Positions 1 through 37,808 of a stretch of 37,808 nucleotides of DNA are shown here, one piece after another. The position numbers and the translations under genes are program-made. The notes beneath the pieces were generated by a model. That model did not search any database, was not told where the DNA came from, and saw only the letters and a list, made by a program, of their open reading frames with translations. The DNA lies in contig JAAHGY010000008.1 in the NCBI GenBank assembly GCA_010672345.1, forward strand, positions 1 through 37,808, read 5' to 3'. Within the stretch, counting starts at the first letter, position 1; the number at the start of each line of letters is the position of its first letter. This stretch comes from Cyanothece sp. SIO2G6 (lineage in GTDB: Bacteria; Cyanobacteriota; Cyanobacteriia; CAKZMO01).

Positions 1-8
1 AACATAAC

Positions 9-39
9 GGTCGTGTGGGCGCTTCGCGCCTACACGACC
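9..39. repeat. imperfect GC-rich hairpin (GGTCGTGT-g-GGCGC ttc GCGCC-t-ACACGACC)
   Basis: inverted repeat read directly; 3-nt TTC loop like the hairpin at 13584-13618. Confidence 0.5.
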
Positions 40-108
40 CACCTAAAGTTGATATCTTGATTCTAAGCTAATGCTTTAGTCAAAAGATTTGAAAAAATCA
101 GACTAGCC

Positions 109-138
109 AATAAGAAAACCCCTGCTATATAGCAGGGG
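109..138 (-). terminator. candidate intrinsic terminator
   Basis: perfect 20-nt palindrome CCCCTGCTATATAGCAGGGG (119-138), followed on the minus strand by TTTTCTTATT. Confidence 0.4.
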
Positions 139-207
139 CAAGTGCTCTCATTTTCTCAAGGAAGATTGAAACTATTAAAAAATTTATCCTACACCCAGCC
201 TTAAAAG

Positions 208-327
208 CTAAGTTGGGAAGACAATGCTACGACAAAGTTCTCCAATTGGACCTTGCTGCTTTTTGTGGGATGAGAATACTACATGCTGCTGAATGTAGCG
301 ATCGCTTATGTCTGTAGCACTAGCCAT
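208..327 (-). CDS. possible 39-aa small protein (MASATDISDRYIQQHVVFSSHKKQQGPIGELCRSIVFPT)
   Basis: ATG at 327 preceded by GGAGG with a 7-nt spacer; TAG stop at 208-210; candidate terminator about 70 nt downstream; below the ORF-track size cutoff; no homology recognised. Confidence 0.25.
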   Translation of the reverse strand: MASATDISDRYIQQHVVFSSHKKQQGPIGELCRSIVFPT

Positions 328-704
328 GATATTGCCTCCAAAAAGATGCGTAGTTTATGTTAGAGGCGCGTTCCTTCGGGAAATTCCTACTTCCGTCTTT
401 TCTGTTAGAAAAGATGAACGATTTGTTTCTGTTATTATTGTTACCCTTTTACCTCAAAAATGCAAGAGAGGATGAAACAGGTTTGTGAGCAGTTGGTGAC
501 ATCAATTGGGCAGCATTGGTCAATTGACCTTGATATTACTTTATGGCGACAGGGCAAGTGGAACGCTGCCAGTAGTAAACCTGTTTCATCTGCCGCTTGT
601 TCATGAACATTGCCATAGCACTCTGCAAAAGTCTCCTGGAGATAGGGCACCAGGCTGGGGGAAACCTTCGGATCATCGTTGATGCGTCCCGAATGCGGCC
701 TTTG

Positions 705-1271
705 CTATTTCATCTTGAGCCACCCAAAGATTTGTGCCACCGTCAACTCAAGCGGTAGCATCCCAACCATGGGTACTTTCTCATCACCACTTACTAGCTC
801 TGGCGGTTGTTGCGGTTGCAAAATCATCACCGATCGATCATCTGGATCGAGGAGCCAGCCCATCTGACAGCCATGCTTGAGGCAGTGCAAAATATTCCCT
901 GTCACTCGGTTAGCACTTTGGTCAGGGGAAAGAATTTCAATCACCCAATCTGGAGGAATCCTAACATCATCCAACGGTTCTCCATTTGCATCAAATGCAA
1001 TATTTTGCCACAGGAAAACAGAGATATCGGGAATGATTGAGCGCCCTCCAAATGTGCAACGGAGTTCTGGAAACGCATAGGCAAGCTGATCGGTTTCCGT
1101 TACTCCATTAATCGTCTCGGTTAGCTTGCTTTGCAACCTAGAATGACGAGTTTTGGGCATGGGTTTCTGGATGATTTGACCATTGATGTATTCACTTGCA
1201 GGTTTAGTTTCAGGTAGGGCCAAAAATGCCTCTAAGGTTAACGGTCCTGTATTGGCGACGACCATAGGCAC
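705..1271 (-). CDS. Uma2 family (DUF820) endonuclease
   Basis: 188 aa with typical Uma2 layout: LALPETKPASEYINGQI ... FPELRCTFGGRSIIPDISVF ... PDWVIEILSPDQ. Confidence 0.85.
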   Translation of the reverse strand: MPMVVANTGPLTLEAFLALPETKPASEYINGQIIQKPMPKTRHSRLQSKLTETINGVTETDQLAYAFPELRCTFGGRSIIPDISVFLWQNIAFDANGEPLDDVRIPPDWVIEILSPDQSANRVTGNILHCLKHGCQMGWLLDPDDRSVMILQPQQPPELVSGDEKVPMVGMLPLELTVAQIFGWLKMK

Positions 1272-1487
1272 TCATTGCAATGAACAGCTCACTGATTATA
1301 TCTTGCTAGCGGAGCGGCGATCGCCCACCATCTGAGCATGAGAATTCACTGGCTTAGGTTAAGTTTTAGCTGTGATCTTTGCGCCGCTGGCTGTTTTGTT
1401 TTGTTGTGCATTCTGTAAGATAACGGCTCCTTAGGATAGGATATTCAGGTTGCTCGCCTCCCACTGTTGTATTTCTTGCGAATTGTT

Positions 1488-1961
1488 ATGCAATTTTCCG
1501 GCACACTAGATTTGCCTATTATTGGTTGGCGGGAATGGCTCATGCTTCCCGATTTAGAGATTGCTCAAATCAAAGCCAAAATCGACACAGGTGCCCGTTC
1601 CTCTGCCCTCCATGTTTCTAATATTGAGTATTTTCAACGTGGAGAAGTGGATTGGGTCCGGTTTACGGCTCACCCACGCCAAGAAGATCTCACCCATACT
1701 GTGATAGCGGAGGCGAACTTGTTAGAGATCCGCAGTGTGAAAAATTCTGGAGGACAAGAAGAGTCCCGCCCTGTGATTCAGACTACGGTGGCCTTGGGCC
1801 ACCAGCGTTGGGAAATTGAAATGACTCTTACCAGTCGTGATCAGATGGGGTTCCGGATGCTTTTGGGGCGAGAGGCTGTTCGCGATCGCTTCCTTGTTCA
1901 CGCTGGTCAATCCTATCTCCAATCCACCAAGCCCACTTCACCCCCAGTTCCTATCAATTAG
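1488..1961 (+). CDS. RimK-associated retropepsin-like protease (annotated family 'ATP-dependent zinc protease', COG4067)
   Basis: DTGA aspartic-protease signature ([12 protein letters not shown]); sits directly upstream of rimK as in the conserved operon; ATG at 1488 preferred over TTG at 1467. Confidence 0.8.
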
Positions 1962-1980
1962 TCGTGAGAATGTTAAACCC

Positions 1981-2886
1981 ATGAAAATTGCGATTTTATC
2001 TAGAGATGCTTCCCTCTACTCCACCCGCCGACTACAAGAGGCAGGCACCGAACGGGGACACACAGTCCAGGTGATTGATTACCTCCGCTGTTACATGAAT
2101 ATCACCTCCCATCGACCCCAGGTGATTTACCAGGGAAAGTCAATGGATGACTTTGATGCAGTGATTCCTCGCATTGGCGCATCCTACACTTTCTACGGCA
2201 CAGCAGTCGTGCGGCAGTTTGAAATGATGGAAGTGTTCTCGGCCAACTCTTCCCAAGCCATTTCTCGTTCTAGAGACAAATTGCGCTGCCTCCAACTGTT
2301 ATCCAGAAAAGGGATTGGCTTACCTGTGACTGGCTTTGCCCATTCCACTAAAGATATTGAAGGCTTGGTGGGGATCGTTGGCGGGGCACCGTTGGTGATC
2401 AAGTTACTGGAGGGAACCCAAGGAATTGGGGTGGTGTTGGCTGAAACCCACCAGGCGGCAACCTCGGTGATTGAGGCGTTTCGAGGATTGGATGCCAATA
2501 TTTTGGTGCAAGAATTTATCGCAGAGGCCAAGGGAGCCGATCTACGCTGCTTCGTGATTGGCGACAAGGTGATTGCAGCCATGAAGCGTCAGGGTGCCCC
2601 TGGGGAATTTCGCTCCAATCTGCACCGGGGTGGCAAGGCTGAAAAAATTAAGCTCACCCCTGAGGAACGCAGTACAGCAATTCGTTCAGCCAAGGCAATG
2701 GGGTTGCGGGTTGCGGGTGTTGACTTGCTGCGTTCCAACCACGGTCCGGTGGTGATGGAGGTGAACTCGTCCCCCGGTATTGAGGGCATCGAAGCCGCCA
2801 CTGAGATAGATGTTGCGGGAAAAATTATTGAATACCTGGAAAAAAATGCGGAGTCCGGCTCCAACCTGGATCGGATTGAACCGTGA
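1981..2886 (+). CDS. rimK: RimK family alpha-L-glutamate ligase (ATP-grasp)
   Basis: N-terminus [30 protein letters not shown] closely parallels E. coli RimK; ATP-grasp body; the part of the ORF-track frame upstream of 1981 overlaps the previous gene. Confidence 0.9.
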
Positions 2887-2897
2887 GGTGAGGGCAG

Positions 2898-3923
2898 ATG
2901 AATGTCGTCCCCGATAGCTTTGAAATTAACGGTGTGCAAATTCAACCAGGGGAGCGATCGCGCCTAGAGATCCCCATTGCCCGTCTGCCCACTGATACTA
3001 TGCTCTCTCTTCCGGTTACGGTCGTCAATGGAGTTCGCCCTGGTCCTCGCCTGTGGTTGAGTGCTGCGATTCACGGTGATGAAATCAATGGAGTTGAAAT
3101 TATTCGTCAGGTGCTAGAACGGATTGATGCAGCCCAACTAGCAGGTACGGTGGTGGCTATACCCATCGTCAATGTTTTTGGCTTTATTGAACAGTCCCGC
3201 TATTTACCCGATCGTCGTGACCTCAACCGCTCGTTTCCTGGATCTGCCCGGGGTTCACTCGCCGCTCGACTGGCGCATCTATTCATGAACGAAGTAGTTA
3301 ACCACTGTACCCATGGCATTGATCTGCATACTGCTTCCCATCACCGCACCAACTGGCCCCAAATTCGAGCCAATCTCAATGACCCAGAAACCTACCGCTG
3401 CGCTCAAGCCTTTGGCACACCAGCGATTATCCATGCTGAAATGCGGGATGGTTCTCTCCGTCAGGCTGCGGCCCGACGTGGCATCCCCATTTTGCTCTAT
3501 GAAGCAGGAGAGGCGCTTCGTTTTGATGCTGAAGCCATTCAAATGGGGGTAGAGGGGGTGTTGCGAGTGATGGCGTTATTGGCGATGAGCGCTGACTTAA
3601 TCCCTGCGCCCACCGCTCCTCCCCTGCGGATATCTGAAACTAAATGGGTCCGGACTCCCCGTAGTGGAATCCTCCACACCCGCGTTAGCTTAGGCCAGTT
3701 CGTGAACCATAAACAGATTCTGGGTACTGTCACCGATGCGTTTGGGGGGAAATCCACTAAGGTGATAGCTCCTGTGGCTGGAATCGTTATCGGCATGACC
3801 CTCAATCCCTTGGTTAACCAAGGCGATGGCATTTTTCATGTCACGGTTCAGACGGCTGGGAATGGGGCTGATGGCGATAACAAGGGCGGAGAGAGCAATG
3901 GGGCGATCGCGCCACCCCTTTAG
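2898..3923 (+). CDS. succinylglutamate desuccinylase/aspartoacylase (AstE/AspA, M14-like) family protein
   Basis: zinc-site motifs IHGDEINGVE and GIDLHTAS; third gene of the rimK operon, 11 nt after the rimK stop. Confidence 0.8.
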   Translation: MNVVPDSFEINGVQIQPGERSRLEIPIARLPTDTMLSLPVTVVNGVRPGPRLWLSAAIHGDEINGVEIIRQVLERIDAAQLAGTVVAIPIVNVFGFIEQSRYLPDRRDLNRSFPGSARGSLAARLAHLFMNEVVNHCTHGIDLHTASHHRTNWPQIRANLNDPETYRCAQAFGTPAIIHAEMRDGSLRQAAARRGIPILLYEAGEALRFDAEAIQMGVEGVLRVMALLAMSADLIPAPTAPPLRISETKWVRTPRSGILHTRVSLGQFVNHKQILGTVTDAFGGKSTKVIAPVAGIVIGMTLNPLVNQGDGIFHVTVQTAGNGADGDNKGGESNGAIAPPL

Positions 3924-3941
3924 CTCAAACCATCGGCTCCG

Positions 3942-4100
3942 TTAGCCTGCCAAATATCCCCCCAGTTGATGGCGGTACTGCCGTAAACGACGTAGCGCTT
4001 CCTGCTGAATCTGGCGAATCCGCTCCCGGCCACCCCCATGGGATGCCCAACATTTGCCTCTGAGGGCATGGTTCTACTCCCCTCTCAACAGCGCTAAAAT
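3942..4100 (-). pseudogene. remnant of a sigma-70 family gene (region 4 only)
   Basis: stop-to-stop frame 3945-4073 reads ..GRERIRQIQQEALRRLRQYRHQLGGYLAG*, the region 4.2 recognition helix plus a cyanobacterial-type C-terminus; no start codon; an upstream ..SAVERGV.. piece lies in another frame; the rest of the gene is absent. Confidence 0.4.
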
Positions 4101-4135
4101 AAGGGAAGTAGTAGTGCTGTAATGAGGGCAAAACG

Positions 4136-4627
4136 ATGTCAACTTTTGAACCGCTTTCGCCCCCTCAAACATCAACCGCCAGCCTTTACGATCATGACTT
4201 TTACACCTGGGTTCAAAAGCAATCCGATGCTCTCCAAAATCATCGGTGGCAAGACCTAGATTTACCCAATTTAGTGGAGGAGCTTGAGTCCTTGGGCAAA
4301 CAGCAGCGGCGCGAGTTGAGCAATCGATTAAGTGTTTTGCTGGCTCACTTACTGAACTGGGAGTATCAGTCTCAACACCACAGTCGTAGTGGGTTAGCCA
4401 CGATTCGGATTCAGCGACTTGATATTGCTGACTTACTGGAAGAGAGTCCCAGTCTGAAAACTCATTTGGAGGAAGCCATGATCAAGGCTTATCCTAAAGC
4501 GGTTCAATTAGCCATCAAAGAGACAGAATTGCCGGAACGCACCTTTCCTGTTGATTGTCCCTATGGGTTGACTACAGTGCTAAATTCGGATTTTTATCCA
4601 GGTATTCCCAGTGATTTAGTTGAGTAA
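4136..4627 (+). CDS. DUF29 domain protein
   Basis: YDHDFYTWVQKQSDALQNHRWQDLDLPNLVEELESLGKQQRRELSNRLSVLLAHLLNWEYQ is the DUF29 signature. Confidence 0.85.
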   Translation: MSTFEPLSPPQTSTASLYDHDFYTWVQKQSDALQNHRWQDLDLPNLVEELESLGKQQRRELSNRLSVLLAHLLNWEYQSQHHSRSGLATIRIQRLDIADLLEESPSLKTHLEEAMIKAYPKAVQLAIKETELPERTFPVDCPYGLTTVLNSDFYPGIPSDLVE

Positions 4628-4660
4628 GGAATGGCGATACTCCCCAAGGGGTGGCATTGC

Positions 4661-4698
4661 GCGATCGCCCTACTTTCAAGATTTTGAGGGCGATCGCC
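4661..4698. repeat. HIP1-based hairpin (GCGATCGCCCT..15 nt..AGGGCGATCGC)
   Basis: inverted repeat read directly; core GCCCTACTTTCAAGATTTTGAGGGCGAT recurs at 4761-4788. Confidence 0.6.
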
Positions 4699-4760
4699 CT
4701 CCACCACTGCCACAAGAAATATTGCTCCCTCCCAATTTCTGCTACAGCCTGATGTGAATA

Positions 4761-4788
4761 GCCCTACTTTCATAGTTTTGAGGGCGAT
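4761..4788. repeat. second copy of the GCCCTACTTTCA.(A/G)(A/T)TTTTGAGGGCGAT hairpin core
   Basis: direct repeat of 4668-4695 with 2-3 mismatches. Confidence 0.55.
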
Positions 4789-4912
4789 TACTCCTGTCTT
4801 CCTGCAACACTACGAATGGCAGGAGCTTACTTACAACGAGGATAATTCTTGACAGATACTTGGCTAATCATGTACCTTGATGGGCTATTACTAAAAAATT
4901 GGAAAACTTTAT

Positions 4913-5536
4913 ATGAACAGTAGTTACCAACCGGAACCAGCAGAAAGATACGGATTACCCAAAGAGTTTGATAATTTTTGGGTGCACCCTGACTACAGAA
5001 CCAATCCCTTGTCAAGGGTAAAGAAGTCTCGTCCCGAAGATTATGATCTGGTGATAGAAACGACTAACATTTTCACCAGTTTAGTTCCTGGGCATAGTGA
5101 GTTTTTTGGCTATGACAAAATTGCTTACCCAGACAGGTACATTAGAAAAATGTTCGAGAACTTTTTAACGGAAAGAACAGATTTTTCGTGGGAAGATTTC
5201 TTGTCAATATCACCACTTGAACAGCAGCTATTGCTCAAAAGAGTTTTTGTAAGGATATTTTTAGGGGTCTACAACCCTGCAAGAACTGAGGCTAATTTCA
5301 CCGAAGTCTGGAATACTAAGGGTTCGGATGTCTTTCCCTGGTCTCACTTACTTATTAGAAAAACTCGCAAGAAGATTGCAAAGAATCGGCAGTCAAACAG
5401 TGAAGTTTGGTATCCTCAATCCACGATGGAGGCTCATTATGGCTACGATTTTCCAGAATGGGCTGAAGATCCAGTTGACAAAGCAGCGAGAATTTTTGAT
5501 ATCCCTGATCCTAATCTTCTAGAGGACTTTTTCTAA
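4913..5536 (+). CDS. hypothetical protein (orphan, aromatic-rich)
   Basis: 207-aa ORF in a visibly AT-richer, HIP1-free stretch; no motif recognised. Confidence 0.5.
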   Translation: MNSSYQPEPAERYGLPKEFDNFWVHPDYRTNPLSRVKKSRPEDYDLVIETTNIFTSLVPGHSEFFGYDKIAYPDRYIRKMFENFLTERTDFSWEDFLSISPLEQQLLLKRVFVRIFLGVYNPARTEANFTEVWNTKGSDVFPWSHLLIRKTRKKIAKNRQSNSEVWYPQSTMEAHYGYDFPEWAEDPVDKAARIFDIPDPNLLEDFF

Positions 5537-5557
5537 GTAGTAGGCAGTAGTTCCGAG

Positions 5558-5703
5558 TCTAGAAGGGTCTCCTGACTTTCTGGTGGAAAAGGTTCATGAA
5601 GATACAAAACTCTATGAGCTGTATCTCAGTAATCCCCTTGAATAAAGGGTTTCAGTTCTGATAAGTCAGGCTTATAATCACAAACCCAGGAGACCCGTCT
5701 AGA
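5558..5703. mobile_element. candidate MITE-like element bounded by 17-bp inverted repeats
   Basis: TCTAGAAGGGTCTCCTG (5558-5574) versus CAGGAGACCCGTCTAGA (5687-5703), 1 mismatch; inner pair CCTGACTT (5571-5578) and AAGTCAGG (5663-5670). Confidence 0.35.
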
Positions 5704-5986
5704 AGCATGTTCTGTAATCAGTTGATTACCAATCGGAAACCTTACGACTTAAAATAAAACCCCAGTTCCCACTTCTGTTTGTCCGCAAATGGGGCGTGAG
5801 TCGTGGTTTCCGGTGGCTGCTAATCAATACTCACTGTTGCTACGAAATAAGTGGAATAACCTCCAAATCTAGGGGACTGGTGAGAGATAGTGAGAACAGG
5901 CATGGGAAACTCCATATAATGATCAACTATTCCCATGAGTCAAGCTGTTTCTACTGTGAAAATATTTGTATTGATTGGCGATCGCC

Positions 5987-6289
5987 CTACCCCATCTCAA
6001 CAATCCCATCATCAACAAACCCAAACTTTTGATACAACTCTTCAATAGACTGGGGCTTAATAGCTCCTGCTTGTGAGCGTGCCAAAGCTGTTTTTAACCG
6101 GGTTGCATTAGTGGGCGATCGCAACAAATACAATGTCTCTAATAAGCTCGATAATTCCGCTTCGGATACTAACGCTACATTTTTCCCATCAGGACGGGAA
6201 ATAATTACCGCCTCTCCAGTTTCAATAACCTGATCGCACAATTGGTCAAGACTACTGTGGGCTTCACGATAGGAGATGGGGGTTGTCAT
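5987..6289 (-). CDS. yefM: Phd/YefM family antitoxin
   Basis: MTTPISYREAHSSLDQLCDQV..EAVIISRPDGKNVALVSEAELSSLLETLYLLRSPTNATRL matches the YefM/Phd pattern; GAGG lies 9 nt upstream of the ATG. Confidence 0.85.
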   Translation of the reverse strand: MTTPISYREAHSSLDQLCDQVIETGEAVIISRPDGKNVALVSEAELSSLLETLYLLRSPTNATRLKTALARSQAGAIKPQSIEELYQKFGFVDDGIVEMG

Positions 6290-6599
6290 TACTTTTACCT
6301 CTTACTTTGCCTATTCGTAGTGATAGCTGTGCTTGCAGAAAATTAACTTGGCGATCGCCCACCGTGTAAACAATCCGATGCTCTTTATTCAACCGTCGTG
6401 ACCAACATCCAGCCAGATCATATTTCAACAGTTCTGGTTTGCCTGTATCTTCAAACGGACTGCGGAGAATTTCCTTAATCAGTTTGAAGATACGGAGAGC
6501 GATCTTTCGGTCAGTGTTTACCCCATATTCCAAATCTTCAATAAACTCAGGTTGAAATACAGCCTCACGATTTTGTGTTTGGTTATCCTGAGCACCCAT
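6264..6599 (-). CDS. yoeB: YoeB/Txe family toxin, C-terminus apparently frameshifted
   Basis: FEDTGKPELLKYDLAGCWSRRLNKEHRIVYTV is the YoeB core; the expected ..RYHY end is out of frame (see finding); the ORF as drawn runs 26 nt into yefM. Confidence 0.75.
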   Translation of the reverse strand: MGAQDNQTQNREAVFQPEFIEDLEYGVNTDRKIALRIFKLIKEILRSPFEDTGKPELLKYDLAGCWSRRLNKEHRIVYTVGDRQVNFLQAQLSLRIGKVRGKSNDNPHLLS

Positions 6600-6644
6600 A
6601 TCATTTATTCAATTAGTCTAGCTTAGCCTCCACTACTTCCAGAG

Positions 6645-9263
6645 TTACTTAGCCATCACAAAGTTCACCAGTTTACCAGGAACCACAATCACCTTTTTCA
6701 ACTCCTTACCTGCAATAAACCGCTGCGCCACTTCTGATTCGGTCGCTAACTTTTGCAATTCATCCTTAGTCGCTTTCGCAGGGGCTTGAATCGTGCCACG
6801 AGTCTTGCCCATAATTTGGATCACTAGGGTGATTTCATCCACCACCAGCGCTTCTTCCACCACCGTAGGCCACGACTGATAGTGAACGGATTCGGCTTGA
6901 CCAACCGTACTCCACAACTCCTCGGTAATGTGGGGTGCAAAGGGAGCCAGTAGTTTCAACAAAATCTGAATCCCTTCAGCGTACACAGGCGAAGTCTTGC
7001 AGGGCGCATCAGTGAGGGCATTGCTCAACTTCATCATTTCGGAGACTGCTGTATTGAACTGATAGTCACCATCAATGTCTTCAGAAATTTCCTTGACTGC
7101 TGTATAAATGGCGCGGCGCAGGTCTTTTTCCTCTTTGGACAAGTCAGCCTGGACGATGCTGGGCTGCTCTCCCGCACCCACGGTCTCGGCGTATTCGTTG
7201 ACCAAGCGCCAGACGCGACCGAGAAAGCGGAACTGGCCTTCCACATCGGCATCATCCCACTCCAAATCCTTCTCAGGTGGGGCTTTGAACAGGATGAACA
7301 TCCGAGCTGTATCAGCGCCGTACTTGCCCAAGACCTGTTTGGGGTCCACACCGTTGTACTTCGACTTGGACATTTTTTCGTAGAAGACTTCCAATTTGTC
7401 GCCCGTGTTGGGGTCAACTGGGTTCTCTTTGTCCACAACATCGGTAGGAGCCACGTATTTGTTGGTCTTGGGATTTTTGTAGGTGATGCCCTGCACCATG
7501 CCTTGGGTCAGCAAGCGCTTGAAGGGTTCGTCTACGGTGTAGAGGTGGCGATCGCGCAACACTTTAGTAAAGAACCGCGAATACAACAAATGCAGAATCG
7601 CGTGCTCAATTCCGCCCACATACTGATCCACCGCCATCCAGTCGTTGACTTTGGCGGAATCAAACACTTGCTGATCATTCTTGGCATCACAGTAGCGGAG
7701 GAAATACCAGGACGAATCCAAAAACGTATCCATGGTGTCGGTTTCCCGCTTGGCTGGTGTACCACAATTGGGACAGGGCACATTCACCCAGTCCGTCAAC
7801 TTGGATAAAGGTGAGCCACCCCGCCCGGACAACTCCACATCCTCTGGCAAAATCACGGGCAAGTCCGCCTCTGGTACGGGCACCGCCCCACAATTCTCGC
7901 AGTGAATCACCGGAATCGGTACCCCCCAGTAGCGCTGCCGGGAAATCAACCAGTCCCGCAACCGGAAGTTAACCTGAGCTGTCCCCACGCCCTTTTCTTC
8001 CAGTACTTCAATCACTTTTTCTTTCGCTTCAGCCACCGTCAGCCCGTTCAAAGGCCCAGAGTTCTGCAGGATGCCTGTAGCACTGTCGGTGTAAGCAGTT
8101 TCCAAAGGGGCCGCATCACCCGCTTCCGCATCGGCGGGGAAGACGACTTGAACTATGTCCAGCCTAAACGCTGTGGCAAAATCAAAGTCTCGCTGGTCAT
8201 GGGCTGGAACCGCCATGATGGCCCCGGTACCGTAATCCATCAACACATAATCCGCAATCCAAATGGGGATCTTGTGCTGATTCACTGGATTAATTGCATA
8301 ACCACCTGTGAAAACTCCCGTCTTTTCTCGATCATCTGTGGTGCGCTCAATTTCACTCTTGGATGCTGCTTCTTGTTGGTAAGTACTCACTGCATCAGCC
8401 TGGTCTGGGGTGGTAAGCGTCTCCACCAGCGGATGCTCTGGCGACAGCACCATAAACGTCGCGCCCCAGAGGGTATCGGGACGGGTAGTGAAAATTTCGA
8501 TGGGTTCACCATTTTCCGTTGTGAACGTGACCCGCGCCCCAGTGGACTTGCCAATCCAGTTAGCCTGCATGGTTTTGACGCGATCGGGCCAGCCTTCCAG
8601 GGTGTCTAGATCCGCCAGTAGCTGATCGGCATAGTCGGTAATTTTGAAGAACCACTGTTTCAGTAACTTCCGTTCCACCAGAGCACCAGAGCGATCGGCC
8701 CGTCCCTCGGCATCCACCTGCTCATTCGCCAGTACCGTCTGGTCGATGGGGTCCCAGTTCACCGCTGCCTCTTTCTGGTAGGCCAATCCCGCTTCCAAAA
8801 ACTGGAGGAAAATCCACTGGGTCCAACGATAGTAGTCTGGTTTACAGGTGGCGACTTCTCGGTCCCAGTCATAGGACAAACCCAACTCTTTTAACTGCTG
8901 GGTCATCTGGGCAATATTTTGCAGCGTCCACTTGGCAGGATGAATGCCCCGATCGATGGCGGCGTTTTCCGCAGGCAACCCGAAGGCATCCCAGCCCATG
9001 GGGTGTAAGACGCGATAGCCCTGCATCCGCTTCACCCGCGCAATCACATCGGTAATCGTGTAGTTGCGGACGTGGCCCATGTGGAGGTTGCCCGATGGGT
9101 AGGGAAACATAGACAGGGCATAGAATTTGGGCTTGCTGCTATCTTCAGAGGTTTTGTCTAAACCTTGCTCTGCCCAGGTCTGCTGCCACTTTGCCTCGAT
9201 GTCTGCCGCGTTGTATCGGGATGCCACGGGGTTGCTCCTTACTGGTGAATGAGTGGACCCCAC
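6645..9263 (-). CDS. leuS: leucine--tRNA ligase
   Basis: 872 aa with class I signatures HMGH ([11 protein letters not shown]) and KMSKS ([10 protein letters not shown]); the true start is probably GTG at 9227 (AGGAG 7 nt upstream; the product would begin [14 protein letters not shown]). Confidence 0.97.
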
Positions 9264-9337
9264 CCCAGCCCTCCCCTTGCTAAGGGGAGGGAGTCAGTCG
9301 GTCTCCCCCCTTGGTAAGGGGGGACGGAGGGGGGTGG
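9258..9337. repeat. double-hairpin palindromic repeat element, copy A
   Basis: CCCCACCCCAGCCCTCCCCTTGCTAAGGGGAGGGAG..TCTCCCCCCTTGGTAAGGGGGGA..; reverse-complement copies at 20135-20217 and 23341-23417. Confidence 0.8.
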
Positions 9338-9435
9338 AAATGGTTGTTCTAACTATTCTAATGGTTGGGGTGGAAATGCGATACGTGCTCTGCACAGACA
9401 AGCGATCGCCCCTTTCCATTGAATGCGATCGCTCC

Positions 9436-9463
9436 TTATTGAGAATACGATACTCGCTATAAT
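9436..9463 (+). promoter_or_regulatory. candidate sigma-70 promoter for brnTA
   Basis: TTATTG, 16 nt, TATAAT (9458-9463), about 33 nt upstream of the brnT frame. Confidence 0.3.
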
Positions 9464-9495
9464 AGTGGTGTTATCGCAGTTAAGGTGCAAGAGAG

Positions 9496-9783
9496 CTGGA
9501 ATTCGTTTGGGATGAAGCCAAAAATCTTAGCAATCAACAGAAACACAATGTTGACTTTGCTGAGGCAAAGACTGTTTTCCAGGATGATTATGCTCGATTA
9601 ATTTTTGATCCTGATCATTCAGACACAGAAGATCGATTTATTTTGCTGGGCTTAAGTGCCCGATTTCGTCTGTTAATTGTTTGTCACTGCTATAGAGAAG
9701 GAGAAACGATTCGGATCATCTCTGCTAGACGCGCCAATAAATTTGAAAAACGCCAATATGATAGGTTTCGCTATGAGAGATAA
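9496..9783 (+). CDS. brnT: BrnT family toxin (DUF497)
   Basis: open frame 9484-9780 reads LEFVWDEAKNLSNQQKHNVDFAEAKTVFQDDYARLIFDPDHSDTEDRFILLGLSARFRLLIVCHCYREGETIRIISARRANKFEKRQY; no ATG/GTG/TTG at the expected position, CTG at 9496; absent from the ORF track. Confidence 0.75.
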   Translation: MEFVWDEAKNLSNQQKHNVDFAEAKTVFQDDYARLIFDPDHSDTEDRFILLGLSARFRLLIVCHCYREGETIRIISARRANKFEKRQYDRFRYER

Positions 9784-9979
9784 CTACGATTTTTCTAACT
9801 CGACTCAAAATCCTTACGCCAAATCTTTTGGGCAAGAGGTAAAGTTGCAACTTGATGATGCGACACTGGGGTTTTTCAAACAAATGGCAGAAGAGAAAGG
9901 GATGACATACCAGGGCTTAATGTATCTCTACTTGCAGGATTGCGCGAAAACAAAGCGGGAACTTATCTCGGGTATGTAG
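9773..9979 (+). CDS. brnA: BrnA antitoxin
   Basis: MRDNYDFSNSTQNPYAKSF..VKLQLDDATLGFFKQMAEEKGMTYQGLMYLYLQDCA matches BrnA; the ATG overlaps the brnT stop (alternative ATG at 9758). Confidence 0.8.
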   Translation: MRDNYDFSNSTQNPYAKSFGQEVKLQLDDATLGFFKQMAEEKGMTYQGLMYLYLQDCAKTKRELISGM

Positions 9980-10342
9980 GGACTAGCGATCGCCCCTTCT
10001 CTCTCGTTTCAATGATGTTGAGGGCGCGATCGCTCCAATATCACTCACCTCAATTACAAGCCAAATTACTCCTGAAGGTGAGGCATTTTCTTTCGTCAAT
10101 CCATCCTACGGCAACGGCTAAGGCGATCGCACTAGCAAATGTAGCCAGGAAAGATAATGCTGGGTTTTCTTTCGTCAACCTAACCTGCGAGGGCGTTGGC
10201 TTGCCTGTGCGGAGCACGTATCGCACTTTCTGCTTTTGTATTGTCCCAACCGATAACCCAGCGGCATAACGGTGAAAGCCAGCGGCGGTAAATATCCTCG
10301 GCATTTCACCAAACAGCTTTGACCGCCCGCTGCGCTGAGGTG

Positions 10343-10747
10343 TTAGCTCGCTGGCGGCAACAACCTGATAAACCCCTCCTGCTCAAAGTGACGGTCTGTC
10401 GTTAATGCATCGCTGATGCCGCACTGGCACATTAGGACAAAACTGACTGCATCGCACAATGAATAGGTTTTGTCCTGTCGATTAGCCAAAAGCTGCATAG
10501 CCTCTCGGTGTAGTGACTCATCAACCCAGACTGTTTCGATGTCTGGGTTGTCAACCAAGTCAACCACAAACTCTAAAACTTTTGTCCGAGGAAGTCGGCG
10601 AACCAGTGCAAGGGCAATCAACTCAGCTAAAACATGGCTATGAGTCAAGAGTCTACTGTCCGCACCATCGACTAACTGAACTGTCTTTTCATGCTGCGGT
10701 TCGTCCCGATGAACATAGCACAACAAGCCTGATGTATCTAGAAGCAC
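10343..10747 (-). CDS. vapC: PIN domain toxin (VapC-like)
   Basis: LLDTSGLL near the N-terminus, ..LCDAVSFVLM.. and ALTTDRHFEQ, the usual PIN acidic positions; GTG start 15 nt after the upstream antitoxin stop. Confidence 0.8.
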   Translation of the reverse strand: MLLDTSGLLCYVHRDEPQHEKTVQLVDGADSRLLTHSHVLAELIALALVRRLPRTKVLEFVVDLVDNPDIETVWVDESLHREAMQLLANRQDKTYSLCDAVSFVLMCQCGISDALTTDRHFEQEGFIRLLPPAS

Positions 10748-10762
10748 AAAGTTACTCCGCCC

Positions 10763-11041
10763 CTAATACTCATCGGCATAAGCTCTTGCGAGATCAGCAT
10801 CAATCGCTTGGTTGTCGGAACCCGTCGCGTGTCCTAGACTGATTGCACCTGCATGACTTTTGAATTTCTGTCGTGCTTGCTCTTGTCGCTCCGGAGATAG
10901 CATTACTCTGGTGACCGTTTCACCTTGTCGGCTGAGAACAGTGACTATCCACTCCGTCATGGGTACGCCTACTGCATTGGCCTTACGCTGTAAGTCTGCG
11001 TAAACTTCATCGCTGATTTCCAGGGTTAACTGCTGACTCAT
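10763..11041 (-). CDS. VapB-type antitoxin partner of the PIN toxin
   Basis: 92 aa from ATG 11041 (MSQQLTLEISDEVYADLQRKANAVGVPMTEWIV..); small upstream partner of the PIN gene; the longer ORF-track start is unlikely. Confidence 0.65.
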   Translation of the reverse strand: MSQQLTLEISDEVYADLQRKANAVGVPMTEWIVTVLSRQGETVTRVMLSPERQEQARQKFKSHAGAISLGHATGSDNQAIDADLARAYADEY

Positions 11042-11167
11042 AGATGTGAAACACATTAAGCAACTGCAATTAATTATAACTCTCTCCGAAAAGTGCCCGA
11101 TAAGCAAGCCTGTGACTTTTGCACCATCAGTAGACTGGCGATTCCAAGCTTTACAGGCATGATCTAT

Positions 11168-11641
11168 TTATCGAACCAGATCAGACTCAACCTCTCTTAA
11201 ATAATCGCAAAAAACTTGATGGGCAGTTTTGTGATCGCCTTCTGGCGTCATGTCACATAACCACCAGATAGGGCTACTCTGATAACATCTTGGCTGGTCA
11301 GTGGCGATTAATCGACCGAGATGTTCACAATTCCAACCGGATAAGGTGTACTCCCAGTCTGCAAAAACATAAAGAGCGTACTTAAGTCGCTTAATGGTTT
11401 TGTCCGCTGGAAAAGCGAGGTGATCAATGCCAAGAACAAATTTTGCTTCAATCCTCTCAAATGGGCGTAATCCTTGACCTGTATCGAAAATATGTGTGTC
11501 CGATAAGCCGATTCCATAATGCCAGAATGGATCAGGCGGGTTTTGCCAGTTAAGTAATTGACCATATCGGTTGCTTGAAGAATCCGTTAGGGAATCGATC
11601 GCTTCTGTAGTCTTTTCAACTTGATCAAAAGATAAGGGCAT
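11168..11641 (-). CDS. hypothetical protein with LRAT/NlpC-P60-like His..His..Cys motifs
   Basis: WHYGIGLSDTHIFD (two His) and EYTLSGWNCEHLGRLI (NCEH motif of the LRAT/H-rev107 family), spaced about 80 aa apart. Confidence 0.45.
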   Translation of the reverse strand: MPLSFDQVEKTTEAIDSLTDSSSNRYGQLLNWQNPPDPFWHYGIGLSDTHIFDTGQGLRPFERIEAKFVLGIDHLAFPADKTIKRLKYALYVFADWEYTLSGWNCEHLGRLIATDQPRCYQSSPIWWLCDMTPEGDHKTAHQVFCDYLREVESDLVR

Positions 11642-11820
11642 AACTGAAAGATAAAATCACTAAAACCAGATAGCCAAATCGTTAAAACAAACCTAACATT
11701 GGCTTCTTAAATGGCAGTTCTGAGTCGAGAGTTTTACAAAAAGTTATAGGCAGGCAACTCCTAATAACCATGTAACCAGTGGATTAAGCGAGCTAACTAT
11801 TTATTAGAGGGAAACTTTCT

Positions 11821-11942
11821 GCCTAATCCCCCAATATGGCAGATTAGATAGAAATATTTCAGCCTAATCCTCCAATTTAGGGGGATTAGGTAGAAAACTG
11901 TCCGCCTAATCCCCCGTATATGGGGATTAGATGGAATGACTC
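11821..11942. repeat. three tandem ~41-bp units, each a GCCTAATCCCCC..GGGGATTAG hairpin
   Basis: units start at 11821, 11862 and 11904; the whole unit repeats with no unique spacers. Confidence 0.75.
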
Positions 11943-12563
11943 AGTATAACCAACTTTTCTAGGTGCGATCGCCCATGCTCTCTCAAGTCTTTGCTAACTG
12001 GGATAAAAACACGATACGCTTGATGGAGTATTGTTGCGCGATCGCGTCATCACCTCCCAACCCGATCACAGAATATCTGACTTCTAGGGGGGTGGCAACG
12101 TTGGGGGCGATCGCTTCTTAGAGTCACTACTGTAGAATGAGAGAACCCTAACTGCATGGATGGGAGTTCAACGAATGATTGCGTTGTCCATGCCTCTCCA
12201 TAAGAGAATCGCCCAGAAAATACTGGCCTGAATTCTCGTTAACCACTGCACAAATTGTTGCCATGACCGAAGAGTAGCACCGCATTATGGGCAGTGCGAT
12301 CGCTCTCCAAAGATCGGGCTGAGGTACGTTGGTTCTGGTAAGCTGCCTCAATCAGAGGGCAAATAAGAGAAAACATTTGACTGATTTTGTAATACTTTTC
12401 CATGTCAAACTTCTTCAGCAAGAATAGCGATCGCCTGCGTTACACTGACATTCAGTGCGATCGCTCAGCATAGGATGAGTCGATGCACGAAACCCAACAT
12501 TCAATGTTTTCGCGATCCCCTCCCACTCTCAATCCCTTGATCCTCATCACTTTACTCTACCCA

Positions 12564-13355
12564 TCAGGTCGCCAGGATTTCCTTGACCCGACTCGCCAAC
12601 TCCCGCACTGCCGATCGCTGCCCGATCGTCTTCGCCCGTTCCATAAACTGTGGCAATTCCAGAACAGGCATTTGGGGAAACGCCAAACTCGTTGAGGTTT
12701 CCTGATAATCAGTCTGCTCAGCATTCAATTGATAAATCGTCAAAATACCCCGACGCAATCGCCAAATTTCCGGGATTTTCAACGCTGCATAAATGGGAAA
12801 TTTATTTAGTGAACCATGACTGTTATCCACTTCCACCGCTAAATCCGGAGGTGGGTGAATCTCAAAATCCAACGTCTCAACTCCCCGGACCACTGCCTCA
12901 TTTTGGATATAAAAGCACCCATCTGGTTCCAGTCCCTTTTGTTGGCCCGGATTTTTCATCGTCAGCGAACCGAGGCTACGCAGTTCTAGTTCCAACACAT
13001 CAATAAAAACGGCTAAAAAATGTTCAAATAATCGTGTTGGTTCTTCATGCTGTTCGAGGGGAACCATAATTTCCAAAAAACCATCACAGTACGTAAACCG
13101 TTGATGACGGTGTTCTCCGGTTTCTGCTAACAATCGTTCGTAAGTCTCCCAGCTAATACCTTCCAAAACAATCCGTGTTGCGGCAGTGGATGGAGCGATA
13201 TCCGGTGCAGTGGCATGTTTTTCAGGATGAGCTTGGGCAACATCAGCTTGGGCAACATCAGCTTGAGACACATCGCCAATAGGGTGACGTTGCGCTGTCG
13301 AGTTTTCCTCTAATCTCACAGCTGATTGTTCTTCTTGCAACTCATTTATAACCAT
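12564..13355 (-). CDS. Uma2 family (DUF820) endonuclease with N-terminal low-complexity extension
   Basis: ISWETYERLLAETGEHRHQRFTYCDGFLEIMVP...PDLAVEVDNSH...IPEIWRL, the Uma2 pattern. Confidence 0.85.
   Translation of the reverse strand: MVINELQEEQSAVRLEENSTAQRHPIGDVSQADVAQADVAQAHPEKHATAPDIAPSTAATRIVLEGISWETYERLLAETGEHRHQRFTYCDGFLEIMVPLEQHEEPTRLFEHFLAVFIDVLELELRSLGSLTMKNPGQQKGLEPDGCFYIQNEAVVRGVETLDFEIHPPPDLAVEVDNSHGSLNKFPIYAALKIPEIWRLRRGILTIYQLNAEQTDYQETSTSLAFPQMPVLELPQFMERAKTIGQRSAVRELASRVKEILAT
13231..13275. repeat. 15-bp x3 in-frame tandem repeat (GCTTGGGCAACATCA)
   Basis: two perfect units and one diverged; encodes DVSQADVAQADVAQA in the Uma2 N-terminus. Confidence 0.8.
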
Positions 13356-13401
13356 AGCAAACGGATAGTAAACAGAGATTGATCCTTATTCTAATAGATT
13401 C

Positions 13402-13458
13402 GTCCGAAAATTAGAGTAGAGTGCCCGCTGAGCGGGCACTCTACTCTAATTTTCGGAC
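13402..13458. repeat. perfect 27-bp-stem hairpin, 3-nt loop
   Basis: GTCCGAAAATTAGAGTAGAGTGCCCGC tga GCGGGCACTCTACTCTAATTTTCGGAC; lies in a divergent intergenic region. Confidence 0.9.
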
Positions 13459-13570
13459 AGGTCTAATGATTTGGGTGGAAATGCGATCGCCCCCTCTTGT
13501 TTCTCACAAAGGCTAGATACGCGATCGCTCTTCTCTCTTCTCCCTGATGTTATAGCCGTAGACACTTCAG

Positions 13571-13625
13571 TTAGGACAGAGATGTTTTTGTGGGGGCACT
13601 TCGTGCCCCCACAAAAACGTCCTAA
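13571..13625. repeat. hairpin GTTTTTGTGGGGGCAC ttc GTGCCCCCACAAAAAC extended by TTAGGAC/GTCCTAA
   Basis: 16-bp perfect stem (13584-13599 and 13603-13618) plus a 7-bp outer stem with a 6-nt bulge; the arm sequence recurs at 23280-23295 and 23444-23458. Confidence 0.9.
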
Positions 13626-13744
13626 CCAATGTGGCGACCGCGATAGTGGCTGAAGGCAAAGTCCAAAGAATGGATACAGCATGCGATTAAAAATAAGGCA
13701 ACCATGCCACAATAGAGGCGTAGACCTATCCTCAGGCTCCAATC

Positions 13745-15700
13745 ATGGCTGATCGTTCTCACTCCCGCATCCGCACCAAGCACCCCTCGTCCTTCCATAA
13801 TTTGCCATTGAATCGGTTGCCAGAGCGATCGTTTGGGCTTCAGGCGAAACCCGAAACCAGTGAGACCAAGGTTCAAAGACAGAGCAACACGGACTCCGCC
13901 CAGACCAGCCAATTCACTGCCCGTAACGTCAATATTTTGGCGAGTCTTTTGGCTCAGGGCCAAACACCTGCGGTTCAGGCTAAATCCCAAACCCCTGAGG
14001 TCAAACCCCAATCTCCACTCTATCAACCTAGGTCTTTCGGTCATGACTTTACCACCACGCCTTTCCTCCAACCCAAGCTGACGGTCGGGGCGGTGGATGA
14101 TCCGTATGAACAGGAAGCCGATCGCGTGGCGGCAGAAGTGGTTCAGCGCATCAATCAACCCCAATCCAACAAGTCTGGGTCGCAACAGCAGCGGGGGACA
14201 ACCAATACAGTGCAACGGCAAGACGTACCCGAAGAAGATGAAGAATTGCAGATGCAGCCTGTCTCAACTCTTCAGCAACAGAATATACCCGAAGAAGATG
14301 AAGAATTGCAGATGCAGCCGATGGAGTCGGTGCAACGGCAAGACATGCCCGCAGAAGAAGATGAAGAATTGCAGATGTCTCCTGTTTCCTCTCTGCAACG
14401 AAAGGAGGCGCTTGGAGACGAGGATGAGCTACAGATGAAACCTGTGGTGAAACTCCAGCGGCAGGAGATGGCGGAAGAGGATGAAGAATTGCAGATGCAG
14501 CCTATCTCAACTCTTCAACGTCAGGAGATGGCGGAAGATACGAATGAGTTACAGATGCAACCCCAAATCGAGCGTGTGGGTGCAGCAGGGGGAGCGGTGT
14601 CGGATGAATTTGAGCAGGAATTAAATACGGCCCGTGGTGGTGGGCAGGCGTTAGCACCAGAGTTGCAGGCTCAAATGGGGCAAGCAATGGGGGCGGATTT
14701 TAGTGGAGTGCGAGTGCATACCGATGGGCGATCGGATGCGCTAAACCAATCCGTCGGAGCCAGAGCCTTTACAACCGGGCAGGATGTATTTTTTAAGCGA
14801 GGGGAGTATCAACCGGGAAACCGAGGGGGTCAGGAGTTGCTTGCCCATGAGTTGACCCATGTGGTGCAGCAGAGTGGTGATACGGCAAAGCCGCATTCCC
14901 CTGTTCAAACCAACCGTGAAATGCCAATCCAGCGGAAAGCCGTTGAAGGGATTTCGGAATTTCAAACATCCGATGGGATTATCTTTTTCGATTTAGGGAA
15001 TGGTTTGTTCGGCAGCGATCGGCCCATTACTGCCCGCGATGTAAGCGAGTTGGTAAACGTCATACACGAGGCTCCAGGTAGAACAAATATTCAGATATTG
15101 ACAGGAACTCACGGTGATTATAACGGGAACCTAACTGGTGAACCAGTATTTTATGAACAAGATCTAAAGCATGAAGGACACAAGCATAAAGAAGGGGGGT
15201 GGGTTAATGTTCTGGATGTCAAAAAACGCAGTAAAGAACGCATAGAGGGATGGATGAAGCCCGGTTCTAATCGTGCTGTCATTTTGGCGTGGTGTTACAG
15301 CCAAGAATCTGTTAAAAACTGGGCTTTTGTGAATGCGAGGTGGGGACCAAAACAACCGTGGGCTTGGTCTAACGATTTAGGGGTTTCACGAGAGTGGGCC
15401 ATGTCTGTCATCCAAAAAGAAATGAATGAAAAGTTAGAGGAGAAAAGATCAAGTGATGGTTATGAGAAACGACGGAAGCAATACGAAAGTTATTCAGATG
15501 AGCAATTGATAGAAGGTATTAAAAAACGTGAGCCTTCACACTTTTACGCATTAGTTAAGTATGAAATGTATCTACAAAGAACAAATCAGCTAAAATACCC
15601 GCTACCCTATCCCCTCCCAGAAGTCTTACAAAGCGAAAACAATGGAGAGGCATACATGCAAAAGTGGGTTAAGGGGCAAGGGGGATATTTGACGAACTAA
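13745..15700 (+). CDS. DUF4157 domain protein (HExxH) with acidic repeats and an unassigned C-terminal domain
   Basis: LQPKLTVGAVDDPYEQEADRVAAEVV and GADFSGVRVHTDGRSDALNQSVGARAFTTGQDVFF...LLAHELTHVVQQ are DUF4157 hallmarks; the roughly 250-aa C-terminal part is unrecognised. Confidence 0.85.
   Translation: MADRSHSRIRTKHPSSFHNLPLNRLPERSFGLQAKPETSETKVQRQSNTDSAQTSQFTARNVNILASLLAQGQTPAVQAKSQTPEVKPQSPLYQPRSFGHDFTTTPFLQPKLTVGAVDDPYEQEADRVAAEVVQRINQPQSNKSGSQQQRGTTNTVQRQDVPEEDEELQMQPVSTLQQQNIPEEDEELQMQPMESVQRQDMPAEEDEELQMSPVSSLQRKEALGDEDELQMKPVVKLQRQEMAEEDEELQMQPISTLQRQEMAEDTNELQMQPQIERVGAAGGAVSDEFEQELNTARGGGQALAPELQAQMGQAMGADFSGVRVHTDGRSDALNQSVGARAFTTGQDVFFKRGEYQPGNRGGQELLAHELTHVVQQSGDTAKPHSPVQTNREMPIQRKAVEGISEFQTSDGIIFFDLGNGLFGSDRPITARDVSELVNVIHEAPGRTNIQILTGTHGDYNGNLTGEPVFYEQDLKHEGHKHKEGGWVNVLDVKKRSKERIEGWMKPGSNRAVILAWCYSQESVKNWAFVNARWGPKQPWAWSNDLGVSREWAMSVIQKEMNEKLEEKRSSDGYEKRRKQYESYSDEQLIEGIKKREPSHFYALVKYEMYLQRTNQLKYPLPYPLPEVLQSENNGEAYMQKWVKGQGGYLTN
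14209..14570. repeat. six ~60-bp in-frame tandem repeats
   Basis: units ..QRQDVPEEDEELQMQPVSTLQ.. begin near 14212, 14275, 14332, 14395, 14455 and 14515. Confidence 0.85.
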
Positions 15701-15717
15701 CCTGACAGCTCCTTGTA

Positions 15718-15766
15718 GGATGCATTAGCGTGGAGCGCAATGCACCGTTTTAGCGATCGCTTTTTC
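15718..15766 (+). terminator. candidate intrinsic terminator after the DUF4157 gene
   Basis: imperfect hairpin GGaTGCATTaGCG tggag CGCAATGCACC followed by GTTTT..GCTTTTTCC; lies between convergent genes; same repeat type as 26711-26742. Confidence 0.35.
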
Positions 15767-15825
15767 CTGATACCACCCGGCAAAACTCCTCCAAGAACAG
15801 TGTCCTTTTGAAATATATTTGCAGT

Positions 15826-16899
15826 TCACTTGCAGCACGAAATGTCGGTTACAGTCTTACCCAGATCATGGCTCTCCCAAGGATCGCCCATTCCTGCCAG
15901 CACCCGTCGGGGACCAGAAAAAGGCTGCCGTCCGTGGGTTGCTAACATATTGTCCAACAGCAACACGTCCCCCGCTTGCCAAGAAAACAAGATCGCTTCT
16001 GCGGTAAACGCTTGGTGAACCATTTCTAGCACATCAGGGGGAATGTCTGCCCCATTGCCATAGTAGGTGTTGCGGGGCACCCGATCAGCGGCAACACTCG
16101 CAAGCAAATTGGCTCGAACCGCAGGGTCCAATGTATTGATATTGAAGAGATGGGCCTGATTAAACCAAACAGCCTCTCTGGTGTGGGGATGGTGGGCGAT
16201 CGCCTGACACACTTGCCGCGTTTGTAACTGGTCACCGTCATGCCAGGTAAACTCAATCTGAGCTTGCTGACAGTAAGCTTCTACCTCAGATCGGTCCTCT
16301 GTTTGGAACACTTCCTGCCAGGGTAAATCCAGGCCACCGCCATAGTTACGGACGTACAATACCCCCTGTTGTTGAAATCGCGATCGCACGGCTGGATCAA
16401 TCCGCTCCAGAATACGGCGACTATCCGCGATCGGGGTTGCGCCTCCCTCAGCGGCAGGTTGCACACAATAGAAAGCAATTCTCAAGGGCCACTGACACGC
16501 ATAAGCCATCTCGTTGTGGAGAGGAATGGCACGATTGGCCGGATATTCCGTGGAGGTGTAGACGGAACCTTGCACTTGGGTACGAGGTGTGGAGCGGTAG
16601 GTATAGGGCATGGGTGGGTGGGCGATCGCCTGGATAAACTCACCAAAACCCTCGACCCCCGCCACCTGAAACCCACGAAACAGCACGCCGCCATGGTGGT
16701 GGAGCCACTGAGTAATCGTAGTCGGGTGGTGGGATATCCAATCCGTCAAACTTAATTCCGCTTGGGTCGGTTGCACCAGGAGGGGCAGGGCTGAATCGGG
16801 TTGCAGAGGGGTGGTCTGAACCAGAGTTTCGGTATTGAGGCTGACGCGCCGCCGTTGGCGCTTACCGGGAAAAGCAGTGGGTGATGTGGGTGATGGCAT
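15826..16899 (-). CDS. TauD/TfdA-family Fe(II)/2-oxoglutarate dioxygenase (SyrP-like amino-acyl beta-hydroxylase)
   Basis: VLFRGF..PLHNEMAY (HxE)..GGATPIAD..LDNMLATHGRQPF (distal His plus Arg); paralogue of the domain fused to NRPS-B. Confidence 0.85.
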   Translation of the reverse strand: MPSPTSPTAFPGKRQRRRVSLNTETLVQTTPLQPDSALPLLVQPTQAELSLTDWISHHPTTITQWLHHHGGVLFRGFQVAGVEGFGEFIQAIAHPPMPYTYRSTPRTQVQGSVYTSTEYPANRAIPLHNEMAYACQWPLRIAFYCVQPAAEGGATPIADSRRILERIDPAVRSRFQQQGVLYVRNYGGGLDLPWQEVFQTEDRSEVEAYCQQAQIEFTWHDGDQLQTRQVCQAIAHHPHTREAVWFNQAHLFNINTLDPAVRANLLASVAADRVPRNTYYGNGADIPPDVLEMVHQAFTAEAILFSWQAGDVLLLDNMLATHGRQPFSGPRRVLAGMGDPWESHDLGKTVTDISCCK

Positions 16900-16902
16900 A
16901 AG

Positions 16903-19900
16903 TTAGGACTCCTCCTGGGAAGGCTGGGAACGAACAGTTTTGCGTCGGGTCATGCGGAGTTTTTGTAAGTGAGTTCGTGATAGGGTCTGAGCCTGCTGCT
17001 GCTGTCGCTGCCGATCCAGGCTGTTGAGATGAGCTTGCCAGTCCCCTACGGAAGCATCGGGGTGAGCCACAAGCCACTGGAGCAGCGCTTTCAGATAGTG
17101 GAGCCAGCGCTCGGTGGTGTCTGCGGTAAAACAGGTGCGATCGCTCATAATCTGCAACACAAATTCTTCCCTTGGCAGCACCCGCAGGGTCAGGGGATAG
17201 TTATTGTTGCGAGACGTTGCTTCCGACAGCATTGTCAGCTTCGTTTGAGTCGAGGCACCCACCGCGTCCACCCGGTAATTTTCAAACACAATCAGGCTTT
17301 CAAACAGAGGTATGCCAGCAGGTAGCTCACTCCACCGTTGAATCTGATTCAGGGGGCTATATTCATACTGGCGAGCCTCGCTACGCTGGGTTTGCAGGGC
17401 TTGCATCCAGGTCATAATGCCCATATCTGCGATCAGCTTGACCCGCACTGGCAAGGTGTTGATAAAGAGGCCCACCATTTTGTCCACACCCGCGAGGCTG
17501 GGAGGTCGTCCCGCTGTGGTTGCACCAAAGACAATGTCGGTCTGGCCGCTAATCTGACTGAGAAGAATAGCCCAGGTTGCCTGAACCAAGGTGTTGGGGG
17601 TAATCCGATGCTGTTGGGCCAGGGTCTGAATGGCCGTAGCGGTGGCAGAATCTAAGGTGAAACCTTGAATTTCGTGGTTGGGGAGAGCGCCTTGGGGTTT
17701 CTGATAACCCAGAGAAGTGGGGGTCTGGAAGCCCTCCAGCAGGGAAGTCCAAAAGGTCTCTGCCGTGGATAAATCTTGGGCCATTAACCAGGCAATGTAC
17801 TCTCGATAGGGACGGCGCTCCGATAAGGTGGGCTGTTGCCCCTGGGTCAAGTTTTCGTAGAGCGTGAAGATTTCCTGAATCACCATCGGCATCGACCAGC
17901 CATCTAAGAGGATGTGATGACAGCTCCAAATGATATCGTAGGTATCATCGGTGACTTGCACTAGGGTGGGACGCATCAGGGGGGCAATGTGAGGTTGGAA
18001 GCCCGTGCGCTGATCCTGCTCCAGCAGTGCAGCTAAGTTAGTTTTTTGTGCGGCGGGTGTTTGCGATCGCCAATCATGCACCTGCCAAGGGACAACGACC
18101 TGCTGTTGCACCACCTGTAATGGCTCAGGCAAATCTTGCCACACAAATGCTGTACGGAGGATGGGGTGGCGATCGCTAATCAGTTGCCAGGTTTTCTGGA
18201 GCGCGGCCACATCCAGTTCACCCTGAAGACGGCAACAAATTTGGGTAACATACATGCCATCATCGGGCGCGTAGAGTGCATGGAATAAAAATCCTTGCTG
18301 GATAGGGGTGAGGGGATAGCAGTCTTCAATTTGGGGATGACGTGCGACTAGACAATCGAGGGTCGCTTGATCCAGTTGTGCCAAGGGAAAATCGGAGGGA
18401 GTATAGCCACCTGCTGCGGGACTGAGGCAGTGAGCCATGAGCGATCGCAACGTCTCCAAAAAAAACTGAGCCAGAGTCTCAATAGTTGATGGCGAGTACA
18501 CAGACACCTGGTAAGTCCAGCATAACCGCAACTGGCCTGCAACAATATTGCTATCGATATAGAGGCTATAGGTTTGACTTTGCCTCAACTTTGTTGCTTG
18601 GATCACCCGAAGCTGTGGAGCTTCAGTTTCCATCTCCTTATCACCATTGAGATGCTCAGATAAGTGTTCAGAGTGGCTAAAGTAAATGGTCGGGAGTAGT
18701 TCAGACGCTGTTGAACTGTCTGCTTGTCTGGCAGCCTGTCGATGTTGTTCTTTAATCGTTTTAATCGCAGAAGCTGGCTGATCAATATCCGTTAGGTCAA
18801 ACGCAATCGGACAGAGTGTTTCAAACCATCCGATGGTGCGGGATACATCCATATCTTCAACCAGATGGTTACGTCCCTCCCTAGCAAGGTCAATCGCTAG
18901 CGTAGATTCCTGTGTGCAATGGGCATAGGTTTGTACTAAGGCAGTAAGCAATACTTCGCAGGTGTGGGTGCGGTAAGCGAGGGGCACGTGCTGAAGCAGG
19001 GTTTGGGTATTTTCCGTGTCTAGGCTGACGGTTAAGCTGGCGATCGCGGCGGTTTCTCCACCCGCAGAATCAAGCGACGGTTGTATTGATGGCTGGTCCT
19101 GCTCCAGAGGCTGATCCTGATACTCCTGGTGCTGGAGCCGTTGACACCACTGCTGCAATGAGTGGGTTTTCGCCGATAGTCGCAGGGTCTGGCCTTGTAA
19201 CTGTTGTTGTAACAAAGTTTGGATGTCGCCTGTAAGAATCTGCCAGGAAGTAGGGTCAATTACAAGCTGATGAGCAATGAGGAGCAGATGTTGTAAATCC
19301 TCTTGGGTGGTAGGCTCTAGCAGAATAGCTTGAAACAGCGGCCCAGTAGCCAAATCCAGATTGTTCTGGAAGTTGTTGATAACGGTGGCGATTACCCTTT
19401 CCCTATCAACCCCAGACAGCGTAACCTGACTCACCAACCCTGGAGGCAAATGATCCAAGGCTGGATCATTATGTTGCGTCCAGGTGGCATCCTGCTGTTG
19501 GAAACTCAACCGCAACCCATCATGGTGATTCAGCAAATGATGGATGATGACTTGCAGATTCTCCAGAGTCAAGGGCTGTCGTAACTCTAGCTCCAAGGTC
19601 TGATACCACTGGCGATAATCGGTGGAGGGTTGGTCGAAAAACCAGCGTTGGATTGGTGTCAGCGGAATTGGGCCTACCACCGTGCCTTGGTCAGCAGTCG
19701 TGGCCGTTTCCACCACAGTTGCCAAGGTTCTGATAGTTTGGTGCTGAAATAGCTGCTTGGGGGTAAGTTGCAGTCCAGCCTGGTTCGCTTGAGCAATAAT
19801 CTGCAAGCTGAGGATGGAATCTCCTCCCAACTCAAAAAAGTTATCGTCGATGCCAATGGTGGAAACCCCCAGCACCTGGGTCCAGATGGTGGCAAGCTGT

Positions 19901-22900
19901 TGTTCTAGGGGCGATCGCGCCGCAGTAAATGGAGCCGCCAAACCAGAGCGATCGGGATTGGGCACATCAAGCGATTGCAATTTGGCCCGGTCAATTTTGC
20001 CGTTAGCGTTGAGGGGCATTTGCTTTAGCCAAACAAATGTCGCTGGCACCATGTAGTCCGGTAGTTGTGCCTGTAATTCCTGGCGCAAGTCTTGGACCGA
20101 GCAAGGTGGCTCAACGTCAAGCTTAATGTTGGCACTTACCCCCCTTAATCCCCCCTTGGTAAGGGGGGAAACCTTCGGAACTCCCTCCCCTTGGGAAGGG
20201 GAGGGCTGGGGTGGGGTAGACGGCATCACTGGGGCCAGATCTGAGTTAATCCCATCAGAGTTAGTCTCGGAGACGGTTTCAGCCTCAGCCTCAACCTCAA
20301 TCGAGTGCTGTGGTGTCAAATAGGCAACCAGTCGATTTTGTCCCGATTGGTCCGTTTGCACCATCACCACCGCATCTTGTACTTGGACAAGATGACGTAG
20401 TTTGGCTTCAATCTCACCCAGTTCGATCCGAAAACCTCGGATTTTTACTTGGTGATCAATCCGTCCCAGATACTCAAACGTACCATCAGGCAAATAACGA
20501 GCTAAATCACCCGTTTTGTAAAGACGACCCGAACCAAACGGATTGGCGATAAATCGTTCTGCCGTTAGCTTTGGCCGGTTGAGATAGCCCCGTGCTAGCC
20601 CCACACCACCAATGTACAGTTCACCTGGAATACCGATCGGTACAGGCTGTAGGGAACGATCGAGAATCATGCTTTGGAGATCCGGTAGCGCCCTGCCAAT
20701 GGGACTACTGGGCTGGTCTAAATCCAGTTTACTGAGCGGACGATAGGTCACATGCACTGTCGTCTCGGTGATGCCATACATGTTCACTAGTTGAGGCTGT
20801 TGGTCCCCATGTCGCTCAAACCAGGGCCGCAAGCTTTCGACTGCCAGCGCCTCGCCGCCAAAGATGACATAACGCAATTTTAAGGTGTCAGCCGGATAGT
20901 CAGCATCCACTTGAATCAACTGACTAAAGGCCGATGGAGTCTGATTGAGAACGGTAACCTGCTGTTCAACCAAGAGGTCATAAAATTCCTGGGAAGAGCG
21001 GCTGACCCAATAAGGCACCACCACCAGCCGTCCCCCATAGAGCAAGGCACCCCATAGTTCCCATACCGAAAAATCAAATGCATAGGAGTGGAAAAACGTC
21101 CAACAATCCTGATGATTAAAGTTGTACAGAGAGGCCGTCGTGTCAAATAGACGCACAACATTCTGGTGGGGAATCATCACGCCTTTGGGAATGCCTGTTG
21201 AACCGGAGGTGTAGATAATGTAAGCCAGGTTGTCAGCCGTGACTTCCGTATCCAAATTCTCTGACGGTAGCTGAGTAAGGGTCGGCCAGATTTCATCCAA
21301 ACAAACGATTGGAGCATCCAGGTGCGGCAATTCTTCCAGCAGGGCTGCTTGGGTCAGGAGCAGGGAAATATGGGCATCCTCAACCATAAATTGGAGCCGT
21401 GAGGGAGGATAGGTGGGGTCCAAAGGAACGTAGGCTCCGCCTGCTTTCAGAATTCCGAGTAACCCCACGATCATGTCGAGGGAGCGTTCTACACAAATCC
21501 CGACCAGAACCTCTGGGCCAACTCCCAAAGCCTGGAGGTGACGTGCCAGTTGATTTGCCCGTTGATTCAGTTCAGCGTAGGTGAGGTGATGGTGCTCAAA
21601 GGTAACGGCGATCGCCTCCGGATACTGCTCAACTTGGGCTTCAAAGCGCTGGTGCAGACAAACTAGAGCAGATGCTTGACCGTCTGGTTGCGGCTCTTGG
21701 ATCTGTCGCCAATCTCTGAGTTGGGCTGATTCGCCTGGGGTGAGTAAGGGAAGCCTGTCGAGGCAGGTGTCGGGATTGGCGGCAATGCCCGTCAGCAAAA
21801 CCTGGAAATGACCCAGCAGCCGCTCAATGGTGGCACTGTCAAACAGATCGCTGCTGTACTCCAGCGTGCCCTGCAAACAACCTTCAGATTCAACCACGGT
21901 TAACGTGAGGTCAAACTTGGCAGTGTTCCTGGCTAACTCCAGAGGCTGTAGGGTTAGCCCCGGTAAGCTGAGACCAGTATTGGGAGCATTTTGCAACACC
22001 AGCATTACTTGAAACAAGGGTGTATGGCTTAGGTCCCGTGGCAGTTGTAGGGTTTCAACCAGCTTTTCAAAGGGCAAGTCCTGATGGCTATAGGCTCCCA
22101 GGGCCACCTCACGCACCTGATTGAGTAGTTGCCGAAAACTGGAATCTCCGTCTAGCTGGCTCCGCAAGGCTAGGGTATTCATAAACAAACCAAGCAGCCC
22201 TTCGAGCGCCGCATGATTCCGATTGGCGATGGGTGAACCGACGGTAATGTCGGTCTGGCCTGTATAGCGATACAGCAGGGTTTTCAGGGCAGCTAGGAGC
22301 GTCATGAATAGGGTCGCATCAGCCGCTTTGCTCAGACTTTTAAGGGCTTGGGTTAACTCTGTGGATAAGGAAAAATTCTGGTGGCTGCCACGAAAGCGTT
22401 GTACGGCTGATCGGGGGCGATCGCTCGGCAACTGCAACACTGGAGGAATAGTGGCAAATTGTTGCTGCCAATAGTGAATTTGTTTTTGTAAATACTCTCC
22501 CTGGAGTCGCTGCCGTTGCCAGAGGGTAAAGTCTGCATATTGGAGGGGTAGGGACGGTAGCGGGTTGGGCAATCCTTGGGTGAAGGCGTGATAAAGCGTG
22601 GCGATCTCCCGCACCAACACCCCGGTAGACCAGACATCTGAAATGATGTGGTGTAACGTTACTAGCAAGACAAACTCCTGGTCTGCCAACGTTAGCAACG
22701 TCACCCTCAGCAACGGACCCTGGCGGAGATCAAAGGGTTGATGCACCTCTTTTTGGGCCAGCCGCTCCACTTCGTCCCAGGGCTGTTCGTCCAGGGCAGA
22801 CAAATCAATCTGCGTTAATGTCGTCAGTCCTTGGGAATGAATAATCTGTTGAGAATGCCCCCCAAACTCAGCACCCACACTGCCATTGTGGGGATTACTT

Positions 22901-23220
22901 TCGGTGCTGCTGGTATCGGCAATGGTCGTCCGCAGAATTTCATGGCGCTGCACTAAGGTTTGCAACACCTGCTCCAGAGCAGTAGTATCCAGCTTCCCTT
23001 GCAGATGTAGCCCAAAGGGAATGTTGTACAGCGGACTATCGGGTTCAAATTGGTACAAAAACCAAAGACGTTGCTGCGAAAACGATAGCGGTACTACTGC
23101 GTCAGGAGAACGGCGAGGAATGGTAGGCACTGGTGCGGTTCTGCCTTTGAGACGCTGAGCCAGGAGTGCTTGCTTAGCCGCAGAAAGTTTGGATTTGCGC
23201 GTTGATGTTGGGTCTGCCAT
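16903..23220 (-). CDS. NRPS-D: C-A(Thr)-T-E(degenerate)-C
   Basis: 2105 aa; motifs [99 protein letters not shown]. Confidence 0.95.
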   Translation of the reverse strand: MADPTSTRKSKLSAAKQALLAQRLKGRTAPVPTIPRRSPDAVVPLSFSQQRLWFLYQFEPDSPLYNIPFGLHLQGKLDTTALEQVLQTLVQRHEILRTTIADTSSTESNPHNGSVGAEFGGHSQQIIHSQGLTTLTQIDLSALDEQPWDEVERLAQKEVHQPFDLRQGPLLRVTLLTLADQEFVLLVTLHHIISDVWSTGVLVREIATLYHAFTQGLPNPLPSLPLQYADFTLWQRQRLQGEYLQKQIHYWQQQFATIPPVLQLPSDRPRSAVQRFRGSHQNFSLSTELTQALKSLSKAADATLFMTLLAALKTLLYRYTGQTDITVGSPIANRNHAALEGLLGLFMNTLALRSQLDGDSSFRQLLNQVREVALGAYSHQDLPFEKLVETLQLPRDLSHTPLFQVMLVLQNAPNTGLSLPGLTLQPLELARNTAKFDLTLTVVESEGCLQGTLEYSSDLFDSATIERLLGHFQVLLTGIAANPDTCLDRLPLLTPGESAQLRDWRQIQEPQPDGQASALVCLHQRFEAQVEQYPEAIAVTFEHHHLTYAELNQRANQLARHLQALGVGPEVLVGICVERSLDMIVGLLGILKAGGAYVPLDPTYPPSRLQFMVEDAHISLLLTQAALLEELPHLDAPIVCLDEIWPTLTQLPSENLDTEVTADNLAYIIYTSGSTGIPKGVMIPHQNVVRLFDTTASLYNFNHQDCWTFFHSYAFDFSVWELWGALLYGGRLVVVPYWVSRSSQEFYDLLVEQQVTVLNQTPSAFSQLIQVDADYPADTLKLRYVIFGGEALAVESLRPWFERHGDQQPQLVNMYGITETTVHVTYRPLSKLDLDQPSSPIGRALPDLQSMILDRSLQPVPIGIPGELYIGGVGLARGYLNRPKLTAERFIANPFGSGRLYKTGDLARYLPDGTFEYLGRIDHQVKIRGFRIELGEIEAKLRHLVQVQDAVVMVQTDQSGQNRLVAYLTPQHSIEVEAEAETVSETNSDGINSDLAPVMPSTPPQPSPSQGEGVPKVSPLTKGGLRGVSANIKLDVEPPCSVQDLRQELQAQLPDYMVPATFVWLKQMPLNANGKIDRAKLQSLDVPNPDRSGLAAPFTAARSPLEQQLATIWTQVLGVSTIGIDDNFFELGGDSILSLQIIAQANQAGLQLTPKQLFQHQTIRTLATVVETATTADQGTVVGPIPLTPIQRWFFDQPSTDYRQWYQTLELELRQPLTLENLQVIIHHLLNHHDGLRLSFQQQDATWTQHNDPALDHLPPGLVSQVTLSGVDRERVIATVINNFQNNLDLATGPLFQAILLEPTTQEDLQHLLLIAHQLVIDPTSWQILTGDIQTLLQQQLQGQTLRLSAKTHSLQQWCQRLQHQEYQDQPLEQDQPSIQPSLDSAGGETAAIASLTVSLDTENTQTLLQHVPLAYRTHTCEVLLTALVQTYAHCTQESTLAIDLAREGRNHLVEDMDVSRTIGWFETLCPIAFDLTDIDQPASAIKTIKEQHRQAARQADSSTASELLPTIYFSHSEHLSEHLNGDKEMETEAPQLRVIQATKLRQSQTYSLYIDSNIVAGQLRLCWTYQVSVYSPSTIETLAQFFLETLRSLMAHCLSPAAGGYTPSDFPLAQLDQATLDCLVARHPQIEDCYPLTPIQQGFLFHALYAPDDGMYVTQICCRLQGELDVAALQKTWQLISDRHPILRTAFVWQDLPEPLQVVQQQVVVPWQVHDWRSQTPAAQKTNLAALLEQDQRTGFQPHIAPLMRPTLVQVTDDTYDIIWSCHHILLDGWSMPMVIQEIFTLYENLTQGQQPTLSERRPYREYIAWLMAQDLSTAETFWTSLLEGFQTPTSLGYQKPQGALPNHEIQGFTLDSATATAIQTLAQQHRITPNTLVQATWAILLSQISGQTDIVFGATTAGRPPSLAGVDKMVGLFINTLPVRVKLIADMGIMTWMQALQTQRSEARQYEYSPLNQIQRWSELPAGIPLFESLIVFENYRVDAVGASTQTKLTMLSEATSRNNNYPLTLRVLPREEFVLQIMSDRTCFTADTTERWLHYLKALLQWLVAHPDASVGDWQAHLNSLDRQRQQQQAQTLSRTHLQKLRMTRRKTVRSQPSQEES
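16996..18333 (-). other. NRPS-D terminal condensation domain (DCL-like)
   Basis: YPLTPIQQGFLFH, RHPILRTAF, CHHILLDGWS; followed only by a basic tail (RMTRRKTVRSQP) and the stop. Confidence 0.8.
18346..19668 (-). other. NRPS-D epimerization-like domain, core motifs degenerate
   Basis: E1 TPIQRWFF is present, but E2 reads AHQLVIDPTSW (19243-19275), EGHGRE reads EGRNH, and the GxGYG and FNYLGQ motifs are absent. Confidence 0.75.
19696..19908 (-). other. NRPS-D thiolation domain (GGDSI type)
   Basis: [14 protein letters not shown]; Ppant Ser codon at 19816-19818. Confidence 0.85.
19966..21663 (-). other. NRPS-D adenylation domain, predicted Thr
   Basis: hand-extracted 10-residue code DFWNIGMVHK, which equals the Thr code as remembered from the Stachelhaus table. 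Confidence 0.8.
20135..20217. repeat. double-hairpin palindromic repeat element, copy B, inside the NRPS-D coding sequence
   Basis: CCCCCCTTGGTAAGGGGGG and CCCTCCCCTTGGGAAGGGGAGGG hairpins; reverse complement of copy A; translated in frame as TPPQPSPSQGEGVPKVSPLTKGGLRGVS. Confidence 0.8.
21751..23103 (-). other. NRPS-D condensation domain (LCL-like), HHIISDVWS
   Basis: C1 LSFSQQRLWFL; C3 at 22627-22653 with Val in place of the usual Gly. Confidence 0.8.
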
Positions 23221-23279
23221 TGTTCGTTTAATCTGCCTGTCTAATACTGCCTGCTTAAGGAATGAGGATTAAATAAAAA

Positions 23280-23458
23280 GTTTTTGTGGGGGGCGGGCGG
23301 ATTATGTGTTTAGCGAAGCCCAGTAGTATCGCAAGCCTAGCTTTACCCCCCTTAATCCCACCTTGTAAAGGGGGGAAATTTCGGTCCTCCCCCTTTGCAA
23401 GAGGGAGTTAGAGGGGTTGCTAAACACCTACGTAGCGGAGTCACGCCCCCCAAAAAAC
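23280..23458. repeat. composite nested palindromic element between NRPS-C and NRPS-D
   Basis: outer arms GTTTTTGTGGGGGGCG and CGCCCCCCAAAAAAC; inner arms GTGTTTAGC and GCTAAACAC; repeat copy C (23341-23417) sits in the loop. Confidence 0.7.
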
Positions 23459-23460
23459 GT

Positions 23461-26400
23461 CTACTCCTGCATCAATGCTTGAACTTCTTCATCTGTCATG
23501 GCCTCAATTTCTGCTAGGAGAGCAATTTCAACCACTTCAGCAATCTCTGCCACTGTATGGGCATCAAACAATTGGTGCAGAGGCAGTTCAACTTGAAAAA
23601 CTTCCCGTAAGCGCGATAATACCTGGGTGGCTAGCAGCGAATGGCCGCCTAAATCAAAGAAGTTATCGTTGACTCCAACGGTTTCCAGCCCTAGAACATC
23701 GGTCCAAATGGCGGCGATCGCTTCTTCGGTGGGATTGCGGGGAGCAACATACTCTTTGGAGAGATCCGGTCTAATCCGCTCCGGGGCTGGTAGAGCCTGT
23801 CGATCGACCTTGCCGTTGGGGGTCAGGGGCAGCGCAGACAAGGTAACAAATAGACTGGGAATCATGTAGTTGGGCAGTCGCTGTCGCAGAAACAAACGGA
23901 ACTCACCAGAATCTAGGGTTGTCTCGGTCGTTTTTTCAGGGTGAGGAACCGCAGGGTGAGGAACCACATAGGCCACCAGCACAGGGTTATTGGGGTCGTC
24001 CTCCCTAACAATGGTGCTTACCGCCTGGACATCGGGATGCTGGGCCAGTTGAGCCTCAATTTCCCCCAACTCGATGCGGAACCCGTGGAGTTTGACTTGT
24101 AAATCCACCCGCCGCAAAAACTCCAGATTCCCGTCGGGGTGACGACGAGCCAAGTCACCCGTGCGGTACATTCGCCCCCCAGATTGGTGGCTAAACGGGT
24201 CTGGTAGGAACCGCGCCGCTGTCAATCCTGGACGGTGCAGATAACCACGGGTCACTCCGTCACCGCCAATATAAACTTCCCCTGGAATGCCGATAGGAAC
24301 GGGTTGGAGGTCAGAGTCCAACAAGTAAACTTGGCTATTGGTCAGCGCTTGACCAATGGGGACGGTGGCGGCTGTTTGCTGGGCGGTGGTGCGAAAGGCA
24401 TGGGTCAGGGCACCAACAGTGGTTTCGGTGGGTCCGTAGTGGTTAAAGCTACGACAGTGGGGAGCCAATTGTTGGATCTGATCCATCAGCGACCAAGAGC
24501 AGGCTTCTCCGCCCAATACTAGCCGTTGACGGGGCAACATCTGCTCAGGCTGTGGAGTTTGGAGCAAGGCTCTCAGGTGGGATGGCACAATCTTGAGGCA
24601 GTCGATCGGGTGCTGTTGAGTATAGTCCACCAGCGCCTGGGCATCCCCAACCCGTTCAGCGGCAATCACATGCAGGGTTCCCCCCTGGCACAGACAGGGA
24701 AAGATCATGGTGTGGCCCAAATCAGCAGCCAAGGTTGACACGGTGGCGTAATGTCCCGCAGCAGGGAGGTCTAAGCGGTCAATGGCGCTGTCAACGTAGG
24801 AGAGCAACTGACGATGTTCAACGGCGACCCCTTTGGGCTGGCCCGTGGAGCCAGAGGTGTAGATAATGTAGGCCAGATTCGCCAGCATCACTGCACTGGT
24901 AGGATTGGCGCTGCTGTGTTGGGCGATGATGGGGCGATCGCCATCCAAACAAACCACCTGAGTCGTCACCGCCGTTTCCCGCAGTAATGACTGTCGGGTG
25001 ACTAAAATCTTGGCTTGGGCATCTTCCAGACGATAGCTGACTCCGTTGCTAGGCAGGGCAATGTCAATGGGCAGATAGGTGGCACCTGTTTTGAGGATGG
25101 CTAGCAGCGCAATTAATAAATCAAGCGATCGCTCCAAATAAATAGCCACAGGTACCTCTGGCCCAGCCCCTAATTGCTGGAGATGGTGAGCTAGTTGGTT
25201 AGCTTGGTGATTGAGTTCTTGGTAGGTGAGTTGTTGCGTTTCGTAAATCAAGGCAACCGCATTTGGAGTCCGTTCAACCTGCTGTTCAATGCGATGATGA
25301 ATGCAGGTGTTAGACACAATGTGGGCAGGGGTGGCGTTGGCCGTTGGTGTTAAAGCATCCGCTGCATCGGTTAACTTAAAGCTGCTGATGGAGGCTGTGG
25401 GCTGCTGACTCATGTGAGTGAGTAGAGACTGGAGTTGGTTACTGAGGGCGGCGATCGCCCCTGCACTGATCACGGTCTCGTTGTAGTGAAATTCCAACAC
25501 TAGTTGGTTATCCTGCTGGATTGCGGTTAACTTCAACTCTGGAGCTTGAGCATCGCTCCACGTTTGCTCAAGCCTGAACTCGACTCCGGCCACACTAACG
25601 GATGCAGGTTGGTGGATAAACTCAAAACTGATGGGCCATGGGACTGGGCGATCGCTCGGATAATAATCTTGCCATTCATTTAGTTCTTGCCAATTCTGTT
25701 CAACCTGACGGAGTAAAGCGGTAAAGGCGATCGCCCCAGAGATCTGACTGTGCAACGGTAACGTGTGGGTAAATGGCCCACAGACATCCACTAAGTCCTC
25801 ATCCTGACGACTTTCACAGGTGACTCCAAGCGTAATGTCAGATTGCTCTGTCTGTCGCCACAACACCACCAGCCAACTCGTTAGCAAAACTGTTTCCACA
25901 GCCGTATCCATTGCCAACAGAGTTTCAGCAAGGGGAGTCGCCAATTCCATTCGGTGGACGTTGGACCTAAATTGGTCCGGTTCAGCATCTCGATACCGTA
26001 AGGGTGGTAGCAAAGGCCCACGAGATGGTGATAGCTGTTGTTGCCAAAATGTTTGGGCAGCTTGACTCTCCTCATCAGCCTCTGTGAGCAACTGCTCTTG
26101 CCAGGTGGCAAACTGGACATACTGGACGGGTTCTTCTGTTAGCGATCGCCCCCCGTAACATTGGCTGATCTGGGCTAGCAGAATCTCACAGGTCTTGGTG
26201 TCAGCACAGAGTGCAGGTAGGGTCAGCAGTAGGATGTGCTTATTTTCACTCAGCTTAAACAGTGTTGCTTCAACCCAACTTGGTCCCGCTGGCTGAACCG
26301 ATTGCCGCTGCTTCGCTTGAAAGTTAGCCAAAGTGACAGCTTGTTCTGTGGCAGTGGCGGTCGCCAGATCAATCATCTGCCAATTAATGCTCCCCTGAGA

Positions 26401-26649
26401 TTGAATGGTTTGGAGGGGCAGCGTCAATCCTGGTGTTGACTGAAATGTTGTTCGCAGAATTTCATGGTGATTGACAACGGTTTGCAGCGCAGTTTGCAGC
26501 AGCGGCAAATCCAGGTTGCCTTGCAGCATTATGCGACACTGAGTTGTCAGAACCTGACCCAAGGCAGACTGTCGCCACCAAATCTGGCGTTGTTGAGAGG
26601 AGAGCTTAAAACCTGTAATCGTTGAGATCGTTGGGGATGACATAGGCAA
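23461..26649 (-). CDS. NRPS-C: His-less C-like (interface-type) domain-A(Asp)-T
   Basis: 1062 aa; LSSQQRQIWW, NHHEILRTTF, LPALCADTKT in place of HHxxxDG, LAYIIYTSGSTGQPKGV, YRTGDLARRHPDG, NGKVDR, FFDLGGHSLLA. Confidence 0.95.
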   Translation of the reverse strand: MPMSSPTISTITGFKLSSQQRQIWWRQSALGQVLTTQCRIMLQGNLDLPLLQTALQTVVNHHEILRTTFQSTPGLTLPLQTIQSQGSINWQMIDLATATATEQAVTLANFQAKQRQSVQPAGPSWVEATLFKLSENKHILLLTLPALCADTKTCEILLAQISQCYGGRSLTEEPVQYVQFATWQEQLLTEADEESQAAQTFWQQQLSPSRGPLLPPLRYRDAEPDQFRSNVHRMELATPLAETLLAMDTAVETVLLTSWLVVLWRQTEQSDITLGVTCESRQDEDLVDVCGPFTHTLPLHSQISGAIAFTALLRQVEQNWQELNEWQDYYPSDRPVPWPISFEFIHQPASVSVAGVEFRLEQTWSDAQAPELKLTAIQQDNQLVLEFHYNETVISAGAIAALSNQLQSLLTHMSQQPTASISSFKLTDAADALTPTANATPAHIVSNTCIHHRIEQQVERTPNAVALIYETQQLTYQELNHQANQLAHHLQQLGAGPEVPVAIYLERSLDLLIALLAILKTGATYLPIDIALPSNGVSYRLEDAQAKILVTRQSLLRETAVTTQVVCLDGDRPIIAQHSSANPTSAVMLANLAYIIYTSGSTGQPKGVAVEHRQLLSYVDSAIDRLDLPAAGHYATVSTLAADLGHTMIFPCLCQGGTLHVIAAERVGDAQALVDYTQQHPIDCLKIVPSHLRALLQTPQPEQMLPRQRLVLGGEACSWSLMDQIQQLAPHCRSFNHYGPTETTVGALTHAFRTTAQQTAATVPIGQALTNSQVYLLDSDLQPVPIGIPGEVYIGGDGVTRGYLHRPGLTAARFLPDPFSHQSGGRMYRTGDLARRHPDGNLEFLRRVDLQVKLHGFRIELGEIEAQLAQHPDVQAVSTIVREDDPNNPVLVAYVVPHPAVPHPEKTTETTLDSGEFRLFLRQRLPNYMIPSLFVTLSALPLTPNGKVDRQALPAPERIRPDLSKEYVAPRNPTEEAIAAIWTDVLGLETVGVNDNFFDLGGHSLLATQVLSRLREVFQVELPLHQLFDAHTVAEIAEVVEIALLAEIEAMTDEEVQALMQE
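23515..23727 (-). other. NRPS-C thiolation domain
   Basis: FFDLGGHSLLATQV; Ser codon at 23638-23640; acidic C-terminal tail EIEAMTDEEVQALMQE. Confidence 0.85.
23740..25302 (-). other. NRPS-C adenylation domain, predicted Asp
   Basis: hand-extracted code DLTKVGHVGK versus the remembered Asp code DLTKVGHIGK (9 of 10, Ile to Val). Confidence 0.75.
25345..26622 (-). other. NRPS-C N-terminal C-fold domain lacking catalytic histidines
   Basis: codons 26197-26217 read P-A-L-C-A-D-T where HHxxxDG is expected; C1, C2, C4 and C5-like motifs are retained. Confidence 0.8.
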
Positions 26650-26710
26650 TTGGCGTGAAACTAAAGTATCGGTAAAAAATAAGTTGGAGATGCGAAAGGA
26701 GCGCTAAAGC

Positions 26711-26742
26711 GGTGCGTTACGCTGGCGCTAACGGCACCCTAC
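26711..26742. repeat. GGTGCGTTACGC..GCGCTAACGGCACC hairpin repeat
   Basis: imperfect inverted repeat in the NRPS-B/NRPS-C spacer; same type as 15718-15746. Confidence 0.5.
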
Positions 26743-26767
26743 GTGATCGCTATTCTGTGCCACACCA

Positions 26768-29700
26768 TTAAGTTGCGGCAGATGTGACTGAATATATCTG
26801 GCTCAATTTCGCCTGAGTCATCATTTCACCCATCGCCACTGCAATCATGCGAGACCCCGTATAGGCATGTCGTCCGTGAGCCATCAGCATGTTGTCAAGC
26901 ATGATTATGTCTCCTTGCTGCCAGTCGAAGACCTGTTCCGCTTCGGTGTAGGCGGCTTGCAACCCATTGAGTACCTCCGGCTCAATGGTAGACCCATCGC
27001 CGTAATACACCTGACGCGGCAGTCGGTCTTCCCCAAAGAGCGAGAGAAGAGACTGCTGGGTAGGTTGATCCAGATAGGACAAATGGTGCAGTTGGAGTTG
27101 GTTAAAAACGACCCATTCCCCAGTCAGGGGATGACGGACCAAAGCCGGACGGATTTGACGGGTTTGTAAACCATCATCGGCCAGCCATTCCCACTCAACT
27201 CCGGCAGCTTGGCAACGTTGTTCCACTACAGCACGATCATCGGTGTGAAAAAAGTCTTGCCATGCCACATCCAGCCCTTTGATGTAATTGCGAACGTACA
27301 TGAGTTGCTTCTGGTGGAGGCGATCGCGCATCTCCGGGCTTAACAACTGATAGGCCTTGCGACAATCAACAATTGGGGTCGCACCGCCCTGTTTTGCAGG
27401 TTGCAAACAGCAGAACCAAATCTTCATCGGCCACTGTTGTAAATGGGAACTCTCGTTGTGAAACAGGATGGCCTTATCTTCGGGATAGGGGGTAGAACCG
27501 TAAACCTTATCACTGACTCCCGTGCGAGGCAGATCACCGTACTCTCCAAACAGATCGGGACAGATTGCTACCGCTGCCTGTTCAAAATCCTTAGCGGTTT
27601 CAATTGAGAATCCCCGAAAAAGCAATGCCCCATGTTTGAGCAACTTATCGTTCAACGCCGCTCGTTCGCCCTTGGCCCACAGGACTAAATTCACATCATG
27701 GTTGTTGGGCTGGACCGTCATCACCCCACAGGGAAGGGGCTGGATTGTCACCAGATCAGTGGTGGCCTGCTGCACTGCCTGTGGAGTCACTCGTTTGAAC
27801 TTCTTCCGTCGTTTTGCACCTTTTGCGCCTTTTGATCCAGCTTGCGGTTGTGTCACCATCGAGGTAAGAGTCTCCAAATCAATATCAGGTTGAGCCACCA
27901 CTTGACTCAGCAGGGTTTCAAATTGTTGGGCTAAGCGGCTGATGGTGTCCTGGGTAAAGCGATCGCCGCTATAGTTCCAGGAAACTGTAAGACCTGTAGG
28001 CGTTTCACTGACAAACAGCGCCAAATCAAACCGGGCTGAGTGGGTATTGAGCGTAACCGGAGTCAGGGTTAGATCTAGCAATTCAAAAGAATTGAAAGGA
28101 GCATTTTGCATCACAAACAACACCTGGACAAATGGAGTGACCCCACTACGGCGAGCATCAGGTTGTAGCGCTTGCACCAGTTGGGAAAAAGGTAGATCTT
28201 GGTGGGCATAACTCTCTAACGTTACCTCCCTGACCCGCTGGAGCAAGTCTTGGAAAGTGGGATTGCCTGATAAATCCGTGCGTAATACGAGCAAATTGAT
28301 AAAGAAGCCAATCAGTCCTTCAATTTCAGTGCGATTGCGATTGGCAATATCGGTCCCCACCATCATGTCAGGCTGACCACTGTGGACATACAAGAGGGCT
28401 TTGAACCCTGCTAATAGCGTCATAAACAAGGTAGTACCGTGGGATTGACTAAGCTGATGCAGCTTACTGGCGAGAGCTGCTGATAGATGGAATGTGGACA
28501 TATCTCCCTGGAAGCTGGGCGTTTCTGGAGGGGGATAGTCCGCCGGAAGCTTTAACACAGGCAACTGCCCGCCTAATTTTTGTCGCCAGTAAGCAAGCTG
28601 TTGGTCGAGCACCTCATCCGTCAGCCATTGTCGCTGCCACACAGCAAAGTCGGCATACTGAATCGGCAAGGATTCTAGCAAGGGGAGTGACGCGGTGGTG
28701 TAGGCGGTATAGAGAGTACTCAACTCATGCACCAGCACCCCTGTAGACCAAATATCCGAAATGATGTGATGGATAGTCCATAGCAAGATGTACTCTTGGT
28801 CCTGTAGCTGTAAAACACTAGCGCGGAATAATGGGCCTTGGGTGATGTCAAAGACTTCCTGGTCGGCAGCAGTTGCCAACCGCTGAACCTCTTCAGGTTG
28901 CTGGGTTGGAGATAGCGATCGCAAATCCACTACAGGTAACGTTGTTGTCAAAGTTGGAGCAATCTGCTGGATGGGTTGACCTTGGTGCAGGATAAATGTG
29001 GTTCTGAGAATTTCGTGACGATCGACAATGGTTTGCAAACTGTGATGGAGCGGATCAAGGTGGAGGTTTCCGGTTAAGCGCACCGCCACGGTTTGGTTAT
29101 ACACCGCACTGTCAGGGTAGAGTTGTTCCAAAAACCACAGTCGTTCCTGGGCAAAGGATAAGGGGAGGGGCTGATGGCGATCGCATCGAGTAATCATATC
29201 CTGTTGCGTCTGACGCTGTTCCCCGACCCAGGTAGCTAATTCAGCTACGGTAGGAGTTTCAAACAGTTGTCGGACCGAGATATTCACATGGAAAATCTGT
29301 CGCATCCGAGCAATCACCTGGGTGGCGAGGAGGGAATGACCGCCCAACTCAAAGAAGTTATCGTAAATCCCCACTTGCTCCACAGGTGAGGTCAGGATTT
29401 TGGCAAACAAGGCTGCGATCAGTTTTTGCGGTTCGGTTTGGGGCGCAACAAACTCGGTTGTGCGCTCATAATTAGGTTCAGGTAAGGCTTTGCGATCGAC
29501 TTTGCCATTAGGGGTCAGGGGCAACGCTGGCAAACACATGACCACATTGGGAACCATGTAATCGGGCAGATGTTGTCTGAGGTGTTGCTTGAGCTGGAGT
29601 TTGAGCTGCTGAGTATCGGTATCGCTGACCACGTAGGCGACCAATCGCTCCTGGTCTGCCTTGTCCTTGTGCACCACCACCGTACACTGCCGCACCTGTT

Positions 29701-32700
29701 CATGGCGATCGAGCACCGCTTCAATTTCCCCTAGCTCGATCCGAAACCCCCGCAGTTTGACTTGATAATCGGCCCGACCCAAATAATCAATGGTGCCATC
29801 GGGCAAGTACCGGGCTAAGTCACCTGTGCGATAGAGGCGATCGCCCGGTATTTGTCCAAAGGGATTGGGCACAAACCGTTCAGCGGTCAGACTTGGACGT
29901 TTGTAGTATCCCCGCGCCAATCGAACACCTCCAAGGTACAGATCTCCCGGCACACCCACAGGTACAGGATTCAACAATTCATCCAAAATATAGACTTGGG
30001 TATTGGTCAACGGTCGCCCCACGGTAATCGGGGTGCTGTCTGTAATTTCTTGCTGAGTGGCCCACACTGTCACCTCGGTAGGACCGTAAAAATTCCTCAG
30101 CGTGGCGCATCGTTCCCGCAAATCCCTGGCTAAATCCGGGGTCAGGGCTTCACCCCCACAAATGATCTGGAGTTGGGTACTGCCGGACCAGTTGGCATCC
30201 AGTAGCATTCGCCAGGTGGCAGGGGTCGCCTGCATCAGCGTCACCCCACGGGTATTGATCTGTGCCGCTAAACGTAAGCCATCCTGGGCTACCTCCCTGG
30301 ATACGAGCACCAATTGCGCCCCCACCACCAGAGGCAACCATAGCTCCAAGACCGACATGTCGAAGGAAAAAGATGCTGCCGACAGGATGGTGTCTGCCGA
30401 GGTGATGCCTAAATCCTGGCGTTGAGAGTGGATTAAATCCACAACGGCATTGTGGGTAATTTGCACCCCTTTGGGCCGACCTGTGGAACCGGATGTGTAG
30501 ATCATGTAGGCCAAGTTATCCGCCTGGGTTGGAGAAGTGGGAGCAGTCACAACCGCTGGAATGGGCTGATCCAAACAAACTGTCTTGCCTCGGTAATTGG
30601 GGAGCAAATCCTGGAGCCAGGATTGACTAATCAAGACTTCCACATTGGCATCATCCACCATAAAGGCCAGACGCGGCGGCGGATAGTTGGGGTCTAGGGG
30701 AATGTAAGCGCTCCCAGCTTTGAGAATCCCCAGCAGACCCACCATCATGTCCACAGACCGTTCTACGCAGATCCCCACTAAGCTGTCAGGGCCAATCCCC
30801 ATGCTTTGCAGGTAGTGAGCCAGACAATCTGCTTTGGTATTCAGTTCCTGATACGTGAGCTGATCGGCTTCAAAGGCCACCGCCACCGCCTCTGGGGTTT
30901 GTTGAGCTTGACGGTCGATCAGGGTGTGGAGACAGAGATCTGGATGAGGTGCTGCTGTGGCGTTCCACTCTGCAAACTGCCGTTGTTCTGCTGTCGTGAG
31001 CAGGGGCATTGTGGCGATCGCCTGCGAATCATCAGTCACCATTGCCGTGAGCAGCACCTCAAAATGGTGGGCCATGCGACCAATGGTTTCTGGCTCAAAC
31101 AGATCGGTGCTATGTTCCCACTCACAGATCAACCCCTGATCACTTTCTTCTACAGAAAGGAGCAGATCACATTTGGCTGTAACGGATGCGGCGGGCAGGG
31201 GAGTCACGGTCATATTGGGCAGTTCCAGGGGCGATCGCGGCATGTTTTGCAACATAAACATCACCTGGAACAGGGGTGAATGGGCCAAACTGCGCTGGGG
31301 TTGTAGTGCCTCAACCACTTGCTCAAAGGGAACGTCTTTGTGGCTATAAGCCTCCAGGGTCATTTGTTTAACTCGGTGGAGAAAATCCTTGACCGAGGCT
31401 GTTTCATTGATAGGCAACCGTAACACCAAGGTATTCACAAACAAGCCAATCAAGGATTCCAACTCAGGCTGCTGCCGATTGGCAATACTCGTTCCCACAA
31501 CGATGTCCCGCTGCTTGCTGTAGCGATAAAGCAGCAGTTGGAATGCTGCCAGTAACGTCATGAATAGCGTCACCTGATGTTTTCGAGCCAGCACTTTCAC
31601 CTGTTCGCCCAGTGCCTTGGGCAACATGACCACCTGGGTCTGCCCACGAAAGCTCTGCACCGCTGGTCGAGGATGATCCGTGGGCAATTCTAGTAGCGTC
31701 GGCGCACCCGCTAGTTGCTGCCGCCAATAGTCAAGCTGGGTTGCCAGCACCTCTCCCTGCAACCACTGGCGCTGCCACTGGGCATAGTCGGCATATTGAA
31801 TTGGCAGTTCCGATAGGGGTTGATTCTCGCTGTCGGTGCGGTAAAGCGCGATCAGTTCCCGGATAAAGATGCTGATAGACCAGCCATCGCTAATGATGTG
31901 ATGCATGGTCACCACCAGTATGGCAACATCCGCTTCGAGATGAACCAACGCTAACCGCAATAATGGTCCGGTGGTCAGATCAAACGGCTGCTTGACCTCA
32001 TGGTTGAGCCAATCTGAGACAGAGACATTTAGCCTAGAGACATTTAGCCCAGAGACACTCAGGTCAGAGACACTTAGCCCAGAGACATTCAGCCCAGAGA
32101 CACTTAGGTCAAAGGCATGAAGCGATCGCACAGGAATGTCCATTGTCGGATGAATGCGCTGGATGGCAGTACCATTCACCACGGGAAATGTCGTCCGCAA
32201 AGTCTCATGGCGACAAACAATGGCATTGACAGCTTGCTGCAACTTGGCAACGTCAAAGGTACCTTCTACCCGCACCACACCCGGCATGTTGTAAGTCCCT
32301 GATACCCCTTCCAACTGGGCCAGGAACCAGAGTCGTTCTTGAGCATAGGATAGGGGAATTGGCGCATCATCCCGTGGTGTTGGGGTAATCGGAGGCATGT
32401 CCAGCCCTCCAGCAGTTTCTGAATCTAGGGCCGCATCGATACCAGCCACGGTTGGCGTTTCAAATAGCACTTTGAGCGAAATCTCGGTTTCTAGGGCTTG
32501 ACGCAGGGACGTGATCAGCCGCATTGCCAGCAGGGAATGTCCCCCCAAATCAAAGAAATTATCATGGATACCAAGGGTCTCAGCAGGTACAGAGAGCACG
32601 TCAGCAAAGAGACTGGCAATCAGGGTTTGTCGCTCGGTTTGAGGGGCAACAAATGTCTCGGTGGGACTGAAGGCGGGAGCAGGTAGGGCTTTGCGATCCA

Positions 32701-35539
32701 CTTTGCCGTTGGGCATCAGAGGCATTTCGTCCAAGGGCACAATTACCATCGGCACCATATAGTCAGGCAGGTTTTGTCTGAGTTCGACTTTCAGATCTAC
32801 CTCAGCAATCTCACCACTCACCACGATATAGGCAACCAGTCTTTGATCACCTGTTTCATCCTCCCGCACCAGCACTACACCTGCGCTGACTTGTTCATGT
32901 TGCAGCAGAGCCGCTTCAATCTCGCCCATCTCAATGCGGAATCCCCGGATTTTGACCTGGTGGTCAATCCGGCCCAGATATTCGATCGCACCATCAGGTC
33001 GATACCGCGCCCGATCCCCCGTTTTATAGAGATGGCCTGGGCCGAAGGGGTTGGTGATAAATTTCTCAGCCGTTAATTCTGGGCGATTCAAATAGCCTTT
33101 TGCGAGGCCCACACCACCCATATGTAATTCGCCCAATGCCCCAATGGGAACCTGCTGCAAATTCGCATCCAAAATGTAAGCCTGGGCATTAGCGATGGGT
33201 CGCCCGATGGGAATGCTTGGAGCTGATTCATCAGACTGGCAGGTCCAATAGGTGGAATTGATACAGGCTTCAGTGGGACCGTACAGATTATGTAAACAGG
33301 CATCAATCTGGCTATGGAATTCCTGCGATAGGTCAACCGCTAGGGCTTCCCCGCCACAAAACACATGTTTGAGGGATTGGCATTGGCTAAAGTCTGGATG
33401 ACTCACCAAAACCCTCAGTAGCGACGGCACCAATTGGAGGTAAGTAATGTTCTGCTCTCGGATCGTTTGGATTAAGTAATCGCCATCCAGGAATCTGCCG
33501 GGTCGAGCAAAAATGAGTTGTCCCCCTGCCAGCAACGGCGCGTAAAACTCCCACACAGAGGCATCAAAACTAAAGTTAGTACGCTGAAGAAACTTGTCTG
33601 TTGCAGCTAATGGAAACGTTTGTTGTATCCACTGCATCTGGTTGCTGATAGCTCGGTGGGGAACCATCACCCCTTTGGGTCTACCCGTGGAGCCAGAGGT
33701 GAAAATCACATAGGCGGGATGGTCTGCCCTTATCTTTGTGGCTGGATTTTGGAGCGATCGCTCAGCAATTGTCTCCCAATTCCCATCTAAACAAATAACC
33801 TGAGTATCAACCCCTGGCCCGGTGGTAATTTCTGGTAGCCGCTCCAAAAGATGAGTTTGCGTCAGTAACACGGGCACTTGAGTATCCTGGAGCATGAACT
33901 GAATCCGAGCAGCAGGATAATCCGGATCAATCGGCACATAAGCTCCACCCGCTTTGAGCACCGCCAACAATCCCACCACCATTTCTGGAGAGCGCTCCAC
34001 ACAAATCCCCACTAAAATATCTGCTCCCACGCCTAACGCTTGCAGATAATGGGCAAGCTGATTGGCCCGGATATTTAGGGCTTGATAGGTGAGTTGAGTG
34101 TCCCCTGCGACAACAGCGATCGCATCCGGCGTTTGCTTGACCTGCTGTTCAAACTGCTGATGAATCCAAGTCTCGTGGGGATAAGCTACGGTAGTTTGAT
34201 TCCACTCGGTCAGCAGTTGTTGTTCTGCATCGGTAAGCAAAGGTAGGGTGGCGATCGCCCTTGAACTATCCTGCACAATTGCCCGGAGCAGAATCTCAAA
34301 ATGTTGGCCCAGTCGCTCAACGGCATCGGGAGGGAAGCGATCGCCGTCCCCATCAAAATTGAGCGATAACTGCTCACCTGGAATTACCACCAAATTCAGG
34401 GGATAGTTTGTACGCTCACTGGCGATGATCGTTTGAATGGGTAAGGTTTGCTGATATCCACGCAGAGCTTGGGCAATGGGGTAGTTTTCAACCACTACCA
34501 GGGTATTAAACAGGGTATGGGATACCTCGCTCAGTCGCTGAATGTCTACTAGCGGCATGTAGCTGTAACCTTGCAGATCCTGGAGATCGTGCTGGAGTTG
34601 TTTGAGCAAGGTGTCCCCGGAGCAATCTGGAGACAAGGTTAACCGAAGAGGCAGGGTATTGATAAACAAACCCACCATATCCTCAACCCCATCTAGAGGA
34701 ATGTCTCGCCCGGAAACAGTGATACCAAACACCACATCGGCTTCACCACTGTAGCGACTGAGTAAGATGCCCCAAACCCCATAAATGAGGGTGGCTAAAC
34801 TCATGCGCTGCTGTCGTGCCCATTGCTGGATTTCCTCCGTTAACTCAGCCGATAGCAGATGTTCCCACCGATGAAAGTCGGTGGCTGGACCTGTCTCCTG
34901 TTCTTGCAGCGGCAACGGGGTTGGGGTTTGAAATCCAGATAGCTTTTGTCGCCAATAGGTTTCAACCGTTTCCCGTTCCTGCTGTTGCAGCCAAGCGACA
35001 TAGGCTTGATAGGGTTTGCGGCGAGGCGATCGGGCTTGGCCTTGATAGTTGGCGAGTAAATCCTGCATTAACAGGGGCAGGCTCCAACCATCCAGCAACG
35101 CATGGTGATGGGTCCAAATCAACTGGTGCTGATTCGGAGTCAGTGTAATCAGGGTACAGCGCATCAACGGAGCTTTGGTGGTTTCAAAGACCGTTTGTTG
35201 ATCCCGCCGCAGCCACTCCTGTAGTTTTTGTGGTTGCTGGTCTGCCGCGATATGTTGCCAATCATGCTGCTGCCAAGGCAACTCCACTTGTTTGAGCACA
35301 ACCTGTAACGTTTGAGTGCGCTGCCACACAAAGCAGGTACGCAATACATCGTGGGAGTTAACTAATTGTTGCCATGCCTGTCGTAGCGCCTCTGGATCAA
35401 TGGTCCCGTCTAACACAATCTGAAGCTGTTCAACATAAATACCCGATTCAGCCGCATAGGTACTATGAAACAACATGCCCTGCTGCATGGGCGTGGCTGG
35501 ATAGATGGTTTGAATGTTGCGACTCAATGTGGTGTTCAT
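26768..35539 (-). CDS. NRPS-B: C-A-T-C-A-T-C-TauD
   Basis: 2923 aa; HHALLDGWS, AYVIFTSGSTGRPKGV, FFDLGGHSLLA, MHHIISDGWS, AYMIYTSGSTGRPKGV, FFELGGHSLLA, IHHIISDIWS, then LLFRGF..FHNESSH..MAHGRHAY. Confidence 0.95.
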   Translation of the reverse strand: MNTTLSRNIQTIYPATPMQQGMLFHSTYAAESGIYVEQLQIVLDGTIDPEALRQAWQQLVNSHDVLRTCFVWQRTQTLQVVLKQVELPWQQHDWQHIAADQQPQKLQEWLRRDQQTVFETTKAPLMRCTLITLTPNQHQLIWTHHHALLDGWSLPLLMQDLLANYQGQARSPRRKPYQAYVAWLQQQERETVETYWRQKLSGFQTPTPLPLQEQETGPATDFHRWEHLLSAELTEEIQQWARQQRMSLATLIYGVWGILLSRYSGEADVVFGITVSGRDIPLDGVEDMVGLFINTLPLRLTLSPDCSGDTLLKQLQHDLQDLQGYSYMPLVDIQRLSEVSHTLFNTLVVVENYPIAQALRGYQQTLPIQTIIASERTNYPLNLVVIPGEQLSLNFDGDGDRFPPDAVERLGQHFEILLRAIVQDSSRAIATLPLLTDAEQQLLTEWNQTTVAYPHETWIHQQFEQQVKQTPDAIAVVAGDTQLTYQALNIRANQLAHYLQALGVGADILVGICVERSPEMVVGLLAVLKAGGAYVPIDPDYPAARIQFMLQDTQVPVLLTQTHLLERLPEITTGPGVDTQVICLDGNWETIAERSLQNPATKIRADHPAYVIFTSGSTGRPKGVMVPHRAISNQMQWIQQTFPLAATDKFLQRTNFSFDASVWEFYAPLLAGGQLIFARPGRFLDGDYLIQTIREQNITYLQLVPSLLRVLVSHPDFSQCQSLKHVFCGGEALAVDLSQEFHSQIDACLHNLYGPTEACINSTYWTCQSDESAPSIPIGRPIANAQAYILDANLQQVPIGALGELHMGGVGLAKGYLNRPELTAEKFITNPFGPGHLYKTGDRARYRPDGAIEYLGRIDHQVKIRGFRIEMGEIEAALLQHEQVSAGVVLVREDETGDQRLVAYIVVSGEIAEVDLKVELRQNLPDYMVPMVIVPLDEMPLMPNGKVDRKALPAPAFSPTETFVAPQTERQTLIASLFADVLSVPAETLGIHDNFFDLGGHSLLAMRLITSLRQALETEISLKVLFETPTVAGIDAALDSETAGGLDMPPITPTPRDDAPIPLSYAQERLWFLAQLEGVSGTYNMPGVVRVEGTFDVAKLQQAVNAIVCRHETLRTTFPVVNGTAIQRIHPTMDIPVRSLHAFDLSVSGLNVSGLSVSDLSVSGLNVSRLNVSVSDWLNHEVKQPFDLTTGPLLRLALVHLEADVAILVVTMHHIISDGWSISIFIRELIALYRTDSENQPLSELPIQYADYAQWQRQWLQGEVLATQLDYWRQQLAGAPTLLELPTDHPRPAVQSFRGQTQVVMLPKALGEQVKVLARKHQVTLFMTLLAAFQLLLYRYSKQRDIVVGTSIANRQQPELESLIGLFVNTLVLRLPINETASVKDFLHRVKQMTLEAYSHKDVPFEQVVEALQPQRSLAHSPLFQVMFMLQNMPRSPLELPNMTVTPLPAASVTAKCDLLLSVEESDQGLICEWEHSTDLFEPETIGRMAHHFEVLLTAMVTDDSQAIATMPLLTTAEQRQFAEWNATAAPHPDLCLHTLIDRQAQQTPEAVAVAFEADQLTYQELNTKADCLAHYLQSMGIGPDSLVGICVERSVDMMVGLLGILKAGSAYIPLDPNYPPPRLAFMVDDANVEVLISQSWLQDLLPNYRGKTVCLDQPIPAVVTAPTSPTQADNLAYMIYTSGSTGRPKGVQITHNAVVDLIHSQRQDLGITSADTILSAASFSFDMSVLELWLPLVVGAQLVLVSREVAQDGLRLAAQINTRGVTLMQATPATWRMLLDANWSGSTQLQIICGGEALTPDLARDLRERCATLRNFYGPTEVTVWATQQEITDSTPITVGRPLTNTQVYILDELLNPVPVGVPGDLYLGGVRLARGYYKRPSLTAERFVPNPFGQIPGDRLYRTGDLARYLPDGTIDYLGRADYQVKLRGFRIELGEIEAVLDRHEQVRQCTVVVHKDKADQERLVAYVVSDTDTQQLKLQLKQHLRQHLPDYMVPNVVMCLPALPLTPNGKVDRKALPEPNYERTTEFVAPQTEPQKLIAALFAKILTSPVEQVGIYDNFFELGGHSLLATQVIARMRQIFHVNISVRQLFETPTVAELATWVGEQRQTQQDMITRCDRHQPLPLSFAQERLWFLEQLYPDSAVYNQTVAVRLTGNLHLDPLHHSLQTIVDRHEILRTTFILHQGQPIQQIAPTLTTTLPVVDLRSLSPTQQPEEVQRLATAADQEVFDITQGPLFRASVLQLQDQEYILLWTIHHIISDIWSTGVLVHELSTLYTAYTTASLPLLESLPIQYADFAVWQRQWLTDEVLDQQLAYWRQKLGGQLPVLKLPADYPPPETPSFQGDMSTFHLSAALASKLHQLSQSHGTTLFMTLLAGFKALLYVHSGQPDMMVGTDIANRNRTEIEGLIGFFINLLVLRTDLSGNPTFQDLLQRVREVTLESYAHQDLPFSQLVQALQPDARRSGVTPFVQVLFVMQNAPFNSFELLDLTLTPVTLNTHSARFDLALFVSETPTGLTVSWNYSGDRFTQDTISRLAQQFETLLSQVVAQPDIDLETLTSMVTQPQAGSKGAKGAKRRKKFKRVTPQAVQQATTDLVTIQPLPCGVMTVQPNNHDVNLVLWAKGERAALNDKLLKHGALLFRGFSIETAKDFEQAAVAICPDLFGEYGDLPRTGVSDKVYGSTPYPEDKAILFHNESSHLQQWPMKIWFCCLQPAKQGGATPIVDCRKAYQLLSPEMRDRLHQKQLMYVRNYIKGLDVAWQDFFHTDDRAVVEQRCQAAGVEWEWLADDGLQTRQIRPALVRHPLTGEWVVFNQLQLHHLSYLDQPTQQSLLSLFGEDRLPRQVYYGDGSTIEPEVLNGLQAAYTEAEQVFDWQQGDIIMLDNMLMAHGRHAYTGSRMIAVAMGEMMTQAKLSQIYSVTSAAT
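26795..27772 (-). other. NRPS-B C-terminal fused TauD-type Fe(II)/2OG hydroxylase domain
   Basis: basic linker GSKGAKGAKRRKKFKRV, then ALLFRGF, FHNESSH (27443-27460), GGATPIVD, LDNMLMAHGRHAY. Confidence 0.85.
27860..29188 (-). other. NRPS-B C domain 3 (LCL-like), HHIISDIWS
   Basis: LSFAQERLWFL, RHEILRTTF, IHHIISDIWS (28745-28774) with Ile in place of the usual Gly. Confidence 0.8.
29225..29422 (-). other. NRPS-B T domain 2
   Basis: FFELGGHSLLATQV; Ser codon at 29333-29335. Confidence 0.85.
29435..30937 (-). other. NRPS-B A domain 2, Gly-like (weak)
   Basis: hand-extracted code DMLQIGFVWK versus the remembered Gly code DILQLGLIWK (6 identical, the rest conservative). Confidence 0.45.
30980..32386 (-). 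other. NRPS-B C domain 2 (LCL-like) with repeat insertion
   Basis: LSYAQERLWFL, RHETLRTTF, MHHIISDGWS (31877-31906). Confidence 0.8.
32021..32110. repeat. 15-bp x6 in-frame tandem repeat (AGAGACAYTYAGSYC)
   Basis: units at 32021, 32036, 32051, 32066, 32081 and 32096; encode the pentapeptide reiteration within FDLSVSGLNVSGLSVSDLSVSGLNVSRLNVSVSDW. Confidence 0.9.
32420..32626 (-). other. NRPS-B T domain 1
   Basis: FFDLGGHSLLAMRL; Ser codon at 32534-32536. Confidence 0.85.
32645..34162 (-). other. NRPS-B A domain 1, Gln-like
   Basis: hand-extracted code DAWQFGLINK versus the remembered Gln code DAWQFGLIDK (9 of 10). Confidence 0.6.
34220..35518 (-). other. NRPS-B C domain 1 (DCL-like)
   Basis: IYPATPMQQGMLFH, HDVLRTCF, HHHALLDGWS (35087-35110); follows the E domain of the upstream protein. 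Confidence 0.8.
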
Positions 35540-35566
35540 AGCGTTGTCATTTCATTGGGATAGGTT

Positions 35567-35640
35567 GGGAGACAGACTGGGAGACAGACAAGGGGTTGCT
35601 GGCGCAGACAGAGGGATACCGAACAGACAAAGGGGGTCTG
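35567..35640. repeat. short reiterated GAGACAGAC/CAGACA motifs in the NRPS-A/NRPS-B spacer
   Basis: GGGAGACAGAC twice in tandem, then CAGACA at 35605 and 35624. Confidence 0.5.
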
Positions 35641-35655
35641 GTTGAACAAATCCTG

Positions 35656-37808
35656 TTACAGACTCAGTTGTTGCATCACGTCATCAAGGTCAGTTTGGCT
35701 GAGGTCAATCATTGGAAAGTCAGAGGGCGTGTAGCCACCGCTATCTGGTGCTAGGCAATGGTCAATCAGGTTTTTCAGAGCATGGATGTAATTTTGGGCC
35801 AACTGTTCAATTGTTTCGGGGTGATGATGAGCGCGACTGTAGCTCCAGTTAATGTTCAATTCTCCTGCCACAGTCTGGACATTGATGTCGATGAGATGGG
35901 GGCGTTGACCCTCTGGATCTTGAAGATTACCTATCGATTCAGGGGCTAATGACCAATCAGCACCAAATCCTTTTTCAACCTGCCCCAAGTAGTTAAAACT
36001 GATTTGTGGTGGTGGTAGTGCATCTAGCGCAGTGTCTTTCGTGATGTAGCGCAGCAGTCCATAGCCAATGCCACCATCGGGAACTTGGCGCAGATATTCT
36101 TTGACCGCCTTGAGATTATTGCCAGGAGACTGCTGTGGATCGGTTGTTAGAACAATAGGATAGAGGCTGGTGAACCAACCCACAGTTCGGGACAGATCGA
36201 CGGTTTCAAATAACGGATCGCGTCCATGGCCTTCCAGATTGACGAGCACGGTGTTGCTGCCGAGCCAAGGGGCGATCGCCTCTCCCAAAGCCGTCAACAG
36301 TGCATCGTTAATTTGGGTATTGTAGGCATCGGGGACTTGGTGCAGGAGTTGTGCGGTCTCCTCTGCACCCAGGCTAGTGGATAGGGTCGTCATGTCAGCC
36401 ACGGTGGAATGGGTAGGAGCGCTTGCGATATCCACAGGTAGGGTTGTTTCCTGAGATGCTGCACCCTGGGATGCGGCTTGAGGCCAGGGAAGATTAAGCC
36501 AGTAGTCAAGCTGTACCTTCAGGTCATCGGATTGGCTATAGGTTTCCAATTGCAGGGACCAGTCCTGATAGGCCGTTGTCTTGGGAGGAAGCAGAGTAGG
36601 CTGCTCAGTACGACCATAGAGATCCCACAGATCCCCCAGTAATATGCGCCAGGATACGCCATCAATGACTAAGTGGTGAAAGATGAGTAACAGCCGTTGT
36701 TGGGTGCCCAAGTTGAACAGAATCGCGCGACCCACTGGCCCTTGACTGAGGTGGAGACTGGCTTGTTTTTGGGTGGCGATCGCCTCCAACTCCCGTTCCT
36801 GTCTGCTAGACGATAGCCCAGATAAATCAACCTTTTCAACAGGAATCTCAACCCCATCGGTGCTGTGCTCCTGACACCACTGACCGTCACGGTATTCAAA
36901 TCGCAACCGCAGGGCATCATGGTGGTTCACTAAGTCAACTAGATTTTGCTGTAACTTATCCTCATCCAGATCAGAGGGAACCTGGAGCAAGATGGCCTGA
37001 TTAAAGTGATGCGGATTGCTCCAGTGTTGCTCCAAAAACCAGCGTTGAATCGGGGTGAGGGGCACCGGACCTGCGACTTGCCCTTGCTGGGCCAAAATTG
37101 GCACTTCTGTCTCGTGGGTAATGGCATAGGCCAATTCGCCAATGGTTTGATACTGAAACAACTGTTTAGGATTGATCGGCAACCCTGCTTTTCGAGCCTG
37201 GGCAATAATCTGAATGCTCAGAATAGAATCACCCCCCAGCTCGAAAAAGTTATCGTGAATGCCAATGGCGGGAATGTCGAGCACCTGGCTCCAGATATCA
37301 ACGAGTTGTTGTTCCAGTGGGGTTTGGGGTGGGGTAAATGGGGTGTCTAAGCTAGAGCGCTCGCCACCAGGAATATCCAGAGTCTGCAATTTTGCCCGAT
37401 CAACTTTGCCATTGGTATTTAAGGGCACGTGCGCTAGCCAAACAAACGCCGAGGGCACCATGTAGTCTGGCAACCGCGTCTGCAACCATTGGCGTAATTC
37501 CTTGACTGAGCAGGGCGGTTCAACCTCAAGGTCCATATCAGGATTAACATCAACCGTGGTTTCAGCTTGAGCTGCGCCAACTTCAGGGGTGTCGGTCTCA
37601 TGTTGAGGAGTCAAATAGGCAATGAGACGACTTTGACCAGCCGGATCAGACTGAACCATGACCACAACATCTCGCAGTTGGGGATGTTGCCGTAACACCG
37701 CTTCAATTTCTCCCAGTTCGATACGGAAGCCACGAATCTTGACCTGATGGTCAATCCGGCCCAGATACTCAAAACTACCATCGGGTAAGTAGCAAGCCAA
37801 ATCACCCG
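35656..37808 (-). CDS. NRPS-A (5' end outside the window): ..A-T-E
   Basis: the frame is open to the window edge (..[36 protein letters not shown]); [75 protein letters not shown]. Confidence 0.95.
35701..37083 (-). other. NRPS-A epimerization domain (all core motifs intact)
   Basis: [10 protein letters not shown] at 36649-36678; EGHGRD, GIGYG and FNYLGQ present. Confidence 0.85.
37105..37317 (-). other. NRPS-A thiolation domain (GGDSI type)
   Basis: Ser codon at 37225-37227. Confidence 0.85.
37366..37808 (-). other. NRPS-A adenylation domain, C-terminal subdomain only
   Basis: A8 to A10 motifs; the specificity pocket lies outside the window; close paralogue of the NRPS-D A domain. Confidence 0.8.

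Follow-up and report, generated by a model that had tools for sequence, protein, structure and literature searches.

The question raised by this locus is what a run of nonribosomal peptide synthetase (NRPS) genes carrying two TauD-type hydroxylases assembles, and whether its product belongs to the cyanochelins, to our knowledge the only described class of β-hydroxyaspartate siderophores among the few characterised siderophores of cyanobacteria, or to a new scaffold. The window, i.e. the whole stretch of DNA analysed, is an entire contig of 37808 bases. Five genes on the minus strand (15826-37808) encode four NRPS proteins and two TauD-type hydroxylases: gA (35656 to beyond 37808, the C-terminal part of an NRPS, open to the contig end), gB (26768-35539, 2923 aa, an NRPS with a C-terminal TauD domain), gC (23461-26649, 1062 aa, an Asp module), gD (16903-23220, 2105 aa, a Thr module) and gE (15826-16899, 357 aa, a stand-alone TauD-family hydroxylase starting 3 bp past the gD stop). 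This is the layout given by an earlier sequence-only reading, four NRPS genes plus a hydroxylase over 22 kb with two TauD proteins or domains in all, and both the ORF calls and Pfam agree with it, Condensation, AMP-binding and PP-binding being matched in gA-gD at E-values from 1e-16 to 0. The same reading let the line run on past the edge of the window, which holds in that gA is open there, but the edge is also the end of the contig, falling inside gA, so there is no sequence past 37808; an exact 47-mer of the window end has no match in JGI metagenome contigs, and searches by identical sequence gave no record for gB or gE. Our answer, to which we give a probability of roughly 0.8, is that the region represents the middle of a cyanochelin-type NRPS line of a HIP1-rich cyanobacterium, with a β-hydroxyaspartate iron chelator as its product. 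It adds a new, though incomplete, member to a family that is known and widespread, and probably makes an undescribed variant; Galica et al. reportedly surveyed 26 cyanochelin-like clusters in 2021.

The comparison that carries this reading is with cyanochelin B of Leptolyngbya sp. NIES-3755, for which structure and gene roles are experimentally established (Falcao et al. 2025, PMC12628792). Plasmid 2 of that strain (AP017310.1) is the best plasmid match, and gB-gC-gD-gE are collinear, at full length, with CcsFGH-CcsI-CcsJ-CcsK (45.6, 50.7, 47-48 and 58.5% identity, respectively), the TauD part of gB reaching 61% identity with that of CcsFGH. The earlier alternative of cyanochelin relative or new scaffold is thereby settled for a relative, with collinear orthologues at 45-61% protein identity, and no characterised cluster is so nearly identical as to make the locus known chemistry. 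Shared with cyanochelin B, and in the same order, are the architectures C-A-T-C-A(Gly)-T-C-TauD, I-A(Asp)-T, C-A-T-E-C and TauD, both hydroxylase classes, and a Gly ahead of the first hydroxy-Asp, which is common to cyanochelins A and B. The genetic signature of cyanochelin-type clusters, an Asp-specific NRPS module with a dioxygenase, as a gene or a domain, immediately upstream (10.64898/2026.07.30.741596), is present, the TauD domain at the end of gB directly preceding gC. However, Gln here takes the place of Phe before Gly, Thr that of Ser between the Asp positions, and a DCL-type C domain here receives the chain from an upstream module that carries an E domain; CcsFGH aligns in register with gB. 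In cyanochelin B ccsK is followed by CcsL and a Gly-reductase gene, neither of which is on this contig, and neither the FAAL/PKS/thiazoline start nor the transporter cassette is visible here; that cassette lies upstream of the first cyanochelin B biosynthetic gene, so the equivalent position would be off this contig.

The same logic of C domain, TauD and I-A(Asp)-T extends to cyanochelins A (Rivularia sp. PCC 7116) and C (Myxacorys chilensis), which were set beside the window by their descriptions. Unlike the window, both have Gly as the spacer and end in OH-Asp-Gly-DHABA, and cyanochelin C has β-Ala instead of Gly before its first hydroxy-Asp and a mature product without lipid; its cluster contains an aminotransferase gene, as does the second half of the line in relatives of the window. 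The proteobacterial cupriachelin and potashchelin lines likewise have one NRPS-fused and one free TauD-family hydroxylase per cluster, and a non-catalytic C-like domain before the Asp A domain.

All domains described here lie on the minus strand. The visible part of gA comprises the C-terminal part of an A domain (37387-37806, Pfam AMP-binding_C), a T domain of the GGDSI type (37129-37311, Pfam PP-binding) and an E domain (35719-37071, Pfam Condensation) followed by a COM-like acidic tail. The E domain keeps HHLVIDG and EGHGRD and scores 158 bits on TIGR01720 against a cut-off of 74, and judged by the second His of HHxxxDG, the Glu of EGHGRE and TIGR01720 it is catalytically competent; as the C domain opening gB carries the motif TPMQQGMLFH, an intact E domain does precede the first DCL-type C domain, as had been proposed. 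The residue loaded by gA is probably Thr. Its orthologue in a metagenome-assembled genome (MAG) is 82% identical and has the Thr code DFWNIGMVHK, the 3.2 kb recovered upstream in this MAG by exact DNA search encoding A(Thr)-T-E, and the A9-A10/T region of gA is 57% identical to the gD Thr module and has the same unusual insert. Against this counts that the substrate is read from an 82%-identical orthologue in a family in which A domains are visibly swapped.

The gB protein, assigned by Pfam and motifs, contains in order the DCL-type C domain (34190-35512), an A domain with the code DAWQFGLINK (32660-34153), a T domain (32438-32620), an LCL C domain (30977-32359), a second A domain with the code DMLQIGFVWK (29465-30952), a second T domain (29225-29422), a second LCL C domain with HHIISDI (27860-29206), a basic linker, and the fused TauD hydroxylase (26834-27694, Pfam TauD 3e-44), in which the iron and 2-oxoglutarate motifs H-N-E...H-G-R are present. 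All four codes that had been read by hand from the locus (4/4) were reproduced by alignment to GrsA with manual register checks, such Stachelhaus codes being substrate predictions and not proof. The first gB code, initially called Gln-like, is now a firmer prediction, as it is exactly the published L-Gln signature of BpsA/IndC-type synthetases (PMC3992020). The second agrees with the canonical Gly code at 6/10 positions, its position 278 being a Q anchored by the motif Q-A-T-P-A. We rejected β-Ala, the residue of cyanochelin C at this point, for the second A domain, which retains D235 and K517 and shows a Gly-like pattern at L239, Q278, G301 and W331.

In gC an A domain with the code DLTKVGHVGK (23800-25287) and a T domain (23533-23721, Pfam) are preceded by a C-like domain (25360-26622) that has a weak Pfam Condensation match and LPALCAD in the place of HHxxxDG. 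The Asp call made earlier is upheld by the cyanochelin B codes, 9/10 positions being identical to both CcsI (DLTKIGHVGK) and CcsL. By its motifs and setting the N-terminal domain fits an NRPS interface (I) domain, as it lacks HHxxxDG, lies directly before the Asp A domain and has a hydroxylase after the preceding C domain. LPALCAD recurs in the MAG orthologue and in CcsI, with the close variants LPSLCAD in CcsL and LSALWAD in the orthologue of the related locus L167, and dN/dS for the domain is 0.17. The best PDB sequence match is the X domain of teicoplanin Tcp12 (PDB 4tx2), also a C fold without catalytic residues, which recruits a tailoring oxygenase to a carrier-bound substrate. However, at 79 bits the match is weak and does not exceed those to ordinary C domains, and the partners recruited by the X domain are P450s at the end of its line, whereas the gC domain sits at an Asp module, where its partner would be a 2-oxoglutarate dioxygenase.

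The free hydroxylase gE matches TauD over its whole length (Pfam 3.3e-45) with the motifs HNE...HGR, and its identity to CcsK contrasts with 44% to the fused TauD of CcsFGH. Fused and free TauD are each closest to their own counterpart (59-61% within a class, 40-46% between classes), and both the gB TauD and gE are predicted from this to be Asp β-hydroxylases of the cyanochelin-cluster type, in separate fused and free clades. In the scheme of Reitz et al. (2019) fused hydroxylases are expected to give the 3S and free ones the 3R configuration. The module served by the free hydroxylase in cyanochelin B (CcsL) also starts with an I-like domain. Action of gE on Thr, Gln or Asn was considered and rejected in favour of Asp, gE being the CcsK orthologue.

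The gD protein opens with an LCL C domain (21718-23097, HHIISDV), an A domain (19981-21645) whose code DFWNIGMVHK is canonical for Thr, as first called, and a T domain of the GGDSI type (19714-19902). There follow a degenerate E-like domain, E* (18346-19683), and a terminal DCL-type C domain with HHILLDG (17041-18333), then a basic tail. E* has HQLVIDP for HHxxxDG and AREGRN for EGHGRE, FNYLGQ is lost, and the TIGR01720 score of 64 bits falls under the cut-off of 74; going by these motifs it derives from an E domain and is not to be counted as an epimerase. Without the catalytic His and Glu the gD Thr is therefore predicted to stay L, whereas CcsJ keeps an intact E domain in its spacer module, and D-Ser is observed there. 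The donor of the DCL-type terminal C domain would consequently be an L-residue, which is unorthodox. E* is equally degenerate in 4/4 close relatives examined, at a dN/dS of 0.22-0.25, as against 0.08-0.11 for the terminal C domain, which has ordinary DCL motifs and is the orthologue of the CcsJ terminal C domain. Both these domains, as well as the non-catalytic C-like domain of gC, had been overlooked in the first reading.

From its homology to cyanochelin B, and with the fused hydroxylase acting as in the Reitz/Butler model, the line may be proposed to work as follows. The gA residue, probably Thr, would be epimerised and handed to gB, which would add L-Gln and Gly. The gC T domain would carry the loaded Asp with the C-TauD end of gB docked on the catalytically dead C-like domain at the gC N-terminus; the fused dioxygenase would hydroxylate C-3 of the tethered Asp, predicted L-threo, and the last gB C domain would then couple the hydroxylated Asp to the chain. 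gD would add Thr, staying L, and its terminal C domain with the free gE would form a second unit of C domain and hydroxylase, for a second I-A(Asp)-T(-E) protein with a reductive release module after it, both encoded elsewhere in the genome, or lost. The predicted segment is ...D-(allo)Thr?-L-Gln-Gly-L-threo-β-OH-Asp-L-Thr-[β-OH-Asp-...]. The calls behind the pentapeptide core first suggested, D-Xaa-Gln-Gly-(OH)Asp-Thr, thus stand, but the core is only a fragment: the C domain that closes gD is an orphan, and the window offers gE no Asp-T partner. Of the two β-hydroxy-Asp units expected in a cyanochelin, the second hydroxylase and its C domain are on the contig with one Asp module, so that the line lacks at least one further Asp module and a module for release.

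Where the missing half has gone bears directly on whether the line still functions. Mapping by blastn of three related loci (L001, L166 and L167) against the window, together with the gene tables of L166-L170, places a synteny break within 15700-15849: for all four relatives the similarity stops at about 15842-15849, which is 16-23 nt short of the gE stop codon, and the C-terminal gE residues differ from theirs. Past the break lies unrelated DNA with an eCIS_core/Tox-HDC toxin gene and a Uma2 nuclease gene; a terminator-like or promoter-like site was not found between gE and the convergent toxin gene, a reductive (TD) release module is absent from the window, and tblastn detects no remnant of CcsL, the reductase module, PKS/FAAL, aminotransferase or type II thioesterase in 1-15900 (all E > 0.08). 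A chimeric assembly at 15849 was judged unlikely, the density of HIP1 (57 copies against 0.26 expected) being equal on both sides. The closest relatives are cyanobacterial throughout, the nearest being MAGs and metagenome scaffolds, including a scaffold from a TARA sample.

Such a break would also be expected if the locus were a truncated, non-functional remnant, left unable to finish its product by a rearrangement at about 15849 that took away the second Asp and release modules. Mobile elements at the same spot in the MAG (a putative IS66-like gene start, translated by eye) and in L170 (a Transposase_mut gene) are consistent with this, as are the unrelated genes beyond the break, the missing genes without remnant and the dead E-like domain. 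We consider it unlikely. There are no frameshifts or stops across ~7,100 codons of gA-gE, and every domain is under purifying selection (dN/dS 0.05-0.25, an average over both lineages that is silent on expression of this particular copy), even the terminal C domain, which would otherwise be useless, and gE (0.07-0.09). The dead E* is common to four lineages, including L167, which has a second half, and so gives no sign of recent decay. Close relatives (gE 73-92% identical) have the same gC-gD-gE order, with the missing half downstream, inverted or not nearby. Near these genes, L167 and L168/L169 also encode an aminotransferase, a free C domain and a C/A/T/C protein that resembles CcsL in size and in the order of its domains. 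In L167 this second half is on the opposite strand and closes with C-A-T-reductase, and the CcsL-like protein shows an intact E motif along with its Asp code; in L168/L169 it is set apart by other genes, and the loci stop inside the aminotransferase gene. A second half inverted or separated in this way acts in trans anyway.

The middle section of a cyanochelin-type line thus remains the better account, and its role in iron acquisition is a further step. As stated earlier, export, uptake and initiation genes are not in the window: the contig has no initiation module, TonB-dependent receptor or other iron-related gene, and no receptor or transport cassette is among the genes at 1-15700. With the second Asp and release modules also missing, siderophore function of the gA-gE product is predicted by homology alone. 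This absence of transporter and iron-regulation genes would suit a β-hydroxy-Asp lipopeptide with a non-iron role, e.g. as an antibiotic or toxin, and the authors of the antiSMASH metallophore work note that hydroxylase profiles also catch non-metallophore β-hydroxy-Asp peptides (PMC12971057). However, a non-iron role is very improbable, as the genes correspond one by one, and in their order, to those of a cluster proven to make a photoreactive siderophore, with both classes of hydroxylase and the logic Gly-(OH)Asp-X-(OH)Asp. Least probable of all is a self-contained shorter pathway, in which the gD terminal C domain releases the chain by cyclisation or free-amine condensation and gE hydroxylates a residue of the part encoded in the window, giving one β-hydroxy-Asp, for although a release domain is absent, product release by terminal C domains is known from other systems and no NRPS is found within 10 kb after the TauD gene in L170 or within the 1.4 kb left before the contig end in L166, the orthologues of this C domain and gE in cyanochelin B (CcsJ terminal C, CcsK) serve the next Asp module, CcsL, the neighbours of gE in L167 include an Asp-coded I-A-T-E protein, and the gD domain has ordinary DCL motifs.

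Photolysis of cyanochelins gives Fe(II) to whole communities. To this family the locus adds a predicted congener with Gln and Thr for the Phe and Ser of cyanochelin B, and it illustrates diversification by module swapping and by rearrangement downstream of the gene for the free hydroxylase. Being incomplete, the cluster has limited practical value. More tentatively, and with well under even odds, the window may belong with the MAG, the TARA scaffold and ENA contigs to a separate marine sub-clade in which the dead E domain is a maintained spacer or docking element between the carrier and an L-accepting DCL-type C domain, the line is routinely split into unlinked or inverted halves joined through docking of C domain and hydroxylase to the I domain, and the product is an undescribed congener with Gly-(OH)Asp-L-Thr-(OH)Asp. 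The conserved dead epimerase before a DCL-type C domain is in any case a small, testable oddity for NRPS enzymology.

The NRPS line of the window is encoded by five minus-strand genes, gA (35656 to the window end, its start codon lying outside), gB (26768-35539, 2923 aa), gC (23461-26649, 1062 aa), gD (16903-23220, 2105 aa) and gE (15826-16899, 357 aa), the last starting 3 bp past the gD stop. The gA fragment is on record in one contig of 37808 bases, so the window is the entire contig, and it is the contig end that cuts the line. In gA-gD the Pfam matches to Condensation, AMP-binding and PP-binding are very strong, and a core-motif scan, reading of the translations and NCBIfam together define the domain order as ...A(C-terminal part)-T(GGDSI)-E for gA, C-A-T-C-A-T-C-TauD for gB, C-like-A-T for gC, C-A-T(GGDSI)-E-like-C for gD and TauD for gE. 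Two claims of the sequence-only reading stand here: two TauD hydroxylases, matched by Pfam at the gB C-terminus and over the entire gE, and an intact E domain, that of gA, with HHLVIDG and EGHGRD motifs and a TIGR01720 score of 158 bits (cut-off 74). In gD the E-like domain reads HQLVIDP, carries AREGRN for EGHGRE, lacks FNYLGQ and scores 64 bits, under the TIGR01720 cut-off; on no sequence criterion is it an epimerase. A DCL-type N-terminal motif marks the first C domain of gB (TPMQQGMLFH) and the last of gD (TPIQQGFLFH), both of which align with the post-E C domain in the PRK05691 model, and the remaining three C domains are LCL-like. The Asp module is flanked by C domains with HHIISDI (27860-29206) and HHIISDV (21718-23097) rather than HHxxxDG, the gD form being kept in four relatives and corresponding to HHIVSDA in CcsJ of the cyanochelin B cluster. 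At the HHxxxDG site of the gC N-terminal domain stands LPALCAD, seen also in CcsI and the gC orthologue of a metagenome-assembled genome (MAG), with near variants LPSLCAD (CcsL) and LSALWAD (the orthologue at a further relative locus, L167), and because of this shared replacement the domain is predicted to be a non-catalytic, interface-type C-fold domain. A basic linker motif is common to gB (KRRKKFKRV) and gE (RQRRRV). The Thr-type A domains of gD (19981-20538) and gA (37387-37806) have an unusually long low-complexity A9-A10 insert, of ~65 aa and ~30 aa, respectively.

Alignment of the A domains to GrsA, with the register checked, regained all four codes read earlier by hand. DAWQFGLINK is an exact match to the L-Gln signature published for BpsA/IndC-type synthetases (PMC3992020). 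For Thr the canonical code is read in DFWNIGMVHK, and DLTKVGHVGK is one position off the CcsI and CcsL codes, whose product residue is beta-OH-Asp (PMC12628792). DMLQIGFVWK has D, L, Q, G, W and K in common with DILQLGLIWK, the code of both cyanochelin B Gly modules, and Gly is the best call for what is the least secure of the four codes. The specificity pocket of gA lies outside the contig; its MAG orthologue (82% identical) has a Thr code, and in what survives of its A9-A10/T region gA shows 57% identity to the Thr module of gD, with which it also has the unusual insert in common. We infer that gA reasonably takes Thr, which would be D-allo-Thr once epimerised. Substrates, stereochemistry and iron function are all given here as predictions.

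In the plasmid collection gC finds its best match on plasmid 2 of Leptolyngbya sp. NIES-3755 (AP017310.1), the carrier of the cyanochelin B cluster, which has been characterised by experiment (PMC12628792). Once the cyanochelin B proteins had been reconstructed (CcsJ spans the plasmid origin), the window genes aligned with them end to end, gB with CcsFGH (45.6% identity), gC with CcsI (50.7%), gD with CcsJ (47-48%) and gE with CcsK (58.5%), bearing out the earlier suggestion of a cyanochelin relative. By architecture and orthology the cluster belongs to the cyanochelin family. The fused TauD is 61% identical to that of CcsFGH and the free TauD 59% to CcsK, but cross-class identity is only 40-46%; the two belong to separate conserved classes. 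Cyanochelin B comprises an acyl-thiazoline, Phe, Gly, L-threo-OH-Asp, D-Ser, D-threo-OH-Asp and ethanolamine (PMC12628792), and the window segment in register would be Gln, Gly, (OH)Asp, Thr, retaining the Gly-(OH)Asp pairing of cyanochelins A and B. The window differs from cyanochelin B, however, in two A-domain specificities, in the live E domain of its upstream module and in the dead E domain of its spacer module, and its predicted sequence matches none of cyanochelins A, B and C exactly. The family is large and already recognised. Many cyanobacterial proteins have the C-TauD fusion: a database search gives 6019 matches at E <= 1e-100, the organism-named ones among the 120 best listed are all cyanobacterial but one, and they include a protein of the known producer Rubidibacter lacunae.

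Module swapping in the closest relatives shows the combinatorial evolution usual for such clusters. In the MAG (JAYKGU010000172.1), the nearest relative among genomes, the first A domain of the gB orthologue (80-9913) has a methyltransferase-like insert and a different code, and the gD orthologue (13187-19333) has an Asn-like code, about DATKVGEVGK; gD orthologues among the closest relatives have Asn-like or Ser codes. The flanking C, T, E-like and TauD parts of the MAG are still about 80-89% identical to the window but the A codes differ, indicating clear A-domain swaps.

Downstream of ccsK in the cyanochelin B cluster lie ccsL and a gene for a C-A(Gly)-T-reductase protein, CcsL being an I-A(Asp)-T-E protein (I, interface-type) that aligns with gC from residue 8 and continues into an E domain, whereas in the window these last two NRPS genes are not in cis. 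Instead, 126 bp past gE lies the 3' end of a convergent gene (13745-15700, plus strand) for a 651-aa eCIS_core/Tox-HDC protein (eCIS_core was formerly DUF4157) that looks like a polymorphic toxin, and 1-15900 holds no NRPS, PKS, thioesterase or aminotransferase remnants. Similarity to each of four relatives ends at window 15842-15849, just within the gE end, and each has different DNA downstream of the free hydroxylase gene. In the MAG contig, 81% similar, a putative IS66-like transposase ORF, translated by eye, starts ~100 bp past the TauD gene (20504-20823, MKELPLLDGLSHAEKDALIGELWKELQ..., with a CPHCG motif), and the contig ends within it. On a TARA scaffold, whose gE is the most similar to that of the window (92%), a type II thioesterase gene (8450-9319, GHSMG), absent in the window, overlaps the TauD gene end. 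Downstream in L167 the set is I-A(Asp)-T-E / C / aminotransferase / C-A-T-reductase, in inverted orientation; L168/L169 encode, on the same strand and 3 kb further down, a C/A/T/C protein of the same size along with a free C and an aminotransferase, where the loci end; and L170 has a transposase and no NRPS genes. Since every relative differs here, the stretch is a rearrangement hot spot, and at least some relatives have a second half of the line that works in trans. The HIP1 octamer GCGATCGC occurs 57 times in the window against 0.26 expected, and because its density, about 1.5 per kb, is equal in housekeeping and NRPS parts on both sides of the break, it speaks for a single cyanobacterial genome and against a chimeric contig.

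Codon-based dN/dS against the TARA and MAG orthologues, an average over lineages and no proof of expression of this copy, is 0.05-0.14 for catalytic and carrier domains, 0.07-0.09 for gE, 0.08-0.11 for the orphan terminal C of gD, 0.17 for the I-like domain of gC and 0.22-0.25 for the dead E-like domain of gD. These low values and about 7,100 codons without interruption favour a working first half with its partner genes on another contig, at a probability of about 0.8, over a remnant cluster, which we consider unlikely. Selection on the E-like domain is relaxed yet clearly non-neutral, and because the domain is equally degenerate in all four close relatives, including L167, where the second half is kept, it is old, retained and non-catalytic and does not point to recent decay.

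The sequence itself shows the order of the domains, their motifs, the codes and the orthology, and the mechanism set out next is an inference. gA would epimerise its own residue and pass it to gB, the handover relying on a COM-like tail paired with a DCL C domain, and gB would add Gln and then Gly. gC would load Asp, which its dead C-like domain would present to the gB-fused dioxygenase for hydroxylation, for which the rule used with cyanochelin B (PMC12628792) predicts 3S (L-threo), with condensation afterwards. gD would add Thr, which would stay L. Its terminal C domain and gE would be a split form of the C and hydroxylase unit of gB, acting on a second Asp module outside the contig before reductive release. 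If one feature might attract a specialist, it is that a dead yet conserved E domain feeds a C domain of DCL type.

Positions 1-15700 hold genes without relation to secondary metabolism. Besides leuS and the eCIS_core/Tox-HDC gene they include two Uma2-family endonuclease genes (705-1271 and 12564-13355, both minus), a RimK-like ATP-grasp ligase gene and, immediately after it, a gene of the AstE/AspA family, succinylglutamate desuccinylase/aspartoacylase-like (1837-3923, plus), a DUF29 gene (4136-4627, plus) and a PIN-domain toxin gene preceded by a small ORF that may encode an antitoxin (10343-11107, minus). A glutamine riboswitch (365-422, minus; Rfam RF01739, score 59.7 bits, gathering score 35 bits), consistent with cyanobacterial origin, precedes a 39-aa ORF (208-327) on the same strand.

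Follow-up and report, generated by a model that had tools for sequence, protein, structure and literature searches.

The window, meaning the whole stretch of 37,808 nucleotides from Cyanothece sp. SIO2G6 analysed here (contig JAAHGY010000008.1), encodes non-ribosomal peptide synthetases (NRPSs) and a stand-alone TauD-family enzyme on its minus strand:

26768..35539, minus strand: NRPS-B gene, 2923 aa, with a C domain (HHIISDI) fused to TauD at its end (ORF list and Pfam)
23461..26649, minus strand: NRPS-C gene, 1062 aa, with an N-terminal C-like domain, A and T (Pfam and motif alignment)
16903..23220, minus strand: NRPS-D gene, 2105 aa, with C, A, T, a degenerate E-like domain and a terminal C (ORF list and Pfam)
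16906..18345, minus strand: terminal condensation domain of NRPS-D, HHILLDG intact (Pfam and motif alignment)
15826..16899, minus strand: stand-alone Fe(II)/2-oxoglutarate dioxygenase of the TauD family, 357 aa (PF02668, 155.5 bits)

The stand-alone TauD matches PF02668 far above the curated cut-off of 27 bits (residues 45-336) and has 1Y0Z as its nearest solved relative (E = 1.9e-39), its HNE pairing with the HHE of 1Y0Z. H128, E130 and H322 are invariant among 63 sequences and form what we take to be the His-x-Asp/Glu ... His metal-binding triad of the enzyme. TauD is 58.5% identical, over 95% of the query, to the TauD coding sequence that lies between CcsJ and CcsL in AP017310.1 (Leptolyngbya sp. 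NIES-3755 plasmid 2), where all three are separate genes, and is on this similarity a putative CcsK-like aspartyl beta-hydroxylase; NCBIfam assigns no specific family to TauD or to the C domains. The N-terminus of TauD (MPSPTSPTAFPGK...) agrees with that of its orthologue (MPLPTSPTAFPGK...), and the 63 stand-alone enzymes share the N-terminal consensus LGxxxRKxVxLSxExLVKT, in which R16 and L26 are conserved in at least 90%. The next gene after TauD (13745..15700) is convergent and unrelated, and encodes an eCIS_core/Tox-HDC protein.

Pfam finds three Condensation-family stretches, an AMP-binding and a PP-binding domain in NRPS-D, an order that is read as C-A-T followed by an epimerase-like domain, which lacks its catalytic motifs, and a terminal C. 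H144, H145 and D149 of the terminal domain are invariant among 63 homologues, which together with the intact HHILLDG identifies it as a canonical C domain; its assignment as an interface (I) domain was considered and rejected on the same motif. Within NRPS-B it shares 41% identity with the first C domain, the one that comes after an E domain, and 27% with the C domain fused to TauD. Three complex predictions of the terminal C (481 aa) with TauD (357 aa) scored 0.38, 0.01 and 0.00 and are counted for neither side.

The fused TauD of NRPS-B occupies residues 2616-2902 (Pfam), at about 26834-27694, and is followed by NRPS-C, whose C-like domain is a partial Pfam Condensation match (profile positions 7-329 of 456). 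The HHxxxDG site reads LPALCAD in NRPS-C and LSALIAD in an NRPS on contig C450 of the same genome; both His residues are absent from the C-like N-termini of these two proteins and of four downstream NRPSs of relatives, and the C domains preceding TauD retain the HH motif. I domains are described in an excerpt of PMC13638107 as C-like domains that lack HHxxxDG. By loss of the catalytic His motif, the N-terminal domains of NRPS-C and of the C450 NRPS are of the interface type as judged from their sequences. Within the window no I-A-T NRPS lies downstream of the stand-alone TauD. A full-length orthologue of CcsL, 49% identical, is found at G000 C450:5989-10791, and the same contig also encodes a downstream reductase-terminated NRPS.

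The junction between NRPS-D and TauD contains the following features:

16906..16968, minus strand: C-terminal tail of NRPS-D with the basic motif LQKLRMTRRKTV (63-tail consensus and profile score)
16909..16916, minus strand: Shine-Dalgarno-like AGGAGGAG in the final NRPS-D codons (read from the sequence)
16903..16905, minus strand: TAA stop codon of NRPS-D (sequence and ORF list)
16900..16902, minus strand: 3-base spacer CTT from stop to start (read from the sequence)
16897..16899, minus strand: ATG start of the stand-alone TauD (sequence and ORF list)
16819..16872, minus strand: conserved N-terminal motif of the hydroxylase, FPGKRQRRRVSLNTETLV, residues 10-27 (63-sequence consensus)

In codons, the minus strand reads CAG GAG GAG TCC TAA CTT ATG CCA. 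CTT (16902-16900) is the sole separator and NRPS-D and TauD therefore lie in one frame, a single stop and one codon apart, an arrangement that the earlier note had reported and that both the sequence and the ORF list bear out. The ATG is the only start codon within the open frame past the NRPS-D stop. AGGAGGAG ends 9 bases before this ATG and is probably the ribosome-binding site of TauD; a comparable site is kept as AGGAGGA in the related locus L008 and as AGGAGGG in L013. Neither promoter-like nor terminator-like sites are found on the minus strand between 15500 and 17400, and the predicted RNA fold of 120 nt at the junction (-24.8 kcal/mol, z = -0.18 against shuffles) is in no way unusual. 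A 3-base spacer, a ribosome-binding-like AGGAGGAG within the upstream gene and the lack of a terminator or promoter in between are the features of a translationally coupled pair, and NRPS-D and TauD are probably coupled in this manner.

In the nearest orthologue (TauD 89%, C domain 81-84% identity) the junction reads TCC TAA GCCC ATG and shares the start codon and the AGGAGG site with the window; its 4-base spacer places the two genes out of frame, although the same stop is kept. The stop is followed by 4 bases (AGCA) after a TAA in L009 (73%), by 17 bases after a TAG in L010 (73%), by 5 bases after a TGA in L013 (58%) and by 99 bases in L011 (66%), which is in frame but has an additional in-frame stop. 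A stop at the homologous place, 5-8 residues past the RRK motif and with an ATG thereafter, is present in L008, L009, L010, L011, L013 and in CcsJ of AP017310.1, that is in independent assemblies that include a complete plasmid. The earlier note had proposed that consistently out-of-frame or well-separated orthologues would reduce the shared frame to chance; the nearest orthologues are indeed out of frame (4, 4, 17 and 5 bases), whereas the CcsJ/CcsK junction of cyanochelin B is in frame with one TAA, 21 bases from the annotated ATG. A wider survey covered the best 80 related loci, of which 72 are split, an ORF with a C domain terminating shortly before TauD, one is fused (L077) and seven have no visible C domain or run into the end of a contig; L012 is counted as split despite its probable nature as a fused gene with a frameshift. 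An apparent fusion of TauD to the downstream NRPS in L036 and L045 is an artefact, as the ORF lists show ordinary stop codons at 4008 and 3987. Among the 72 split loci, which are related and not independent, 15 have a frame difference of 0, 21 of 1 and 36 of 2, so that 15 are in frame against about 24 expected from a prior of 1 in 3. A single stop in a shared frame is confined to L035 and L064 (2/72), and 4 of the 37 loci with spacers of -25 to +25 bases are in frame, spacer lengths being approximate for distant loci because the start codon was chosen by rule. The frame match between NRPS-D and TauD looks like chance when set among these sequences.

In a tree of 180 TauD rows the window TauD clusters with L008, L009, L010, L011 and L013, all six of which are split, down to 58% identity, with a support of 98 for the inner five rows and 85 at the fork that adds L013. 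The sister of this clade consists of P0008 and P0009, which are fused, have the same T, E-like, C, TauD layout and are 62-63% identical in TauD. The TauD of NRPS-B falls elsewhere, among 78 exclusively fused rows that form a clade of their own (support 95). The split is old in the lineage of the window, and CcsJ and CcsK of the characterised cyanochelin B cluster are likewise split. P0008, P0009 and the ccsJK gene of cyanochelin C, fused according to the preprint's description (bioRxiv 10.64898/2026.07.24.740629), stand against the split relatives and indicate that fusion and fission recur in this hydroxylase family, the direction of each change being something that we infer. The view that C, stop and TauD mirror the C-TauD fusion of NRPS-B is correct, and relatives have both fused and split versions of this same junction.

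The closest known system is that of cyanochelin B. There the C domain at the end of CcsJ has the tail ...LQRLKLTKRRKQH, and beyond the stop codon lies a TauD gene of its own, which starts ...FTRQHRRKLV and is likewise in frame, with a single TAA between. CcsK is described there as a self-standing beta-hydroxylase located ahead of CcsL, the Asp module, and a fused hydroxylase, CcsFGH, comes before the first Asp module CcsI, which compares with NRPS-B and NRPS-C (as outlined in PMC12628792). Unlike in cyanochelin B, the spacer in the window is 3 bases and not 21 (to the annotated ATG), and the CcsL orthologue is located on another contig and not directly after CcsK; at 58.5% identity the cyanochelin B TauD is a relative of that in the window, and the two clusters are not of one type in detail. 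In cyanochelin C, which can be compared by its text description only, a module is followed by a C and TauD that act with ccsL, as in the window, with the difference that C and TauD share one ORF (bioRxiv 10.64898/2026.07.24.740629). Myxoglucamide MxgA (ACP-C-Ox) and MxgB (I-A-PCP) have the same succession of a C domain with HHxxxDG, a dioxygenase and a next protein that opens with a motif-less I domain; in vitro the completion of hydroxylation is coupled to condensation and the I domain is dispensable, but the substrate is Glu, the host a myxobacterium, the dioxygenase fused and the product not a siderophore (excerpted in PMC13638107). Siderophore Asp beta-hydroxylases have been divided into the classes TBH_Asp, IBH_Asp, CyanoBH_Asp1 and CyanoBH_Asp2 (Reitz et al.; eLife 2026, PMC12971057, in excerpt). 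As in the window, such systems can combine stand-alone and NRPS-fused TauD enzymes of different clades in one cluster, for example stand-alone PtcA and fused PtcB in potashchelin (according to excerpts of PMC12971057 and PMC7100376).

The junction is most probably an ordinary boundary inside a cyanochelin-type NRPS siderophore cluster, between two genes that are transcribed together and coupled in translation. A CcsJ-like NRPS-D would end in a C domain that is catalytically intact, judged by its motif, and in a short basic tail; after the TAA and 3 bases the CcsK-like TauD would begin at an ATG served by its own AGGAGG site in the last NRPS-D codons. By analogy with characterised systems, the free hydroxylase may act in trans with the terminal C of NRPS-D on an Asp carried by the carrier domain of an I-A-T module. 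The fused C-TauD of NRPS-B would play the equivalent role for the adjoining I-A-T module, NRPS-C, and the partner of the stand-alone TauD would be the CcsL-like module on another contig of the genome. The shared frame would have no function and would stem from a 1-base difference in spacer from the nearest orthologues, in a family whose junction has switched between fused and split forms several times, with an old split in the lineage of the window.

A basic motif occurs twice at split junctions. In split pairs from several phyla one copy is found in the NRPS tail (consensus QKLKxxxRK in 63 upstream NRPSs) and one in the hydroxylase N-terminus. The tail of NRPS-D scores 7.7 bits against the profile of the TauD N-terminal motif, and 40 of 63 tails reach at least 5 bits compared with 21 of 1260 shuffled tails. 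Fused linkers were scanned with a 13-column profile derived from the split enzymes and contain the motif at most once; the profile is insensitive on them (89 of 115 have no match), and the contrast between two copies and one is therefore indicative only. The motif has also been written as QKLKxxKRKxV for the tail and KLGxxRRKxVxLSxEELV for the hydroxylase N-terminus. It is possible, if improbable, that the doubled motif is more than a leftover linker. The two copies could be docking peptides that would tether the free hydroxylase to the C domain, the direct repeat that flanks stop and start could be a substrate for deletions and duplications that switch between the fused and split state, and rare readthrough could add some covalent fusion where frame and single stop allow it, namely in the window, in cyanochelin B, in L035 and in L064.

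The expected I-A-T module does not lie beside TauD in the window, and TauD could thus be a remnant at a broken cluster end, the Asp module having been moved by rearrangement and TauD and the terminal C stranded outside the pathway. The convergent eCIS_core/Tox-HDC gene in place of the module is consistent with such an end, as an NRPS gene directly follows TauD in L011, L012, L013, L016, L058 and AP017310.1, and so is the E-like domain of NRPS-D without its catalytic motifs. Against this, the ORFs of NRPS-D and TauD are both intact, the metal-binding residues of TauD are conserved, and contig C450 supplies a full-length CcsL orthologue and a reductase-terminated NRPS. NRPS proteins from separate loci can still cooperate. 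A stranded remnant is rather unlikely on balance.

Three further explanations had been put forward in the earlier note and fare worse. According to the first, a C-TauD fusion was recently split by a point mutation to TAA, which would have turned the old linker into the N-terminus of TauD. The single in-frame stop plus one codon and the fused relatives, P0008 and P0009 with their identical layout and ccsJK of cyanochelin C by its description (bioRxiv 10.64898/2026.07.24.740629), are what such an event would predict, and the reported alignment of the TauD N-terminus with the NRPS-B linker is confirmed by BLASTP: the stand-alone TauD and NRPS-B are 41% identical over 333 residues from TauD residue 12 (GKRQRRR...), and the NRPS-B stretch opens at GAKRRKK. 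On the NRPS-B side the alignment begins some 40 residues ahead of the Pfam domain for TauD, which makes the linker match to the TauD N-terminus real. Homology to the linker is thus present where its absence had been named as an argument for chance, but the linker motif is family-wide and is also N-terminal in stand-alone enzymes, which renders it uninformative on a recent fission. The uniformly split window clade, the split cyanochelin B, the retention of the stop in orthologues whose spacers and frames differ, and the start codon and AGGAGG common to the 89% orthologue all argue for a split that is not recent. The NRPS-B copy is no recent twin either (C 27%, TauD 41% identical), and, since the motif is doubled in split pairs and occurs at most once in fused linkers (an indicative contrast), a single point mutation would not yield the split form. 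A recent fission is accordingly very improbable.

Equally hard to credit is a junction tuned for readthrough, at which some ribosomes would pass the TAA and make a covalent C-TauD beside the separate proteins. The window, cyanochelin B, L035 and L064 have the in-frame single stop that this would need, naturally fused forms show that such a fusion would function, and the base following the stop is C. The frame is not conserved, however: at 89% and 73% identity the orthologues have the two genes in different frames, the survey has if anything few in-frame junctions (15/72, and 4/37 among short spacers), and fold prediction gives no stable RNA structure from the NRPS-D stop onwards (z = -0.18). 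Among bacterial stop codons, TAA is generally the least leaky. A literature search for readthrough in NRPS genes returned none concerning an NRPS among the matches listed.

The weakest explanation, that the true gene is a continuous C-TauD fusion and the TAA an artefact, draws on the fragmented nature of the metagenome-assembled genome (1148 contigs) and on L012, which compared with P0008 resembles a fused gene broken by a frameshift (coverage 2.4 in the contig name), and is scarcely credible given the homologous stop and ATG in L008, L009, L010, L011, L013 and AP017310.1, the tail motif typical of split forms and a contig from another metagenome that crosses the junction without an indel. That contig was obtained from public reads, in which no run contained the stretch itself and two runs with 5-6% of the sampled words assembled only into short contigs of relatives at about 90%; it is 187 bases long, spans 16784-16970 at about 90% identity with 18 differences and no gap, and is evidence for the lack of an indel only. 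Taken with the in-frame junction of cyanochelin B, it indicates that the in-frame state is not unique to this assembly.

The boundary between NRPS-D and TauD is genuine, old and ordinary, and that the two genes share a frame is coincidental. As the stop is real, NRPS-D and TauD should be neither merged nor flagged as a pseudogene or frameshift in annotation. In a split module of this kind, the C domain beside the hydroxylase is best taken as the one that carries out condensation, and the I domain as the His-less start of the next NRPS. Fused and split forms of the C-TauD junction are already known from cyanochelin C and cyanochelin B, respectively, and the locus in the window adds another member. 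For genome mining of beta-hydroxyaspartate siderophores, the case shows hydroxylases passing between the fused and the split form inside a single clade, so that whether the enzyme is fused or free says, by itself, little about class or stereochemistry. For the question of how a free hydroxylase is directed to its synthetase, the doubled basic motif offers a small lead.

The junction between NRPS-D, a CcsJ-like peptide synthetase gene, and free TauD, the CcsK-like stand-alone hydroxylase gene that follows it, is a real and ordinary gene boundary within a cyanochelin-type cluster. On the minus strand it reads ...CAG GAG GAG TCC TAA CTT ATG CCA TCA..., and the earlier note was correct in its coordinates and in stating that stop, spacer and start share one frame. 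The ATG is the sole start codon of the free TauD open frame. At the junction the minus strand shows no promoter-like or terminator-like site, and the RNA fold of 120 nt around the stop is no better than that of shuffles (z = -0.18).

Features of the junction and of the neighbouring synthetase genes, with the source of each
16903..23220, minus strand: NRPS-D ORF, 2105 aa (ORF list)
16916-16909, minus strand: AGGAGGAG upstream of the free TauD ATG, ending 9 bases upstream; AGGAGGA is kept in the 89% orthologue
16905-16903, minus strand: NRPS-D stop TAA (sequence and ORF list)
16902-16900, minus strand: spacer CTT (sequence)
16899-16897, minus strand: free TauD start ATG (sequence and ORF list)
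15826..16899, minus strand: free TauD ORF, 357 aa (ORF list)
26768..35539, minus strand: NRPS-B, C-terminal C domain fused to a TauD domain (Pfam)
23461..26649, minus strand: NRPS-C, C-like domain followed by A and T (Pfam)

Pfam detects three Condensation-family stretches together with AMP-binding and PP-binding in NRPS-D, whose order is read as C-A-T, an E-like domain and a terminal C domain. Within the A domain there is a Pfam gap (window 20116-20304, minus strand) between the AMP-binding core, which extends to residue 880, and AMP-binding_C, which begins at residue 1041. The E-like domain (window 18346-19710, minus strand, residues ~1171-1625) shows 35% identity to NRPS-A's E domain. The usual E-domain motif is EGHGRE and HH is expected, and this domain has AREGRN at the EGHGRE position and HQ in place of HH (IAHQLVIDP); it may be an inactive epimerase. 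The preceding carrier domain, however, is of the GGDSI form that is typical for carriers partnered with an E domain. The free TauD ORF is a TauD-family dioxygenase (Pfam, 155.5 bits), of which H128, E130 and H322 are invariant across 63 homologues. It is 58.5% identical, over 95% of the length, to the TauD gene located between CcsJ (BAU16063.1) and CcsL (BAU16061.1), both from the cyanochelin B cluster, which has been characterised experimentally; the paper on that cluster describes CcsK as a self-standing beta-hydroxylase ahead of the Asp module CcsL (PMC12628792). The window order of NRPS-B (ending C-TauD), NRPS-C, NRPS-D (ending C) and free TauD follows the logic of that cluster. Cyanochelin C is described as having a fused ccsJK that holds both the C domain and TauD (bioRxiv 10.64898/2026.07.24.740629), and together with the free CcsK of cyanochelin B this means that both junction states are already published. 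A further paper (eLife 2026, PMC12971057) names CyanoBH_Asp1 and CyanoBH_Asp2 as two classes of cyanobacterial hydroxylase.

The shared frame of the NRPS-D stop and the TauD start is best explained by chance, the in-frame state arising because the spacer differs by 1 base from the nearest orthologues. The orthologue from a related genus (89% TauD and 81-84% C-domain identity) reads TCC TAA GCCC ATG, with a stop codon and an ATG as in the window and a 4-base spacer that places them out of frame. The junctions of four further relatives are as follows.

Junctions of further relatives, with TauD identity to the window
L009, 73%: TAA and 4 bases
L010, 73%: TAG and 17 bases
L011, 66%: TAA and 99 bases, with an additional in-frame stop
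L013, 58%: TGA and 5 bases

In a scripted survey of the best 80 of 588 related loci confirmed in the genome collection, 72 are split, with the C-domain ORF stopping shortly before a distinct TauD ORF, one (L077) is fused, and in seven the C domain is undetected or the locus is truncated by a contig end. There is no enrichment of in-frame junctions among the 72 related split loci, where frame differences of 0, 1 and 2 occur 15, 21 and 36 times, counts that are descriptive and not a test, many of the loci being close kin, eleven Microcoleus-type rows for example. A single stop in frame is seen only in L035 and L064 of these 72, and a spacer that is a multiple of three in 4 of the 37 loci on the survey list with spacers of -25 to +25 bases, lengths which hinge on start codons chosen by rule. 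L012 (960-1030; 65% TauD identity), counted among the 72, resembles a P0008-type C-TauD fusion broken by a frameshift; it has no start codon ahead of the conserved motif and a coverage of 2.4 according to its contig name, is probably an assembly error or a pseudogene, and is more likely a frameshifted fused gene than a split one. In the characterised cyanochelin B cluster (AP017310.1; locus L090, 2773-2799) CcsJ and CcsK likewise share a frame, interrupted by one TAA (...KRRKQH * PLMKFPT MNQIP...), and an alternative ATG is found 6 bases past the CcsJ stop. The C-domain-bearing ORF before TauD is itself separate, at ~520 aa, in two Nostocales-type loci (L036, 1389-2945; L045, 1394-2959), which implies that the C/TauD unit can be split on both sides.

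The earlier note raised a recent fission as one possibility. A search for longer relatives does yield many C-TauD fusions, the nearest of which, P0008 and P0009, have 62-63% TauD identity and are laid out as (A)-T, E-like, C, TauD. In an unrooted FastTree phylogeny of 180 TauD rows (63 split, 115 fused, 2 other; local supports only) the window groups with L008, L009, L010, L011 and L013, all of them split, with support values of 98 (five inner rows) and 85 (the fork that brings in L013). Its sister group is P0008 plus P0009, and the two groups make up an 8-row clade (support 98), itself nested in a 13-row clade whose remaining five rows are all split. The NRPS-B TauD lies elsewhere, in a clade made up of 78 fused rows (support 95). 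The tree requires 9 or more transitions between the split and the fused state, 4 to 6 of them forced by starred branches; its sampling is uneven, with the genome scan supplying the split rows and the search for longer proteins the fused ones. The C/TauD junction has thus switched repeatedly between the two states in this family. Both states are found in relatives, but the window's own TauD clade is entirely split, and the split in its lineage is old rather than recent. The terminal C domain of NRPS-D and the fused C domain of NRPS-B are 27% identical and the two TauDs 41%. Neither of the two units in the window, fused or free, is a recent copy of the other.

The linker alignment described in the earlier note is real, in that BLASTP aligns free TauD from residue 12 with an NRPS-B stretch beginning GAKRRKK (41% identity over 333 residues), which starts ~40 residues ahead of the Pfam TauD domain. 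However, the N-terminal consensus LGxxxRKxVxLSxExLVKT is kept in stand-alone enzymes of Cyanobacteria, Acidobacteriota, Chloroflexota and other phyla and therefore cannot date a fission. A similar motif, QKLKxxxRK, is present in the upstream NRPS tail of split pairs: a profile of the TauD motif scores at least 5 bits on 40 of 63 NRPS tails versus 21 of 1260 composition-preserving shuffles, and 7.7 bits on the NRPS-D tail. Two matches occur in 28 of 63 split pairs versus 1 of 115 fused linkers, the profile being small and insensitive on fused linkers (89 without a match). This doubled motif, the one feature of which no description was found in the parts consulted of related papers, may be a docking element or a relic of the splitting of the genes.

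A sequencing or assembly error hiding a fusion is contradicted by the recurrence of a homologous stop, 5-8 residues past the RRK motif of the tail, in independent assemblies including the complete plasmid of Leptolyngbya sp. NIES-3755. A 187-base contig from a ~90% relative spans the junction with no indel, a comparison of gaps and not of stop letters, and only two public read runs matched, each with 5-6% of sampled words.

The window comprises its contig in full. The gene following free TauD is convergent, and there is no I-A-T module at that place. Its 651-aa product has the Pfam domains eCIS_core and Tox-HDC (window 13745-15700, plus strand); the gene has no relation to the NRPS cluster, whose end it marks in the contig. 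An I-A-T module directly follows TauD in L011, L012, L013, L016, L058 and AP017310.1. In the window's own genome a full-length CcsL orthologue (I-A-T-E, 49% identical to BAU16061.1) is found on another contig, C450. There it opens a stretch (5989-17778) that continues with a free C domain, a class-III aminotransferase, an NRPS terminated by a thioester reductase and a glycosyltransferase, so that the pathway appears to be located at two or more loci. Genes for ABC and RND/HlyD transporters lie upstream on C450. A third contig, C301 (3497-9325, minus strand), carries another NRPS terminus (C-A-T-thioesterase), behind which lie two stand-alone TauD homologues in tandem (48% and 40% identity to free TauD), adjoined by a gene for a large RTX-repeat protein.

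The C domain adjoining the junction retains HHILLDG, that fused to TauD in NRPS-B has HHIISDI, and every one of the 63 upstream C domains in the alignment carries H144, H145 and D149. The N-terminal C-like domains of NRPS-C and of the C450 NRPS are of an LPALCAD type without His, as are those of the NRPSs that come after TauD in L011, L013, L016 and L058. This succession of an HH-bearing C domain with a hydroxylase and then a His-less C-like domain matches the C-Ox/I-A-PCP layout of myxoglucamide, for which an in vitro study reports that the completion of hydroxylation is coupled to condensation and that the I domain is dispensable (PMC13638107). By analogy the C domain and the hydroxylase, whether fused or free, would act jointly on Asp held on the carrier domain of the next I-A-T module.

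Follow-up and report, generated by a model that had tools for sequence, protein, structure and literature searches.

The G/C-rich triplex motifs BoxC, PIT and TM (TMECO) occur as many dispersed and conserved copies, frequently in inverted pairs, with loops that vary and stems that are conserved (Bachellier et al.; Hoyne and Maher 2000; Holder et al. 2015, PMC4666352). Such motifs are reported to be abundant in cyanobacteria, and no transposase or integrase remnants were found near TMECO sites (PMC4666352). Rickettsia palindromic elements (RPEs; Ogata et al. 2000, 2002; reviewed in PMC10969869), which measure ~100-150 bp and of which a large share is intragenic, are read through as a conserved peptide within their host proteins. 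REPINs, in turn, are REP doublets that form hairpins and are mobilised by RAYT transposases (Bertels and Rainey 2011, PMC3116915). REP-like GC-rich palindromes have been described in the mcyD and mcyA genes of Planktothrix, and MITEs in the mcy genes of Anabaena (PMC4766695; Fewer et al. 2011). At the protein level, enzymes that are active can naturally carry inserts of 300-800 residues at the a8-a9 site of their adenylation (A) domains (PMC8341866). In-frame insertion of a repeat is already known as a kind of event, and the case described here, in the gene NRPS-D, is an unusually clear one.

Three copies of one repeat are present in the window, by which we mean the whole 37,808-nt stretch of Cyanothece sp. 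SIO2G6 DNA that was analysed. Copy A (9257-9337, minus strand) is intergenic, just upstream of leuS (6645-9263, minus strand). Copy B (20136-20219, plus strand), a full-length repeat, lies within NRPS-D (16903-23220, minus strand), and copy C (23341-23417, plus strand), the most degenerate of the three, occupies the 240-nt spacer between the NRPS-C stop at 23461 and the NRPS-D start at 23220. An nhmmer profile built from 117 copies, all from other genomes, matched exactly these three elements and nothing more in the window (copy A at 9257-9335, E=2.6e-17; copy B over profile positions 3-89, E=1e-20; copy C at 23343-23416, E=9.7e-14). The aligned copies have a mean column identity of 76%, and a 38-nt arm of copy A (9257-9294) is 95% complementary to its counterpart in copy B (20180-20217). 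A 19-nt hairpin pattern, with up to three mismatches allowed, matched the window seven times versus 0.02 matches expected, and a 25-nt hairpin pattern matched it twice versus 0.00 expected. The three double-hairpin copies proposed in an earlier, sequence-only reading of this DNA are thus related both on proper alignment and by an independently derived profile, and the coordinates and lengths given there agree with ours to within 1-2 nt. A putative degenerate fourth copy in NRPS-B (28676-28701) has no hairpin partner and was rejected as a chance match.

The repeat consists of two inverted halves that are near-copies of each other, with outer arms that pair and tails that are 81-99% conserved even though they lay outside the search pattern. 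In copy B (features on the plus strand), the left outer arm, TTACCCCCCTTAAT (20136-20149), is made up of a C-run tail and a TTAAT loop and pairs with the right arm in DNA and RNA folds; it is 82-97% conserved among the 117 foreign copies, although absent from the search pattern, and on the opposite strand it forms the G-run third block of the left triplex-type unit. Hairpin 1, CCCCCCTT-ggt-AAGGGGGG (20150-20168), has a perfect 8-bp stem and a 3-nt loop (RNA, -13.6 kcal/mol), and is followed by a variable inter-unit spacer of 12 nt (20169-20180), which in other copies ranges from 8 to 23 nt with a mode of 18-19. Hairpin 2, CTCCCTCCCCTT-ggg-AAGGGGAGGG (20181-20205), has a perfect 10-bp stem (RNA, -19.2 kcal/mol). 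The right outer arm (20206-20219) runs from a CT loop through GGGGTGGGG to TAG, and its consensus, GTTAGGGTGGGGTAA, is 81-99% conserved in the 117 foreign copies. The G+C content of copy B is 63% versus 52.5% for the NRPS-D gene.

Judged by its sequence, the repeat pairs two intrastrand-triplex motifs of the BoxC/PIT/TM type in inverted orientation and is not an anonymous MITE, a class with which it shares terminal inverted repeats, small size and the lack of a coding capacity of its own. The class II block order is present, namely a C-rich stem, a loop, a G-rich stem, a second loop of 2-5 nt and a mirror G-rich block, with the second loop of each half being TTA-like or C-containing. The right unit reads CTCCCTCCCC - TTGGGAA - GGGGAGGG - CT - GGGGTGGGG, and the left unit, on the opposite strand, CCCCCC - TTACCAA - GGGGGG - ATTAA - GGGGGG. 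As the purine-motif triplex requires, the G block of the right arm is a mirror image of the G arm in hairpin 2, matching GGGGAGGG read backwards with A facing T; when the reversed arm GGGAGGGG is set against the tail GGGTGGGG, A again stands opposite T. The block pattern (PMC4666352) also holds for the consensus of the 117 copies. The cyanobacterial right half is nearly identical in sequence to units from E. coli (GGGAGAGGGTTAGGGTGAGGGG) and Photobacterium (CCCTCCCCTTGACAAGGGGAGGGTTAGGGTGGGGT). The exact TMECO pattern, CCCTCNCCC N3-6 GGGNGAGGG N3 GGGNGAGGG, differs from the stems found here (CCCTCCCC / GGGGAGGG / GGGGTGGGG), and the element is therefore best described as related to TMECO, in the same class, but distinct from it. 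Rfam contains no family that fits the element: at gathering thresholds the window yielded a glutamine riboswitch only, and sub-threshold matches were far below the cut-off. Literature queries with strings from the element sequence returned only papers on G-quadruplexes and promoters.

Whereas TMECO is described as always intergenic in E. coli MG1655 (PMC4666352), copy B is predicted to be translated. Its 84 nt correspond to exactly 28 codons of the NRPS-D ORF and are read on the minus strand (20134-20217) as TPPQPSPSQGEGVPKVSPLTKGGLRGVS, residues 1002-1029, without a stop, as had been claimed; three of the six frames of copy B are stop-free. NRPS-D encodes 2105 residues in an intact ORF with the architecture C-A-T-C-like-C (Condensation; AMP-binding, 526-880; PP-binding, 1107-1169; and two more condensation-type regions). 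The element lies in the loop between YLTPQH and VEPPCSV (20116-20304, minus strand), which spans 63 residues (973-1035) versus 25 residues in the element-free loop of the paralogous A domain of NRPS-A (37525-37599, minus strand), in agreement with the lengths first reported. The original placement between A8 and A10 is correct and can be narrowed to A8-A9, since on the minus strand the loop is preceded by the A8 core motif (20407-20466) and followed by the A9 motif LPDYMVP (20044-20064) and then A10 (NGKIDR, 19987-20004). The element accounts for 28 of the 38 extra residues relative to the paralogue. The first 29 residues of the loop are acidic, of low complexity and not derived from the element, an acidic expansion that was already present in the lineage. 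Overall, the A8-to-A9 distance is 129 aa in NRPS-D versus a median of 65 aa in 52 further A domains.

The insertion point is identical to that of the A8-M-A9 interrupted A domains (TioS, PDB 5WMM; PMC8341866), that is, after the last beta strand and between a8 and a9. The boundary sequence is RLVAYLTPQH, of which LVAYLTP fits the motif L(V/A/I)(A/G)(Y/F)xxP that marks the A/M boundary in these enzymes (PMC8341866), and the match of residues 1-70 of the NRPS-D query to 5WMM stops at chain residue 487. In LgrA the two conserved halves are only 2 residues apart, and in L174 a PilZ domain fills the equivalent A8-A9 loop. The inserts of A8-M-A9 enzymes are catalytic domains of 290-800 residues, whereas that of NRPS-D is a translated repeat of 28 residues without a domain, and Pfam detected no domain within the copy B loop. 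NRPS-D offers natural-product enzymology a natural experiment, in which a probably unstructured 28-residue insert occurs exactly where engineers graft domains (a8-a9).

We judge the insertion to be real. The copy B segment is absent from paralogue A1, from the remaining three A domains of the window, from 50 database homologues, from the nearest metagenome relatives (L123-L125, which are 60-65% identical, have loops of ~10 residues and are not orthologues) and from the 52 further A domains, so that it is not a feature carried by homologous A domains in general. The exact NRPS-D protein is absent from the databases, in which the best homologues are 55-58% identical, and no collection searched contained an orthologue or an empty site; a search for empty sites by joining the flanks of 120 repeat-bearing loci gave only artefacts of neighbouring copies. 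At the DNA level, the loops of NRPS-D and NRPS-A are too diverged to define the insertion point to the base. Consequently, our case for the insertion event is a comparison with paralogues and with more remote homologues only. An ancestral low-complexity linker that came to resemble the repeats by chance or convergence would be in keeping with the homologous loops, which are of low complexity and variable in length (that of homologue P0013 is moderately long and unrelated), and an assembly artefact, with a repeat read misplaced into the gene, would be in keeping with the observation that repeats do break contigs, several repeat-bearing loci terminating inside a copy. Either explanation is nevertheless highly improbable, given that the profile match covers all 84 nt of copy B and keeps the two hairpins and the two arms in register, that the segment is missing from every homologue examined and that the reading frame is continuous on both sides, with flanks homologous to the paralogue resuming within ~20 nt.

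We consider it very likely that the NRPS-D coding sequence received a copy of a dispersed G/C-rich repeat, itself non-coding, and has kept it as a translated and, most likely, near-neutral passenger. A repeat copy would have inserted by some mobility or gene-conversion mechanism, and would have survived because its 84 nt make up exactly 28 codons, because the frame in use is free of stops and because the site is the A8-A9 surface loop of the C-terminal subdomain, after LVAYLTP, a natural insertion site for methyltransferase domains. The product would be a disordered, Pro/Gly-rich 28-residue extension, neutral or nearly so, of a loop already lengthened in this A-domain lineage. With AF2, the A-subdomain and the PCP were modelled with confidence, residues 70-132 of the model formed coil with a pLDDT of ~50, and Foldseek matches of the model were NRPS A-PCP structures. 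The Pro/Gly-rich segment is thus predicted to be floppy or disordered, and is probably tolerated by the enzyme.

Insertions of repeats and MITEs are known to inactivate cyanobacterial mcy genes (PMC10969869, PMC4766695), and it might be supposed that copy B has likewise crippled the A domain, with NRPS-D or the entire cluster becoming a pseudogene whose ORF has yet to decay. AMP-binding_C was missed by Pfam in NRPS-D (E<=1e-5), an outcome expected of a domain split by an insert although a damaged domain would look alike, and the active-site motif of the second condensation-type region, AHQLVID, is degenerate. We regard inactivation as unlikely, however, since the 6.3-kb ORF is unbroken, the core motifs A3-A10 and the carrier serine motif GGDS are present, the A8-A9 site accommodates far longer inserts in active enzymes (PMC8341866) and the fold of the subdomain is kept in the AF2 model. 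The inactivated host genes likewise set the Anabaena MITEs apart from the reading that we favour, of a near-neutral translated passenger. The Planktothrix palindromes resemble the present repeat in that they are short palindromes inside NRPS/PKS genes with members of the same family in the intergenic spacers of the cluster; they differ in length (43-45 bp) and sequence, and have been noted mainly as IS target sites.

The repeat is found elsewhere in cyanobacteria, at no fewer than 120 loci of other genomes, with hosts in Nostoc, Tolypothrix, Scytonema, Chamaesiphon, Coleofasciculus, Kastovskya, Crinalium, Acaryochloridaceae and Pseudanabaena. Full and partial copies together numbered 169 in 868 kb; the density in the present window is 3 copies in 37.8 kb. 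Approximately 5-8% of the sampled copies lie in long open frames. In-frame copies were located in an N-6 DNA methylase, in a protein assigned to TIGR03032 and in a RefSeq type I PKS, whose KR domain contains the element. A further copy separates the domains of a nitrite/sulfite-reductase-like protein, another NRPS A domain carries an in-frame half element of 39 nt, and the family is also found in a PKS fragment. For annotation, this means that triplex-type repeats described as intergenic in E. coli are translated in RefSeq-annotated PKS, NRPS, methylase and reductase genes of cyanobacteria. These in-frame copies came from DNA searches of annotated plasmids. Peptide searches, which are insensitive to such short and biased queries, returned only one spurious ORF of 74 aa for the 42-aa window peptide in two large protein libraries, and 19 short hypothetical proteins but no large protein for a 52-aa Nostoc-type peptide. 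The element also gives rise to many spurious 'hypothetical proteins' of 50-90 aa. By analogy, copy B would work like an RPE, being a dispersed palindrome that is in frame, stop-free, located at a fold-compatible position and recurrent in unrelated genes; we do not claim membership of the RPE family, which differs in sequence and occurs in other bacteria.

Copy B may alternatively have been co-opted and be non-neutral, for instance at the protein level, where a flexible Pro/Gly loop might affect rotation of the A-subdomain or docking of a partner. It is the best preserved copy in the window (68 bits versus 57 and 46 for the other two), both of its stems are perfect, and the family recurs in megasynthase genes. 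In addition, strong mRNA hairpins, suggested from the sequence at the outset, are predicted by folding: the 84-nt RNA of copy B folds at -46.8 kcal/mol and ranks first in stability among the 520 windows examined on the 6.3-kb mRNA (median -19.5 kcal/mol; next independent window -32.4 kcal/mol), with a z-score of only -1.5 against dinucleotide shuffles of itself. Recent insertion, however, explains the good preservation equally well, and the in-frame copies occupy unrelated proteins and positions, as expected of random insertions filtered by tolerance alone. Nothing comparable is present at the A8-A9 site of any homologous A domain, and in E. coli work PIT elements had no promoter, terminator or RNA-polymerase effect (PMC4666352). 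Co-option therefore appears improbable. No terminator or promoter was found within copy B. As a near-neutral passenger in the protein, copy B could still act at the DNA level as a potential hairpin or triplex site able to slow polymerases or favour rearrangement, as suggested by analogy with E. coli TM elements, should such structures form in vivo.

The element has terminal inverted repeats, TTACCCC...GGGGTAA, and in 87% of a set of 95 copies the two outermost nucleotides form inverted complements, the elements measuring 73-88 nt from the A end to the T end. In the same 95 copies, direct repeats of at least 3 nt, the sign of a target-site duplication, were no more frequent than expected by chance, a TA duplication being indistinguishable from the ends of the terminal inverted repeats, and no parent IS with the same terminal repeats was seen in the repeat-bearing loci. 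To our knowledge, no transposase is known for repeats of the BoxC/PIT/TM type. Of the initial description of a mobile intergenic repeat turned coding, it is the dispersal and the in-frame reading that stand, and 'mobile' is deduced from the dispersal only. The repeat resembles REPINs in its two inverted palindromic units, variable spacer, capacity to form a single long hairpin, no observed target-site duplication and occurrence as both clusters and singlets. No RAYT gene flanked by element units was found, and the window contains none; Y1_Tnp/IS200-like fragments lie 50-280 nt from copies at 3 of 120 loci (L093, L106 and L063). The RAYT-associated REP of N. punctiforme has a different sequence and was rejected as the same repeat.

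A tentative and rather doubtful proposal is that the repeat belongs to a cross-phylum family of triplex-type doublets (BoxC/PIT/TM) whose missing partner is a small DUF559 endonuclease, as RAYT is for REPINs. We take these DUF559 endonucleases, a subfamily of PF04480, to be Vsr-like proteins with a PD-(D/E)XK fold, represented in E. coli by YcjD. In three Nostoc genomes, the local version of the repeat lies on both sides of a DUF559 gene or directly next to it, and the composite occurs in three unrelated flank contexts; adjacency of a DUF559 gene and the local repeat was also observed in Pseudanabaena, Picosynechococcus PCC 7002 and Photobacterium. If the proposal is correct, the repeats would spread via a nuclease-dependent route and occasionally colonise permissive loops of megasynthases. 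The flanking of DUF559 genes in two phyla makes this nuclease a concrete candidate for maintaining BoxC/PIT/TM elements. The ycjD gene of E. coli K-12 has its stop codon inside a degenerate unit, after which comes a canonical TMECO; in Salmonella, TMECO is reported to be missing. E. coli genomes with ycjD contain 14-27 further copies (median 20), and those without it 1-21 copies (median 11), with phylogroup B2 strains containing 1-2.

The sequence-only reading had noticed three copies of a double-hairpin element in the window, placed here at 9257-9337 (copy A), 20136-20219 (copy B) and 23341-23417 (copy C), and their relatedness withstands alignment, with a mean column identity of 76% across the three and 95% complementarity of copies A and B along a 38-nt arm. 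One hairpin core occurs 7 times in the window against 0.02 expected and the other twice against 0.00; the 37.8 kb also hold 57 occurrences of HIP1 (GCGATCGC), which marks the DNA as cyanobacterial. The strongest test of the observation, independent of the window, is a profile HMM trained on 117 element copies, all from genomes other than the source, which returned exactly these three matches: copy B (20136-20219, E=1e-20, profile positions 3-89), copy A (9257-9335, E=2.6e-17) and copy C (23343-23416, E=9.7e-14). Adjoining copy A are two 38-nt inverted repeats (9374-9411 and 10191-10228; 87% complementary, 779 nt apart). They may mark the termini of a small mobile element or be what remains of one.

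Copy B is laid out as TTACCCCCCTTAAT, CCCCCCTT-ggt-AAGGGGGG, aaaccttcggaa, CTCCCTCCCCTT-ggg-AAGGGGAGGG and CT-GGGGTGGGG-TAG, forming two stems without mismatch, and its outer C-run arm pairs with the outer G-run arm. In the 117 foreign copies the halves are inverted near-copies of one unit, the consensus being CCCCCCTTnnnAAGGGGGG-ATTAA-GGGGGGTAA for the reverse-complemented left half and CCCTCCCCTTnnnAAGGGGAGG-GTTAG-GGTGGGGTAA for the right. The arms are 81-99% conserved in these copies, though they lay outside the search pattern, and variation is seen in the 3-nt loops and in a central spacer of 8-23 nt (mode 18-19). Around 95 copies no direct repeat of at least 3 nt was detectable as a target-site duplication. 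However, 87% of the 95 have inverted-complementary dinucleotides (TT...AA) just beyond their A...T ends, and because of this property of the flanks a TA target duplication could still be present. Copies are clustered and include half copies, with 169 full or partial copies in 868 kb.

The window carries four NRPS genes identified by Pfam, all on the minus strand (16903-23220, 23461-26649, 26768-35539 and 35656 to the window end). Copy B is read through without a stop in the first of these, NRPS-D, translating as TPPQPSPSQGEGVPKVSPLTKGGLRGVS (20134-20217) inside an ORF of 2105 aa, and the interval from YLTPQH to VEPPCSV comprises 63 residues in NRPS-D (20116-20304) against 25 in its paralogue NRPS-A (37525-37599), both as originally described. 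Since the collections searched hold no NRPS-D orthologue, insertion is argued by comparison. The adenylation (A) domain core motifs A8 and A9 are separated by 129 aa in NRPS-D, by 91 in the paralogue and by 63, 65 and 74 in the window's other three A domains; in 52 A domains of metagenome homologues the median separation is 65 (range 60-81), with one outlier of 176 aa that has a PilZ domain in this loop. If the segment were an ancestral linker, homologous A domains should share it, and none of 50 database homologues does; in the nearest relatives, L123 (65% identity) and L124/L125 (60%), the anchors YLTPQ and CSV/SV are retained on either side of a loop of about 10 residues, and in LgrA the gap between the two conserved halves is 2 residues. 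The comparative lengths thus suggest that an acidic low-complexity extension, common to the paralogue, came first in the lineage and that NRPS-D later gained 38 residues. The proposal that a repeat became coding sequence in the A domain is upheld for 28 of these; the remaining extra residues are not element. The G+C content of the element is 63%, compared with 52.5% for the gene, and copy B is the best preserved of the window copies against the foreign-copy profile, which would fit a recent arrival.

Copy B is 84 nt long, exactly 28 codons, and three of its six frames are free of stops, so that a copy of this kind inserted at random in a gene would be read through in about half of cases. It lies directly after RLVAYLTP, which fits the motif L(V/A/I)(A/G)(Y/F)xxP; this motif marks the boundary after the last beta strand, where A domains are interrupted between a8 and a9 by methyltransferase domains 290-800 residues long (PMC8341866). 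The repeat occupies the canonical interruption site of the A domain. In an AlphaFold2 model of the A-subdomain and carrier domain, built on a 52-sequence alignment, confidence is high in the conserved parts (mean pLDDT 81.5, 142 residues at 90 or above), whereas the loop, residues 70-132, is modelled as coil, with no secondary structure and pLDDT of about 50; a Foldseek search with the model matches NRPS A-PCP structures with probability 1.0. The ORF is unbroken and motifs A3-A10 are all present, and on this sequence and model evidence the insertion is probably tolerated. A metagenome NRPS A domain (L174, ~2506-3050) carries a PilZ domain (PF07238, E=3e-15) in the same a8-a9 loop, a cargo absent from the interrupted A-domain families, all M-domain interruptions, described in the available portion of PMC8341866. 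Elsewhere in NRPS-D, a middle condensation-type region (residues ~1430-1440) reads AHQLVID where the HHxxxDG active-site motif is expected, and may therefore be an inactive epimerisation- or condensation-like domain. A TauD-family dioxygenase gene occupies 15826-16899, and NRPS-B carries another such dioxygenase at its C-terminus.

A two-hairpin pattern scan of the genome collection gave at least 120 loci, nearly all cyanobacterial among the matches listed, which include Nostoc, Tolypothrix, Scytonema, Desmonostoc, Dolichospermum, Chamaesiphon, Coleofasciculus, Kastovskya, Crinalium, Acaryochloridaceae and Pseudanabaena. The right half alone was found by plasmid search at ~90-95% identity in Photobacterium, Aeromonas, Sphingobium and Pelobacter. 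Every one of the 5426 complete E. coli genomes has the equivalent unit, CCCCTCGCCCCTCTGGGGAGAGGGTTAGGGTGAGGGG, at 1-30 places (median 17). This unit is BoxC, known also as the PIT element or 'TMECO', which Holder et al. (2015; PMC4666352) characterised as a G/C-rich class II intrastrand triplex motif. As described there, TMECO consists of a C-stem, loop, G-stem, 3-nt loop (TTA or CCG) and mirror G-stem, folds into a triplex in vitro, lies in MG1655 'always intergenic', occurs in some cases as inverted pairs and is linked to locus instability; no transposase or integrase remnants were found near its sites, and motifs of this type are abundant in cyanobacteria. Both halves of the window element share this block architecture and keep the mirror of arm and tail (GGGGAGGG reversed against GGGTGGGG, A opposite T) but fail the exact TMECO consensus, and we therefore place the element in the triplex-motif class rather than in TMECO. 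Its layout of an inverted doublet with spacer is also that of a REPIN; no RAYT gene flanked by element units was found in the window or the repeat-bearing loci sampled, and the sequence differs from the published RAYT-associated REP of N. punctiforme. IS200-like Y1 transposase gene fragments lie 50-280 nt from element copies at three Nostoc loci (L093 2653-2925, L106 2974-3456 and L063 801-1064), one of them broken by a 23S-rRNA-IVP (four-helix-bundle) gene. Rfam has no family for the element.

A repeat from the triplex-motif class, intergenic by the E. coli description, is yet translated in NRPS-D. Among 122 element copies picked by sequence alone, 10 lie in open spans of at least 150 aa and 6 in spans of at least 300 aa. 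One copy separates the two halves of a nitrite/sulfite-reductase-like protein (L044) and another lies upstream of a pseudouridine-synthase domain (L006); others fall within a GT4 glycosyltransferase (L030) and where a PKS contig is cut off (L049). On Nostoc sp. C052 plasmid pC052_C (L203 6001-6088), a full element that is 92% identical to the Nostoc consensus lies in frame in the ketoreductase (KR) domain of the type I PKS WP_179070242.1 (...WGPWSES-YGRITPLNPPFPRGEKEKSSSLPFTRGGLGWGNSS...GM...), and annotated RefSeq plasmids hold a full element in a TIGR03032 protein (L204) and an element array in Planktothrix N-6 DNA methylases (L206). Another NRPS A domain (P0031; L121 70-120), on a contig labelled Candidatus Sericytochromatia, carries a 39-nt half element, hairpin 2 with the G tail, which is read in frame between A5 and A6 as SLPLLRGGLGWGS. 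Judged from these reading frames, the translated copy in NRPS-D is not a one-off. Translated repeats are already known as Rickettsia palindromic elements and MITE ORF fusions in Anabaena and enterobacteria (PMC10969869, PMC3184786), and Planktothrix mcyD and mcyA contain REP-like GC-rich palindromes (PMC4766695). The earlier observation is confirmed and its interpretation supported, with the refinements given here: copy B is a translated dispersed palindromic repeat, a phenomenon of known type, and is notable for its triplex-motif class and for its position at the A-domain interruption site. Gene callers also make 'hypothetical proteins' of 48-91 aa from intergenic copies (P0121-P0140, for example P0121, ...STPPQPSPWQGEG...SSPLTKGGLRGV...), a source of spurious protein families.

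Strong mRNA hairpins had been anticipated, and the predicted fold of the 84-nt element as RNA (-46.8 kcal/mol; single hairpins -19.2 and -13.6) is the most stable among 520 overlapping 84-nt windows of the mRNA (median -19.5, next independent -32.4). The element has no terminator-like tail. Purine-motif triplexes are not formed in RNA, and PIT elements block DNA polymerase in vitro without promoter, terminator or RNA-polymerase effect (PMC4666352). For these reasons any effect of copy B would more likely concern the replication or stability of the DNA, or the speed of translation.

In three Nostoc genomes an ORF of ~126 aa encoding a DUF559 protein (PF04480, E=8e-31; Vsr-like endonuclease) lies between two element copies (L043 4079-4662, L072 4448-5115 and L103 5605-6212), starting 24-30 nt from one copy and ending with its last codons inside the other. 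The 1.5-kb flanks of the three share no similarity, so these composites are in different contexts. A DUF559 gene of Pseudanabaena ABRG5-3 is flanked on both sides by doublets of other sequence and the same architecture, and doublets lie 3' of the DUF559 gene in Picosynechococcus PCC 7002 and Photobacterium GJ3; Photobacterium gave the best plasmid match to the DUF559 protein, on a replicon with 28 repeat places. In E. coli K-12 a degenerate unit overlaps the stop codon of ycjD, with a canonical TMECO ~150-200 nt downstream (L213 195-761; the loci of the Pseudanabaena, Picosynechococcus and Photobacterium genes are L208 280-1005, L211 344-953 and L207 490-1300). Two Synechocystis plasmid DUF559 genes have no such repeats. 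ycjD is present in 3378 of 5426 E. coli genomes, and eefRABCD replaces it in phylogroups B2, D, E, F and G (PMC12817139). Among 58 E. coli chromosomes sampled at even spacing, other TM places number 14-27 (median 20) in the 37 that have ycjD and 1-21 (median 11) in the 21 that lack it (Mann-Whitney p = 6e-9, uncorrected for phylogeny). TMECO numbers 13-30 per strain in A/B1/C and 1-2 in B2 (table of Holder et al., PMC4666352). That study mentions neither ycjD nor any endonuclease, and we did not find the DUF559-repeat association in the publications consulted. These observations fit a role for DUF559 as a RAYT-like partner of triplex-type repeats, but phylogroup history alone could account for them equally well, and the role is a tentative and rather unlikely proposal; the window itself has no DUF559 gene.

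Other repeats and motifs were observed in the window. Inside NRPS-B (26768-35539, minus strand), about six copies of a 15-nt tandem repeat (32020-32111) are in frame as pentapeptides DLSVSGLNVSGLSVSDLSVSGLNVSRLNVSVSD, in the second condensation domain immediately ahead of the FDL..GPL motif. A glutamine riboswitch aptamer (RF01739) lies at 365-422 on the minus strand, scoring 59.7 bits against a gathering score of 35. At 11812-11936 a 41-nt unit is repeated three times in tandem, each with the hairpin CCTAATCCCC-aatat-GGGGGATTAGG; this G/C-run hairpin repeat is distinct from the element and reminiscent of the Pseudanabaena-type units. A palindrome with 35-nt arms (13395-13465; 91%, 1-nt loop) and a hairpin with 19-nt arms (13581-13621; 95%) sit between a Uma2-family gene (12564-13355, minus strand) and an ORF (13745-15700, plus strand) with an eCIS_core domain and a weak Tox-HDC toxin domain, in which a 60-nt (20-residue) unit is repeated in tandem about three times towards the N-terminus (14211-14400).

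Follow-up and report, generated by a model that had tools for sequence, protein, structure and literature searches.

A probable cyanochelin-type β-hydroxyaspartate NRPS module split over two polypeptides in an uncharacterised cluster of an uncultured cyanobacterium

The analysed window is a stretch of 37,808 nucleotides from Cyanothece sp. SIO2G6 (GCA_010672345.1, contig JAAHGY010000008.1), which belongs to an uncultured, probably marine lineage known only from MAGs. All its genes, including those for the NRPSs and TauD hydroxylases, are encoded on the minus strand, to which all coordinates below refer. NRPS-B (26768–35539, 2923 aa) has the domain order C-A-T-C-A-T-C-TauD, with three Condensation, two AMP-binding, and two PP-binding domains and a C-terminal TauD domain (residues 2616–2902) recognized by Pfam. 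This order bears out an earlier note on the same DNA, according to which the protein ends in T-C-TauD with neither an A nor a T domain beyond the last C domain. The C-TauD fusion terminates 118 nt upstream (intergenic gap 26650–26767) of NRPS-C (23461–26649, 1062 aa), in which Pfam detects Condensation (residues 16–329, partial profile), AMP-binding, and PP-binding domains in succession. Because its homologues begin with MSSP, NRPS-C probably starts with the ATG at 26643 (M3). Further along the strand lie NRPS-D (16903–23220), with the order C(HHIISDVWS)-A-T-E-C(CHHILLDGWS), and a free-standing TauD hydroxylase (15826–16899). The predicted peptide comprises a Gln-like residue, Gly, β-OH-Asp, and Thr, the latter from the NRPS-D code DFWNIGMV-K. 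NRPS-D carries a decayed E domain (AHQLVIDP).

The third condensation domain of NRPS-B, C3 (27833–29203, as delimited by Pfam and HMM envelopes), has no A or T domain of its own. Its catalytic motif, HHIISDIWS (28745–28771), is intact, and its dN/dS in comparison with locus L005 is 0.11. The adjoining TauD-type Fe(II)/2-oxoglutarate hydroxylase domain (26771–27850; PF02668, E = 3e-44) extends to the stop codon of the gene (26768–26770). In an alignment with At3g21360/9yut, its segments FHNES, AHGRH, and GSRMI fall on the ligand positions; the iron triad, formed by HxE (27449–27463) and the distal His (26867–26884), and the 2OG-binding Arg (26837–26857) are intact. Between C3 and the TauD core we read a K/R-rich stretch, GSKGAKGAKRRKKFKRV (27788–27838), which the earlier note had described as a basic linker between the C and TauD domains. 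We rejected a role as fusion linker and assign the stretch to the hydroxylase, because free-standing TauDs carry an equivalent stretch at their N-termini, e.g., GKRQRRRVS (16840–16866) in the free-standing enzyme of the window.

NRPS-C opens with an interface-type, His-less domain of the C fold (25342–26649; PF00668, E = 1.4e-47). In a column-for-column alignment with the other C-superfamily domains of the window, the HHxxxDG columns are occupied by PALCADT (residues 145–151, 26197–26217), exactly where this replacement had been noticed previously, and neither the alignment nor a motif search revealed a His or a shifted His motif in this N-terminal domain. An AlphaFold2 model (pLDDT 84.6, pTM 0.83), aligned by Foldseek with solved C domains at TM 0.73–0.84 over approximately 450 columns, predicts a full-length C fold, in agreement with the initial reading. 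On its C-terminal side, the domain adjoins an A domain (23809–25287), for which an alignment of the ten specificity residues confirmed the pocket DLTKVGHVGK, predictive of Asp. The canonical Asp code is DLTKVGHIGK, and hence a single conservative change separates the two. The T domain (23533–23721, Pfam) carries its phosphopantetheine serine within the motif GGHSL (23635–23649).

A survey of 100 homologous His-less domains yielded the consensus S-L-P-A-L-C-A-D-x-x-T, with both His residues absent from every member. Thus, PALCADT is not a chance deviation, being conserved throughout the 100 homologues. All but one of these domains (99/100) are located at the N-terminus of a polypeptide. A TauD is encoded less than 600 nt upstream of 78 of them, fused to the preceding protein in 30 cases and free in 48, whereas 18 fetched loci are devoid of a TauD, several of them situated at contig ends. 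For about half of the domains (about 45) the next domain is an A domain with the Asp code DLTK.GH.GK. Conversely, HHxxxDG is retained in 26 of the 28 C domains that are fused ahead of a TauD. Neither the interface domain nor these hydroxylases have a specific model in NCBIfam.

These data bear directly on the possibility that the His-less domain derives from an ordinary C domain now in decay, retained only to space the A domain structurally and having no role in hydroxylation. Pfam indeed covers only positions 7–329 of the 456-position profile, and the dN/dS of the domain (0.17, against a locus of 80% nucleotide identity) exceeds the 0.11 of the catalytic C domains. However, a value of 0.17 is far below neutral and indicates purifying selection, and the predicted model is a complete and confident C fold. 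Moreover, the replacement motif itself is conserved across Cyanobacteriota, Acidobacteriota, Chloroflexota, and other phyla, and the co-occurrence with TauD is tight. We therefore consider decay very unlikely.

An arrangement of this kind, an interface (I) domain with an integrated Asp β-hydroxylase (IβH_Asp), was reportedly described in PNAS in 2019 by Reitz, Hardy, Suk, Bouvet, and Butler, e.g., for cupriachelin and for PtcB/PtcC of potashchelin. In a neighbor-joining tree, the N-terminal domain of NRPS-C is separated from the LCL, DCL, E, and Cyc subtypes and falls in a monophyletic His-less clade together with CcsI, CcsL, and proteobacterial members (bootstrap 71/100); the latter were drawn from five unnamed siderophore-type loci and not from the named I domains of the 2019 study, such as that of cupriachelin. 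A homologue search started from the Janthinobacterium interface domain and aimed at the cupriachelin and serobactin proteins returned only three matches. The proteobacterial domains share the xxLxAD motif as well as the clade with the NRPS-C domain, although identity is only about 26%. Taken together, the His-less clade, the Asp code, and the clade of the fused TauD support the initial interpretation of this region as a putative interface-type scaffold domain with an integrated Asp β-hydroxylase.

The distribution of the module over two polypeptides, to which the earlier note drew attention, is canonical. In proteobacterial siderophore NRPSs, C-TauD likewise ends one protein, and the next opens with a His-less domain of the C superfamily ahead of A(Asp)-T; we found this split in loci from Janthinobacterium, Variovorax, Eleftheria, Azospirillum, and Bradyrhizobium. 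The break between NRPS-B and NRPS-C is conserved across all homologous loci, and the domain string of potashchelin contains the same two-protein split (PMC7100376). The division of C-TauD and I-A(Asp)-T between two proteins is thus the rule for such domains and not a novelty. One difference concerns the free-standing hydroxylases. In the cyanobacterial loci examined, free TauDs also adjoin the interface domain (the 48 cases above), whereas in the Janthinobacterium locus the free TauD precedes an ordinary C domain containing the HH motif. Cyanobacterial hydroxylases have also been assigned by Reitz and co-workers to separate clades, CyanoBH_Asp1 and CyanoBH_Asp2 (PMC12971057).

Among PDB entries, the best sequence match of the His-less domain is the teicoplanin X-domain (E = 3.4e-21; Foldseek TM 0.74–0.77). 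The X-domain of glycopeptide synthetases (PDB 4TX2/4TX3, 6M7L) is also a non-condensing C fold, and brings oxygenases that act in trans to a substrate held on the carrier protein. On the other hand, it closes the last module, and the recruited oxygenases are P450s. The model of the His-less domain is matched by ordinary C domains as well as by the X-domain, and neither the PDB sequence comparison nor Foldseek provided evidence of a specific common ancestry of the two.

The closest characterized counterpart of the locus belongs to the cyanochelin family, which is said to have been described first by Galica et al. in 2021. The cyanochelin B cluster, CcsFGH/CcsI/CcsJ/CcsK, resides on plasmid 2 of Leptolyngbya sp. 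NIES-3755 (AP017310.1; PMC12628792). Gene and domain order are the same as in the window: C-A-T-C-A(Gly)-T-C-TauD, I-A(Asp)-T, C-A-T-E-C, and a free TauD. Full-length identities range from 46 to 59% (NRPS-B/CcsFGH, 45.6%; NRPS-C/CcsI, 50.7%; NRPS-D/CcsJ, 47–48%; free TauD/CcsK, 58.5%). Both hydroxylases are orthologous to their counterparts. The fused TauD, 61.8% identical to that of CcsFGH, forms a single clade with it (bootstrap 92), every member of which is fused and followed by I-A(Asp), while the free TauD groups with CcsK (bootstrap 99). The TauD domain of CcsFGH is the enzyme assigned to L-threo-β-OH-Asp4 of cyanochelin B, and this residue was established at the corresponding position by NMR and Marfey analysis (PMC12628792). 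Hence, the tree placement ties the fused hydroxylase of the window to a β-OH-Asp product, as the earlier note had anticipated, and by orthology with CcsFGH/CcsI the configuration should be L-threo (2S,3S). The window differs from the cyanochelin B cluster in its A-domain codes (Gln-like versus Phe, and Thr versus Ser), in the decay of the E domain in the CcsJ homologue, in the absence of CcsL (I-A-T-E) and CcsM (C-A-T-TD) homologues after the free TauD, and in its origin from an uncultured marine lineage represented by MAGs only.

The locus thus contains a cyanochelin-type hydroxy-Asp NRPS module in a genuine, previously described arrangement within an uncharacterised cluster. Very probably, it is the β-OH-Asp unit in the assembly line for a siderophore of the cyanochelin family in an uncultured marine cyanobacterium. 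In the proposed mechanism, the A domain of NRPS-C would adenylate L-Asp and load it onto the T domain of the same protein. The N-terminal His-less domain would perform no chemistry of its own, and we infer that it is contacted by the fused TauD, which would hydroxylate C-3 of the Asp using Fe(II), 2-oxoglutarate, and O2. C3 of NRPS-B would then condense the upstream Gly-terminated chain (...Gln-like-Gly, as predicted from the codes) in trans onto β-OH-Asp-S-T of NRPS-C, and NRPS-D would take over the β-OH-Asp chain from NRPS-C, its first C domain passing the chain to Thr. A role of the interface domain in holding the hydroxylase and the T-bound amino acid in place is likewise only proposed in published work, and in the accessible literature we found no biochemical or structural work on this domain or on its contact with TauD beyond citations.

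The timing of hydroxylation is not fixed by the sequence itself, so that its substrate might be free Asp or the completed peptide instead of T-bound Asp. Such timing seems highly improbable for three reasons. Firstly, the A-domain code is that of unmodified Asp. Secondly, the hydroxylase is fused to the assembly line right beside the Asp module. Thirdly, TauD-type relatives such as SyrP hydroxylate carrier-bound Asp. Some C-superfamily members remain functional with altered motifs, but it is hardly credible that the His-less domain itself catalyses peptide-bond formation as a non-canonical condensation domain and leaves C3 of NRPS-B for another purpose, e.g., docking, since the domain count is already balanced by the intact HHxxxD of C3 and its lack of an own acceptor module, most C domains ahead of fused TauDs retain the motif, and the entire His-less family has lost both His residues. 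We prefer hydroxylation of the carrier-bound Asp, a timing that is likewise assumed elsewhere (PMC7100376).

The locus accordingly adds a cyanochelin-like cluster whose predicted peptide is different, and no new mechanism. The survey is of modest use in its own right, as it documents that the His-less domains nearly always start their own polypeptide, records their conserved signature, and extends the interface domain well outside Proteobacteria and Cyanobacteria, with both fused and free TauDs as partners. These observations could guide work on the docking of the hydroxylase, a predicted contact.

The second hydroxylation unit is incomplete in the window. The last domain of NRPS-D is a C domain and the free TauD comes next, with no neighboring gene for a second I-A(Asp)-T module; the expected I-A(Asp)-T-E partner of this TauD is absent from the window, as are a release domain, lipid-loading genes, and siderophore transporters, and the upstream part of the cluster is cut by the window edge. 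No pseudogene remnants of CcsL or CcsM were found downstream of the free TauD. NRPS-A was considered as a displaced CcsL-type module and rejected, its identity to the CcsL-type proteins of relatives being 46–47%, versus 58–72% for true orthologues. A single NRPS-C might serve both C/TauD pairs and so have its Asp module used twice, once per hydroxylase. This could install two β-OH-Asp residues differing in C-3 configuration, but we regard such reuse as very doubtful. It is more likely that the gene for the missing second module lies at another place in the genome, as it does in the relatives L088–L091, where I-A-T-E, C, aminotransferase, and C-A-T-TD genes are found close to the free TauD. ExbD is also present in two of these loci, L090 and L091.

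All relevant genes lie on the minus strand. According to Pfam, they run from NRPS-A (35656-37800, truncated by the window edge; ...A-T-E) through NRPS-B (26768-35539, 2923 aa; C-A-T-C-A-T-C-TauD), NRPS-C (23461-26649, 1062 aa; C-like-A-T), and NRPS-D (16903-23220, 2105 aa; C-A-T-E-C) to a free-standing TauD hydroxylase (15826-16899, 357 aa). NRPS-B indeed ends in T-C-TauD, as the earlier note had read it, and the stretch 25345-29188 covers its last C domain (C3), the fused TauD, and the N-terminal domain of NRPS-C. The motif HHIISDIWS is intact in C3 (28745-28771), and the HxE...H iron ligands and Arg are all present in the fused TauD.

The N-terminal domain of NRPS-C had been described as a full-length C fold with PALCADT in place of HHxxxDG. 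The AlphaFold2 model of residues 1-436 is confident (pLDDT 84.6, pTM 0.83) and superposes on solved C domains (TM 0.73-0.84 over ~450 columns); hence, this is a complete C fold rather than a fragment. When 321 C-superfamily domains are aligned by HMM, PALCADT (aa 145-151, 26197-26217) fills the HHxxxDG columns. The specificity residues of the adjacent A domain were again read as DLTKVGHVGK, which differs from the textbook Asp code by one conservative change. The A domains of NRPS-B carry the codes DAWQFGLINK (Gln-like) and DMLQIG-VWK (Gly-like), and that of NRPS-D carries DFWNIGMV-K (Thr). These results confirm the observation in all its elements.

The best tblastn match among plasmid records was plasmid 2 of Leptolyngbya sp. 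NIES-3755, carrier of the published cyanochelin B cluster, whose product is acyl-thiazoline-Phe-Gly-betaOHAsp-Ser-betaOHAsp-ethanolamine (PMC12628792). The window proteins are collinear with the cyanochelin B (Ccs) genes over their full length: NRPS-B with CcsFGH (45.6% identity), NRPS-C with CcsI (50.7%), NRPS-D with CcsJ (47-48%), and the free TauD with CcsK (58.5%). A tree of 94 TauD sequences places the fused TauD with that of CcsFGH (bootstrap 92), in a clade where every member is fused and followed by an interface (I) domain and A(Asp), and the free TauD with CcsK (bootstrap 99). Neighbor-joining of 172 dereplicated C-superfamily domains puts every His-less domain, the proteobacterial ones included, into a single clade (bootstrap 71/100) apart from the LCL, DCL, E, and Cyc domains of these loci; the window domain groups with those of loci L006 and L007 (bootstrap 100). 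This clade and the collinearity support the earlier reading as an interface domain with an Asp beta-hydroxylase. The feature is an uncharacterised example of the already published cyanochelin-type interface-domain/beta-hydroxylase Asp module. Interface-domain profiles are included in antiSMASH 8. For cyanobacterial hydroxylases, Reitz and co-workers have named two clades, CyanoBH_Asp1 and CyanoBH_Asp2 (PMC12971057).

In the comparison with locus L005 (~80% nucleotide identity), the interface domain has a dN/dS of 0.17; the values are 0.11 for C3, 0.10 for the A domain, and 0.09 for each TauD. The interface domain is under constraint, somewhat weaker than that on its catalytic neighbors.

A scan of GTDB species genomes yielded 264 relatives of the NRPS-C N-terminal domain. 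We examined 79 loci, from many cyanobacteria as well as Acidobacteriota, Chloroflexota, Actinomycetota, Nitrospirales, Verrucomicrobiota, and other MAGs, and added five proteobacterial loci from plasmid records (Janthinobacterium, Variovorax, Eleftheria, Azospirillum, Bradyrhizobium). The resulting 100 His-less domains have the consensus S-L-P-A-L-C-A-D-x-x-T. A TauD lies less than 600 nt upstream of 78 of them (30 fused to the preceding NRPS, 48 free), and HHxxxDG is intact in 26/28 C domains fused ahead of TauD. The next A-domain code is DLTK(I/V)GH(V/I)GK in about 45 cases and DLTKVGEVGK in six.

The earlier note stressed the spread of the module over two polypeptides, which is in fact the norm. 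The His-less domain is N-terminal in its ORF in 99/100 cases, the exception (Variovorax) being an artefact of stop-to-stop ORF calling. As in the window, all five proteobacterial loci have an NRPS with a C-TauD end and then a separate protein opening with a His-less xxLxAD domain, an I-A-T protein of 983-1023 aa in Janthinobacterium, Eleftheria, and Azospirillum. The Janthinobacterium locus also contains FhuF, a TonB-dependent siderophore receptor, and an ornithine/lysine N-oxygenase family gene. The potashchelin string FAAL-ACP-C-TauD-C-A(Asp)-PCP is split likewise, TauD being the C-terminus of PtcB (PMC7100376).

In about 30 cases, mainly in Nostocales, the interface-type domain is preceded by a free TauD and followed by an A domain with DSALIAEVWK (L018, L028-L031, L033, L036, L040, L042, L043, L047, L052-L054, L060, and others), which we take to be similar to His codes; these sequences suggest that beta-hydroxy-histidine units are widespread in cyanobacteria. 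A few others have unusual next codes, e.g., SSRDRIMGIK. LPALCAD domains also occur in Acidobacteriota (many Pyrinomonadaceae), Chloroflexota, Actinomycetota, Nitrospirales, and Verrucomicrobiota MAGs (L013, L025, L026, L032, L037, L046, L050, L051, L056, L062, L069, and others); at several of the non-cyanobacterial loci, no TauD was found within the examined stretch.

The best-supported scheme has five steps: load, dock, hydroxylate, condense, extend. The NRPS-C A domain would load L-Asp onto its T domain; the His-less domain would dock the NRPS-B TauD and present the carrier-bound Asp, to be hydroxylated at C-3; C3 would then join the upstream chain in trans to beta-OH-Asp-S-T, and Thr extension would proceed through NRPS-D C1. 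We infer both the docking role and the timing of hydroxylation on the carrier. Retention of the L configuration is consistent with GGHSL in the NRPS-C T domain, the usual form ahead of an L-accepting C domain, and not GGDSI as in the window T domains preceding E domains. Among domains of solved structure, the P450-recruiting glycopeptide X-domain is the closest analogue in function; it is also the top PDB sequence match to the His-less domain, barely above ordinary C domains.

Both the C domain accepting the Asp module (C3, 28745-28771) and that receiving its product (NRPS-D C1, 22627-22653) carry HHIISD(I/V)WS, with Ile/Val after Asp where most C domains have Gly. The basic stretch before the fused TauD (RRKKFKRV, 27788-27838) is present as described, yet its role as a linker is doubtful, as free cyanobacterial hydroxylases carry it too (KRQRRRVS in the window's free TauD, 16840-16866); it may instead serve as a conserved element for recognition.

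The last domain of NRPS-D is a C domain without A-T, and the free TauD comes next; the two together span 15826-17922. The CcsL-type I-A(Asp)-T-E partner and release module are absent from the window, and no remnants of them were found downstream of the free TauD. NRPS-A was rejected as a CcsL-type module (46-47% identity vs 58-72% for true orthologues). In relatives, the I-A-T-E/release genes are directly adjacent (L023), convergent (L088), or 3 kb downstream beyond small genes (L089-L091; each has an acyltransferase among these, and L090 and L091 also ExbD). The cluster here is either rearranged or incomplete. The E-like domain of NRPS-D (17955-19650) has AHQLVIDP for HHxxxDG (19246-19275) and REGRNH for EGHGRE, with dN/dS of 0.23, and is followed by a DCL-type C domain. 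This decay is common to the marine clade (L005, L007, L088, L089), whereas CcsJ and Myxacorys L023 lack it.

Downstream of the free TauD, only non-peptide-synthesis genes occur, encoding an eCIS_core/Tox-HDC protein, Uma2 nucleases, LeuRS, and RimK. The first of these (13745-15700, plus strand, 651 aa), with an eCIS_core domain, a Tox-HDC toxin domain, and an acidic repeat run (…EEDEELQMQP…), sits exactly at the breakpoint of synteny with relatives. Two genes for Uma2-family putative endonucleases and a DUF29 gene (705-1271, minus; 4136-4627, plus; 12564-13355, minus) flank LeuRS and RimK beside the cluster; both families are frequent in cyanobacterial genomes.
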